This document shows positions 1 through 64,000 of a stretch of 64,000 bases of DNA, piece after piece. The DNA is from Leucoraja erinacea. Its lineage: Eukaryota. The notes under the pieces are model-generated. The model was not told the origin of the DNA. It saw only the letters and a list, made by a program, of their open reading frames with translations, and made no database searches. The stretch is taken from contig NC_073379.1 in assembly GCF_028641065.1 (NCBI RefSeq), positions 62,806,001 to 62,870,000 on the forward strand. The letters are read 5' to 3'. Made by a program: the position numbers and the translations under genes. Every line of letters begins with the position of its first letter. Position 1 is the first letter of the stretch.

Positions 1-519
1 TCTCTTAATACCTATAGAGTTTTGTATTTACATTGCCTCTTCAGAAAAACAACACCGGCTGCTTAAGGGGCACGAGCAATAGTTTCAGGTTTTACAGAGA
101 TTCCTAATAAGAAGGCAAAGGAATTTTGTGAACTTGGGTTACGAGGAGAACCAAAACATAGCCATTGATCATAGAGCAAGACGGTGCAGTGGATGGAGCA
201 CGGGTATAGTTGCAGGTGGAAAAGAGCAAAACCACCTGGATCAGAGGAATATTAATTTCCTGTAAACATTGGAGAATTGGAAGAGATTAGGGACTATGGT
301 GGAGCAGAAAATGAAGGCATTTGAGCACTAAAATGAGAATTCCAAGTCTCTGCAGTTAGGTCAAGATTAGTTGGAGGTACTGCATAAACATGACTTGGTG
401 AGATATAAGATACGGGGTGAGGAGTTGTGTACAAGGTAAAATCTCTTGTAGAAGTCCAGAAGAGCAATGAAATAGTCATGGTTGAAAGGAAAAAGTCCTA
501 GATGAGTATCACACCTCTA

Positions 520-1278
520 CAATACACAATACAATTTATTTGTCACTTGAACCTCATAGAGGCTCAAATGAAATGTTGTTTCTGCAGTCATACACACAAG
601 AAAAAAAGACCCAAGACACAACACAATTTACACAGACATCCATCGCAGCGCATCTCCTCCTCGCTGTGATGGAAGGCAAAAAAAACTTATCTCTCCCCTG
701 CACTCCCCATTCCCCTCCCGATGTCAGAGTCAAAGCCCCCGGCGGGTGATGGCAATTGTCCCGCGGCCATTAACGCCGCGCCGGGTGATGCAAGGCCACG
801 CTCCGGGTCTTGTTGGAGCCCCCGGCGGGCGCTAGCAAAGTCCCACAGCCGTTGAAGCCGCGCCGGGCGGTGATGCAAGGCCCCGCTCCAGGCACTCCTC
901 GACCCCGCGACTCGGGCGGGTGAAGTCGCCATTGCGGAAGCCCCGAAAAGCGGTCTCCCAGCAGGGACCCGCGGGCTCCCGGTGTCACTGTCCACCGGAC
1001 CTGCGGTAAGCCTCCGAATCCCCGGGGTCGGGTCGCAGCAGCGCGCCACCACCGCTCCACCCGCTCCGAACTCGGCCAGCTCTACGATGGTGAGTAGGTC
1101 CGCAGCTCCGCGACTGGAGCCCTAGGTCGTTCATGCTGGAGGCCGCTCCACGTTGCAGCCCCAATGACAACGGAGACCCGACAGGGAAAAGGTCGGGTTC
1201 TCCGTGCAGGGGATGAAAGCATTTGAGCACTAAAAGATTTTAACACACGCACGCACGCTCACACTCACACTCACACCC

Positions 1279-1335
<57 letters not shown>

Positions 1336-1468
1336 ACACACACACACACACACACACACAAACACCATCAAAAAAAAATAAAAACTACATTAAAACGGGA
1401 CAAAAAATATCAAAAAGACAGACGGACTGCAGAGGCTGCTGCGACGTGAGTCGCGCCGCCCACCGGAA
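520..1468 (-). mobile_element. CpG-rich non-coding retroposon with Rex1/Babar-type 3' tail
   Basis: Minus strand ends in hairpin-GTGACAAATAAA-(TTGTA)n. GC-rich body without a recognisable protein; shares blocks with 25485-26525, 38048-38830 and 55925-56240. Confidence 0.65.
1244..1360. repeat. (CA)n microsatellite inside the retroposon
   Basis: Directly visible. Confidence 0.95.
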
Positions 1469-2796
1469 CTCTAGGTAGACAGGTAGTGAGTGTGTGTAGA
1501 GTCTTGAAGCCCAGATCAGTATCAAATTGAATGCTGAAATTGTGAGCAGTCTAGATCAGTCTGAAAAACAAAAATTGCCATTGAGAGTGCAGTGTTTGTG
1601 GCTGGGGAAGAAGTCACTGCCCAGAGTAAAACTGGTTATTGAACTGACTACATGAAATCATATGGGTATTTGAAAATAATTGGTGCAGTGATGGAACAGA
1701 GTTTTTGCATTGTTATTTGGACTTCATGTCTGTGAAATTTTCTTATTCGTTCAGGAGATGTGACAGTGAGTGGAAATGTCAATTTTCACAGTCCATGGTT
1801 GTAGGTGTAGGGTGAGAAGACATTTCCGGATATGCTGTTGGTATAATCACCAGCTAATTGTGAAATCAAGCAAGGACAATTCCACCGTTTTGGATGACAG
1901 GAAAGCATTTGGGAAGACGATGAAGCAAAGATTGCAGATACAAAAAAGGATAAAGATCACTAATCATTTGTTATTTTGATGAGGAGAATTTTAATATTGC
2001 GGCTTGTATGAAAATCTTATTAGGGTTTCAGATATGTAATTACAGAAAAGATGGCAACACATTTAAGAGTTGATACTGTGATGCTGAGTGCAATCTTTTC
2101 TATTTACTTTGTGGTAAAGTTTTGCCCTTTATGTATATTCATTAATGCAAAGCACAACCTGGGGTGTAGAATGTTTACTTACAATTTAACTATGGAGCTG
2201 AGAGACATTGCCCGTCCTCTTCTTTAATAATCTGTCATTGGATATGAGCCGACATACACTTCAGATGCACTTAATTGACTATGAAACCGAATGGAATGCC
2301 TGGTCAAAAAGCACTTTATGCATGAACATTTTAAAAGTATTTTAAGCAGCTTAAATGAAATGTTATTTCCACCTCGCATTTGCATTTTTTTTCCTTTTTA
2401 CTCCTATCTCCTTTAAAATCTGTGAGAGAAACTATAATCCAAAGATTAGAGAGAATTGAAAGAAAGATTGATGTATTCCCCTTCCATCACTTTCTCCAGT
2501 GCTCTCCGTCACTTCTGATAGCTCCACACAATGCCAACACTCACGGCTCATCAATTTTCTCTAGTATTTCACTTTATTTTCATTCTCTGTATAGAAATTA
2601 CAACACACAAACCAATCGGCCAAACAAATTAAAGAAACATGCTAGCTCTTCACAGAAGTTCTTTACTCACAGCCCGTAATATCTTTCTCAAACTTGCTCC
2701 ATTAGTTTTCTCCACTATCACTGTATCAAATTAAATCTATGTTCAGATTTGTGATTTAATGTATTTTCAAAAAATCCAAAATACTGTCTCTTTCAG

Positions 2797-2934
2797 AAAA
2801 ACTATTTGGCTATCAACTTCTCCCACTGAACCTTTGACACACTGGTACCAGGTGCGCTGTCTCCTACAGACCCCGCTGTTTGCTAAAGAAGGCGAGACGT
2901 TCTCAGGGAAAGTTTTACTTGTGGCAAATAAACG
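2797..2934 (+). CDS. CARM1L: CARM1-like (PRMT4 paralogue) coding exon, THW loop
   Basis: tttcag|...|gtgaga, phase 2-2; encodes [46 protein letters not shown], matching CARM1 [29 protein letters not shown]. Confidence 0.93.
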
Positions 2935-3467
2935 GTGAGACATAAAATGCACTAGATTGTAATGGCCTTGATGTGTCTTATCGCTATTTGGTATAGACAG
3001 AATTAAAGATGAACGAGTAACAAATAGAAAAGGTGGATCTCCTAGATGGAAGATAGGGAAAAATGCACCATATTCAGCTTAAATGTGACTCAGTTTAGTC
3101 TGAAAAATAGAAAATTGCATTGAAGCCCAAGCTTGCCGGATGTGATTTACAAGTGGGCCTGTAAATGGACAAGGATTCTTCCCATCTGACACAGGCTGCT
3201 TAGTATGCAAATTTGGACTGCTGGTTTACTTTTCATTTACATAGTGCTGAAAGAGTTGCATGAAACATTACCACAGCACATAGTTTGTCTTCCCATGTAC
3301 GCTGGCAACATGTTCTACCACAGAAGTATCAGTGTTGATGTATCTGTCTCCAAATTATCTGCCACCCTGTGAAGGATAAATTATCTCCCATCAATAGTAA
3401 GGAGGATATGAGCCATTGTCTCCTGTCCTCACCACAAACCCATTCCAAATCTATCAATTCTATTGAA

Positions 3468-3567
3468 AGCTGGAGTAACTCAGCGGGTCAGACAGCATCT
3501 CTGGAGAAAAGGAATAGGTGGTATTTCGGATCAAGACCCTTCTTCAGACTGAGAGTCAGGGAAAGGG
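3468..3567 (-). mobile_element. Penelope-like element tail fragment with degenerate hammerhead core
   Basis: Reverse complement reads CTGAAGAAGGGTCTTGATCCGAAA followed by the family tail. Confidence 0.7.
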
Positions 3568-3883
3568 ATTCTATCTCCCTCTGACAACTGAATCAGACTG
3601 CTCATAAACGTGAAGGTCTTTTTTGACCACAAAGATCGCTTTTGGCATGAGACATCTTCACCATTTTTGCATTGTATTACTACACGACCCCCACATTTGA
3701 AAAACTGGTAAATAACCTGACTGAATATTCACCCATCCATGTTGATGCTTCATCAGCTGAACGAGAGAAATGAACACTCCTTTAAATCACTTCTATTGAC
3801 AGCAGTGCCAGAGATCACCTTGGATCTTATCTGCCCAGATGAAAATGACAATTTATGTTTTTTAAATCAACTGTGATATACAA

Positions 3884-4160
3884 TATTCCAAGATGGCGGC
3901 GCCCTGGTTGGCTGCGGCTGCATTGACTCTCGTCGGGGATAGTGATAAGTTTTCTAAGGTCCGGTTCCATAACTTGCAGCGGGCAGGCTGCAAGTTAATG
4001 TACGATCGTGGGGCACTACTGAGATATGGACGCACCTGGAACTTTTAACTATTAACTGATTTTGGAGAGTAAAATGCAACGAAATTTCGTTCAATGTGCA
4101 CTGTGTCTAGGTGTATATCTGAATGACAATAAAGTTTTCATTCATTCATTCATTCATCAA
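3884..4160 (+). mobile_element. Short retroposon with YY1-like head and Rex1-type tail
   Basis: CAAGATGGCGGC at 3889-3900; ends AATTTCGTT...TGACAATAAA(TTCA)n. Confidence 0.6.
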
Positions 4161-4401
4161 TCACTAAATCTTGCACTGTGCCCCGCAGAATTACGTGCAG
4201 TCTCTTGATTATATGAATGTAAGCAACTTCTGTACCTTGCTTTACAAAATAGAAGAAACACTTTTAATTGCACACATAGTTTGTTCAGTGTTCTCACTTG
4301 AGAAATGAGTGTGAAACAATTCTTCCGCATTTGTGTTATTATTGTTAAGAATTGACATGGGGTTTATTTAATTTTAATTAATTTTGAAGGTATTGATTTT
4401 T

Positions 4402-4533
4402 GATTAGTACGGGTGTCAGGGGTTAAAGGGAGGGCAGAAGAATGGGGTTAGGAGGGAGAGATGGATCAGCCATGATTGAATGGCGGAGTATACTTGATGG
4501 GCCGAATGGCCTAATCTTGCTCCTATCACCTAT
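4402..4533 (+). mobile_element. CR1 LINE 3' end fragment
   Basis: GATCAGCCATGATTGAATGGCGG...GGGCCGAATGGCCT tail shared with the long CR1 copies. Confidence 0.75.
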
Positions 4534-5407
4534 ACCCTTGTTAAAAGAACACTCACTTTTTTTGACATAACTGCATTTTTAACATATTTTTGACTAGAGT
4601 GAACGTTGTCATGGTTCTTTAACATTGGGTAAAGGCAGTGAATGTGAGCTACTTTCTCTGGGTACAAACTACACATATTCCCACCTGTGCTTCAGTCCCC
4701 ATTTCCCAATCCGAGCCATGTTCTGACCCTGACCTCTGGCAATGCTTCTTGGTTCCACTCCAAATCCATTCCCCAACTCCTGACTAATGTTTGGCCACTG
4801 ACCTGGTCTCATAGCAAACTGCATCTCATCTGCTCGCCTGATCATGTTTTTGAGCACACTTCTGTTGTGATCCCACTGTCAGAGGAGTAGGAGTGTACCC
4901 AGCCACTTGCTGTGGGTGGATGACTAACATAGAAGCAGGTGTGTCACTAGCTAACTGGGTTTGAGCATAGTATGTACATAGCCGTTCAGTGCAATGGTCG
5001 TTCAATCTATGGGAAGAAATTAGCCATCATTATCATACTGATTAATAACCAAATCAAGTTATCCTTTTTTGCGAAATGTGACTGATGTCAGAAGAGTCAT
5101 TGGATAAACCTTAAGGAAAGTTTATGATAGGGTTTATGTTGCACAACCTGCCAAACTAACAGTGCCAATAAAAACTAAGGTGACAAAAAATGCAGCCTTT
5201 TCTTTAATGATAAATTATTTTGCAATAGATTCCACATCCAAATATCTCAACTCCATCATCATGAAGAGATTGAACTATCTGTATGAAGAACTATTGGTAT
5301 CTTTAGACATAGATCAGTAATAACTCGATGTGCAATGTGATCATGAGTAGGTCTACTAAGGAGATGAGACGACAGTTAAAAGGTTCATATAAAAACGTAT
5401 TGCTATC

Positions 5408-5705
5408 AGTTTAGTTTAGAGATACAGCGCAGAAACAGGCCCTTTGGGCCACCGAGTCCACACCGACCAGAGATTCTGGTACATTAGCACTATCCTACAC
5501 ACTTTTACATTCTTTACCAAAGCCAATTCACCTACAAACCTGTGCGTCTTTGAAGTGTGGGAGGAAACCGGAGCACCCGAGGAAAACCCACGCGATCACA
5601 GGGAGAATGTACAAATTCCGCACAGACAGCACTCGTAGTCAGGATCGAACTTGGGTCGTTGGCCCTGTAAGGCAGCAACTCTACCGCTGCGCCACTGTGC
5701 TGCCC
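5408..5705 (-). mobile_element. tRNA-derived V-SINE (HE1-like)
   Basis: Reverse complement of the 9823-10128 family; tRNA-like head, V-domain, (CTAAA)n tail. Confidence 0.85.
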
Positions 5706-5799
5706 AGTTGTATATTTCCATCAATGTCCAGGCTCTAATAAATTGATCAGGGAAAATAAGTTTGTTTTACTTGGGTCTTCCTCTGCCTTCACATTGCAG

Positions 5800-5889
5800 G
5801 CAAAGTTACGATATTCATATTATGGCGATGGTAGACCAGACAGGCTTCAAGTCTGGGAACCTACTGGACTTAAAGAATCCTTTCTTCAG
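5800..5889 (+). CDS. CARM1L: CARM1-like coding exon, end of catalytic beta-barrel
   Basis: ttgcag|...|gtaagg, in phase with the previous exon; [31 protein letters not shown] vs CARM1 [31 protein letters not shown]. Read-through gives TAA at 5891-5893. Confidence 0.93.
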
Positions 5890-6424
5890 GTAAGGCATTC
5901 AGTTCTGTACCTTTGTTAAATTGCTATAGTCCAAATTGATAGTATTCATCAGTATTACTGCACTATAAAGCAGTGCTGCTTGAACATGATTTGATATGCA
6001 CAGTAATGCTTTGTGAAGATATAGGAGATATCTTTGGGAAGATATAGTCATAAATACAATATTTTGAATTTTAATGAATCAATGGTTAATGATCCTTGTA
6101 TTGTGATAGAATTAGCCAGTAAACATTCAAACATACAAGAATGATATTAATCATTACTCATTTTCTTTTCTACTTTTTCTCTCATAACTAATGTTTATAT
6201 TCTGATGCATCACCTGTGCTCAGCTGTTCGTTGGCTTCACGCATGCAGATGTTTTCCCCCTCCCTTTCCATCTCCATCTCTCTGAAGAAGGTATTAGATT
6301 CGACAACCTTTAGTCTGAAAACTCTTCCTGAGATCTGATGCCTTTGGAGTGTAAATTGTATCAGAAAGCCTCCAAGGAAAGATGTGGGTCTAAGTCCTGC
6401 TCCAAAGATGGGAACCTGCTGGAC

Positions 6425-8198
6425 TGATATGTGAAGAAGAAAAGATTAGTGAAGAAAAATGTAGGTCCCTTACAGTCAGAAACAGGTACATTTATAATGG
6501 GAAACCAGCAAATGGCAGACCAGTTAAACGAGTACTTTGGTTCTGTCTTCACTAAGGAAGACACAAACAATCTCCCAGAAATACCAGAGGACTGAGGATC
6601 TAGAGGGAGGGAGGAACTGAAGGGAATCCACATTAGTCAGGAAATTGTGTTAGATAAACTGTTGGGACTGAAGGCAGATAAATCCCCAGGGCATGGAGAT
6701 CTGCATCCCAGTGTACTCAAGGAAGTGGCCCTAGAAATCGTAGATGCATTGGTAATCATTTTCCAATGTTCTATAGAATCAGTTCCTGTGGAGTGGAGGG
6801 TAGCCAATGTAACCCCATTTTTTAAGAAAGAAGGGAGAGAGAAAATGGGGAATTATAGACCAGTTAGCCTTACAACGGTAGTGGGGACAATGCTTGAGTC
6901 GATTATTAAAGATGTAATAGCAGCACATTTGGATGGGATTGGTCAAAGTCAGCATGAATTTTTGAAAGGGAAATCATGCTTGATTAATCAGGATTTTTTT
7001 AAGGATGTAACAAGTAGAACGGATAAGGGAGATCCAGTGGATGTGGTGTATCTGGACTTTCAAAAAGCCTTTGACACGGTCCAACACAAGAAATTTGTGT
7101 GCAAAATTAGAGCACATGGTATTGGGGGTAGGGTATTGACATGGATAGAGAACTGGTTGACAGACAGAAAGCAAAGGGTAGGAATTAACGGGTCCTTTTC
7201 AGAATGGCAGGCAGTGACTAGTGAGGTGTTGCAAGTCTCATTGCTGGGACCCCAGATATTTGCAATATATATTAATGATTTAAACGAGAGAATTAATTGT
7301 AGCATCTCCAAGTTTGCTGATGACACAAAGCTGGGTGGCAGAGTGAACTGCGAGGAGGATGCTATGAGGCTGCTGGGTGACTTGGATAAGTTGGGTGAGA
7401 TGGCAGATGCAGTATAATGTGGATAAATGTGAGGTTATCCACTTTGGTGGCAAGAACAGGTAGGCAGATTATTATCTGAATGGTGTCAGATTATGAAAAG
7501 TGGAGTGCAACGAGACCTGGGTGTCCTTATACATCAGTCCCTGAAAGTACCTGTCCCTGCAGGTACAACAGGCAATGAAGAAAGCTAGTGGCACGTTGGC
7601 CTTCATCGCAAGAGGATTTGAGTTTAGGAGCAAAGAGGCCCTGGTGAGACCACAACTGGAGTATTGTACGCAATTTTGGTCTCCTAATTTGAGGAAGGAC
7701 ATTCTTGCTATTGAGGGAGTGCAGCATAGGTTCACTAGGATACTTCCCGGGATGGCGGGCCTGACATATGATGAAAGAATGGGTCGACTGGATTTATATT
7801 CACTGGAATTTAGAAGGATGAGAGGGACTCTTATAGAAACAAAAAAAATCTTAAGTGATTAGACAGGAAAAATGTACCCCATGTTGGGGGAATCCAGACC
7901 AGGGGTCACGGTTTAACAATAAGGGGTAGGCCATTTAGGACTGAGATGAGGAAAAACATTTTCACCCAGAGAGTTGTGAATCTGTGGAATTCTCTGCCAC
8001 AGAAGGCAGTGGAGGCCAGTTCACTGGATGTTTTCAAGTGAGTTAGATTTAGCTCTGAGGGCTAATGGAATCAAGGGATATGGGGAAAAAGCAGGAACGG
8101 GTCACTGATTTTGGATGATCAACCATGATCATTGAATGGCGGTACTGGCTCGAAGGGCCAAATGGCCTACTCCTGCACCTATTTTCTATTTTTCTATG
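6425..8198 (+). mobile_element. CR1 LINE, 5'-truncated, disrupted ORF2
   Basis: ORF 6647-7417 has NYRPVSLT, YLDFQKAFD and KFADDTK RT motifs; downstream frameshifts; CR1 3' tail. Confidence 0.95.
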
Positions 8199-8403
8199 GA
8201 ACACAATAAATGAAGGGGTGCTGTGTATATAAAGGTTGGTTTCTTTCAAATGGGATTAGGGAGTTATTTCCAGTCTTTTAGTTAATTAATATTCCTAAAA
8301 ATAAATACAAGTGTTGCTCTTTATTACATTTTGTGACCTTAGAACAGCTATATTTGGAATGTACTTCATCTGTAGAGCACCCAGGATCGATCATGCCGGA
8401 CGT

Positions 8404-9082
8404 GTTTAGTTTAGAGATACCATGTGGAAAACAGGCCCTTTGGTCCACTGAGTAGACCAATGATCACCCCATAATAATAATAATAAATTTTATTTATGGG
8501 TGCCTTTCAAGAGTCTCAAGGACACCTTACAAAAATTTAGCAAGTAGAGGAAAAACATGTAAGCGGAATGAAATAAATAGTAGAGACATGACTAGTACAC
8601 AAATTAAAGACAGAATTCAATTCAAAACACAATATGAGGCAATTCAAGCACAGATGAAAAGGGAGGGGGACGTGGGGCTAAGGATAGGCAGAGGTAAAGA
8701 GATGGGTCTTGAGGCGGGACTGGAAGATGGTGAGGGACACGGAATTGCGGATCAGTTGGGGGAGGGAGTTCCAGAGCCTGGGAGCTGCCCTGGAGAAGGC
8801 TCTGTCCCCAAAACTGCGGAGGTTGGACTTGTGGATGGAGAGGAGACCGGCTGATGTGGATCTGAGGGACCGTGAGGGTTGGTAGGGGGAGAGGAGGTCA
8901 GTGAGATATGGGGGGGCCAGATGGTGGAGGGCTTTGTAGGTGAGGACAAGGATTTTGTAGGTGATCCGGTGGGAGATGGGAAGCCAGTGAAGTTGTTTGA
9001 GGACTGGAGTGATGTGATGCCAGGATACACTGGTTCTATCCTACTCACTGGCAACAATTTACATTAACCTACAAACCTGCAG
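8404..9082 (-). mobile_element. V-SINE 3' part (8404-8470, 9026-9082) split by an L2 insertion
   Basis: SINE tail sequence resumes on the far side of the L2. Confidence 0.6.
8471..9024 (-). mobile_element. L2 LINE 3' end
   Basis: Minus strand encodes GDRAFSRAAPRLWNSLPQLIRNSVSLTIFQSRLKTHLF; ends AATAAA-(TAT)n. Confidence 0.85.
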
Positions 9083-9159
9083 GGGGGGGGAAGACTGGAC
9101 TGCTTGATTTTTCAATAACGTAATATTGTCACGTTAATTGACACCAACCTCCATGGAGA

Positions 9160-9335
9160 GAGAGACGCAAGAGACTGCAGATGCTGGAAGTTGGAGAACA
9201 AAATGAGTTGCTGGAGAAACACATTGGGTCAGGTAGCATCTGAGGAGGCAAAGGCATGGTTGATGTTTTAGGTGAAGACACTGCACGTCCCTTTGCTGCC
9301 TGGCCCACTGAGTTCCCCCAGTACCTTGTTTGCTG
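9160..9335. mobile_element. Degenerate fold-back Penelope-tail mini-element
   Basis: ACTGCAGATGCTGG arm followed by the inverted TGCTGCCTG...CTGAGTT arm. Confidence 0.55.
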
Positions 9336-9822
9336 CCTAAAATCTCAATATACAAATAGTTCAAATGAGTAATTTTATGAATTAACACTTTTTTACTGTA
9401 TCTTCGTGCATCGAGGATGACATTACAAACCCTAAAATTATTTTGTATTCGCAAAGGAAAAGGATTGCAGAAGGAAAACGTGAGGACTGAAAGCATATCT
9501 TGAATATGATAGTGAAGTATAATGAGTATAGATCTGTTTGAATATTTTATGTTTGTCTAAACAGGTGGTCTGTACTAATATTAAATGTTAAAGAAAGATG
9601 ATGAAATATTGGTGATCATATCCAATATGAGGAAGAACTATTAAAGTGAAGAGTAATAACAGAAATTTTAGTGCCTGGGTTTAATGCATTGAATCTATTG
9701 CACTCTATTAATATCCTTTAATCGTGGTAAATATTAATAATTTGCACTTAAACAAAAGGGCCATAATTTAAAAATTCATAAAGGATTACAAAATCCATCA
9801 GAAGATTAAGGGTGATAAAAAT

Positions 9823-10128
9823 GCGGCACAGTGGCATAGCAAAATAGTTGCTGCCTTACAGCGCCAGAGACCCGCGTTTGATCTTGACTCCGGGTGTTAT
9901 CTGTACGGAGTTTGTACATTCTCCCCGTGACTGTGTGTGTTTTCTCCAAGATCTCCGGTTTCCTCCCACACTCCAAAGATATACAGGTTTGTAGGTTAAT
10001 TGGCTTGGTGTAAATGTAAATTGTCCCTAGTGTGTGCAAGATAGTGTTAATGTGCAGGGATCGCTGGTTGGTGTGGACTCGGTGGGCTGAAGGGCTTGTT
10101 TCTGTGCTGTATATCTAAACTAAACTAA
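9823..10128 (+). mobile_element. tRNA-derived V-SINE (HE1-like), full length
   Basis: A/B-box-like head, V-domain CTGTACGGAGTTTGTACATTCTCCCCGTG...GGTTTCCTCCCACA, CR1-like tail GGGCTGAAGGGCTTGTTTC, (CTAAA)n. Confidence 0.9.
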
Positions 10129-12324
10129 TAAAAAAATTCTAGACAGCCAGAAGATATTGATGGATTGATCAGATGGGTGCGACATAAAACTCCGTACCGT
10201 ACTTCCATCCCTACACGTACCTTTACCCATTCTTCAGATGCTCCTTAATTCATAATTCTTTGACTAAGCGTGTGGCCACCTGTCCTGATATCTGCTTATG
10301 TAAGTTGAGGTTATATTTCACCTTTGACCTCCCTTGTGAATCATCTTCAGGCATTCCTGAAAAAAATCATTTGCACCTCACAGGAACTAATACGATTTTG
10401 CAATATATGTGTCGGAGGTGCAACTACATATTTTTAAAAATTAGTTCATTATGTGAAAGAAAAGGCTTTACAATCTTAACTTTGAAAATATGATTAATCG
10501 TTACATAATAAACATTTCAGCCAAATCTAAAAAACAGGTAAATACTGATGAAGGATCTGATGAAAATGTTAGTTATTTTATTTTTCTATCATTTTTCAAT
10601 TTGTCCTTTAGTTTTTACGAATGACAAGTTATGAAAAAGCTCAGTCCAAACTGACACCAGCATATCTTCTGAACAAGATACTCAGGTGACTGCAATGCAA
10701 CAATATCAAGGTGGAACTTGAATCAGCGTTTTTTGATGATGCCTCCTAATTGCAGTATCCCCTCTCTAGAATATTTTATCAATCTGTATTAATTAATGAA
10801 TTAATAAATGCACAATGTGTCATCACTAGTGTTACCAATGTGCAAACACTTGTGCAAAACATCAGATACAGCCTGAGATTTTGAATTGACCAAAAGCAGC
10901 CAGATATACATCTGTTGTCAGCTGCATGGTAATAAGAATAATGTCATAACTGTGTAGCCTGTTTTATACATGTATATGGTATATATGAGTGTGATGTTAC
11001 TGTGTAGTAGGTCAGATACAATTAAGAATATTGTGTAAATAGAACAGTCATATCAACTTTAATAATGGTTAAATTGCAACTTTAATGGATAAATTGCAAG
11101 AAATCGTTTCAATACTTGCCTAAAAGAAATTATTTTAGAATTAAAAGGTTCAATAAGTATGGCTTATTTATATCTCCAACATTCTATATGAAATGTAAAA
11201 TATATTTTTCACTGCTCCATGACCTGCAACCAAGAATTATTAACTATTTTCACTGATTAAATTGCAATTTCTCCATACTTGGGCCTGTAGCATTGTTTTG
11301 CCCAATATCGAACTTGTATCTGGATTAGATGTAAAATAACATTATAGCGTACAAAACTCTACTGTCCCACAAATGATCCAAAGTAGAGGATGATGCCCAA
11401 ATGCCCAAGCTGCTGATTGCTTGTTCTTGACCAGCCATCTTTGCAGTATTTCTCAACTAATTTTAGTTCTAGCCTGTATCAAGTTATGGCTGGTGTAATC
11501 ATGACATTGGATGTTGCTTCAATGTCTGTGAGAAGCAAATGACTACACCAATCATCTCTGCCAACTATGCCATCAGTATAAAATTATTCCTTTATTATTA
11601 TTTTTGAAACTTTTTTAAATGTTACCCAATTACCCACTTCAACAGGAAACCAAGTGTTTAGGTATTTAAATGATTACACATGTGAAAGAAAAAGAGGGGC
11701 TTTAGACTAGTGGTGTATCTTTGGAAAGGGATTTTTAAAAATAAACTTTCCAACTATGTTTATAAATCATACCTCGTAATATTTAGAAGATTCACAGTCC
11801 AAAACCAATCCATAAAGCATCTGCAAGAATCTGCTCCCAAAAGGGTCAGATCCTGCTTTGAATTAAGAACACACATCGAAGAGCAAAGAATCCTTAAGAC
11901 CCTGTTACACTTTCTTTTCCACAGAATTTTCCAATGAAAGTATCTGAGTTTGCTAGAATACTCAAATGCTTTTCTAGAAGGATATGTTCTACTCAAACTG
12001 CACCAAAAAACATATTTCCTGGTAAGTGAAAAAACAAATGTTAGAACTGAAAATGTAACTCCTGCATGTATGATGGCACAATAGTGCCTAGTTCATAGAA
12101 TGGGGCATCTATATTCAGACGAGCCTAAGCTCCAACACACCTGTTTAGTGTCAGGACAGATGCCTGCTACGCGCTAGACAGCAGCAAGTTCTTTCAGATT
12201 AGTCTGAACTGAATGATCTGTGAAAAAACTACCTCTTATACCAAGTGGCAATGGTAATACCTGTTAATAGGAAGAAAATGAACTGTGGTCTTGGATTAAG
12301 TTAAGGTCGTTTTATTATCAATCG

Positions 12325-13250
12325 GAGAGACACGACAGACTGCAGAGTTTAGAACCAAAAACACACAGTTGGAAAAGGTCAGTGAGTCAGGCAGCAACTG
12401 TGGAGGGAAATGGATAGACAATGTTTTGTGTTGGTACCCTTCAAGATAAGCAGCATCTGTACATTTCCCTCCAAAGATGCTGCTGACCCGCTGAGTAGAG
12501 GAGAGCTGGTTGGTAGCAAGAAGTGAGAGTTAGGGGTAGGGCAGCTGGCAAATGATAGGTGGATGTAGGCAAGGATGAGTTAATTGGCAAATGGCTCGGG
12601 TGGGGAAGAGAAGGGTAGAGATAGTCACAAAGGCTTGAAGTAATAGTAATGGGTAGAATACAGGGGGGGGGATGGGAATAGATAAATAGAGGACTCTCGG
12701 TAGGGAATAGTGGATGATGAGCAGATGGAGGGGACAGAAACTGACATAGGCAGGGGGAGTGGAAAGAAAGATGAGCATGGGGGAGGAGCTGGGTAGATGC
12801 GGAGGGGTGCAGTTAACCTGGATTTGTAGAATTCAATGTTCATGCCATTGGGTTGTAGGCTATCCAAGCAGAATGCGAGGTGCTGCCCTTCCAGTTTACA
12901 TGTGGATTCGCTCTGGCAGTGGAGGAGGCCAAGGCCATATGGTCAGAATGGGAAGGGGAATTAAAATGTCCAGCATCTCGGAGCTCCAGCTGGCCCTGAT
13001 AGGCAGAGAGCAAGAGTTCAGCAAAGTGTTTGCCTAATCTACACTTTGATCTCACTGATGTAGATGTAGTGACATGGAGAACAATTAATGCATAGACAAG
13101 GTAGGAGGAGGTGCATGTAACCTGTCTCACCTGAAAGGGCAGTAGGGGTCCCCAGTTGTAGGTGAGGGAGGAATTACAGGGACAATTGTTTCACCTCCTG
13201 CAGTTGCAAGTGAAAGTGCCCGGGAACAGATGAACGAACCAAGGAGTTAC
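12325..13250 (-). mobile_element. Penelope-like element fragment (GIY-YIG endonuclease plus tail)
   Basis: Degenerate minus-strand peptides RQVTCTSSYLVY and LDSLQPNGMNIEF match the 41304-41642 ORF. Confidence 0.8.
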
Positions 13251-13995
13251 AGAGAGATGTCATTAGTATTTACTTGACAATTGCTTGAATCTTTGTTTAA
13301 CATTAAAGATGTACCTTTTTATCAATGTCAAAGTGTCAGCATCTGGATGATGAGAGTTTTATATTCCATATCATGTTTTTGCTGTCTAGAGTTATATATT
13401 TAAAGTAGGTCTTATTAACCTTTGAAAACCTAGGACCACCCTGTCCCCACAGGAAGATACTTCCCCAGTGACTTAGCTAAGCACCCGACTTAGTTCAAAG
13501 TAAATTTGTTTAAATGTACGAGACAATCAAAACCCCCCAAAATAAAGACAATGCAGGAAATAATTCATAATGACACACATTTAAAACAAATTAAAATCTA
13601 AATTTAATAATACTTCCTTGCAGCCATTCTTCATTGTAATGGATGAATTTTCAAGCACTCCATGGGATACTCTTACATGAAGCGTAGCAGGGGCTGACTA
13701 AAGTCAGTCATTTGAAGTTTAGTTTATTGTCAGGTGCTCAAGTACGGTGCGGTATAGGTACAATGAAGATCTGGCAGCAGCAGCATCACAGGCACAAAGC
13801 TTCAGACAATACATAAAATATAACTTATATAAGACTGTTGCTCCTGCTCTTTCTGAGCACTTTGACCAATATTGCATTTAGCCCGTTTTACCAAGATGCT
13901 TTACTTTTCAGTAAACTGAAGGGCATGAGTTGGATCCCAGTGCAAACACAAATTTATTCACGCATTCTCATATACAGTTAATCATAATATTTATT

Positions 13996-14710
13996 GGCCT
14001 GTCCCACTTAGGCAATTTTCCAGGTGGCCATCAAGTTGCTGGCAGTCGCCTGAAAAACCAGCACCTGGAACGGCGACTGTCAGAGTGCAACACACACACA
14101 AACACATCGCTTCCTTCACCAGCCCGTCATGCAGGCGGGGGACAGGGCAAGCGGGGGGAGCGCTGTCTGAGTGAAATTCACACGGTGCAAAGCCACGGTG
14201 AAACAGACACACACCGCGATGAACAGGAAGGTTGGCGCTGTAACTAAATCGGCTAAAGCACAGTGTACGGTAAGTCCTTTAAAAGGAGGGGAGAAGGAGT
14301 CAACTTTTAAGAAGCCAGAGATACACGGCTGCGAAGCTCGGCGGACATTTAACATTACTGGTCAGTTATCCTTGGTTCTGAAAACCACTGCTTGCCTTTT
14401 TTTTGCCCAATGAGCCAATGAAATTCACCGGTCAGCACCAGTTCCAACCTAGGAGAACCTATGACCTTCTGGCAACCCACTAGGACCTCCTGGCGACCCA
14501 CCTACGGCACGAGAATTCTCGCTACTCTCCATCGCGGCTTTATTCTAGTCGCCGCTAATTTTTCAACATGTTGAAAAATTCGTGGCTACCATAATGAGGC
14601 CGCGACTAGTTTCCAGAATGCGGGAACTCCTCGCGACCATGAAAGCGACTCCCCGGCAAATACCCGCGACCATGTGGCGACTGCATAGTCTCCTGCAGTC
14701 GCCTGTGGGA
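13996..14710. mobile_element. Non-autonomous PIF/Harbinger-type DNA transposon
   Basis: Starts GGCCTGTCCCACTTA, ends GTGGGACAG; perfect 24-bp palindrome at 14557-14580. Confidence 0.7.
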
Positions 14711-14715
14711 CAGTA

Positions 14716-15044
14716 CCACTTACTTGACTTTTTCAGCGACTGCCGGCACCCGTCATAGGTCGTTGCAGGTCGCCGAGAATTTCAACATGTTGAAAATCCA
14801 GCAGCGACCAGAAAGACGCTACGACTTTTTGGCCGACTGAGGAGACTACTCACAACCATACATGTGACACCCTGGCGACATGTCGTGGAGTGAAGCCTGT
14901 ATGGATGTGAGTAGTCGCCCAAAGAGTAGTACCTTGTTCTGGTCGCCGCTGGATTTTCAACGTGTTGAAAATTTTCGGCGACCTGCAACGACCTATGACG
15001 GGTTCCGGCAGTCGCCGAAAAAGTCGCGTAAGTGGGACAGGCCC
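14716..15044. mobile_element. Palindromic Harbinger-type MITE fused to the previous element
   Basis: Arms about 14716-14840 and 14910-15035 are inverted copies; ends TAAGTGGGACAGGCCC. Confidence 0.75.
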
Positions 15045-15467
15045 AATAGGCTTTAGTGAGTGACATGTCCGTGTCCCAATCACCATCCATTGCACTTGGT
15101 CATAGGTGGCTTCACTGGGCTCCTGAAGTCCAGGTTTTTCTGCTCTTCACAAGGGTTGGGCTCCTGCCTCGTGTGATGCCAATGCTGTCTTCACTCCATT
15201 GGCTGGAGCTTGCTTTAGCCTGTACTGACTGTGTTACTCACTGGTTTCACGGGCAGCTGCCAAGGTTCCGTCAGGGTGAGCACAAAATGCAGTTATCGTT
15301 GCTCTTAGCTTGCTGATGGGAAGGCAGTTAGTTATACCTTAGCTGTGGCCTTCCAGAAACTTCTGTCAGCTTGACCAAATGGATGGCAAGTTTGGAGGGC
15401 CACGACTCATCACTTCAAAGGATATTGAGTTTGGGTAAGTCTTTGAAAGCAATCCTCCAAATAAGGT

Positions 15468-15690
15468 GGACACAAGGAACCGCAGATGCTGGTTTACCAA
15501 AAAAGTTTCAAATGTATTGGAGTAACTCGGCGGGTCAGGCAACATCTCCAGAGAACATCAATAAGCAACATTTTAGTTTGGATCCCTTCGAGTCTAAGGA
15601 AGAGTCCTAACCTGAAACGTCCACTTATCCATGTTCTGCAAAGGTGCTGCCTGACACACTGAGTTACTCCTGCCCTTTGTCTTCTCCAAA
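15468..15690. mobile_element. Fold-back Penelope-tail mini-element
   Basis: GGAGTAACTCGGCGGGTCAGGCAAC arm and inverted GCTGCCTGAC...CTGAGTTACTCC arm. Confidence 0.7.
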
Positions 15691-16019
15691 TAAGGTCCAG
15701 ACATGAAATCGAGACTCCACACCATTCATTCCGTGTCTCTGTTGTTGCCCTTTCCATGGACTGACACTTCACTGATCAATGGGTCTGCAGGAGGTCAGCA
15801 ACACCAATTCTTCCACAGTATCACTAACCTGTGAGCTCAGACAATGTCTTGCCCAGCCATTTTTGAGGTGGATTGGATCTTCCATTTGTCCAATATCAGT
15901 TTGGCCAAACTCCCATGAGTCTCAGCTTCGATGTTCTGAGAGCCGCTTGACCACAGTGAAAATAAAAATACACAAAATCAAGACATGAGTGCATAAACAC
16001 AATGAGAAAAACATGTCAA

Positions 16020-16588
16020 GAGTGTTTTATTGTCACATGTCCCAGATGATCAATGACATTTTTACTTGCAGCGTAACAGAATATGTAAACATGGTATGAT
16101 ATGACAAACAAGAGAGAAAAGAAAAGCTCATTGTGTATATATGCACATATTCACAACATACCCACATATATACATACTGTATACACATACACACGTACTC
16201 AAAAAAACAAGCATAACAGTGCAACAACAATAATAATAATAGTCTATTGTAGTTCAGAGCCTAAATGAGGTTGTAGTGTATAATATCCTGATGCCTGTAG
16301 GGAAGAAGCTGTTCCTGAACCTGGACGTTACGGTTTTCAGGCTCCTGTGCCTTCTTCCCGATGGCAATGGTGAAATGAGTGTGAGACCAGGATGGTGTGG
16401 GTCTCTGATGATGTTGGCTGCCTTTTTAAGGCAGCGAGTCCGATAAATCTCTTCAATGGCGGGGAGGACAGAGCAGGTGATGGACTGGGCAGCGTTCAAA
16501 TCTTTTTGCAGTCATTTCTGTTCCCGGACGTTCCAAGTTGCCAAACCAGACAATGATGCAACCAGTCAATATGCTCTCTACTGTGCAA
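16020..16588 (-). mobile_element. Rex1/Babar LINE 3' end
   Basis: ESILTGCIIVWFGN and IIRDPHHPG...LPSGRRHRSLKTVTSRFRNSFFP peptides; ends TGACAATAAA. Confidence 0.9.
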
Positions 16589-16742
16589 TAGACAATAGGT
16601 GCAGGAGTAGGCCATACGGCCCTTCGAGCCAGCACTGTCATTCAATGTGATCATGGCTGATCATCCCCAATCAGTACCCCGTTCCTGCCTTCTCCCATAT
16701 CCCCTGACTGCTATTTTTAAAAGCTCTATCTAGCTCTCTCTT
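16589..16742 (-). mobile_element. CR1 3' tail fragment
   Basis: Reverse complement of the CR1 tail at about 52900-53050. Confidence 0.8.
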
Positions 16743-16759
16743 AATTACTGAGCTAGGAT

Positions 16760-17950
16760 TAGGGTTCTGCAGGCTGGTTCAAGAGCCTGATAGTTGTAGA
16801 AAATTAACTTTTCCTGAACCTGGTGAATAGGATTTAAAGCTTTTATATCTCCTGCCCGATGGTAGCAACAAGTAGAGGGCATGGTCTGTACAGGAGAGGA
16901 TCCTTGATAATAAATGCCACCATATTGATTGAGACAGCACCTCCTGTAGATGATTTAGATGGTGGGTGCACTATTTTAGTGTTCAGTTCGGTTTTAGTTT
17001 ATTGTCACATGTGCTGGGGTAGAGTGAAAAGCTTTTGTTGCATGCTAACCAGTCAGCGGAAAGATGACTGTCCACGATGGAACAAGTGAGTCCACTGCTC
17101 TCTGAAGCCTCGTGTGTCCCTGTGCTTTGGAGTTTTTGAAGCAAGCCCTGATGCAACCAGTCAGTACATCAGTTGAGCTTTGTTAGAATATTGACATGCT
17201 AAATATCTTTAAACTTCTAACAAAGGGGGACGCATGTATTCTTCATAATTATATCTCTCTGCCAGGCTTGGGACAGGTCACATGAGATGTTAATGCCTAT
17301 GACTTTGAAGCTGCCAACTATTCACCCTGGTGCACTTTTGTTGAACAGCGAGGAGGAGATAATGTTACCGATCTGCACCGCTTGAAGCTAACAATCCATT
17401 TGCAATGAGAGGTACAGCAGCATGTCTTGGAGCTTTGTGATGAGTTTGGAGGGGATGATTGTATTGAGTGCTGAGCTGTAATCAATGAAAAGCCCCCTGA
17501 CATTTGTGTTCCAAATGATCCAGGGCAGAGTGGAGAGCTAGTGAGAGAAAGAGCATCTGCTGTTGACCTAATGTGCCGATAGGCAAATTGAAACGGATTA
17601 GTTATTTCTGAGGCAGGTGTTGATTTGCGCAGTAAACAACCACTTGAAGCACTTCACTCCAATGTGAGTGCGACTGGACGGTAGTCATTGGGGCAGGCCA
17701 CCATGCTCATCTTCGGCACCAAGATGCCCTTTGAAACAGGTGGGAACCTCAGAAGCAAGAGGTGTAATACTCCAGCCTGTTGATCCATGCAGGTTTTAAG
17801 CACTTGGTCAATATGTCATCTGGGCTGGACGCTATGCATGGATTTAGCTCCTTGAAGGATGTTGCTTCACAGACTGAGATCTCAGGGTCATTGGAGGCTG
17901 TGGAAGTTCATGCAGGTTCGTAATTTTTCTCCTTTTCTAAGAGTGCATAA
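16760..17950 (-). mobile_element. Old Rex1/Babar-like LINE fragments
   Basis: Degenerate similarity to the 16020-16588 element and to Rex1 RT/EN-type sequence. Confidence 0.5.
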
Positions 17951-18132
17951 AAGGCATTGAGCTCACCTGGAGGTGATGCATCAGGGTGTATGGGGGATTG
18001 AGCAACATACTTGAGAAGAAAATCAAGAGGTCAAAAAAGAGGACATGGGACAGTAGTGATAGATACGATTAGGAGAATCCAAAGTGATCTTTTAAGAACA
18101 TTAAGATAAAATGGATAATTAGAGAGAGAAGG

Positions 18133-18445
18133 GTGGCTCGGTGGTACAGCGGTAGAGTTGCTGCCTTACAGCACCATAGACACGGGTTTGATCCTGACCA
18201 CGGTGCTATCTGTACGGAGTTTGTACGTTCTCCCTATGACTGCGGGGTTTTTCTCCGTATCATCGGTTTCCTCCCACTCTCCAAAGACGTACAGGTTTGT
18301 AGGTTAATTGGCTCGGTATGAATTTAAATTGTCCCTAGTGTGTGTAGGGTAGTGTTAATGTGCAGGGATCGCTGGTCGGTGCGGACTCGGTGGCCAAAGG
18401 GCCTGTTTCCGTGCTGCATCTCTATACTTAAACTGAACTTAAACC
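18133..18445 (+). mobile_element. V-SINE (HE1-like)
   Basis: Same family as 9823-10128. Confidence 0.9.
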
Positions 18446-18479
18446 TAGGGCTCCTCAGAATCCAAAGTGGTCATGTATG

Positions 18480-18780
18480 TTTTAGTCTTAGTGATACAGC
18501 GCGGAAACAGGCTCTTCAGCCCACCGAGTACGCGCCCCACTATCCCCGCACATTAACACTATCGTACAAACATTAGGGACAATTTACAGATATACCTAGC
18601 TAATTAACCTACAAAACTCTACATCTTTGGAGTGTAGAAGGAAATCGATGATCTCGGAGAAAACCATGGGGAGAACGTACAAAATCCGTACAAACGGCAC
18701 CCGTAGTCAGGATCGAACCCGAGTCTCTGGCGCTGCAAGTGCTGTAAGGCAGCTACTCTACCGCTGTGCCACCGTGCCAC
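18480..18780 (-). mobile_element. V-SINE (HE1-like), inverted relative to its neighbour
   Basis: Reverse complement of the same family. Confidence 0.9.
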
Positions 18781-20139
18781 ACAAATGTGTGGAACATCAA
18801 AATCTTGTTGTTATTTTCTAAGGGCCCTGCTACCAATATCTTAATAATGGATTCCAGAATTTTCCCACTATTGATGATGGGCTAATTTGTTTTCTGTTTC
18901 CCATTTTATCTATCCTTCCATTAAATTCTAAGTTTATATTTGCTACAAATCTGTGGGATCCAATCTAGAACATGTGCATTTTGGAAGATGGCAACCAGAA
19001 CACTTGGATAGCCAAATCTTTCAAAACTGATAATTCAGCAGGTCCTGGGGATTGATACATTTTTAATTCTATACATTTTTTGAATTTTTATTTAGAAACT
19101 AATGCTGTTTTTTTCAGCTTTGTTCATGCCAGACTTTATTTTAACTGCTTTTTCTATAAAGTGGAGGAATGATGGAAACGTTTACTTTCTTATAGTTTAA
19201 GACGTACCTAGATATACACTAGAATTGTTGGGGCACGGCAAATAAAGGACAAAGTGCTGGTAAATGGGGTTAATATGGATAGGCATGGCATTGCTAGCAC
19301 AGAGGCTGATTGTGTGTTATTAGATTCTATAACTTGGGTTTTTTGTATTTTCCAGGAAGACGGGCATAAAATCTCGCATTTATCTTCAATTTACTTATTT
19401 TCCAAAATACTTTCTCCCATTTCAGTGGACTCACTGTCATTTTTGTTAATCTTATTTTCTTTATGTAACTGTATTCATGTGGTTCAATACAAATTGCTTT
19501 TTATGTATGTGCTGAAGAAGTCAGCAAGTGCAAAATGATGAAAAGCTGTTATTACTGGCATTCAATAAGAAACTCACAAAATCAGGAACATCACATGAAT
19601 CTTACATCGCACACTATCCTTTGCAAATCTGACATCTTCATCTGTATAATGTTTACAAGGTCAAGGAAAACCAGAAACTAAAAGCAGAAAATGCTGGAAA
19701 TATTCCTCAAGTCAAGCAAAATCTGTGGTGAGAGAAATGGAGATCAGATTTCAGATTAATTACTTTTTTATCAGATTTAGAGTTCAAGAAAATTTCATAC
19801 AGAAAGGGGAGAGGCGAGAGAAAACACAAGGGAAGGTATGTGTTTGTGTGGAGATCGGGTTTGATTGCATGATATGGTGGCATGATATGTGGGCTGAAAG
19901 AGAACGATAAAGGTTATTGAATGACACAATGTATGTATTGAGGAGTAGGCAGGAGAAAATGAAATATGAAATTATCAGGAGATAATAAAATTCAATGCTG
20001 AAAACTGATAAGCGAGACAGGAAAAGCCGATTATCCGACATTGTTAGATTCATTCATGGCTGTGGAAGGCTGTAATGTGATATTGAAATCAATAATAAAA
20101 AGGGGAAAAAAAATGAAATATGTGAAGTTTTCATGAAGA

Positions 20140-20762
20140 AATGGGTAACTATTCTAGCTGTGGACTCCTATATATCGGCGAGACCAAACTCAAACTGGGT
20201 GATCGTTTTGCTGAACACCTGCACTCAGTCCACTTTGGCCTATGTGGTATCCCGGTTGCCAAACGCTTTAACTCCCCTTCCCATTCCCATGCTGAACTTT
20301 CTGTCCGTGGCCTTCTCCCTGTCAGAGAGGCCAAATGCAAATTGGAGGAAAAGCACCTTGTATTTTGCTTGGGCAGCTTACAACGCAGTGGTATGAATAT
20401 TGATTTCTGTAACATCAAGTAACGTTTTCATTCCCTCTCTCTGTCCCTCCCCCACCTAGTTGTCGTATTAGTTTCACTTTCTGCTGGGTTTCACTGTTTG
20501 TATCACTCGTCATTACCTTCCTCACAGCCAACAGTGAACCATTGTGGGCTCAACCTTTCGTTGATCATCGTTGCTGACTTTGATTTATTCTATGTGCCTT
20601 TTCATACCGCTTGTTTCCCTCTCCTCTGATTCTCAGTCTGAAGAAAGATCTCGACCTGAAATGTCCTTTTCTCCAGAGATGCTGCCTGACCTGCTGAGTT
20701 ACTCCAGTTTTTTGTGTCTTTCTTCAATGTAAGCCAGCATCTGCATTTCCTTCCAACACAAC
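20140..20762 (+). mobile_element. Penelope-like element 3' part (GIY-YIG plus hammerhead-bearing tail)
   Basis: ORF 20141-20422 CGLLYIGETK...RFAEHL...KLEEKHLVFCLGSLQRSGMNIDF; CTGAAGA at 20638. Confidence 0.9.
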
Positions 20763-21032
20763 TTTGCTGTTGAGCTTGGAAAGGCTCCCTCTCGTGTTTG
20801 CTGTTGAAACTGCAGCCATCAGTTCTGAATGTCCTGGCTTGTTGGTACGCAAAAACTCCTTGTCATGGCAGTTAAATTCTTTGATCAGCATCAGTCAATC
20901 CAAGGACCCATCTAGGTCCTTGTTAGGTTCAGTCATAACTCAACAGTTGTGGAGAGGTTGTGTAAAAATGTCTTGTGCTTGTTTCCAGTGATCGTTTTTT
21001 CAGCTGGAGCTATGACATCAATTAGTGCTGGT

Positions 21033-21175
21033 AGACAAAAAGGTTCAAGTCTGAAGAAAGGTTTTGGCCCAAAATGTTGCCTATTTCCTTCGCTCCATAG
21101 ATGCTGCCTCACCCGCTGAGTTTCTCCAGCATTTTTGTCTACCTTCGATTTTCCAGCATCTGCAGTTCCTTCTTA
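21033..21175 (+). mobile_element. Penelope-tail mini-element with 16-bp TSD
   Basis: ATCAATTAGTGCTGGT at 21017-21032 and 21176-21191. Confidence 0.85.
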
Positions 21176-21540
21176 ATCAATTAGTGCTGGTTGATTTCAA
21201 CAGGTTTTATTTATCCAGTCACGTCATGTGTACTCCTTGACAAAATCTGCATAAATTAACCACCAATAACTGCCTCATTAATTCGGAGACAATTCAACAT
21301 CAACTGCATAAGCCACTCCAGAATCATGATTATCATTACAGATATAGCAATTCCGGATTCACATTGCACATGAAATTACATGATTTACAAGAACTAATGG
21401 GTGGAATTAATAAGATTTGCAATTCAAATAGAGAATCATGGCACGTGGCGCAGAAAGAGATGCTTTGGCCCATCAAAGTGGTGCTGACTCAGTAAAGTAG
21501 ACCTCACTAATCTGCTCTTTCCCCACAATCCAACATGTTT

Positions 21541-23071
21541 AGGGCCCGTCCCACTTAGGAGACTTATTTTTTGAGTGCAGGCGACTGTCATAGTCTTGTT
21601 GAATCGCCGAAAAGTGAATGTGCAGAAGACATCGTACGACTATGTAGAAGACAAGCTACGACTATCTACGAGTTAATCACCGATGCACTCGTGACAATTG
21701 GCGATCCAATAGTGGGGACTGAAGACGACCACCTTCGACTTACAGACGACTACACTCACGATCACAGAAAGCAAGCTACGACAGGCTACGACTCTATAGT
21801 CACCTCAAAAAATGACGTTAGATTTTTCAAACATGTTCTTTTAAAATCAGTGTATTGCATGTTTTAGTGTTAGATTTATCGAACACTAAAACACTTGCGT
21901 TTGTGTGTTTCAATTATCTAAATATATGAGAAATGAAATATGAGATATAAGTGATGACATGAGGGACTACAATGAAAAAGAATGATATTCATACATCAAT
22001 TTGAGGTTAAAAAGTCAGGGATTTCCTTTATTGGTAATGAAACATACAAAAGTCTTATAAACAAACAAATGTTGATAACAGCCTGATGGGTGGTGTTGAG
22101 GGGTGTGCCCTGCCTCTGCGCTGAAGCCTTCTCCTCGGAGTCATGTCTCACACCGTCTGATCCACTGAAAGCAAAATTGCGCAATGACCGCGCACTGGAA
22201 TGACAGCGCATCACATGCTGCTGTTTACATACCTTTTTTTTCGCAATGAACCAATGAAAATGCCAACAAAAGCGATTAACTAAAGAGGCTGTCCCACTGC
22301 AGCGACCTAATTTGTGAGTTTAGAAGAATTTAGGAGAGTTTGAAAAAATGTCATGTTGAAGACCTCCTTCGACTATGTAGAAGACCTCCTTCGACTGTGT
22401 TGAGATTAGCTTCGGGAAAATTGAACTCCGAATAGTGGAGAGTGAAGACGACCTCCTTCGATTTCCTTCGACCTCCCTTCGACTATGTTGAAGACTATCT
22501 AGGACTGCCTTCGACTACCTTCGATTACCTTTGACTACCCTCGATTACCTACGAATAACATGCCGACCTACTACGACCTACTTCGACTTAACCTACGAGT
22601 AAAAAAAGTATCGATTTTTTCCATGGCGACCTTTTTTTACTCGCGGGCATTATTCAACATGTTGAAAAATACGCCGCGACCTAGCTGAGGCCTCGAGTAC
22701 GCGGGCACTACCCTCGAGCATGAAGGATTGTTACAAAGACCTCCTAGGACCTCATGTTGACCATGCTGCGAGTATGAGTCGAGGGCAAACTCGCCAGAAC
22801 TTGCGGATTAGGTCGCCACGTTGGGACAGCCCCTTAAGACTACCTACAAGTACCGAAGATGACCTACGACCTCACTACGACTAGACCATGGTGACCAATT
22901 TTGGGTTGCAGAAAAATTTTGAACATGTTGAAAAATTTTGGTGACCATACTGAGGCCGCGACTAGCTCTTCCGGACCATGAAGGAGACCACCTGCGACCA
23001 TGTGGCGATCTTGTGGCGAGCGCAGAGTCTCCTGCACTCGCCAAAGAGGTCGCCCATGTGGGACAGGCCCT
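21541..23071. mobile_element. Non-autonomous PIF/Harbinger-type transposon (outer)
   Basis: TIRs AGGGCCCGTCCCAC / GTGGGACAGGCCCT; flanks TTT and TTA. Confidence 0.8.
22284..22834. mobile_element. Nested Harbinger-type MITE with TAA TSD
   Basis: TAA|AGAGGCTGTCCCA ... TGGGACAGCCCCT|TAA; internal array of roughly 10-bp GACCTCCTTC/GACTACCTTC repeats. Confidence 0.85.
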
Positions 23072-23074
23072 TTA

Positions 23075-25227
23075 GCTTCTTTCATGTCACAAACCAAGGG
23101 AAAAGATGGTTGATTTTCCTTCGCCAGAGGAAGAATCAGGGATAGTAAAGTGCAAGTTCCGTGCAAGGACGCACAAGCGTAGGAAGGAGGAATGCCCGGC
23201 GTATGGGAAGGACTGCAATTGATGCGGACGACAAAACTACTTTGCCTGCTGCTGCAAGCAGAGGAAGGAGAGCACGCAGAAATGGGGTCTGCACAAAGTC
23301 GTAGAGACATCTGACACAACGTCCATTTCCGACACAAGGTCTGTGAGTTGCATTGAGATCAATGCAGCCGGAAACAATTCCTCTTCAGGCCTATCCGTTG
23401 AGATGCAGGTCGGCACAGCAGCCATCAAGTTTCAAATTGACTCTGGTGCCAGTGTTAATGTGATTCCCAAGCATCTTGTACCCAACAAAGAGGACATTAG
23501 ATGAGAGAAAATCACCTTAAAGATGTACAATGGATCCAACCTGCTGGCGGAATGTAAGGCAAAAGTCATACTCCGGAACGAGATGAACAACAAGAAGTAC
23601 CGGGTTCATTTCATAGTGGTAGAGGAAGGCTGGCTCACACCGCTTCTGAGCAGCTAAGCTGCACAACAGATGGAACTCATCACAGTTCACTACGAGAACT
23701 TCAAGAACCTGAATGCTGTTAGCAAGGCTGGCTCATTACTCAAGAGATACAAAGATGTCTTTGTCGACAAAAGACCTGGGAGACTGCCTGGCAAGGTCAA
23801 GTTGGTAACTAGGACAGAGGATGGTGACCCCATCACAGTGTTCTGCAAAGCCGGTACCTGTAGCCCTGAACGGGATGGTCATGAATGGTCTCATGAAGCT
23901 GGTCGAGCAGGACATCTTAACTAAAGGCGAAGAACCAACTGAGTGGTGTAGCAGGCTGGTCGTTACGGAGAAAAAGGACAGCAAAAAGGAGTTGAGATTC
24001 TGCATAGATCCTAGACCACTAAACAAAGTCCTGAAAAGGGAAATCCACAGACTACCAGTCATAGTGGATGTATTCCCTGAGCTGTCCATGGCGAAGATTT
24101 TCTCCAATTTCGATCTGAAGTCAGGATATCTCCCCTGCGAACTAGATGAGGAGAGTAGTTTCCTAACAACTATAAACACCCCTTTTGGTTGCCATTTGGA
24201 CTGAAAGTAAGTGCAGAGATCTTCCAGAAGAAGCTGCAATAAGCCCTAGAAGGATTAAAGGGAGTGGAATGTGTTGCAGATTACATCATCCTATTTGGAG
24301 TAGGGGACACCAGAGAAGATGCAGGAAGAAATCACGAAGCAAGACTGCAAGATCTTCTTCAGCGATGCAGAGACAGAGGCATCAAGCTGAACCGGAAGAA
24401 GTCGGTAGTGAAAACTACGTGTATCACATTTCTAGGACATATAATTACAGATTTGTGGACTGAAACCGAATCCGAAGAAGATCCAAGCTATCCTAGAGAT
24501 GCCCAACCCTACCAATCCAACAGAAATCCAAAGATTACAAGGCAGTGCAAACTACTTAGCAAGATTCCTGCCTATGTTGTCGGACACATTCGAGCCTTTG
24601 AGGGGATTGGCCCACAAAGAAGCAGAGTGGGAATGGTCATCAGAACATGACATGGCAACACTTATGCAAAAGGGACAACCACTGTCCTATGTGAGTGGAG
24701 CATTGATGCCAACTGAGCATAGATATGTTCAGATTAAAAAGGAGGCACTAGCAATAGTGTTTGCCCTCGAGCGCTTTCATCAGTACACCTACGGACAGAG
24801 AGTGAGCGTTGAGAGTGACCACAAGCCATTAAAAGTTATAGTAAAAAAGCCTCTGCATACAGCACCAAGACGTCTCCAAGGCAAGATGATGAGGATGTTA
24901 CACTACGACATCGAGATCAAGTGGGTAAAGGGAAAAGACATGCATCCAGCAGATATGCCCTCCCGAGCATACCTCCCTGACACCACAGGATCAACCAGAT
25001 TTACTGATGTCAACATAGTTGAGTCCTTGAGCATGGGAGAGGACAAGGTCAAACGCATCCAAGCCCGCACCAGGGAAGACGAAACACTACAAACAGTTAA
25101 GAGAGTAATCCAAAATGGATGGCCAGGTCACAAGGCAGTAGTTCCAGAGGCAGCACAATCGTACTTCAACGTCAAAGACGAGTTGAGTGTGCAAGATGGC
25201 TTAGTATTCAGAGGAGAGAGTGTTTGA
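23075..25227 (+). mobile_element. Ty3/Gypsy LTR-retrotransposon gag-pol relic
   Basis: Zn-knuckle-like CPAYGKDC, protease FQIDSGASVNVIP (DSG at 23439-23447), RT LRFCIDPRPLN/FDLKSGY, RNase H KEALAIVFALERFHQY...SDHKPL. Stops and frameshifts present; truncated before integrase; no LTRs seen. Confidence 0.93.
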
Positions 25228-25484
25228 GTTGACTGTTTTCCTTGCAAATCCTTCATCTTTTTCCTCGCTTCTGTGAGTATCTTAGCACCACGTGGTTTGA
25301 GGAGGTTAGATGTAGTTGGAAGTGTCGTCCTTGTTCTCCTTCCATGTAGTCAATGTTCAGTTAATGTTGGGTCAGTTTAGAAGATCACAGATAGATAAAT
25401 CTCTGGTCTCAGTCCTTGAACATCCTGCTTATGAAAATCGCAGGTAACAAATCCCCTATCTGAAACAGATATAGGGGGCATCGT

Positions 25485-26525
25485 CCAGTTGGGTATGTCT
25501 GCCCTGCCTGCAGCTGTCCGTCCTTTCATTTCTTTTTTTTTTTTTTTAGTATGTTAAAAAGTGTTGTTTGGAAGTCTATTATTTTTATTGTGGGGGGTGG
25601 GGGGGAGAAGGGGGAAACTGTATTTCTCAGTCCCTACCTGGTCGGAGAGGCGGCTTTCCTCCGAGCAGCATCTCGACTCGTCCTCGCGGCCTACCATCGG
25701 GGTCTGGAGTGGCGTTTCCTGACCTGACCGGCCAGAACCTCGGCTTTGGCAGCGGCGCAGCACTGGAGCGCTATCGTGGAGTGGGGGATGCCTTGCCCGG
25801 GTCGCGCGCTGGAGCTCCAGAATGCTGAGTCCGCCGATTGAAGATCGCGGAGTTGCGGGTTTGTGGAGCGGCCAGTCGCGGGCGGCGGCGCTGACTTTAA
25901 CATCGGGAGCCTGGGATCTTTCGCTGAGATCGCCAGTGGTGGAGCTCCGTCCAGCGCAGCCTGTCAGCTTCGGAAGCCGCGGTCTCCAGTAAGGATGCGG
26001 TCGTTCCAGGCATCCCAAGCCGCTGACAGGGTTCTCCTGACGCCGGAGCACCATCACCCGGCAAGAAGGCCCTAAAACATCGGGCCCCGTAGCGGTGACT
26101 GCAGAGGCCTCAATAGGCCTGACTATGATAATAATAATAATAATAATATCTTTTATTATCATTGCACGTCAGTGCAACGAGATTTAGTATGCAGCTCCAA
26201 CCGATGAAAAAGAAAAGTAAAATAAATAAATAAGCTGTGTGTCGTGACCATCCGAGGGAGACAGTCCAGGGGGGGTGGGGGGCACTCAGCAGGGCCGGCT
26301 CAGAGTCGCTATAGCTCTTGGAATAAAGCTGGGTGGACAAGTGGATGGGGACTGGACTTTGTGCCTTCCCTCACAGAGGGAACCATTGTGGAGGGATGTT
26401 TTTATGTTTTATGTTAAATTCTCCTTAATGGTGTGTTTTATTCTTAGTAGTGTGCGGCAATGGCAACTTGAATTTCACTACACCAATTGGTGTATGTGAC
26501 AATAAATGAACCTTTGAACCTTTGA
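25485..26525 (+). mobile_element. CpG-rich non-coding retroposon with Rex1-type tail
   Basis: Ends TACACCAATTGGTGTA-TGTGACAATAAA-(TGAACCTT)2; head resembles 520-1468 and 38048-38830. Confidence 0.65.
26128..26330 (-). mobile_element. Rex1/Babar 3' fragment nested in the CpG-rich element
   Basis: Minus strand SFIPRAIATL, tail hairpin, GATAATAAA, (TAT)n. Confidence 0.7.
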
Positions 26526-27139
26526 TATATTAAACTCTTTAGTCAAATATCCTCTGGATGTTCATTGCTCAAAGATAACAAAGGAACACAGCTTCTCCAG
26601 CTAAACCTACAACTTATCTCTTGTACAAGAGCTATTGAATGGGAATTGTTTCCTTGTTCAATATCATTTCATACTTGTATCTTTGGTTAGCACATTTCTA
26701 GCTCTCATCAAAAGCTCGTCAGGTGGTGTAATTGAATTACTGAGACAACTGATTAGATTTAAATTATTGTAATTCCTTTTTATGCAATTTGGATGTTCAT
26801 TGTTTGTGTCCCTTCCAGAAAGAGAACTTGTTCACGAGGCTACATTGGAAACTAGAGCAAGATAATGAATCTTTGACTCCATGTATTAAAAATATATATA
26901 ATCACCAGGAAAATACTAACAGATTCGAACTAAAATTGTGATTGATTTGAAATTTGACGAAACGATTTGTTATTTTTATCGGATAATATTAAATGATAGA
27001 ATAAATAGTTTGAGACGTGGTGGGTTTTATTCTCCGAATATAATAACATAATCGCCACCAGGTTTGAGACTCTGTGACAGGGAAGGGGGTTGTCAGCCGG
27101 GTACTCTGCCCGAGTTACCTGGAGCCAGTCGGACCATGA

Positions 27140-27345
27140 ATCTGTAGCACCAATCCCGCCCTCGCGGGGGGGGGGGGGGCAGCGCTGGTTGGGGTTCATT
27201 TCAATGCGGACGTCGCCGCTCACGCGCGCCACCTGGCGACAGAGAGGGGGAGGGGCGGGGCGGGGCATGACGTCACGGCACGTCGCTGTGAGTCGCGACC
27301 CACACGTCGCCGGCGCGGGAGCAGCGTGCTGACGTCAGAAGGAGC
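27140..27345 (+). promoter_or_regulatory. PUM3: PUM3 CpG-island promoter with GC boxes and two perfect CRE sites
   Basis: GGGGCGGGGCGGGGC at 27252-27266; TGACGTCA at 27268-27275 and 27330-27337; CpG-dense, non-repetitive, no TATA box. Confidence 0.8.
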
Positions 27346-27377
27346 GCGACGGTCGACGAGGCCGACACGCGGAGCGG
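27338..27377 (+). other. PUM3: PUM3 non-coding exon 1 (5' end uncertain)
   Basis: Strong donor CGG|GTGAGT at 27377/27378 directly after the promoter. Confidence 0.7.
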
Positions 27378-27399
27378 GTGAGTGGTGGCGGTGGCACTG

Positions 27400-28375
27400 G
27401 GGGGGCCACGGGCACACACACACGGGCACACACACACACACACACACACACGGGGTTAGTGGACACGGACACACACGGGGACACACACACGGGGACACTA
27501 TAGTGTAGACGCACACAGGGACATATTGTGTATATTATATAGTGGACACACACACAGTGTAGTCTAGTACAGTGTGGACACACAGGGTAGTCTATTATAT
27601 AGTAGACACACACACACACACGGGGGGTGGATACATCCCACACACGCACACACGGGGACACACACACGGGGACACGGGGACACGCACACACACGGGGACA
27701 CACACACACACACACGGGACACACACACACGGGGACACGGACACACACACACACGGACACGGGCACACACACAGGGGGGGGGGGCACACACACGGGGACA
27801 CACACACGGGGACACACACACACACACACGGGCACACCACACACTTGGGACACGGGCACACACACACGCCTAGGGCACACACACGGACACTGGGGGGGGG
27901 GAGGCACACACGGGCACACACACACACACGGGGACACGGACACACGGGTACTAGGGGGGGACACACACACACACGGGGGGGACACACACGGGGACACGGG
28001 GGAGTTCACGTGGACTGGGGGGGGTGGACACGCGGGGGGGCACACGCACACGGGGGGACACACACGCCTAGACACGGGGGGGGGGGAGGAAGCAACAAAT
28101 GGTAGAAGGGATGGTGTCAAGGGGGGGGGGGGACCAGTGGCGAGTTCGTGAGGGTCTGGGTGGGAGGGGAGGCGACAAGGGGGGGGGGGGGGTAGAGGGA
28201 TCTAGAGAGAAGGGAGAGTACGGGGATCCAGACGGCGGGGGGAGTGAGGGACTGGAGGGAGGAAGGTGGTGGAAGGGGCCGAAGGGAGTGAGCTGGAGGA
28301 TGGGAGATTGGAGGGGGGGAAGTGACAGGGACTGGAGGAACGGAAGGGGGTAGAGGGGACCCAAGATGATGGTGG
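27400..28375. repeat. Compound G3-4(AC)n low-complexity array followed by a G-rich tract
   Basis: Recurrent GGGGACACACAC-type units to about 28090, then G-run-rich sequence. Confidence 0.9.
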
Positions 28376-28379
28376 TAGG

Positions 28380-28845
28380 TGTTGTAGAGAACCTCTGACA
28401 CTCCTGCACTCAACCTCTGACAATCCAGAGAAAACAATACAAGTTTTGTCAACATTTTCTTATAACTAATACGCTCTAATCCTGGCAGCATTGTGGTGAA
28501 TCGCTTCTGCACTCTCTCCATAGCCTCCGCATCCTTCCTGTAATGGGGTGACTAGAAATGCACAAAATACTCCAAATGCGAACTAACCAAAGTTTTATAA
28601 AACTGCAATATGACTTTCTGACTGTTATATTCACTGCCCTAACCGATAAAGGAAAGCCTACCATATGCTGCCTTTAGCTCTCTACTTGTGTTGCCATTTT
28701 CAGGGAGTTATGAACTTGGTCCATAAAATCCTTCTGCACATCGATGATGCTAGGGTCTTTTCAGCGTGAAAATGGGGCATTCGGCAAAACTGGCCCATGC
28801 CGAGCAAGATGCCAATCTAAACTAATCCATTTGCCTGTGTTTGTC
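28380..28845 (-). mobile_element. Old CR1 fragments
   Basis: Minus-strand ERVQKRFTTMLPGL peptide. Confidence 0.75.
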
Positions 28846-28858
28846 CAGATTTTAGTAT

Positions 28859-29731
28859 AGGGGGGTTGCATGGAAGGTCACTGGGTCATAGGGCTCGACG
28901 CACGGAGCCGCTAAATCCAACTGGAACACATCCGTCACTTCCGGTATATGATATTAATGCTAGAAATGCGTACTTTCCTACGTTAAAAACCGCCAAAATG
29001 TTGAATTTTTGCGCTGAAAAAAATTGTGGGAGTCGGGGTAAGTGTGAGAGACATGTACCCAACTTCAGAATTCCAAAAGTGAAGCGAAATGAAGGTATAG
29101 AGAAGCGAGAACTGAAGGGACTACAGCAGCTAAAGTGCTTGGTAAACATTGAAAATATTGGGAATTGTCACGTTTGCTCACTGCATTTCATCAAGTAAGG
29201 CATTATTAGTGTTTTTTCTTGATTCCTTTGGTATCTAAAAATTCTCAGAAGTGATAAATGTGGCTGTAAATTTTTCTTTAGATGCGTTTTCATTTTGTAT
29301 GTAAAAACCCACGAGAATCACGGGCGATTTAAAAAAATTACAGCCAGATTTATCACTTCTGAAACTTTTTAGATGCCAAAGGAATCAAGAAAAAACACAA
29401 ATAATGCCTTACTTGATGAAATGCAGTGAGCAAACGGCCAATGTTCGCCAAGCACTCTGGCTGTTGTTGTTCTCTTCAGCTCTCGTTTCAATCTACCGTC
29501 ATTTCTCCTCACTTTTGGAATTCTGAAGTAGGTTAAATGTCTTTCATGCTTATCCCGATTTCCATAATTATTTACAGCGCAAATATTGACAATTTCAGCG
29601 GGTTTTAACGGGCTGCTACACTGGAAACAATGGTCAGTGCTTACCTGCAGTACGTCGCGTGTAATCCATTTGGAGTAGCGTAGCAACAGTACGGGTCATG
29701 GGTCGTGACCCGACTGCCGTGAAACCTCCCT
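28859..29731. mobile_element. Non-autonomous ISL2EU-like DNA transposon with two convergent THAP-domain remnants
   Basis: AT TSD (28857-28858, 29732-29733); 15-bp TIR AGGGGGGTTGCATGG / AGGGAGGTTTCACGG; THAP C2CH peptides on both arms. Confidence 0.75.
28998..29198 (+). pseudogene. Transposon-derived THAP zinc-finger ORF/exon (66 aa)
   Basis: MLNFCAEKNC...FRIPK...VCSLHF: C-x4-C, conserved P and CSxHF; conserved Trp replaced by Cys; ends at AA|GTAAGG donor overlapping TAA. Confidence 0.75.
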
Positions 29732-29733
29732 AT

Positions 29734-30331
29734 AGGAGCAGGGAGGTTTTACTGCAGTTGTACAGGGTCTTGGTGAGACCACACCTGGAGTATTGCGTAC
29801 AGTTTTGGTCTCCTAATCTGAGGAAGGACATTCTTGCCATAGACGGAGTACAGAGAAGGTTCACCAGACTGATTCCTGGGATGTCAGGACTTTCATATGA
29901 AGAAAGACTGGATAGACTTGGCTTGTACTCGCTAGAATTTAGAAGATTGAGGGGGGATCTTATAGAAACGTACAAAATTCTTAAGGGGTTGGACAGGCTA
30001 GATGCAAGAAGATTGTTCCCGATGTTGGGGAAGTCCAGAACAAGGGGTCACAGTTTAAGGTTAAGGGGGAAATCTTTTAGGACCGAGATGAGAAAAACGT
30101 TTTTCACACAGTGGTGAATCTCTGAAATTCTCTGCCACAGAAGATAGTTGAAGCCAGTTCATTGGCTATATTTAAGAGGGAGTTAGATGTGGCCCTTGTG
30201 GCTAAAGGGATCAGGGGGTATGGAGAGAAGGCAGGTACAGGATACGAAGTTGGATGATCAGCCATGATCATATTGAATGGCAGTGCAGGCTCGAAGGGGA
30301 CTACTCCTGCACCTATTTTCTATGTTTCTAT
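29734..30331 (+). mobile_element. CR1 LINE 3' part
   Basis: LYRVLVRPHLEYCVQFWSP...RTRGHSL peptide plus CR1 tail. Confidence 0.95.
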
Positions 30332-30379
30332 CCTTCTGAACATTTTCTATTCATGCTCCTGTCCAAATATATTTTAAAT

Positions 30380-31560
30380 GTCATGGAGCTCTACAGCACA
30401 GAACAGCAAAGATGGATTATCTTGCCCATACTGATCAATGTAGCATACTGGGCTAGTCCCATTTGCCAGTATTTCACCTATAACCCTCTAAACACTATAC
30501 ACAATCTAAATGAGATTAAAAAAAAATGTGATTGTATCTGATCTGATTGCTTCCATAACTTTACCTGACAACACATTCCAGATGCAAATGACACTCTGAG
30601 TGGAAAACATTGCCTCTGAGGTCCCTCTTAAATCTCCCTATTCATCTTAAGCCTCTGCCCTCTAGTTTTAGAATTATCTACCCTGTGTAAAAAAGACTGA
30701 ATGGTCACTTTACTGATACCCTCGTGATCTTGCACATCTCTATTAGGTCACCCCTCAGCTTCTACACTCCAAAGAAAAAAGTTCCAGCCTATCCAACCCT
30801 TCCCAGTAACTCAAGCCCACAAGCTCAGGTAATATCCTGGTGAGCAAAACACAGAGTGCTGGAGTTGCTCTACAGGTCAGGTCGTATCTGTGGAAGGAAT
30901 GGATTGGCAAAGTTATGGGCTGGGACCCGTGACTAGACCTGCTGGATTACTCCAGCACTTTGTGTTTTGCTTGAGATTCCAGCATCTGCAATTCCTTGTG
31001 TGCAACATCCTGGTTAATCTCTTCTGCACCCATTCCAACTTAATGATATCCTTTCTGTACCTGAGTGACCAGAACCTCACATAGTACTCCCACATGTGGC
31101 CACACTAACTACTTGTGGTGTGCCAACTTTTACGCCCAAAGTTTCTTCCCAATGAAAGCAAACATGCCAAATGCTGCATTCGCCACACCTGAGTTGCCAC
31201 TTTCAGAGAACAATGACCCTGTACTCTCAAATCTCTCTGTCTGCAACACTCTCATGGGCATTTGCTGTGTGTCCTGACCCGGTTTGACATACTGAAGTGC
31301 AGCATCTCACACATGCCAGAGTTAAATTCCATTTGCCATTCCTTGGCCCACCTTCTGAACTGATTTGGATTCTGTTGTAAACTGAGATTCACTGTCCATT
31401 ATACCACCAATTTTGGTGTTGTGAAAATTTACTATCAATGCCCACTGGGGTGCCCTGGTCTCATCAATCCTCATAGTGACCTCTTCAAAATATTCTTGCA
31501 AATTTGTGAGACGTGATTTGCCGCATGATCGGATTCTACTCGATCTGCCAATTCTCAGCC
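30380..31560 (-). mobile_element. Old CR1 with nested Penelope-tail mini-element (30842-31001)
   Basis: YYVRFWSLRYRKDIIKLEWVQKRLTRML peptide; imperfect 13-bp TSD at 30829-30841 and 31002-31014. Confidence 0.75.
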
Positions 31561-31689
31561 CATATCTATAACTGATGTATCTTTGGTAGCCTTCTGTTAA
31601 GGTCATTTGGGTAATGGTAATTTGCTTTTGCAGAATTCACAAATCATTCCAAAATTTGAGATACAGAATAAAATTAGTTCTTATGAAAT

Positions 31690-32090
31690 TTATGTGGGGG
31701 GACATTCTTGATCACTGCATCAGTGAAAGAGGACCAGGTTAGGTTGCTGGGGTTAGAGATGCCTTTGAACTTGAAGCTGTCAACCATCTCTGCAGTAGCT
31801 TTGTGATGAGGACAGAGTATAACAACCAACTCTTCTTGCTGACGTTAAAGACTATATTGTTCTGATATCATAACACAAAGTTCTCAATCTTGTTGTTGAT
31901 CCGGCTGACAACAGTGGTATGATCAGTGAACTCAAAATAGAGTTGTTGTACTTGGCCACATGGTCATGGGTGTACAGAGAGTAGAGCAAGGGACTGAGCA
32001 TATGCATCCCTGAGAAGCCCGAGTGGTGATGGTCCAAATGGAGAAAGGTTACAGCCAATTCTACGCGACTTGTATCTGTGCTATCAATTC
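31690..32090 (-). mobile_element. Rex1/Babar RT fragment
   Basis: LSPLLYSLYTHD peptide. Confidence 0.7.
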
Positions 32091-32509
32091 TTTCTTATTT
32101 CAAGTCCCCATGCATTCAGATAAGGAACCTTTATTTTGTCTTTCTGTTGTTTTTCTTCCATTGTGACTATTTCTCTAACCCATCCTGGCAGTTACCCATT
32201 CCAACACTGAACTAAAAACAGAAAATGCTGAAAATTCTCAACAGGTCAGGGAGCATCTGTGGAAATAGCATCAATGTTAATCTTCATTGGAAAGATCAAT
32301 GGTTCAATGGTGCTATATTTGTGACATATGTAACTGCACAGTTAAATTCTTTTTGCATATTATACAGGCAGGCGCCGCCATGTTTTGCCGTAATTTCCAA
32401 AGTCCCGTCGGCCTGAGTGCTCTCAATGGCAGGAGCAGACAAAAGATCCAATACAGGATCTTCACCAAAAGCATTATCTCTTTCGACATGTCTGTACTGC
32501 CGTAGTTTT

Positions 32510-33985
32510 ATGCCATAGAGTGATACAGTGGGGAAATAGGCCCTTCTACCCAACTTGCTCACACCAGCAAACATGTCCCAGCCACATGTCCCACCTGCCC
32601 GCATTTGTTTTGTATCCCTCCAAACCTGTCCTATCCATGTACCTGTCTAACGATTTCTTAAATGTTGGGTTAGTCCCAGCCTCAACTCTGGCAGTTTGTT
32701 CCATACATCCACCACCCTTTGTGTGAAAAGGTTACCCCTCAGATTCCTATAAAATCTTTTCCCTTTCACCTTAAACCTATGTCCTCTGGTTCTTGATTCA
32801 CCTACTCTGGGCAAGAGACTGTGCATCTACCCAATCTATTCCTCTCATTATCTTGTACACCTCTATAAGTTCACCCCTCATCCTCCTGTGCTCCAAGAAA
32901 TAAAGCCCCAGCCTACTTAACATCTGCTTATAACTCAGACCCTCTAGCCCTGGCATCAACCTCGTAAATCGTCTCTGCTCCCTTTCCAGCTTGACAACAT
33001 CTTTCCTATAACACGGTGCCCAGAACTGAACACAATACTCTCAAAGCGGCCTCACCAACGTCATATACAACTGCAACGTGACCTACCAACCTCTATACTC
33101 AATACTCTGGCTGATGAAGGCCAATGTGCCAAAAGCCTTTTTGACCACCCAATCTACCTGCAACCACCTTCAAGGAACTATGCAACTGTACTCCGAGATC
33201 CTTCTGCTCTACAACACTATCCAGAGCCCTACCGACCTCTCTGTCCTGGGTCTCCTCCATTGCCAGAGTGAGCAACACCGGAAATTGGAGGAACAGCACC
33301 TCATATTCCGCTAAGGGAGTCTGCATCTTGTGGGCATGAACATTGAATTCTCCCAATTTTGTTAGCCCTTTCTGTCTCCTCCCCTTCCTCAGCCCTCGGG
33401 CTGTCTCCTCCCATCCCCCAGCCGTCGGGCTCCTCCTCCACCTTTTTCCTTCCTTCTCCCCGCCACCCCCTATCAGTCTGAAGAAGGGTTTTGGCCCGAA
33501 ACGTTACCTATTTCCTTCGCTCCATAGATGCCGCTGCACCCGCTGAGTTTCTCCAGCATTTTTGTGTACCTACCATTCACTATGCAGGTTTGACTTCCCA
33601 AAATGCAACCCCTCACATTTCACTGTATTAAATTCCAACACCTGGCTAATCGATGAAGATCCTGCTGCAATTTTTCACAACCATCTTCACTATCTGCAAA
33701 ACCACCCACTTTTGTATCATCTGCAAACTTGCTAATCTTGCCGTGTATGTTTTCATCCAAATCTTTGATTTAGATGACAAACAGTAATGGCCCCAGTACC
33801 AAACCCTGAGGCACATCACTAGTCTCAGGCCTCCAGTCCGAGAAGCAACCTTCCACCATCACCCTCTGCTTCCTTTCATGAAGCCAGTTTTCTATCCATT
33901 CAGCTAACTCTCCTTGAATCCCATGTGATCTAACCTTCCAGAGCAGTCTACCATGCGGAACCTTTGTCGAATGCTTTGCTGAAGT
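32510..33985 (-). mobile_element. CR1 (HER1-like tail) with nested Penelope fragment (33233-33572, + strand)
   Basis: QKDLGVQLHSSLKV peptide; tail matches the V-SINE tail; insert encodes DLSVLGLLHCQSEQHRKLEEQHLIFR and a hammerhead-like core at 33478. Confidence 0.85.
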
Positions 33986-34434
33986 CTTATTTTAGATTTG
34001 CAGCAACTGCCCTTTTTTATTTTCTCTACCTTTCTTTGTACATAAAGTCAGTGTTACCTGCTTTAGTTTTAGAGCAGTTTTACAATCCAGCAGCACAGAA
34101 GCTCTAAGTAGTTTCCAATGTAGACTATATCTGGGGAATGTGTACAAACGTTGCTTTTACTCTACGGTTAGAGTTCCATGTTCATTTAATTTTGTTTGGT
34201 TTTGTTGCTAAAGCTGTTGTTGCTTCATTTAGTGCCAGGGAAGATTTCAAAATTAATTTTGGTTATTTTCAATTTTACAAGTATAATTGTGCCATTTTTG
34301 TGCATTTTTGCATTGATTGTATACTTTAAAAAATGTATTGTTATTTTATAATATTGCAAAGCTTTATGCTGAAGTATTAATTCAGTGCTGTTTTCCCCTT
34401 TGTTCTTTCAGGTTTCTGTGAGCTCAGTGACAGT

Positions 34435-34534
34435 ATGGTGCTTAAAGGTAAAACGTTTTCTGGAAAAAGTGGAGGTGCCCCATCTAGGAAGGGCAAAGTT
34501 AAAAAGTTTGATGGATCTAAAAATGTTTCAGCAG
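34435..34534 (+). CDS. PUM3: PUM3 exon 2 coding part (exon starts 34412)
   Basis: ctttcag| acceptor; MVLKGKTFSGKSGG...; |gtaaga. Confidence 0.88.
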
Positions 34535-37500
34535 GTAAGACCTTGATGTCACTAGAAACAAATAGGTGAATCAATCTATCCAGTTTTATTCCAGAAATCA
34601 AACGTATATGCTCCCACATTTAGAGCTAATCTTCAAAATAATATCTCTACACAGAAAAATGCCAGCTGTTTTCATGAACATAAAGTATCAAAAAAATGAA
34701 GTGTCCTGAAAAAGCCTCAATAGTTGCAGCAGTGGCACTAGAGGTCAGGAATACAAACACACAACGCCTTTTATTTTAAAGGCATATTCCCATTCTTCAA
34801 CTACTATTGCCATTGTCTAGTTCTTCAATTACTCACCAGTTTCCTGCTCAAAATATACCTAATTCCTAAATCATCACATCATTCTCCGACATTTCCATGA
34901 TCCCACCACTAGTCACATCTTTCCATTCTGCTTTTTATAGAGACCACTCCATCTGCAACTCCTTGGTTCACTCCATCTCACACAAACCAGCCCCTCCCCA
35001 GGTCCTTTTTACTCCAACAGTAGGAGATGTTATACCTGTCATCATACCTACTCCTTCACATCCATCCAGGGACCTCAGCTGTCCTTCCAGTTGAGACAGA
35101 GGTTCACTTGCACCTCAGATAGATACAAAATTCTGGAGTAACTCAGCGGGTCAGGCAGCATCTCTGAAGAAAATCGATGGGTGCTGTCTGAGGAAGGGTC
35201 CCAATCTGAAACGTCACCTATCCATTTTGCTGCCTGACCACCTGAGTTACTCCAGCATTTTGTCTACCTGTGGTATAAACCAGCATCTGCAGTTCCTTTT
35301 TATTTCACGTGCACCACATCTAACTCGTCTACTGCATCCAGTGTTCCCAATGTAGCCTCCTGTACATTGGTGAAACTCTGTGACTGTTTCATGATACATC
35401 AAGCATACGGCATTTCCTGGTTGCTCTCTAAGGCCCAGCATTGAAGTCAGTATGGGAATGGGGAGAGAAGTTAAACTTTTAATTCTGGGTGTCCTCCATT
35501 GCCAGAATGAGGCCACACGCAAACTGGTTGAACAGCGTCCTTGTATTCCGCTTGGGTAACGTACAACCCAAAAGAAAACATTGCATTCTCCAATTTTAGA
35601 TAACCCGCAACACCCTTCTTTGGGCCATGTCAGAGCTTGCGCTTCTCATGAGCCTCTTTCCTTGCTTCATCCTATCCAATGAGTATTATCAGGTTTTTTT
35701 TTAATGCACCTTCACTTTGCTATAATCTTGTATAGATGACATGTTGTAATAACTGGCCACAATAATTCATAGATTGAGATAAATCAGTCGTTAATGCTTT
35801 ATTTCAAAAAATGTAATGTTGAAATTTGTAATTAGATTTTTTACAGCAATTACAGGCATCTGCATTAATGTCCTGTTATTTTGATTGGGTTTTGTCACAG
35901 ATGAACCTGGGAAACACAATTCAAAGTTCAAATTTCAAAAGTTGGCGAACAAGGCAAAGTTTCATGGCAAGAATTTGGCAAACCCGTGTGGAAAGATGGA
36001 AACATTTAAGGGAGAAAAGCAAGCTGCAAGAAAAAGGAAACAATTCGGTGGAAATGAAGGTGGTACGTAGCTTTTAGTTTAAGAAAAATGTAAGCTTCAT
36101 TTTTTCACATTTTAAGCAGTGTGCAAAAGTAATCATGGAAATTATTGCTTGGATTTCTGATAAATTTAAGCCATTTGTCTAATCTACATGTAATATGATC
36201 GTAGCTACAATTTATCATTAGGTAAGTCAAATTTTCTTCATCATTTTAGGCAATGTTTTAATATTCTATATCAATCCGTGCGGTGGCCGTGTTTCTAGAA
36301 AACAAGCTGTACAAGCTACAGGTTAAAACAAACATTTGTGTTGATTTATTTACTTTTCTTTCATACAAATTCCATGAGAGTGAATATTATTGTATCTCAA
36401 ATTTCATGATAGTGATTTGTTAATTCTATAGAGGCGTATTTCTGTAACCCAAATGGCTATAATGGTTCATCTGCGATAAAATGTGAGAACAGATTCAGAT
36501 TCATGAAATCTAATCATTTGGTTACAGTAAATTGCAATGTTTAATGCTGATTTGACATAAAGTAATCAGATTTTTGCCCTTTTGATTTTTTCAATATTTT
36601 GATGCATTTGGATTGATAGTTTTGCTTCAATATAGACAATAGACAATAGGTGCAAGAGTAAGCCATTTGGCCCTTCGAGCCAGCATCGCCATTCATTGTG
36701 ATCATGGCTGATCATCCACATTCAGTACAGCGTTCCTGCCTTCTCACCATATCCCCTGACTCCGCTATCTTTAATAGCTCTATCTAACTCACTCATGAAA
36801 GCATCCAGAGAATTAGCCTCCACTGCCTTTTGAGGCAAAGAATTCCACAGATTCACAACTTTCTGGGTGAAAAGGTTTTTCCTCGTCTCTGTTCCAAATG
36901 GTCTACCCCTTATTCTTAAACTGTGGCCTCTGGATCTGGATCAACATCGGGATCATGTTTCCTGCCTCTAGCGTGTCCAATCACTTTAATAATCTTATAT
37001 GTTTCAATAAGATCACCCCTCATTCTTCTTAATTCCATACAAGCCCAGCCGCTCCATTCTATCAACATATGACAGTCCCGCCATCCCGGGAATTAACCTT
37101 GTGAACCTACTCTGCACCCCAGCTATAGCAAGAATGTCCTTCCTCAAATTTGGAGACCAAAACTGCACACAATACTCCAGTTGTGGTCTCACTAGGGCCC
37201 TGTACAACTGCAGAAGGACCTCTTTGCTCTTGTACTCAACTCCTCTTGAAGGCTAACATGCCATTAGCTTTCTTCACTGCCTGCTGTACCTGCATGCTTA
37301 CTTTCATTGAGTGATGAAGACGGACCTCCAGATCTCTTTGTACTTCCCCTTTTCCCAACCTGACACCATTCAGTTAATAATCTGCCTAACTGTTTTTGCC
37401 ACCAAAGTGGATAACCTCACATTTATCTACATTAAACTGCATCTGCTATGCATCCGCCCACTCGCCCAACCTTTCCAAGTCACTCTGCATCCTCATAGCA

Positions 37501-40500
37501 TCCTCCTCGCAGTTCACACTGCCACCCAGCTTGGTGTCATCTGCAAATTTGCTAATGTTACTTTTAATCCCTTCATCTAAATCATTGATGTATATTGTAA
37601 ATAGCTGCGGTCCCAGCACCGAGCCTTGCGGTACCCCAATAGTCACTGCCTGCCATTCTGAAAGGGACCCGATAATCCCTACTCTTTGTTTCCTGTCTGC
37701 CAGCCAATTTTCTATCCATGTCAGTATCCTACTCCCAATACCGTGCTCTAATTGTGCCCACTAATCTCCTATGTGGGACCTTATCCACTGGCTCTCACTT
37801 GTACATTTTCCTAGTTACATCCTCAAAAAATGCTGAGCCTTGCTCCTGCATTGTTTTTTTTGTGGAGGGAAATGAAAACTGGAAGGAAAATTTAATAGAA
37901 AATAGTTCCAGGTCACTCCTGGTAAAAAAAATATTTTGGATTTGGTTGTTACTATGTGTTTAAGCTGGCTTATTTATTCATTTAATATTAGCATTAATCC
38001 TTTTTCTTAAAACATTTTTATTTTTTCCTCTTAAAATTGCTGTCTTTATCAATCAATCAATTAATCAGTTTTATTCGTCACTTGCACATAAAGTGCAAAT
38101 GAAATGAATTTGTCAGCAGCAGTACAATGAAAAAGAACACACAAAAACGCAGCAAAAAAATTTAACACAAACATCCACCACAGCATTCATCACTATGGTG
38201 GAAGGCACAAAATTTGGCCAGTCCTCCTCCATTTTCCCCCGTGGTCGGGACCTCAACCCTCCGCAGCCGCCGCTGCGGGTGTCCAGATGAGTAGACACGG
38301 CAAAAGTCCAAGTAAGTCCGGAATCGGTGCCTCCCCACCGGAGACCGCGGCTTCAGGTTGGTGTAGGCCGCAGGCCGGCGGTCGGAGATTTAAAGTTCCC
38401 GCCATGCCGCAGCCAGAAGCACCGCGGACCGCAGGGCCAGAGGTCGAAGCTCCCCTCCAGGGGTCCCCGGCGGGGGACCCCGCTCCTGATGGTAAGTCCC
38501 TGCCCCGCCGGCGGGCCGGCAGTCGGAGCTCTTCTCCCGAGTCCCCAACAAGGGATCCCAGGCCCAGGACGTGGCGCCGGCTGGAGCTCTGCAGAACTCG
38601 GCTTCAGGCTGCCGCGGGCAAGCGAACGGAGAGCTCCACGACGAGAGTCCACGCTGCACCCGCAGCTGAAGCCCCGGGCGCGCCTCCAGGAAAGGCTGCA
38701 CCAATCCTCGATGTTAGGCCACGGGGGAGGCGACATGGAAAACGTCGCCTCTCCGTGGAGGAGGCGACCAAAACGGTTTCCCCCTTATCCCCCCATACAA
38801 GACACACAAAGAAACATCATTGGAATTAAAGACTTTGGACATCGTCATTAGTTGTTTCGGCAATCCCATTCCCCCACTTATTTTCTCGTAACATATTCCT
38901 ATCATAATCCCATAAACCCCACTCTGATTTTGTTCCTACTCACCTATACTGCTGAGCCACAGGATCACCCAGTAGATTATAGATTGAGCGTGTTAATGAC
39001 ATGGTATGGTGTATGGTGCACCATCCGTCGATTTTTAAGTTAATGTGATAATCAGTGCGTGGTATTTTAATATATTGAAGCTGTTATTTCTGACGGACAT
39101 CATATGAAACTAACATGATTTTGTCATCTCAGGCACCATGAGTAAGAAACCTAAGTGGGATGATTTCAAAAAAGAAAAGAAAGAACTAAAACTGAACAGA
39201 CAACAGGACAAGAAAAGTAATTATGATGTAGTAATACGATCAAAGCAGATCTGGGAAAGTGTAAGAAGGTATTTTCAACAAAGTTCAAATCAAATTTATT
39301 TCTTAAACCTGCAATAGTTGAATGTGCACTTACAAAAGCAATGTAGCCTTACAGAAAGCAGTCTTAATGGCAGGTTGAATACTACATTCCTCATTTCACT
39401 TTAATTCAAATAGGTTTTATACCGTAGATCCATTTTTCGTCACTTTTTGAGATATCATTCCTGAATATCTGAATCAATTCAAGTCCACCTATGATTTTAT
39501 CCTCAATGAATAAGCACATGAAGGAAAAAAAGGTACGGGCGGCACGATGGTTCAGCGATAGGGCTACTGGCTTACAGCGCTAGAGACCCAGGTTCAATCC
39601 TGACTACGGATGCTTGTCTACGGAGTTTGTACGTTCTCCCTGTGAACTATGTAGGTTTTCTCTGAGATCTTTGGTTTCCTCCCACAATCCAAAGACGTAC
39701 AGGTTTGTAGGTTAATTGGCTTGGTGTAAATGTAAATTGTCCCTAGAGTGTGTAGGATTGTGTTGGTGTGCAGGGCTCGCTGGTTGGTGCGGACTCAGAG
39801 GGCTGAAGGGCCTGTTTACACGCTGTATCTCTAATCTAAACTAAAACAAAACCAAATATCAGCTTTGTGGATTCAGCTCCAACTCCCTCAGTAGATTATA
39901 ATTTTTTCCATGGTTGCTGCTTTTATTGAGGATCATTATTCGTATATTCGCTGGATCAACATGCAATTTAAATGCAATAGGACAAATAAAAATCTGTCAA
40001 ATATAATAATAATTTTAAACTAGCAATATCATCTGGTTTTGATGAAGATTCATCGCCTAAATTCATCACTGCACCTCACTTCTCAGCTTCTATCTAACTG
40101 AGTATTTCAAATGTTTTCTGTTGTATAATTTTAAGTGACATTTAAATTGATTTCTAACACTTAAAAAAAATGTTTCTATTCTTTCAGAAAAGACTGCAGT
40201 AAAGAAAAGAAAGCAGAACTTATGAAAGAATTACAGAAGCTTGTCCATGGAAATATTAAAAATGTATGCTTTGTTTACTTTTAACCTTTCATTTCTTGAC
40301 AATTAGTTAAGATCATATCTGTAGTGTTGAACACATCTCAGATCTCTTGTACCATACGTAGTATCAAAGTATAATTATCTTTACAATTTTTAAACTGCAG
40401 TTTGACGTGTATCATTACAGTAGTTTTTCCACCAATTATAGGCCAAATACATGGTGTACCCTAAAAATAACATTCCCTACATTTCATCACCGATTAATAC

Positions 40501-43500
40501 AATGGGGCAAAATTTACACAAAGTCCACGACAAATGGATATCTTCTTAATAAGACAGGTCTTAAGTGGAGGCTATGGGGTAGTGCCCCATGCAGCAGGAG
40601 CTGCAGGATTTGGACTCCTCGTGAAGTCTAACAGGGCATTGTGAATCACCTCAGATTTCAGATCACTCTAAGTGGAACAATGCTTGCTGAGGTCCTGCCA
40701 GGTTAATTTGGTGCAGGTATAGCAGGAAGTAGATTGCTGTCACAAGAAACCCATTGGCCAATGTGATTCCCAAAAGTACTTTACAAATTGCATTATGTTG
40801 GGAAGAAAATGCAATTGAAAGTGCAGCATTGGTTCCCTTTTTGAATCTTACTGGGAAATGTATGTTGACATCTTATTCATTCATAATAATCCACCTTCAA
40901 TAAATAAGAAATTCTGCTATAATTATGTGGCTGGAGATTTTTTTTTTAACATAAATGACTCCTATTATCTTTTCCAGATTGCATTTTCACACGATTCTGC
41001 CAGAGTAATCCAGTGTTACCTTCAGTTTGGTAATGAAGAACAAAGGCAAGAAGTCTTTGTGGAATTAAAAGGTACTTTAAAGCTTTGTGTGTTCTTCAAT
41101 AACCTACTCTTTGACAATAATTTAAGAAGGAACTGCAGATGCTGGGAAATCGAAGGTAGACAAAAATGCTGGAGAAACTCAGCGGGTGAGGGCAGCATCT
41201 ATGGAGCGAAGGAAATAGGCAACGTTTCGAGTCGAGACCCTTCTTCAGACTGATGTGAGGGTGGGGGGGGGGGGGGGGGGGAGACGGGAGACGAAAGGAA
41301 GAGGTGGAGACAGTGGAGGTGCAGAGGTTCACCTGTACCTCCCCTAACCTCATCTATTGCATCCGCTGCTCTAGGTGTGAACTGCTCCACATCGGTGAGA
41401 CCAAGCATATGCTTGCCGATAGCTACGTCCAACACCTCCGCTCGGTTCGCAATAACCAACCAAATCTCCCGGTGGCTCGGCACTTCAACTCCCCCTCCCA
41501 TTCCAAATCCGACCTTTCTGTCCTGGGCCTCCTCCATGGCCAGAGTGAGGACCACCGCAAATTGGAGGAGCAGCACCTCATATTTCACTTGGGCAGTTTA
41601 CACCGCAGCGGTATGAACATTGACTTCTCCAATTTCAGGTAGTCCCTGCTTTCTCCTCCCCTTCTCAGCTCTCCCTCAGCCCACTGTCTCCGCCTCTTCC
41701 TTTCTTCTTCCCCCCCCCCCCCCCCCCCCCACCCTCACATCAGTCTGAAGAAGGGTCTCGACCCGAAACGTTGCCTATTTCCTTCGCTCCATAGATGCTG
41801 CCTCACCCGCTGAGTTTCTCCAGCATTTTTGTCTACCATTGACAATTTGCCAGGACCACTTGGTTCCAGACATGCAGTCTGGGTCCATATATTGATCAGA
41901 GAACTGAATTGCAGTGGTGATGTGTAAATGTGTACCCTTGACACAAGGCAACCTTTGCCCTAGTGGGGCATCAGGCTGCCCTGATAAAAGGCGTTAATCT
42001 TGGTCCATTGTCCGAACCCCAATCTTCTTTGCTTCATCAGAGCCATGTGGAGATGCTAATGATTCCACTAAATTTAGTTCCATTCGCACCTCCTTAGCAA
42101 ATGAAGTTGCTTCTGTCTGCATTCAGCAAGATCTAGACAATGTTCAGAAACGTGTTGATAACCAGCAAGCAAAATTCTTTCCACAAAAGCACTGGGGAAT
42201 GGCAATGTCTATTAAGAGATAGCCTAAGTACCTTTCAAACCCAGAGCGTCTTACTACCAAGAAGGACATGGGCAGTAGTTGCATGGGAACTGCAGGGCAG
42301 CACAATGATGCCGTAGTAGAGTTGCTGCCTTACCAGCGCCAGAGACCCGGGTTCGATCCTGACGGTGCTGTCTGTACGGAGTTCGTACATTCTCCCTGTG
42401 ACTGCTTGATTTTTCTCCCGATGCTGCGGTTTCCTCCCACATTCCAAAGTCGTAGGTTAATTGGCTTCTGCAAATTGTCCTTACTGTGTAAGATACAACT
42501 AGTGTATGGGTGATTGTTGGTTGGCGCGGACTCGGTGGGCCAAGGAGCCTGTTTCCACACTGTATTTCTAAAACTAAAACCTGCGTCAACCTGACTTGGA
42601 TATGTATTAGTGGTCCTTCATTGTCGCTGTGTCTAAATCTTGGAACTGTGGCCAGCAGCACTGTGCAAGTACCTTCAATAGAAGGACTGTAGAGGTTCTA
42701 GATTATGGTTTCCCATCTTCTCCTCAAGATCATTTAGGATTGGGCAATGAATCCTGGCCTAACCAGCAATGTCCAGATCCCAGAAATGAATATGAAAAAA
42801 AAATTCCTCTTGGGTTAATTTCACCTGATCATTTCATTTCAGAGCATCTGGTTGAGTTGAGCAAATCCAAGTATGGCAGGCATATTGTGAAGAAAATTCT
42901 AATGTATGGGTAAGTACAGTGTTGGAGATCAATTGCGAGGTAGTAGCAAAACATTTGCAGTTGGTTGTTTCTGCGGGTGCAGGATATATTTGTGTTCTTT
43001 GGTTTTAAAACACTGCATTAAATTGTGCTACAGACATGCTCTATCCAGATACTTCCCGACTTATGTAAGAGTCACGTTCCTTAAACCCTTATGCGTCGGA
43101 TTTTAAGCAAGTCGGAATCACCTTAAAACTGGGTAGAAACAAAGAACTGCAGATGCTGGTTAATACGCAAAACGACTGAAGAAGGGTCCCAAACCAAAAT
43201 GTTGTCTATCCATGTTCTCCAGAAATGTTGCCTGACCTGCTTGAGTTACTCCAGCACTTTGTGTAGTTTCACCTTAAACCTAGGTTCCAATTACCCTGGT
43301 CAGCTCCAGCGAGACCTTCTTCACCAGCAGCAGTAGTGTGTGGTTGACGCAGCTGTTGTTGCGACTCACTGGTTGACCCAGGCCGACAGCGCTTTCTTCG
43401 ACAGGACGCGCTCAGTCACTGTGGGACTCCCTAACCGCCCACCAGCTACTGTTTCTTCCTGTCGGCCGTCGCTTTGTCCGCACTCCCCTCCACTGCCACC

Positions 43501-46500
43501 TCCACCTTGTCCTCCGGTGCCCAAGGTGGAAGATGTCAGTGACTCCGGGGAAGGAGGGGAGCGGCGGAGTGGACAAAGCGACAGCCGATAGGATGAGGCA
43601 GCAGCTGATGAGGGGAGGGAGTCCCACGGTGACCGAGCGCGTCCTGTTGTTGGCGGTGGCCTGAAGAAAGTGCTGTTGCCTAGAGTCTACACTGTGAGCC
43701 GCAAGAACAGCAGCATTAACTGGACGATGCAGCAGCTGATGAAGAAGGGATCACTGGTGCACCTTGTGGAAGCTGCCGACGATTCGGCTGGAGTTGCTCT
43801 GCACCGCCTCCCTCCTTCTCACTCACCCTACTCAGTATTGCTGGAAGAGCCGCGAGACCGGCGATACTTTTATATCTATGAAGCTGATGGGAAGCCCTTG
43901 CCATCTTCCCGTTGCAATGACACAGATCATTCAGGAAACGGGGCCATCTATTGTGAATTGTTTACGTAGGTCGTCGATCACATACGTCGGGGAGTGCCTG
44001 TACTTGAAGGTACACAAAAAAGCTGGAGAAACTCAGCGGGTGCAGCAGCATCTATGGAGGGAAGGAAATAGGCAACGTTTCGGGCCGAAACCCTTCTTCA
44101 GCCTGTACTTGAGTTGTGTTTGGGCCGTAACCGCAAGCTATTACTCTTGGTTAGGTGCTAACTTGCTGAATTATGGAGAATGGGAATGGTCTCTACCAGT
44201 GATTATTAGATTATAAGCATTTTTTAAATCACACCAGCAAGTTATACTCCTGAGAACCTAGGACCAATAGTTCAGATGCAAGTGAAGCAACTATGTTAGA
44301 AAGTCATTTGAAAGTACGACCTAGGCTAACAAATAGCATTTACATTTTCGTATTGTCAGAATTAGACAACTGTTATCCACGTTTGTTACTTTCAACTTAA
44401 TCTTTATTCATTTCTGCCAAGTATATTTTTTCAAAGTTGATTTTAATTCATTTTTAACTATTTAGAACTGTGAAATTATGAAAGAAAATATGTTGTTGCT
44501 ATGTGATTATAACATAAGCCTAGATTTCAAGTGCAATTTATTTTGCTAGAAATAAGCAACAAGTAGCAGAGGTAATTAAAAGTTTCAAAGGTGAAGTGAA
44601 GAAGTTACTGCGACATTCGGAGGCATCGGGAATTGTGGAGTACGCTTACAATGACAAAGCAATATTGGAACAGAGGAACATGCTGACAGAAGAGCTATAT
44701 GGAAATATGTTCATGATATGCAAGGTACGTTTTAATACATTTGAAGTTGTCAGTCCAGAAAAAAAAATGTCCATTGTTTAATTCTAACTTGTTTCTAAAC
44801 GTTAGCCAATTAGATTTTCTCCAAACTTGATTTTTTTTTTTCCTGAGTTATCATAGTTAAATATTTTGATCTATGTTATTGACCTGTGCAACCAACACCC
44901 ATATTGGAGCAATTAACCCAAGCTAGTGCAGAAGATTTTTTTGCAGGATATCTGGATAAGAAAATCATAGAAATTTATGAGGGCCACTCTAATACATGTC
45001 TCAGGAAAAGCAGCATGTGACCTGGAAAGGGCTTGAATTTGTACGGTCCAGTCACTATTAAGTATAGAATGAATAAGCTAGTGAGGACTCACTGAAGCAA
45101 GTTACATGCCATGAACCACAGTCACTGAGCCTCCTCTGGATTGAACCATTAGAAGGGGGAAAAAATATTCTCCTGAGCATTCTTGCAGATTTTGTGAATT
45201 GGTCTACATTTTACACAAAGTGGGTGGAATCTGCAGGCTATTGTGCTTCTTTAGTTCAATTTAGATTGGCTACAGTCATAAATGTGACCAGTACAAAGAT
45301 TAATTTTCCACATTGTACATGGAAAGGTTATAGTTTGTTGCAGATCATGATTATCACAATAGTGCCGCTTATTCTCATGGCGCTTAAATAACATTGTGTT
45401 TTTAAATGTGACATTGTCTGGTTGCAGTATGTGTATTCTCCTTATGATCAAAATTGGAAAATTGGCATCGGTAAGGAATTTTTGTTTATATAGTCATACA
45501 ACATGGAAACAGGACCTTTAATCCCACTCGCCCTTGCCGACCATGATCCCTATCTAAGCTGGTCTCATTTACCCCATGTCCTTTTATACCTTTCCTATCG
45601 AAACCTGGACCTCATCTACTGTATTTGTTGTTTTTGGTGTGGACTTCTAAATATAGGTGAGACCAGGCGCAGACAGGGTGATCGATTCACTGAACACCTA
45701 TGCTCGGTCTACCTTGACCCATGTGATCTCCCGGATGCCAAATATTTTAACTCCGCTTCCCATTCCGATACTGACCTTTCTGTCCTGGGCCTCCTCAATT
45801 GTCAGAATGAGACCACACGCAAATTGGAAAGCAACTTATATTTCGCTTGGGTTGCTCTCAACCCAACGGTGTTAATATTGATATCTCTAATTTCAAGTAA
45901 CCATTGCATTCTTTCTCTCTCTCTCTGACTCTCTGCCCCTCCCCGTCCTAGTCATCCTGCTAGTTCCACTGTTTGCATCCATATATCCCTTCATTATCAC
46001 CTCTTGCACACCCAACAACGGACCAATGTGGGCTCCATCTTTCCTCGCTCATTGGTGCTGGCTGATTTGTTCGGTACCTTTTCATACCTCTAGTTTCCCT
46101 CTCCCCTGACTGTCTGAAGAAGGGTCTTGACCCGAAACATTGCCTATTCCTTTGCTCCAGGGATGCTATCTGACCCGCTGAGTTACTCCAGCATATGGTG
46201 TCTATCTTAAAACTTTAACATTTGGACCAGCCATCTTCTCCATAAGAAGGCTCACCTATTGACACCAGTCACTTACCCTGCCCAGTTCTCTAAAAGTAGA
46301 TCAAACTTGCTCTCACTTATATAGTTCGCTACATATTGCCTGAAGAAATGTTCCTTTATTGACAAATTCCACCACAATAGGCCCTTGGCACTATGGCAGT
46401 CCCAGTGTGACCTGGGCTCTTTTATCTCTGTGTATTTAATGGTCTCCTTGATCTGGCTATATTGCATTGAACAACAGCAAGTTTCCCTGCAGGAAGGAGA

Positions 46501-49500
46501 AAATAATAACTTCTATATTCAGTTTTATTCTGAATCTGATTAAGAAATATATATTTTGGTCCGTTTTATTACAACATTGTGATTTTATCTTTATTAGTCT
46601 TCTTTTTGTCCAACATTGGAAAAAGTTCTTGAGTCTAATCCTGATAAGCGAGAAGGAATAATGGGAGAAATTAAAGAGATCCTCACACCTATGGTACAAA
46701 AGTAAGATGACTATTAATGATTTTACATTATTATGTTATTTAAATGTCATTGAAATCAGTGACCCATCTGTATTGCTTTGCAAAATAATATTGTAACATA
46801 TTAACGATGCAAGTGAAATTACTTACTGACATTTGCTGATTTAATCCTGTTGACCAGCTGATCCAATTTTACCTTGTCTGGTGTGAAGGTTAAAAAATAT
46901 CTAGCTAATAGGGTCATAAGTGATAGGAGCAGAACGGGGCCATTCGGCCCATCAAGTCTACTCCGCCATTCAATCATGGCTGGTCTATCTCTCCCTCCTA
47001 AGTCCACGCTCCCTTCTCCTGCCTTTAATCCTGCCTTCTTTCCTTAACCCTTGACCCCCGTACTAATCAAGAATCTATCTCTGCGTTAAAAATATCCTTT
47101 GACTTGGCCTCCACAGCCTTCTGTGGCAAAGAATTCCACAGATTCACCACCCTCTGACTAAAGAAATTCCTCCTCATCTCCTTCCTAAAGGAACATCCTT
47201 TAATTTTGAGGCTATGATCTCTGGTGGAAACATCCTCTCCACATCCATTCTATCCAAGCATAATGTCCTTTGGACATAAAAAGGTTAAGGAAAAGGGAAA
47301 TCCAGGAGTGCTCATTTCTATAACGTTTGGCTCTTCTGTATGTTGTAACCATCTATTTTTAGAGTTCTATTTCATGCTTTATTAAGCTAATAAGGAAATA
47401 TGGCAATATAAGCCTATAAGTAAAATAAATCTGACCAGTCATTTTGTTTTCCAATTTTTTCAGTTTGCTAATGTGGCCAGTAATCGGACACACTCTATCA
47501 CCTTGAAAATATCGTGTCAAAATAATCGTAAAGTTGTAGAAGTTTATGACATAGAAGGGAGCTATTCAGCCATTTGTATCCGTGGTGGCCAAAATACCTT
47601 AATGCACTTTCCAACTCCTTGAACACAGGAAGTGCTTAGCTAAGTGTTTTACTTGGTGTTGTGTATGTGACATCTTTGTAAGTGTCTTTTGCAAAATGTG
47701 ATTTCTCAGTTCTTTTCCTGATACAAATTCATTTGTATTTTACTTATTTGCTANNNNNNNNNNNNNNNNNNNNNNNNNNNNNNNNNNNNNNNNNNNNNNN
47801 NNNNNNNNNNNNNNNNNNNNNNNNNNNNNNNNNNNNNNNNNNNNNNNNNNNNNNNNNNNNNNNNNNNNNNNNNNNNNNNNNNNNNNNNNNNNNNNNNNNN
47901 NNNNNNNNNNNNCTCTCAACCCGAAACGCCACCCATTCCTTCTCTCCAGAGATGTTGCCTGTTCTGCTGAGTTACTCCAGTTTTTTGTGTCTATCTTCGG
48001 TTTAGACCAGCATGTGCTGTTCCTTCTTACACATAACCTTTCCCCTGATTGGTTAACAGGCAACAAAAAGCATTTCATTGTACACCGGTAAACATGACAA
48101 TAAACTAAACTAAATGTGCCCAATATTCCATCCAAATTAGTGGCGCAGGTGTGGTTTAACCAAATCATTCTTTTTGGTGATTTCTAGAGAGGCAGTAATA
48201 AAGCACACATTGGTACACAAGGCATTTTTGGATTTCTTCACGTACAGCTCTGATAAAATGAGACTGGTAAGTGTTTTTTGCCTAACTAATCATGCAATTT
48301 TTTACGGTTACTCTGAATTTACATTTAATCTGGAAAGAGTGACCAAATTTGTTTAACATGCAATTTAAATGTGTTTTATATGACAACGTTCAATGACCCT
48401 TTGGTTTAATTTTATACAAATAAAATAATTTCAGATTGTGTTGGATTGGTTTTAATGATTTTGAAGCATCCCCCCCCCCCCCCAACCCCCCTCTGTTTCC
48501 ATCCTGAAACAGAGCACCCTGCCGTATTAAACAGTCTATGGATATATAAATAATAGAAATTCTGAGTAAATAATAGACATGTTTTAATTGTGAACTGTTC
48601 CTTAAGTAGTGTTCAGTGATGTAATATTTATGGTTGTCTTTCTATGTTACACTTTTAAAATATTTGTGTGGCAAGTGAACGTCGACCATCCCTAAAGGTG
48701 CCTGAGGAGGTGCTGTTGAGCTGTATTCTTGAATCCCTGCAGTCTTTTTGAGGATATACAACACTTAAGTTGGGAGTTCCAGTATCTTGATCCAGTGACC
48801 ATGAATGATCAGTGTTGTATTTCATTCAATATTACGTGCGATTAGCGAGTGCCTGCCACATTTGTCCTGGGCAGGAGAAGCATCGTGTGCAAAGAATCCT
48901 TGCATTTGTTTGGATGATGTCTCCTTCGCCCTTTCAGAACGTCCCAAAGTGCTTTACAGCCATTAAACAATACTTACTGTTGCAAGGAAATAAATACAGC
49001 CAGCGACTTAGATGAAATAAACTCTCACAGGCAGTAATGTACATAAAATCTTTTGTTTTAAGGACCATTAATTGTGATTTAATTTTTTTGTCCAAAAAAT
49101 AGTGCCTTCAATGTGCTGCACTGGATTGTCAGCTGAGGCCTTTGTATTAAAATCTCTGAAGTGAAACTGTAATGAGAATATTCCTATATTATAATAGTGA
49201 CTGCGCTTAAAGGGTCATTGTTATAAAGAAAGGCAAGTCCCTCGGGACATACTGATAGGGATATGAACGGCACAATATTAATGCAAAGTTGTCTTTTCTA
49301 CCTGGGCGAGTGCCAGCTGTCACACCACAAGTTTGCAGAGTTGCTGCAATGGATATTGTCAATAATAGCCAACTATAGCCCTTTTCAAATAGAGACTGTT
49401 TCATTACACTCGTGGTTTGTACCCAGTACATTGTGAAAAGCTTTGAGGAGTGAGACAAGTTACTCATCACACAATACTTAGTCAACTGATGTGGGTGAGG

Positions 49501-52500
49501 GATGCGATACCGATTATACTTTTGAATGTTTGAAGAATGTGGTTGGACTCTTGGGGAATGGACTATAGCCAGCACGTGCCAGATATTAGTCCAAGTCTAT
49601 CCTTGCTGCCTTATAGGCACTGACTACTGATAAGCTACTTCTTTGAGGAATAGTGAATCTCCTGGTCTGCACTGCTTGACCTCTGTGAACCATACTCTTG
49701 TTTCTTTGTTCCTTAATTTACCTCAGCTGCCGCAGAGTCTTCCTTTAGATTCCAAATGGCAGTTTAGTCAGGCTGTTTAATGTCAATATAGCCAAATAGT
49801 ACCTTGACATCAACAGCAGTTATTTTAATCTCATCTTTGAAATTCAATGCTTTAGTCCAGTTTTACATTGGGATCCGATGCAAGTAGTCCAACTAAAATC
49901 CAAAGGGAACAATCAAGATTCAAGAGACATTTATTGTCACATGCGCCAATTGGTACAGTGAAATTTGGGGTCACCATACAGCCATAGGAATACACGTTTT
50001 TGTGACCTGCATGATATATTGTTTGTCAGCACCATCATCGCATTAGTGATTGAAAATAGTGATAGTGCTGTATGTAATTTGCTGGTTTTGATTTGATTGC
50101 TTTGGCCGTGCAATGAGCATTGAACAACACATCCAATCTTTCGCAATAATTTAAAACTTCGTCTGAGTCAATCCCTGCTTTGGCATATCTACTGCAGAAG
50201 CCCTCAACAATATCTCTTGTTGTGTCTAGTCTGGACTATTCAATCTTACTGGCAAACTTAGCTTGTTCTGATCTCCATAACATGAGGTTTAAAGCTCTAC
50301 TAGTATTCTAATTCACAATCATCCATCATCCCTTGCGTTCTGAATTGCATTGTCTTTTAGTTAGACAGTGCCATAATTTCAAAATTATCATTCTTGTTTT
50401 GCATTCTGTACATGGTTACCCCTTTATAACATATATTTTTTATAAGAAAAGCAATATACTGCAAGGCAGTAAATCATTTAAACATTTTGGTTGCTTGGCA
50501 AGCTATGAATAAATCTAAAGTAGTCTCAAATGGTCATTTGATGAAAATGCAGTCTTAAATACTCAGAAATCCATTCTGAGCTTTATTTTGCAAATATTTT
50601 GTGTGTTTAGAAACATAGAACATAGGTGCAGGAGTAGGCCATTCGGCCCTTCGAGCCATTCAATATGATCATCCAACTCAGTATCCTGTACCTGCCTTCT
50701 CTCCATACCCCCTGATCCCTTTAGCTACAAGGGCCACATCTAACTCCCTCTTAAATATAGCCAATGAACTGGCCTCAACTACCTTCTGTGGCAGAGAATT
50801 CCAGAGATTCACCACTCTCTGTGTGAAAAATGTTTTCCTCATCTCGGTCCTAAAAGATTTCCCCCCTTATCCTTAAACTGTGACCCCTTGTTCTGGATTT
50901 CCCCAACATCGGGAACAATCTTCCTGCATCTAGCTTGTCCAACCCCTTAAGAATTTTGTAAGTTTCTATAAGATCCCCCCTCAATCTTCTAAATTCTAGC
51001 GAGTGCAAGCCGAGTCTATCCAGTCTTTCTTCATATGAAAGTCCTGACATCCCAGGAATCAGTCTGGTGAACCTTCTCTGTACTCCCTCTATGGCAAGAA
51101 TGTCTTTCCTGAGATTAGGAGACAAATACTGTGCGCAATAATCCAGGTGTGGTCTCACCAAGACCCTGAACAACTACAGTAGAACCTCCCTGCTCCTATA
51201 CTCAAATACTTTTGCTATGAATGCTAACATACCATTCGCTTTCTTCACTGCCTGCTGCACCTGCATGCCTACTTTTAATGACTGGTGTACCATGACACCC
51301 AGATCTCGTTGCATCTCCCCTTTTCCTAATCGGCCACCATTCAGATAATAGTCTACTTTCCTGTTTTTGTCACCAAAGTGGATAACCTCACATTTATCCA
51401 CATTATACTGCATCTGCCATGCATTTGCCCACTCACCCAGCCTATCCAAGTCACCTTGCAGCCTCCTAGCATCCTCCTCACAGCTAACACTGCCCCCAGC
51501 TTCGTGTGCACAGTGGCATGCATAATGATATCCAGCGTAAAGTATTTATAATTGTAATGTCATTATTATATCAATTTGTAATGTATTTTCTGATTTTAGG
51601 AAATGATTGAATCAGTGAGAGAAGCAGTCATCTACATGGCGCACACACATGACGGGAGCAGAGTAGCCATGCAGTGCTTGTGGCATGGCACCCCTAAAGT
51701 AAGTCAAGCACATACAATCTTTTGGCATTTACTGTTTCAGCCCTTTTGGACTTGGGAAGCAATTAATTATTCTATAGAAGAATCTCATTGCGTCCAAGGA
51801 TTAAAAAAATCAGAGGATTGTTCAAAAGGTGCTGAGTGCTCAAGAAAATATTATTATTTTTATATATTATTATAAATATATTTGATAAGGACCCAACATA
51901 GGAGATTAGTGGGCAAAATTAGGGCACATGGTATTGGGGGTAGAGTGCTGACATGGATAGAGAAGTGGTTGGCAGACAGGAAACAAAGAGTAGGGATTAA
52001 CGGGTCCCTTTCAGAATGGCAGGCAGTGACTAGTGGGGTACCGCAAGGCTCGGTGCTGGGACCGCAGCTATTTACAATATACATCAATGATTTGGATGAA
52101 GGGATTCAAAGTAACATTAGCAAATTTGCAGATGACACAAAGCTGGGTGGCAGTGTGAACTGCGAGGAGGATGCTATGGAAATGCAGGGTGACTTGGACA
52201 GGTTGGGAGAGTGGGTAGATGCATGGCAGATAAAGTTTAATGCAGATAAATGTGAGGTTATCCACTTTGGTAGCAAAAACAGGAAGACAGATTACTATCT
52301 AAATGGCGTCAAGTTGGGAAAAGGGGATGTACAACGGGATCTGGGGGTCCTTGTACATCAGTCTATGAAAGTAAGCATGCAGGTACAGCAGGCAGTGAAG
52401 AAAGCGAATGGCATGTTGGCCTTTATAACAAGAGGAATCGAATATAGGAGCAAAGAGGTCCTTCTGCAGTTGTACAGAGCCCTAGTGAGACCACACATAG

Positions 52501-55500
52501 AGTATTGTGTGCAGTTTTGGTCCCCTAACTTGAGGAAGGACATTCTTGTTATTGAGGGAGTGCAGCGTAGATTTACAAGGTTAATTCCCGGGATGGTGGG
52601 CCTATCATATGCTGAGAGAATGGAGCAGCTGGGCTTGTACACTCTGGAGTTTAGAAGGATGAGAGGGGTTCTCATTGAAACATGTAAGATTGTTATGGGC
52701 TTGGACACACTAGAGGCAGGAAACATGTTCCCGATGTTGGGGGAGTCCAGAACTAGGGGCCACAGTTAAAGAATAAGGAGTAAGCCATGTAGAACAGAGA
52801 TGAGGAAACACTTTTTCTCACAGAGAGTGGTTAGTCTGTGGAATTCTCTGTCTCAGAGGGCGGTGGAGGCAGGTTCTCTGGATGCTTTCAAGAGAGTGCT
52901 AGATAGGGCTCTTAAAAATAGCGAAGTCAGGGGATATGGGGAGAAGGCAGGAACGGGGTACTGATTGGGGATGATCAGCCATGATCACATTGAATGGCGG
53001 TGCTGGCTCGAAGGGCTGAATGGCCTACTTCTGCACCTAATGTCTATAGTCTATTTAACAGTTTACCTGCTTTAATTCTTCATTTAACATTTATTTACAT
53101 ATTTTGGATTGCATTTTTCGAATTTAAATTTTAAATTTCTTGTGCAAGGAAGAATAATACATTTTTATTTGCAACGTGTAACTGGGTAATAATCTGAGGA
53201 AATGATGAAGACCCTCCTGAAGGCTCAGTTGCGCCCCACTTTATTTAGAGCAGTAAAATTCTATGTTCAATTCCCAGTTTCTGTTAAGATAGTTATCTTT
53301 CAAGATGATGGTGAGCATGTGGAGATGGTGGTAGATCATCATAATTTACCTCTGATGCCTTGTTAAAGGTAGAATCAATGGCTTTCATTGGATTTAGATA
53401 TCTGTGGAGTTACAGCGCCCTCCATAATCTTTGGGACAAAGACCCATCATTTATTTATTTGCCTCTGTATTCTGCAATTTGAGATTTGTAATAGAAAAAA
53501 ATCGTATGTAGTTAAAGTGCACATTGTCAGATTTTATTAAAGGCCATTTTTACACATTTTGGTTTCACCATTGTCCCGTTCAACTCCCCTACCTCCCCCG
53601 CCCCCTCCCCCCAAGAGTGTTTCTGATCTGTCGGATAGGTGTTTGGGGATTTTTCTTTGTTATAGAGAGAATTCTTCTGTCATCCGCAGCGGAGGTCTTC
53701 CTTGGCCTGCCAGCCCCTCCGCGATTAGTAAGCACACCAGTGCTCTCTTTCCTCTTAATGATGTTCTAAACAGTTGATTTTGGTTGGTAGGCCTAAGGTT
53801 TGGCTGGTGTATCTAAAAGTTTTATTCTTGTTTCTCAGTCTCATAATGGCTTCTTTGACTTTAATTGGCACAACTTTGGTCTTCATGTTGATAAACAGCA
53901 ATAAAAGTCGCCAAAGGTGATGGACTAGGTGCTGCGGGCAATCTTATTAAGGAGGCAATTAAACACACCTCAGCAATTACAAACACCTGTGAAGCCATGT
54001 ATCCCAAACATTATGGTGCCCTGAAATGGGGGGACTATGTATAAACACAGCTGTAATTTCTACATGGTGAAATAAATGATGGGTCTTTGTCCCAAACATT
54101 ATGGAGGGCACTGTGCATGTATGGGAATGTCTGGCAGCAACTCTTGATGAAATGCCTATTATCTTGTTTCAGTGTGGCCACTTGGGGTCATTGGCGATGC
54201 CATTCACATCATAGTGAATTCAGAAGGGGGGGCGAGGGGATCAAGAAGGTAGAATAATGTAGAACTGGAATAAAATCATATCACAAAATCTTGGGGGTGG
54301 GGGTTATGATTAATTAAATTGATCACTGATCAAAGTTGATTTACTGTTCTTTATAAAATGTTGCTTTCCCCCCCCTCAGGATAGAAAGGTTATCGTGAAA
54401 ACAATGAAGACCTTCATTGAGAAGACTGCTACTGTAAGATGTGAATCTATTTGACTTTATAAGCCAAGAGTTCAAACCTTTTTTTAAATTTAGTTTCAAA
54501 TTTTGAGGTGAAGTAGGAAAAAGTAAACATTGGTCAATTGCAGGATGATATCTTTATTACCCGTTATTTTATCAAAAATTACCCCATTGGTAATTAACTG
54601 TCTGAAATGTTAAATATTAAATAATAATGGGCCATATTTGTTTGTTGTGCTGAAAAATACTGGAAGATATAGTTTGCCTCTTATCTGTGAGAGATTAAGC
54701 ATGACAGATCCTTGCCAATACTAATTTAAAATTAGTTGCCAAGATTGAGTATGAGAATCTGCTAAAATAATTTTCTACCCATGAGAATTTTCGCCCTCTT
54801 TGTTGTAGATTGAAAATATAGAATATGAGAAATTTTAACTCTAGATTTCAGGTCTTTTACTATTACAAGGCAAATAATATTTCATTCTGCCCTGCATTTT
54901 TATTTTTACTGCTTTTGTGGTAATTTTAGGGTTTGTTTTTAAGCATTAATATTTATTAGAGTACTAATTGGGTTACTCTTTCGGTGTTATTACAAATGGT
55001 GAGTCGAGTTAAGGAATTAACACATGCTTGAGGTGGGGTTGCAATTTTTATTAGCTTTTGTTTTGAGTTCTTGGCTTAAATCCAAATATATAATTTTGTA
55101 ATTAATGTCAAAGTGGTTTGGAAGTAGATAATTATACATGTTATTAACTTCTGAAAATCTGGTCTACCATGCTGTTTTAAATTGCTTTACAGGGTGAATT
55201 CTCACATTTGGTTCTCACAGCGGCATTTGACTGTATAGATGACACAAAACTAGTAAAACAAATAATACTGTCGGTAAGTACTTGAATTTATTTCTGTGTG
55301 GGATAGAAATACGTTTTTTTAAATGCATCTCCCTTTGTAGAGGAAGAAAACCTTGTGTATTGATTTCATTTATCTTGGTGGAAATGAGACCTTCAGATAG
55401 AATTCAGTCTCACTATGGTCACATCGAAAAAGCAATTTGTAGCGAGTACCATGAGGCCACATGGAATTTGGAGGAACAGCAACTCATATTTTGCTTGGGT

Positions 55501-58500
55501 AGCTTACACCCAGTGATATGAACATTGAATTGTCTAATTTTAAGTAATTTATACCTATACTTCCCTCCCCTACCCTTTTTGCCCATTCCTCCACCCTACT
55601 CGTTTAACCACATTTAACCACTTGAGATCACACCTTTTCTAGCCAACAATGGGCCTACCAGGACCCCACGCTGCCCAACCTAATCGGTCCTGGTCTTTTC
55701 TCACCTCCGGCTCTTCACCCTCCCAACCCCTACTTTCCATCTGAAGAAGGATCCCGACCTGAACTGTCACCTATTTACCTCCAGAAATGCTGCCTGACCC
55801 GCTGAGTTGCTCCACACTTTGTGTCCACCATTTACAACTAGATTGCTTCCATTCCAACTGCTTGATTGCCAGTAGGTTGACTTCAAAATGTGCAGCTGCC
55901 CAACCAGAGGAATTTCTACCATATTAGTATTAGATTAGATTAATATTAGATTCCTTTATTGTCATTCAGACCTTTCGGTCTGAACGAAATTATGTTGCCT
56001 GCAGTCATACACAGAACGAATAAAAACAAAACATACAATAAACACAAATTAAACATCCACCACAGTGAGTTCACCAAGCACATCCTCACTGTGATGGAGG
56101 CAAAGTCTTAGTCTCCATCTCTTCCCTCCTTGTTCTCCCTCTGCGCTGAGGCGATCGATCCAGGCCGGAGATGCCGCCCTCCAGTCCAGCGGACCTCCGT
56201 GGTGATGTCGCTGCCGCCGAAAGCCGGAACGCCGTCTACGCTTTGAAAATATTTGAAAAATATATATACAGTAGATAATCTGCACACATTGAGGCAATGT
56301 AGCCCATCTTGTTTGTGCTGATGGAAGTAGTAGTTCCCAACCTCTTCCTCCTTTTAGCACTGGATCCATATGGTTTATGGCTCTCCAAGTGCACATTGTT
56401 ATACTTCTAAAATGTGATGAGGGTTTCTGCCACCATTACCCTTTCAGGCAGTGAATTCCAGACCCCTGTCACATTGTGGGTTAAAAACATTATCCTTGTC
56501 TCTCCATGGAACTAGTGTAGATGGGACATGTTGGCTGGCGAGGGCTAGTTGCGCCAAAGGGTTTGTTTCCATTCTGTATGTCTTTATGATTATCCACGAA
56601 TTACTTTAAACACCTAATCTGTTTTTGATTCCTCAGCCAAGGGAATTACATGCTTCCTACCTATTCTACCCATTCTACTTAATGCCTTAATACTTCTGGA
56701 AGATTTATGGAGGTCTATGGCAAAATGTCTTTAAAAACAGCTTTCAATGTAAAAGTCTTTGAATTTGTCCAAATTGACTGATTTAGACCTCCTTTCTGTC
56801 TTTCGATCATTAAATACTTGTGGGAATTTGCTGCACGTCAATGAGAACCATCAACATTTCAATATTTTGGTTGAAATACCCTTTCATGACATCTAAACGT
56901 GCCTGTTTTCTAGTGGGAGCATCATTGGGAACAAGGGATCTGGTAGTCACAGTCACCCAATTCACCGTCAACCCAGTCTTATATCTTGCAAAACACTACT
57001 AAATTAATTAGCTGCTGATTTCACGAAAACGTAATTCCAAATCTGTTAATGTCCCTGGGCTGTACTTTAAGGCACCATTTCATATTTATGGAGCAGTTTG
57101 GGAGCTATCAGCAGTGAATCTAGTGTGACATATTGTAAACAGGAAAAATATAAAATGAAGGATAAATTAAACGGGATGACTGAAATAATGCAGCAATTTA
57201 GTGACTAGGTTTGTTTTCTGTTACATTGTTTAAATGTAATGCTTGCAATATAAATCTGAATCATTTAGTGCCATTTGGTGTCCTAAAACTGTCAATTTAC
57301 AGGAGATCGTCAGTTCCTTGCCTAACCTGATCAACAATAAATATGGCAAGAAGGTGCTGCTTTATCTGCTAAGCCCAAGGGACCCTGCACATAGCGTGCC
57401 AGAAATTATCAAGCTTCTACAACAAGGAGATGGCAATGTTCACAGGTTAGAAATATTTACATATTTAAATGACAGCACCTACTGTGACGTGGAAACCTTT
57501 TTGATCTGTTGTTTTTAAATGAAAACATAAGAAGCATTCCTGGAGAACATGAATAAGACCCTTTTTCAGATTGATTGTGGGTGAGAGGAAAAAAAGCTAG
57601 AAGTGTCAACATCTGCAGTTCCTTGTTTCGACAATCAAAATCTAGGGTTTAGATTTATTGGAAAGTTGTGAGAGTGAATGAGCAGCTCAAAATGTAAGCA
57701 AGCGCAAGATCAGGGAGTCATACAGCACAATGCTGGCCTTTCAGCTAACCAAGATTGCACTGGCCATCACACACCCATTTACATTAATCCCACTCTCTCT
57801 ACCACCATCATCAATAGACTGTGCATGTAAGGAGGGGGTGAAGGCAAAGAGGTCAGGTGTGGGAAAGATAGTAACTAAGGCTGGACATGATGAATGGTGG
57901 ATATAAAGGGGGCAAATAGTGCAATCTGGTTAAAAAGGAAGACGGGAAGTGAAATATAGAACCAAAGACAGGGATGGTAGGTAGTAGGGTACAGCGGAGA
58001 GGAGAGGAAAAAGATGGGGAACCTGGAGGTGGGTGATGAGCTGCTAGAAGAGGGCAACGGAATTGAGTGATGAGGCAGGGAAAAGTTGAATGTAAAGTGT
58101 GCGCAGAGACATGCTGGGCAGATAAGGAGACGGAAAGGTGGGGGGGGGGTATCCGAAATTGGAGAGAATTCAGTGATCATGTCATTGGGTTGCCGACTAT
58201 CCGAGCAGAGTATGAGATGCTGTTCTTCCAGTTTGCGTGTTGCTACACTCTGACAGTGGAAGAAGCTGAGAGAAACAAGGTTGGGAGGGGAATTAAAATG
58301 GCTCATAACTGGGAGCTCCGCCTGACTGGCTGACAGATAATCGTAATGGGCAGATTCATATTCGCTGCTTCAGTTCTTCAAAACATTTTTTCCCTATTTT
58401 CTGTAAATGTAATTTAAAAGAGAGGTCAATGAGACTGTCTGAATAATCTGTAATTGAGTATGAAATATGAAAAATAAGAGAGAGGGAGAGAGAGAGAGAG

Positions 58501-61500
58501 GTGTATGCTAGAGTTAATTAAATGTTCTGTAACTTGCTGTTTGATGCCTTTAAAATGTTTTGTAACAAAGTAGTCACTCTTTTATCATACAAGTAAGAAA
58601 GATACAAACATTCGTCATCGTGAGCTGCTGGAGGCCATCTCGCCACATTTGCTGCAATATTTGCAGGAGAATGCTCGTGAAATGGTGATGAACAAAGCAA
58701 CAAGTGTCATTGTGGCGGATATTCTTGGCTGTGCCATTGGTGACGTGCAGCCTTCCATGAATGCTATAGCTAATGTCGCTACGGAATCATTTGAACCTGG
58801 AGGCAGCAATGGTGAGGTACGGTACAAATATGCAACATTTGTTTCTAACTTCAGTGTGTGTGGAAACAAGCATTCAATGTGTAGAGTCATTGGGGCTGTA
58901 GTGTTTTCCCCAAAGAATAATAAGAGAGTCACAAAATGCTGGGGGAACTCAGCGGGTCAGACAGCTCTGGAGAGAAGGAATGGGTGATGTTTCGGGTCGA
59001 GACCCTTCCGATTCTAATTTGTGACGTTTCAAGATCAATTGATGCACCTTAAAGGACCTTAGAGCTGTTCTATATCTTATGAAGGATATTTTAACTGGTA
59101 ATGCAGTTATTGCTTTTCAATGTTAGAGAGAGATAATTGCTTTTTAACCTTGAGTAAATTTCACATTTGTTCTGCCATTAATCTTTTTACAATGCTCAAT
59201 CAAGTGCAGCAAAACTCTTTTCATGCAATGAGCAATGGATTAAATGATCAAAATTGCACTGACAACCAAAAGATTGTTCTTCCATTTTTTTCTGTCTAAA
59301 ATAACGGAATACTTTTCAAAATAGTGCCCAGAATAATTCCTGTGTAATTATTTAGCAGATTATGTTTTTAGATAGAGTGGATCATTGAGATTCATTTCCC
59401 TTTTAAGAAATAATTGCACTATATGTGGATCATGTCATATAAGGCATTTAAAGGAGACACACGGCTGCAGATGCTGCAATCTGTAACAAAAAATAAATTG
59501 GAAGGACACAGCGGATTGAATGGGGGTGGGAAAAGAGTCATCAATGTTTCTGGTTGAGGTCCTGCTACTGGGTCTCGATCTTAAACAGTGACCTTTCCCA
59601 CCTACAGATGTTACTTGACCTGCTGAGTTCCTCCAGCAGTTTGCTTTTTGCACTGCTTTTAAAAGCTTCTGATTGGCAAATGCATTTAGCTGATTAAGCA
59701 GCTGGTTTCATTTAATGTGAATTATGCAAATGACCTTGGAGTCCACACTCATCACTTGTGATAGCCTAATTGATTCTTGCCTATTAGTATTGTAGTAAAT
59801 TTATGTTTGATGGGGGTAAACTAGGCCTGATAAATGATACTACTAATGAACTACAAGTTGTCAAGAGTTTGAGTACAATTGAAAAGATTACTTAATGGGG
59901 CATGGCATACTTTATTCTTGTGTTGGCATTTGTCAACAGTTCCAAGATAATTATAATGGCCGGTTATTCCAATACTATTTTAAAAGTTCATGCCCTTGGT
60001 TCAAATGTTAAATATCTCTTTTATCACTTTTCAATTCATGGTTATAGTTGAAAACTGTTAGTGTCTAGGAAGATTGTTAATTGGCATACTGAAATATGAC
60101 TGGTTTCCCTTTTTGTCATTTTTAGCTCCACATGGCAGAGCACCCAGCAGGCCACCTGGTTCTTAAATGGTTAATAGAGCAGGATGTAAAAATGAAAGAA
60201 CTTGGAAAGACAGGTAGGGGAAATCACATTGATTTTAATGTATGCTGTCTGGAACTTGTTGAATCATTTTTGCACCAAACTGAAATGTTATTATTTTGGA
60301 CAGTTCATTTTCCCATTGAAAACATTTTGGATGGTGACAGATGGGAAAGGGCATTTCAAAGGATTTGTCTATAACCTTGAAGCAAGAGAGAAATTAAGTG
60401 GTAGCTATGTTCCTTCTGATCCTGTTTTACTACATATGTTGCCATCAGCTTATGTAATGAAGCTGTTTTTATTTCCTCTGTTCGCAATGTGTATCCCACA
60501 ACAAATGAACTCCTGCATTCCAGCCCGAGAAAGTGAAATTAACTTTAAAGCTATACAGCATTTATTTTTCAATGTAACACAGCTCAGTTGCAGCTATTGG
60601 GGTTTTGCCAATATAAACCACAATTCCCCAACTGCTGCATGAAGTCCAACTCCCTTAACTTATCAAGAATCCAGTACTTCCATACCCCTGAAATGTATTA
60701 ATGTTCCTTCATTTTCATGAGGTTAAAATTCCTGAAACTTCCCATCTTCATCAGAACATCTGCATGAATTCAATAAGGCAGCTTACTGCTACTTTATTTA
60801 AGGGCATTTAGGGATGGTTAACAAATGCTGGCCATGCACGTGGCATACTAATCCCATAAATTGTTAAAGGAAATCCTAATAAAACATGGGTTTGGTCAAA
60901 TGATCCCAAAATACTTCTAAAACATGTATGACAGTATATTAGAGAAATATTTAGTTTGGCCAATTCAGTCCAAGATTTTGTTTAATGTCTGTCTTAATGC
61001 CTATCCATTCTTGTCTAAATTAAGATGGTGTGAATATGGTGCATGTGTGTGATTACTCAGTACCAAGAAAAAGTTGGTAACATATGAGCATAACGGAATA
61101 CTATTTTGTAACATTAGCTGCTGCAGTATTGGATATTTTGCCTTCATTTTGAATGTTTGATTAATCTTAGGATTGCATTGTATTTACAGTTGTAATAGAC
61201 TGAGTCGTACAACACAGAAACAAGCTCATTTTTGGCTCAACTCATCCATACCTGCCATATTGCCCCTTCTTTGCTAATCCCATTAGGCCCTTTATGCCTT
61301 TTTATCCACGTACTGCCCAAATGTATTTTAAAAGGAGAGATATGGGAGGGTGGGGGGCATCGTAGACAGCTTGGACAAGGAACCGGGCACGCTGGAGGTC
61401 TCTGCCTGCATGATGTTTGACCAGGTAATCCTGCACTGCGGCATGCTCTCCCACCTCGTCCACGCTCCCTGCTACCTGAACCCCACCGTCCTGCTCACAT

Positions 61501-63730
61501 GCTCTTCCTCCACACCTGCTCGGACCTCTTCCTGGATTAGATGGTGTCTCTCCTTGCCCTGGGTCTTGCCAACCCTTGTCTTAGGGAAGTATCCCAAACC
61601 CACTCTGCCAGTTGCCATGACTCCCACCAATGCCTTTTGCCTTAGGCGTGACTCCACTGCTTTCTCCGCCCTCCGTTTCCTGACTGACATTCATAATTTT
61701 TTGGGACATTAATTCCATCAGCCCTTTAGTCTGTTGTGCTGATATGCATAATTTATCATAACTGCAATGGGTACTATTCTCCTATTGCAGATAGAAAACT
61801 GATAGAAGACCTATGTTGGTGCAAATCGTGTTGCATTATATTGGACAGTGGTCTCGTTTGAAATTGTTAGCACACGATCACCCTTACTTTAATCTTTTAG
61901 ATATGTATTTTGGAATTGGATCTAAGTATTGAAATGATAAATTTATATTAAACTCACATCAAAGGTCCATTGCTTTCCGGCAAAGCGTAGATATTTATTC
62001 TTAGTATGAAGGCAGATTTAATTGACATATCAGTGATGTAAAGATTTAAATTGTGCACAATGATATTTTGACACTTTTAGATACCTTCAGATTTCAGCCA
62101 AAATCAAATCAATTGGTTCTCTTTTGAATTGGCATTATAAAAATGTTGTTCAAGTTTTTAATTATGTGAAGGCCTGTTGATGTTGTGCCCTTATAATTGT
62201 TTGAGGATCTGTTGTAATAAGATGTAACATTCTTTACAGCAACTGAAATGTAACTGATCTAGAATTATATCAAATTTAAAAAACTAAAGTATTGAATGTT
62301 ACTTACAGAATGTTTTGCAGAAACATTAGTGGAACTTGTTGGCATTGAGAATCTACAAACATGGGCACAAGTAAACCGTGGAGCAATGGTACTTTGCAGG
62401 TAATAAGAAATACAAGTAATTGTTTCAGTACAATTAATTGTACTTTTAAGAGCATTGATAATTTATACCGTTTTCATAAAAAAGAATTGTGTACTGATTT
62501 GACTGTGATTTGACTCTTACATCATTTTGGCTAAAGATGTGCTTAGCCACAACATGCCTAGTGTCGTTCACATTAATTGCATTCTAGGAAGCAATCGATA
62601 GTGAGTATATGTGCTTAAGAAGGAACTGCAGATGCTGGAAAATCGAAGGTACACATAAATGCTGGAGAAACTCAGCGGGTGCAGCAGCATCTATGGAGCG
62701 AAATGGGCAACGTTTCGGGCCGAAACCCTTCTTCAGTAAACAGATTGAAAATTAGAGAAGTGGTCAAGGGTAGTAAAAATGCATTTATAGAAGATGTTCT
62801 CAAGGAAATTACTGAAGGATTGGAGGAATGTTGGAAGACTTGAAGTTTATAAATGCAGTTTATTGATCTGAAAGCTGTAATCTCATTGTTCTGGTCATGA
62901 TGATTGATTCTCCTGTGGTCACTGCACCAAACACTGGTTAACAATGTGATGGCAAAACCATTAACAATTTAAAAGCCACAGCTTTAGGGGACGTGAGATA
63001 ATAGGTATCCTATAGCAAGAAAGCTGCCATATGACCCCACATTTATTACATCGAACAAGTGAGAAGTGTGATAGAAACTGCGTCTTGTTTGATTAAGTAT
63101 GCTTGTTGCAACAATTGAGTGAGACGCCATCAAGAAATGCAGTTCATTAATTAGCACTGAACTGAATCATTTATCAGCCCTCCCCTTGGCTCTCTATAAC
63201 AGCTGTGTATGTTATTTACATTTTTTGTCTCATCTGCAATTCTAAAGCTAGTCATCTCCACATTTGCTTGATAATATCATAAAAATTCCTTCGTCAATTT
63301 TCAGATCCTAGGTTAAATTGTAACATTCATTTTAACCCAAAGACTACATCGTTATTTAATCACGGCACCTCACTATGTTAAGTGAATATTTGTGTAGATA
63401 GTGAATCATGTATTTCAAAAAGTTGTGTTTCTTTAAATCGTTTGCTGTATACTTAGTTTCAATCTGCAGGGATTCTGTTATTCAATTCTATTGGGGAGAA
63501 GCATTTTTTTATTTCCTCTGAGAGCAGCCTCTATTTGATATATTGCATAAGTATTTAAGATCTAATATGTATTTCATTTTTTAAGTCTTCTTCAAAGTAA
63601 CAATGAGGACGTCGCCCTCAAAGTGAAAAAAGGTTTAAAGAAGCTCATACCCAAGTTCAAGAAGATGAAAAACGTGAAAGGCGTGGAAATGCTGTTAGAA
63701 AAATTGGCTGCAAGCAATGTCAAACCCTGA
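34435..63730 (+). CDS. PUM3: Pumilio homolog 3 (Puf-A/KIAA0020), full CDS in 17 coding exons, 1917 nt, 638 aa
   Basis: All introns GT-AG with consistent phases; peptides KKPKWDDFKK, IAFSHDSARVIQC, VEYAYNDKAILEQRNMLTEELYG, AHTHDGSRVAM, AEHPAGHLVLKWLIEQD match vertebrate PUM3. Confidence 0.97.
34870..35610 (+). mobile_element. Penelope GIY-YIG fragment interrupted by a fold-back Penelope-tail mini-element (35118-35303)
   Basis: QRFTCTS coding resumes after the insert; 15-bp TSD at 35103-35117 and 35304-35318 (13/15). Confidence 0.8.
35901..36062 (+). CDS. PUM3: PUM3 exon 3
   Basis: gtcacag| DEPGKHNSKFKF...RKRKQFGGNEG |gtacgt; phase 1-1. Confidence 0.85.
36632..37830 (-). mobile_element. CR1 LINE 3' part
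   Basis: GVPQGSVLGP, FADDTK and LVRPQLEYCVQFW peptides on the minus strand plus tail. Confidence 0.95.
38048..38830 (-). mobile_element. CpG-rich non-coding retroposon with Rex1-type tail
   Basis: Hairpin 38079-38101, TGACGAATAAA, (TTGA)n on the minus strand; GC-rich body. Confidence 0.65.
39133..39268 (+). CDS. PUM3: PUM3 exon 4
   Basis: TMSKKPKWDDFKKEKKELKLNRQ...QIWESVR; AG/GT. Confidence 0.95.
39537..39846 (+). mobile_element. V-SINE (HE1-like)
   Basis: Same family as 9823-10128. Confidence 0.9.
40188..40263 (+). CDS. PUM3: PUM3 exon 5
   Basis: KDCSKEKKAELMKELQKLVHGNIKN; AG/GT. Confidence 0.95.
40978..41071 (+). CDS. PUM3: PUM3 exon 6
   Basis: IAFSHDSARVIQCYLQFGNEEQRQEVFVELK. Confidence 0.96.
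41122..41837 (+). mobile_element. Penelope-like element: inverted tail, GIY-YIG fragment, direct tail
   Basis: ORF 41304-41642 QRFTCTSPNLIYCIRCSRC..HIGETK...GMNIDF; arms about 41155-41316 and 41680-41837 are inverted copies. Confidence 0.92.
41745..41772 (+). ncRNA. Minimal hammerhead ribozyme-like core
   Basis: CUGAAGA-A-GGGU(CUCG)ACCC-GAAAC-GUU; stem I is weak. Confidence 0.55.
42296..42580 (+). mobile_element. V-SINE (HE1-like)
   Basis: Same family; B box GGTTCGATCC. Confidence 0.9.
42843..42909 (+). CDS. PUM3: PUM3 exon 7
   Basis: HLVELSKSKYGRHIVKKILMYG; |gtaagt. Confidence 0.96.
43046..44000. mobile_element. Tigger/pogo-like non-autonomous DNA transposon with internal fold-back
   Basis: Termini CAGATACTTCCCGACTTATGT / ACATACGTCGGGGAGTGCCTG|TA; inverted arms at 43314-43749. 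Confidence 0.6.
43135..43268. mobile_element. Penelope-tail mini-element with 17-bp TSD
   Basis: TCACCTTAAAACTGGGT at 43118-43134; TCACCTTAAACCTAGGT at 43269-43285. Confidence 0.75.
44008..44100 (-). mobile_element. Penelope-tail mini-element with 12-bp TSD
   Basis: GCCTGTACTTGA at 43996-44007 and 44101-44112; minus strand CTGAAGAAGGGTTTCGGCCCGAAACGTT. Confidence 0.85.
44550..44724 (+). CDS. PUM3: PUM3 exon 8
   Basis: NKQQVAEVIKSFKGEVKKLLRHSEASGIVEYAYNDKAILEQRNMLTEELYGNMFMICK. Confidence 0.97.
45600..46208 (+). mobile_element. Penelope-like element 3' part
   Basis: LIYCICCFWCGLLNIGETRRRQGDRFTEHL peptide; hammerhead-like core near 46114. Confidence 0.88.
46598..46701 (+). CDS. PUM3: PUM3 exon 9
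   Basis: SSFCPTLEKVLESNPDKREGIMGEIKEILTPMVQK. Confidence 0.93.
46912..47258 (-). mobile_element. CR1 3' end
   Basis: Reverse complement of the CR1 tail seen at 4402-4533. Confidence 0.8.
47754..47912. other. Assembly gap (159 N) in PUM3 intron 9, abutting a Penelope tail
   Basis: Run of N; the CDS is continuous across it, so no exon appears to be missing. Confidence 0.99.
48188..48266 (+). CDS. PUM3: PUM3 exon 10
   Basis: EAVIKHTLVHKAFLDFFTYSSDKMRL. Confidence 0.96.
48935..49200 (-). mobile_element. Ancient DeuSINE-like (SacSINE1/AmnSINE1-type) fragment
   Basis: GTCCCAAAGTGCTTTACAGCCA and CTGCACTGGATTGTCAGC resemble the Deu domain as recalled; not aligned. Confidence 0.5.
50608..51507 (-). 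mobile_element. CR1 LINE 3' part
   Basis: ORFs 50850-51449 (WQMQYNVDKCEVIHFG, LVRPHLDYC) plus tail. Confidence 0.95.
51600..51698 (+). CDS. PUM3: PUM3 exon 11 (99 nt, phase 0-0)
   Basis: EMIESVREAVIYMAHTHDGSRVAMQCLWHGTPK. Confidence 0.97.
51882..53054 (+). mobile_element. CR1 LINE 3' part with 295-aa open RT fragment
   Basis: SGVPQGSVLGP, FADDTK and LVRPHIEYC motifs; CR1 tail. Confidence 0.96.
53413..54113 (-). mobile_element. Tc1-like transposon, internal-deletion derivative
   Basis: About 44-bp TIRs CAGYGCCCTCCATAAT...; TA/TG flanks; inner direct repeat at 54001-54023; minus-strand transposase N-terminus from ATG 53886 with GRPRK. Confidence 0.9.
54380..54433 (+). CDS. PUM3: PUM3 exon 12
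   Basis: DRKVIVKTMKTFIEKTAT. Confidence 0.96.
55193..55273 (+). CDS. PUM3: PUM3 exon 13
   Basis: GEFSHLVLTAAFDCIDDTKLVKQIILS. Confidence 0.97.
55448..55830 (+). mobile_element. Penelope-like 3' fragment
   Basis: LEEQQLIFCLGSLHP peptide; degenerate CTGAAGAAGG core at 55741. Confidence 0.75.
55925..56240 (-). mobile_element. Truncated CpG-rich retroposon with Rex1-type tail
   Basis: Hairpin 55963-55986, TGACAATAAA, (TCTAA)n; shares TGCAGTCATACAC and CTGTGATGGA blocks with 520-1468. Confidence 0.7.
57303..57445 (+). CDS. PUM3: PUM3 exon 14
   Basis: EIVSSLPNLINNKYGKKVLLYLLSPRDPAHSVPEIIKLLQQGDGNVH. Confidence 0.97.
57870..58330 (-). mobile_element. Penelope-like 3' fragment
   Basis: HFNSP...RKLEEQHLIL peptide on the minus strand. 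Confidence 0.75.
58594..58816 (+). CDS. PUM3: PUM3 exon 15
   Basis: KKDTNIRHRELLEAISPHLLQYLQENAREMV...PGGSNGE; AAG acceptor. Confidence 0.95.
60126..60213 (+). CDS. PUM3: PUM3 exon 16
   Basis: LHMAEHPAGHLVLKWLIEQDVKMKELGKT. Confidence 0.97.
61350..61680 (-). mobile_element. HERO/R2-group (REL-endonuclease) LINE fragment
   Basis: AVESRLRQKALVGVMATGRVGLG...IQEEVR...QGAWTRW...ITW, then a frameshifted AVYD, as in the post-RT region of HERO elements. Confidence 0.7.
62309..62399 (+). CDS. PUM3: PUM3 exon 17
   Basis: CFAETLVELVGIENLQTWAQVNRGAMVLC. Confidence 0.95.
62615..62736 (-). mobile_element. Penelope-tail mini-element with hammerhead-like core
   Basis: Minus strand CTGAAGAAGGGTTTCGGCCCGAAACGTT plus tail to GTTCCTTCTTAA. 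Confidence 0.85.
63586..63730 (+). CDS. PUM3: PUM3 exon 18 coding part
   Basis: LLQSNNEDVALKVKKGLKKLIP...KGVEMLLEKLAASNVKP*. Confidence 0.95.
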
Positions 63731-63787
63731 GTAATACCAGCTCAGAATGATCTTGTAAAACGTGGATGAAAACAAATTGACTGTTAA

Positions 63788-63793
63788 AATAAA
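63788..63793 (+). terminator. PUM3: Candidate PUM3 polyadenylation signal
   Basis: AATAAA 58 nt after the stop codon. Confidence 0.7.
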
Positions 63794-64000
63794 GTTTTGT
63801 ATATAGAGAAGGGAATGACTATTTTCTACATCCTAATGCTCCAAAATGTTTGTTTTCTCAGGCAATCTGCATTCCATTAGGCACCATATTTCACTGAACA
63901 GTGTATATAGTGTTTTTAAGAAGGAATTTGGAAATGGCTACCACTGCCACTGAGAGGTTGTTGTTAGAGCAATGAAACTTATTGAAGTTGCAATACATTG

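What the first reader, a model, noticed from the sequence alone, without database searches (positions are those of the whole stretch)
21017..62736. Swarm of 90-190 bp Penelope-tail mini-elements with a minimal hammerhead core and their own TSDs
Seen: well over a dozen copies of one tail, the best reading CUGAAGA-A-[stem II]-GAAAC-GUH (33478, 41745, and on the minus strand near 41248, 44100, 62736). Stem II varies while staying paired (GGGU-CUCG-ACCC, GGGU-UUCG-GCCC, GGGU-UUUG-GCCC), and stem III is reduced to the palindrome ACGU. Several ORF-less copies have 12-17 bp TSDs (21017/21176, 30829/31002, 35103/35304, 43118/43269, 43996/44101), and many are fold-backs of an antisense arm plus a sense arm. 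Known: Penelope-like elements carry minimal hammerheads that may cleave as dimers, and they form inverted insertions. Inference: either a tiny ribozyme-defined non-autonomous unit mobilised by Penelope RT/GIY-YIG, or extreme truncations; the 44008 and 62615 copies both stop at the CUGA box. Caveat: stem I is only about 2 bp, so activity is uncertain.
Basis: partly seen in the sequence, partly recalled or inferred. Interest (0 to 1): 0.7.

Follow-up and report, generated by a model that had tools for sequence, protein, structure and literature searches.

The report
Penelope run-off stubs and twin-primed hairpins
These 90-220-base repeats are short stubs of a very abundant Penelope-type jumping gene, likely left when its copying enzyme ran off the front end of its own RNA and, in the mirror-image copies, likely copied it from both cut DNA strands; they stop just before the ribozyme-like motif, not at its predicted cutting site.

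Summary
In detail: 26 arms lie in the window, a normal density for a family with about 1.1 million arms genome-wide, and the five TSDs are there (two exact, three decayed). The arms are the pseudo-LTR of an RT + GIY-YIG Penelope-like element (Neptune/Nematis-type linker). Their 5' ends are not random: 212 of 300 arms reaching the core stop at -10..+2 of the CUGA box (28-fold the upstream rate), with no peak at the predicted cleavage site. Copies that run on into the ORF start begin in the same zone (16 of 18), so it is likely the RNA's 5' end. All 19 TSD-bounded fold-backs pair one tailed with one tail-less arm. One junction recurs 1,646 times but faces either way (11:19) and carries several haplotypes, pointing to independent twin priming rather than a propagated unit. 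Every subfamily has endonuclease-linked copies; the only fold-back copied as a block rides in a DNA-transposon MITE. Ribozyme activity is untested and predicted weak. The architecture is published; I found no paper with the end statistics. This scan reported the same reading earlier in other genomes (unchecked notes).

The parts
21017..21191 (+). 143-bp mini (21033-21175): short tail-less inverted stub + tailed sense arm starting at -3; 16-bp exact TSD (21017-21032 / 21176-21191)
43996..44112 (-). 93-bp tail-less mini (44008-44100) stopping at the CUGA box; 12-bp exact TSD; youngest subfamily; intact core
62612..62736 (-). 125-bp tailed mini starting at the C of CUGA; intact core; no TSD found
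43118..43285 (+). 134-bp element (43135-43268): inverted tail-only arm + tail-less sense arm from position 0; 17-bp TSD with 2 mismatches
35103..35318 (+). 186-bp fold-back (35118-35303), tail-less antisense arm + tailed sense arm from -2; 15-bp TSD with 2 mismatches; inserted into an older Penelope endonuclease fragment
30829..31014 (+). 160-bp old fold-back (30842-31001), tail-less antisense arm + short tailed sense arm; weak TSD (11 bp, 1 mismatch)
15455..15696 (-).
9166..9339 (-). old fold-back, tailed antisense arm + short tail-less sense arm; no TSD found
12338..12496 (-). old fold-back pair of arms
41121..41838 (+). long fold-back: tailed inverted arm (core at 41248, minus strand) + tail-less sense arm carrying the endonuclease-coding end, pyrimidine tract and core at 41745
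33232..33572 (+). 5'-truncated copy with endonuclease end, pyrimidine tract and core at 33478 (tail-less)
20324..20760 (+). 5'-truncated tailed copy with endonuclease end; decayed core at 20638
45631..46213 (+). endonuclease fragment followed by tail-less arm, core at 46114
55729..55831 (+). tail-less arm after a pyrimidine tract, endonuclease match upstream; decayed core at 55741
47914..48033 (+). tailed arm whose 5' part runs into the masked N stretch
58922..59009 (-). tail-less arm from about +5, just after a host exon
59570..59671 (+). old decayed arm
32216..32264 (-). short old arm fragment
19682..19775 (-). very decayed arm, weakest hit (E 6e-4)
41745..41772 (+). example minimal hammerhead core: CUGAAGA, unpaired A, 4-bp stem II, GAAA, palindromic ACGU, H17; predicted cleavage after 41772; stem I only 2 bp

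Best explanation
The repeats are short insertions of the terminal repeat (pseudo-LTR) of an abundant endonuclease-bearing Penelope-like retrotransposon, most of them likely made when reverse transcription began at one of two start sites near the RNA's 5' end and ran off that end just upstream of the hammerhead-like core. Shown: the same 130-nt sequence ends the RT/GIY-YIG copies and also precedes the ORF start; arms have two 3' ends about 35 nt apart (the Penelope 'tail'); 5' ends pile up at -10..+2 of CUGA and not at the cleavage site. Inferred: the two 3' ends are the two RT start sites mapped in vitro for the anole element; the pile-up is the RNA 5' end, eroded by a few bases. Fold-backs are inferred to come from twin priming: each nicked target strand primes one cDNA, one from each start site, on the same source RNA, and the two cDNA 3' ends are joined head to head, often by annealing at palindromes in the core (stem II region, TCAG-T-CTGA). 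The hammerhead is conserved in the source elements but is likely a dead passenger in the stubs.
For: Link to RT/EN copies. Leader position: one copy with 5' pLTR + ORF start, 209 exact tail-ORF junctions. End hazard 0.054/nt at -10..+2 against 0.002-0.003 upstream and 0.0078 at the cleavage site, equal to its neighbours; only 10 of 134 solo hotspot copies have the pyrimidine tract upstream against 36 of 56 long copies, so it is not an alignment break. Arms that continue into the ORF start: 16 of 18 that reach the core begin at -9..+2. One tail per fold-back: 19 of 19 TSD-bounded, P=1.5e-6; 60 of 83 overall, 21 with none, 2 with both. Tail-less arm reaches further 5' in 22 pairs, tailed arm in 14, equal in 24: a single cDNA folding back cannot give the first class. 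Recurrent symmetric junction: 1,646 exact copies; in 30 loci the central base faces the tailed arm in 11 and the tail-less arm in 19, with several haplotypes and arms concordant within a locus (75 sites against 52.8 expected, 0 of 5000 shuffles). 79 of 91 pairs have both arms from one subfamily (19% by chance); 17 shared rare variants against a null mean of 6.9. All six subfamilies have endonuclease-linked copies.
Against: No RNA 5' end was mapped. Leader-derived arms pass the hotspot less often than all arms (2 of 18 against 88 of 300) but not significantly (P=0.11), so an RT block at the pyrimidine tract is not excluded. Ends are spread, not at one base: nested exact counts 18,893 / 15,024 / 12,631 / 9,715 at -2, -3, -4, -6; this contradicts a sharp start at the initiator-like A at -3 that I first favoured. 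End rate is also raised inside the tract (0.010/nt at -40..-10). Arm concordance could come from one source locus or later gene conversion rather than one RNA molecule. 21 of 83 fold-backs show no tail (decay or a real class; not resolved). The two oldest subfamilies have few endonuclease-linked copies (3 of 64, 4 of 58).
Confidence: 0.66

Rival explanations
1. The 5' pile-up is an RT road-block on a longer RNA: the C-rich tract ending in CAG at -4..-2 looks like a 3' splice site (bound splicing factors, or G-rich cDNA structure), so most cDNAs stop there. Twin priming would still explain the fold-backs.
For: The tract begins at about -8 in all long copies; in D. virilis the intron's 3' end maps to the 5' end of helix I (PMC4209133); end rate is 3-5-fold raised within the tract and ends are spread over several bases; two leader-derived arms reach -66 and -70.
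Against: Leader-derived arms pass in 2 of 18 against 29% overall (trend only). No spliced form was found: 0 genome-wide matches for one candidate junction, and flanks upstream of solo hotspot copies are close to background beyond -6, so no shared upstream exon.
Confidence: 0.18
2. Single minis are a non-autonomous, SINE-like family: they keep an internal promoter and both RT start sites, are transcribed themselves and are re-inserted by the Penelope protein in trans.
For: 459 of 547 arms are minis. D. virilis Penelope has an internal promoter in the pLTR (PMC2377424); pLTR sequences sufficed for mobilisation in trans in a rotifer (PMC3846280 passage). Products would look identical to run-off stubs. 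One young haplotype had 0 long and 3 mini copies (too few).
Against: Every one of six subfamilies has endonuclease-linked copies with the same diagnostic bases; four of five young haplotypes seen in minis more than once include long copies (only 34 arms passed the strict filter). No fixed 5' end and no added head sequence.
Confidence: 0.12
3. Hammerhead self-cleavage cuts the unit out of longer RNA and defines the element (retrozyme-like).
For: Core invariant across six subfamily consensuses, 11 of 11 positions against 45 of 67 downstream (P=0.028); animal retrozymes are proposed to derive from pLTRs (bioRxiv 10.64898/2026.07.22.740005).
Against: Cleavage would put 5' ends at +28; 17 of 438 arms end at +26..+30, no more than neighbours. 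Only 3 same-strand pairs within 1 kb among 90 intact cores. Stem I probability at most 0.09; a hammerhead-like dimer lies 7-19 kcal/mol above the best dimer fold; fold-backs bury the core in long hairpins. In the anole element cleavage was not needed for insertion in vitro (PMC11167929).
Confidence: 0.02
4. Fold-backs arise by snap-back self-priming of one cDNA or are copied as finished hairpin units (MITE-like).
For: Palindromes at inverted junctions were read as self-priming in PMC3846280; 12 of 83 junctions are symmetric; one fold-back recurs as a block in five sampled loci plus one chimera.
Against: That block shares flanks because it sits inside a terminal-inverted-repeat element of about 630 bp. 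The common symmetric junction faces either way, 11:19. The tail-less arm often carries 5' sequence absent from the tailed arm (22 of 60).
Confidence: 0.04

Closest known systems
EN+ Penelope-like elements, Neptune/Nematis type, with pLTR, inverted 5'-truncated copy and one-sided 30-40-bp tail (PMC8557442 and its preprint, passages; PMC3846280, passages)
   Same: [quoted passage not shown]
   Different: Here 84% of arms (459 of 547) are stubs that stop at or inside the core, about a million genome-wide; the strict one-tail rule and the 5' hotspot are measured; TSDs are about 15 bp against 8-10 bp in the rotifer passages.
Anolis Poseidon element PAc in vitro (PMC11167929, main text read)
   Same: Two RT start sites flanking the tail, both strands nicked and extended, hammerhead in the pLTR not needed for insertion, no RNA ends at the cleavage site.
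   Different: Different clade; that study saw no difference in start site between strands, whereas these genomic fold-backs pair one site with the other; it does not describe 5' run-off stubs in the text I read.
Minimal type I hammerheads of metazoan PLEs (PMC4209133; Lunse et al. 2017 seen only as a reference title)
   Same: CUGANGA, unpaired base before stem II, G10.1-C11.1, palindromic residual stem III, mostly single motifs attributed to truncated PLEs, some pairs on opposite strands 100-700 bp apart.
   Different: Stem II is 4 bp and stem I 2 bp (as in the D. virilis variant) rather than 7-8 and 4-5 bp; activity untested here.
Animal non-LTR retrozymes (PMC7229834 passages; bioRxiv 10.64898/2026.07.22.740005)
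   Same: Short, non-coding, hammerhead-bearing, pLTR-related, present in a cartilaginous fish in the preprint.
   Different: Retrozymes are tandem arrays bounded by cleavage sites; these are dispersed singles or head-to-head pairs with TSDs, and ends avoid the cleavage site.
LINE-1 twin priming (recalled, not read here)
   Same: Both target strands prime cDNA, giving an inverted part joined by microhomology within one TSD pair.
   Different: In LINE-1 the two parts are mostly non-overlapping; here both arms copy the same 50-100 nt from two fixed start sites.

Membership tests
EN+ Penelope-like element (source element) | RT domain followed by C-terminal GIY-YIG endonuclease, ending in this tail | tested here: met
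   L156: PF00078 34.8 bits, PF01541 23.4 bits (cut-off 22.6); tail follows the EN frame in most of 29 loci. Pfam found nothing in two L153 frames or four window EN fragments.
EN+ Penelope-like element (source element) | pLTR also upstream of the ORF; partial tandems | tested here: met
   L211 and L218; 209 exact tail-ORF junctions, 30 examined
EN+ Penelope-like element (source element) | Optional 30-40-bp tail at one end; inverted 5'-truncated copy; TSD | tested here: met
   two 3'-end peaks about 35 nt apart and TSDs mostly 12-17 bp; 123 head-to-head against 17 tail-to-tail pairs
Neptune/Nematis clades | CX2-5CxxC motif in the RT-EN linker | tested here: met
   C-x4-C-x2-C in L153 frame; definition from PMC8557442 passage
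Neptune/Nematis clades | RT phylogeny places it in the clade | not tested
   no tree built; Neptune versus Nematis not resolved
Minimal type I hammerhead of PLEs | Catalytic core, stem II with G10.1-C11.1, palindromic residual stem III | tested here: met
   11 of 11 core positions invariant in six subfamily consensuses; intact in 73 of 276 arms that reach C3
Minimal type I hammerhead of PLEs | Helix I of 4-5 bp | tested here: not met
   2 bp, pairing probability at most 0.09 in nine window copies; a 2-bp helix I is described for D. virilis (PMC4209133). No Rfam hammerhead hit at E<=5.
Minimal type I hammerhead of PLEs | Self-cleavage as dimer or with protein help | not testable with these tools
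   folding only; dimer fold disfavoured by 7-19 kcal/mol without stem I
Non-LTR retrozyme | Tandem arrays of hammerhead-bearing units | tested here: not met
   3 same-strand pairs within 1 kb among 90 intact cores
Non-LTR retrozyme | Unit bounded by the cleavage site; circular RNA | tested here: not met
   no 5'-end peak at +28; circular RNA not testable
Non-autonomous SINE/MITE-like family | Lineage of short copies with no ORF-linked members | tested here: inconclusive
   none at six-subfamily resolution; fine haplotypes too few, 34 arms
Non-autonomous SINE/MITE-like family | One fixed fold-back junction inherited by descent | tested here: not met
   recurrent junction in both orientations and several haplotypes; the block-copied case is a passenger in a DNA-transposon MITE

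The most novel reading that the evidence does not exclude
The 95-130-nt stub is a complete cis-acting module (transcription start, hammerhead, both RT start sites) that is transcribed from solo copies and re-inserted by the Penelope protein, making it one of the smallest self-renewing non-autonomous retroelements, with hundreds of thousands of copies able to seed RNA or hairpins in host introns.
Probability: 0.12. Interest if true: 0.68.

Novelty: new member of a known kind. Interest (0 to 1): 0.42.

Why it matters
How Penelope-like elements make their tails and inverted ends is an open question; the in vitro paper leaves second-strand steps unvalidated. A million fossil stubs give rules that an existing assay can test: one start site per strand, joining at palindromes, run-off at the RNA 5' end. 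It also warns that large counts of minimal hammerheads in such genomes are mostly dead stubs rather than working ribozymes.

Tried and rejected
Rfam scan: no hammerhead family, 8 unrelated weak hits. Sharp start at an initiator-like A at -3 (motif recalled): suggested by base composition in 79 solo copies, not borne out by nested genome-wide counts. Extra cap-derived G at 5' ends: no clear excess in 79 copies. Spliced template: 0 matches for one candidate junction, none in the loci then held. Convoy model (tail-less arm always longer): 22 against 14, P=0.05, not adopted. Post-insertion selection on the core: copies match 93.8% in the core against 91.7% downstream (P=0.0009), but copies were chosen for aligning through the core, so I do not count it. 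A-to-G editing shared by arms: 2 of 17 shared variants, not seen. RNA evidence: no RNA holder listed; laying four contig sets could not show starts and gave no clean splice joint. One search queried the wrong part of L211 and is uninformative. Orientation of the recurrent junction was read from 30 of 1,646 loci only. Lunse et al. 2017 was not held; one search opened an unrelated paper. Literature searches for prior description found none beyond the papers cited; subscription journals, Repbase/Dfam entries and all supplements were not seen.
Full report
Setting. The window lies on a 113-Mb contig of a 2.19-Gb genome, among exons of a CPL-domain gene (PF08144; PUM3-like by recall). A cartilaginous fish is my inference from recalled repeat types and was not tested. 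Positions below are counted from the C of the CUGA box (0); the predicted cleavage site is after +27.

Observation. A profile built from natural copies found 635 arms in the window plus 1.2 Mb of sampled genome, 26 of them in the window, and none in the reversed control. With 1.4 Mb the sample held 706 arms, about 1.1 million genome-wide; the window's 4.1 per 10 kb is close to the mean of 5.0. The five TSDs are present, two exact and three decayed, and I found a sixth at 15455/15684.

Identity. The arm is the end of a Penelope-like element: it follows a GIY-YIG frame in most of 29 loci, and L156 carries RT and GIY-YIG Pfam matches. The linker has C-x4-C-x2-C, the motif given for Neptune and Nematis (PMC8557442). 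First-look candidates fall from 101,548 for the endonuclease to 7,394 for the RT start and 2,186 for the N-terminal region, the usual 5' truncation. The same arm also precedes the ORF start (L211, L218; 209 exact junctions). Six subfamilies of 4-24% divergence all include endonuclease-linked copies: 3 of 64, 5 of 54, 12 of 56, 15 of 108, 9 of 36, 4 of 58.

3' ends. TSD-bounded arms end in two clusters about 35 nt apart (84 of 552 arms passed the TSD score, at about 3% chance rate against 15% observed). This is the published optional tail, which PMC11167929 equates with two RT start sites.

5' ends. Of 706 arms, 547 had a 3' end and lay at least 700 nt from a stretch edge; 159 were dropped. Of 300 reaching +3, 212 end at -10..+2 (0.054 per nt), against 0.002-0.003 upstream of -40, a 28-fold step; young arms alone give 123 of 179. 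The cleavage site shows no peak: 17 of 438 at +26..+30, 0.0078 per nt, against 0.0074 and 0.0116 on either side. The step is not an alignment break at the variable tract: 10 of 134 solo hotspot copies have a pyrimidine-rich upstream flank against 36 of 56 long copies. Of 26 arms that continue into the ORF start, and so come from the RNA's front, 18 reach the core (one read by eye past an internal deletion); 16 begin at -9..+2 and two at -66 and -70. That is the main reason to read the zone as the RNA 5' end. Against it: the difference from all arms is not significant (P=0.11), no RNA end was mapped, and nested exact counts in the youngest subfamily (18,893, 15,024, 12,631, 9,715 at -2, -3, -4, -6) show a spread, not one base. 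The tract and its AG also resemble a 3' splice site, where the D. virilis intron ends (PMC4209133), so an RT road-block stays open; no spliced copy was found.

Fold-backs. There are 123 head-to-head pairs against 17 tail-to-tail among 634 arms. After removing six MITE-associated cases, 83 had both 3' ends: 60 with one tail, 21 with none, 2 with both; all 19 with a TSD have exactly one (P=1.5e-6). The tail-less arm reaches further 5' in 22, the tailed arm in 14, neither in 24. Most junctions differ; 12 of 83 are symmetric, five at +17 and two at -1, both palindromes. The +17 junction occurs 1,646 times exactly. In the first 30 loci each has one tail (29 by pattern, one by eye), 23 have a TSD-like repeat, the central base faces the tailed arm in 11 and the other in 19, several haplotypes occur, and the two arms agree within a locus (75 sites against 52.8). 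In the sample, 79 of 91 pairs share a subfamily, and 62 young pairs share 17 rare variants against a null mean of 6.9 and maximum of 16. A single cDNA folding back would fix the orientation and could not give a tail-less arm extra 5' sequence; a propagated hairpin would have one haplotype and orientation. Two cDNAs of the same polarity can pair at their 3' ends only through palindromes, which explains the recurrent joints (inference). The one fold-back copied as a block lies inside a terminal-inverted-repeat element of about 630 bp (five loci plus one chimera).

Hammerhead. The core is invariant in six consensuses (11 of 11 against 45 of 67 downstream, P=0.028), so source elements keep it under constraint, though promoter or protein-binding roles could do the same. 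Stem II changes only on one side. In nine window copies stem I has probability at most 0.09; stem II reaches 0.57-0.72 in three short fragments and at most 0.17 in 140-nt context; a hammerhead-like dimer is 7-19 kcal/mol above the best dimer fold; three fold-backs form hairpins of -73 to -78 kcal/mol that bury the core. Only 90 of 706 arms are intact and three same-strand pairs lie within 1 kb. Rfam gave no hammerhead hit.

Comparison. It works like, and its source is, an EN+ Penelope-like element; it is not a retrozyme. The architecture is published. Papers seen: PMC4209133 parts 1-2 of 4; PMC11167929 parts 1-2 of 4; bioRxiv 10.64898/2026.07.22.740005 parts 1-3 of 5; PMC2377424 parts 2-3 of 4; passages of PMC8557442 and its preprint, PMC3846280, PMC7229834, PMC6765202; Lunse et al. 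only as a title; no supplements. Searches found no account of the 5' hotspot or the one-site-per-arm rule, but much of the Penelope literature is not in the library. Earlier notes of this scan give the same reading for other genomes; my reading was written before I opened them, they are unchecked, and I took the orientation and shared-variant tests from them.

Verdict. A real, very common feature with a known architecture. It is neither a ribozyme-defined family nor random truncation. Its value is as a fossil record that makes two steps of Penelope insertion testable. Interest 0.42.

Noticed in passing
L117:5890-6510, L116, L042, L126, L143; chimera in L095: A terminal-inverted-repeat element of about 630 bp (Harbinger-like by recalled end pattern) carries a captured Penelope fold-back and has spread it; five loci in 1.2 Mb, so perhaps several thousand genome-wide.
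   Followed up: partly
L224-L253: Many short partial tandems: 5' pLTR, 20-300 nt of ORF start, then a jump to a second pLTR copy, suggesting template switches that rebuild pLTR pairs without the ORF.
   Followed up: partly
window 35103-35318 and 30829-31014: One fold-back sits in an older Penelope endonuclease fragment; the other appears to sit in a CR1-like LINE fragment (recalled resemblance). Target preference not tested.
   Followed up: partly
window 28981-29610: Long AT-rich inverted repeat (arms of 140 and 105 nt), MITE-like; it gives spurious Rfam microRNA matches below the gathering scores.
   Followed up: no
window 23800-25227: Decayed LTR-retrotransposon pol fragments (RT RNase H Pfam matches), broken into several frames.
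   Followed up: no
window 6596-8040, 29665-30260, 36630-37760, 50660-53050: Several CR1-like LINE fragments on both strands, including an inverted pair with 633-nt arms at 50865-52778.
   Followed up: no
window 42830-42910 and 58590-58830: Exons of the host CPL-domain gene on the plus strand; the elements near them are intronic.
   Followed up: partly
L092:9000 bp stretch, arms at about 2900-3134: A fold-back whose flanks are themselves inverted for about 30 nt instead of forming a direct TSD.
   Followed up: no
window 27390-28100: Complex (CA)n/G-rich minisatellite tract.
   Followed up: no
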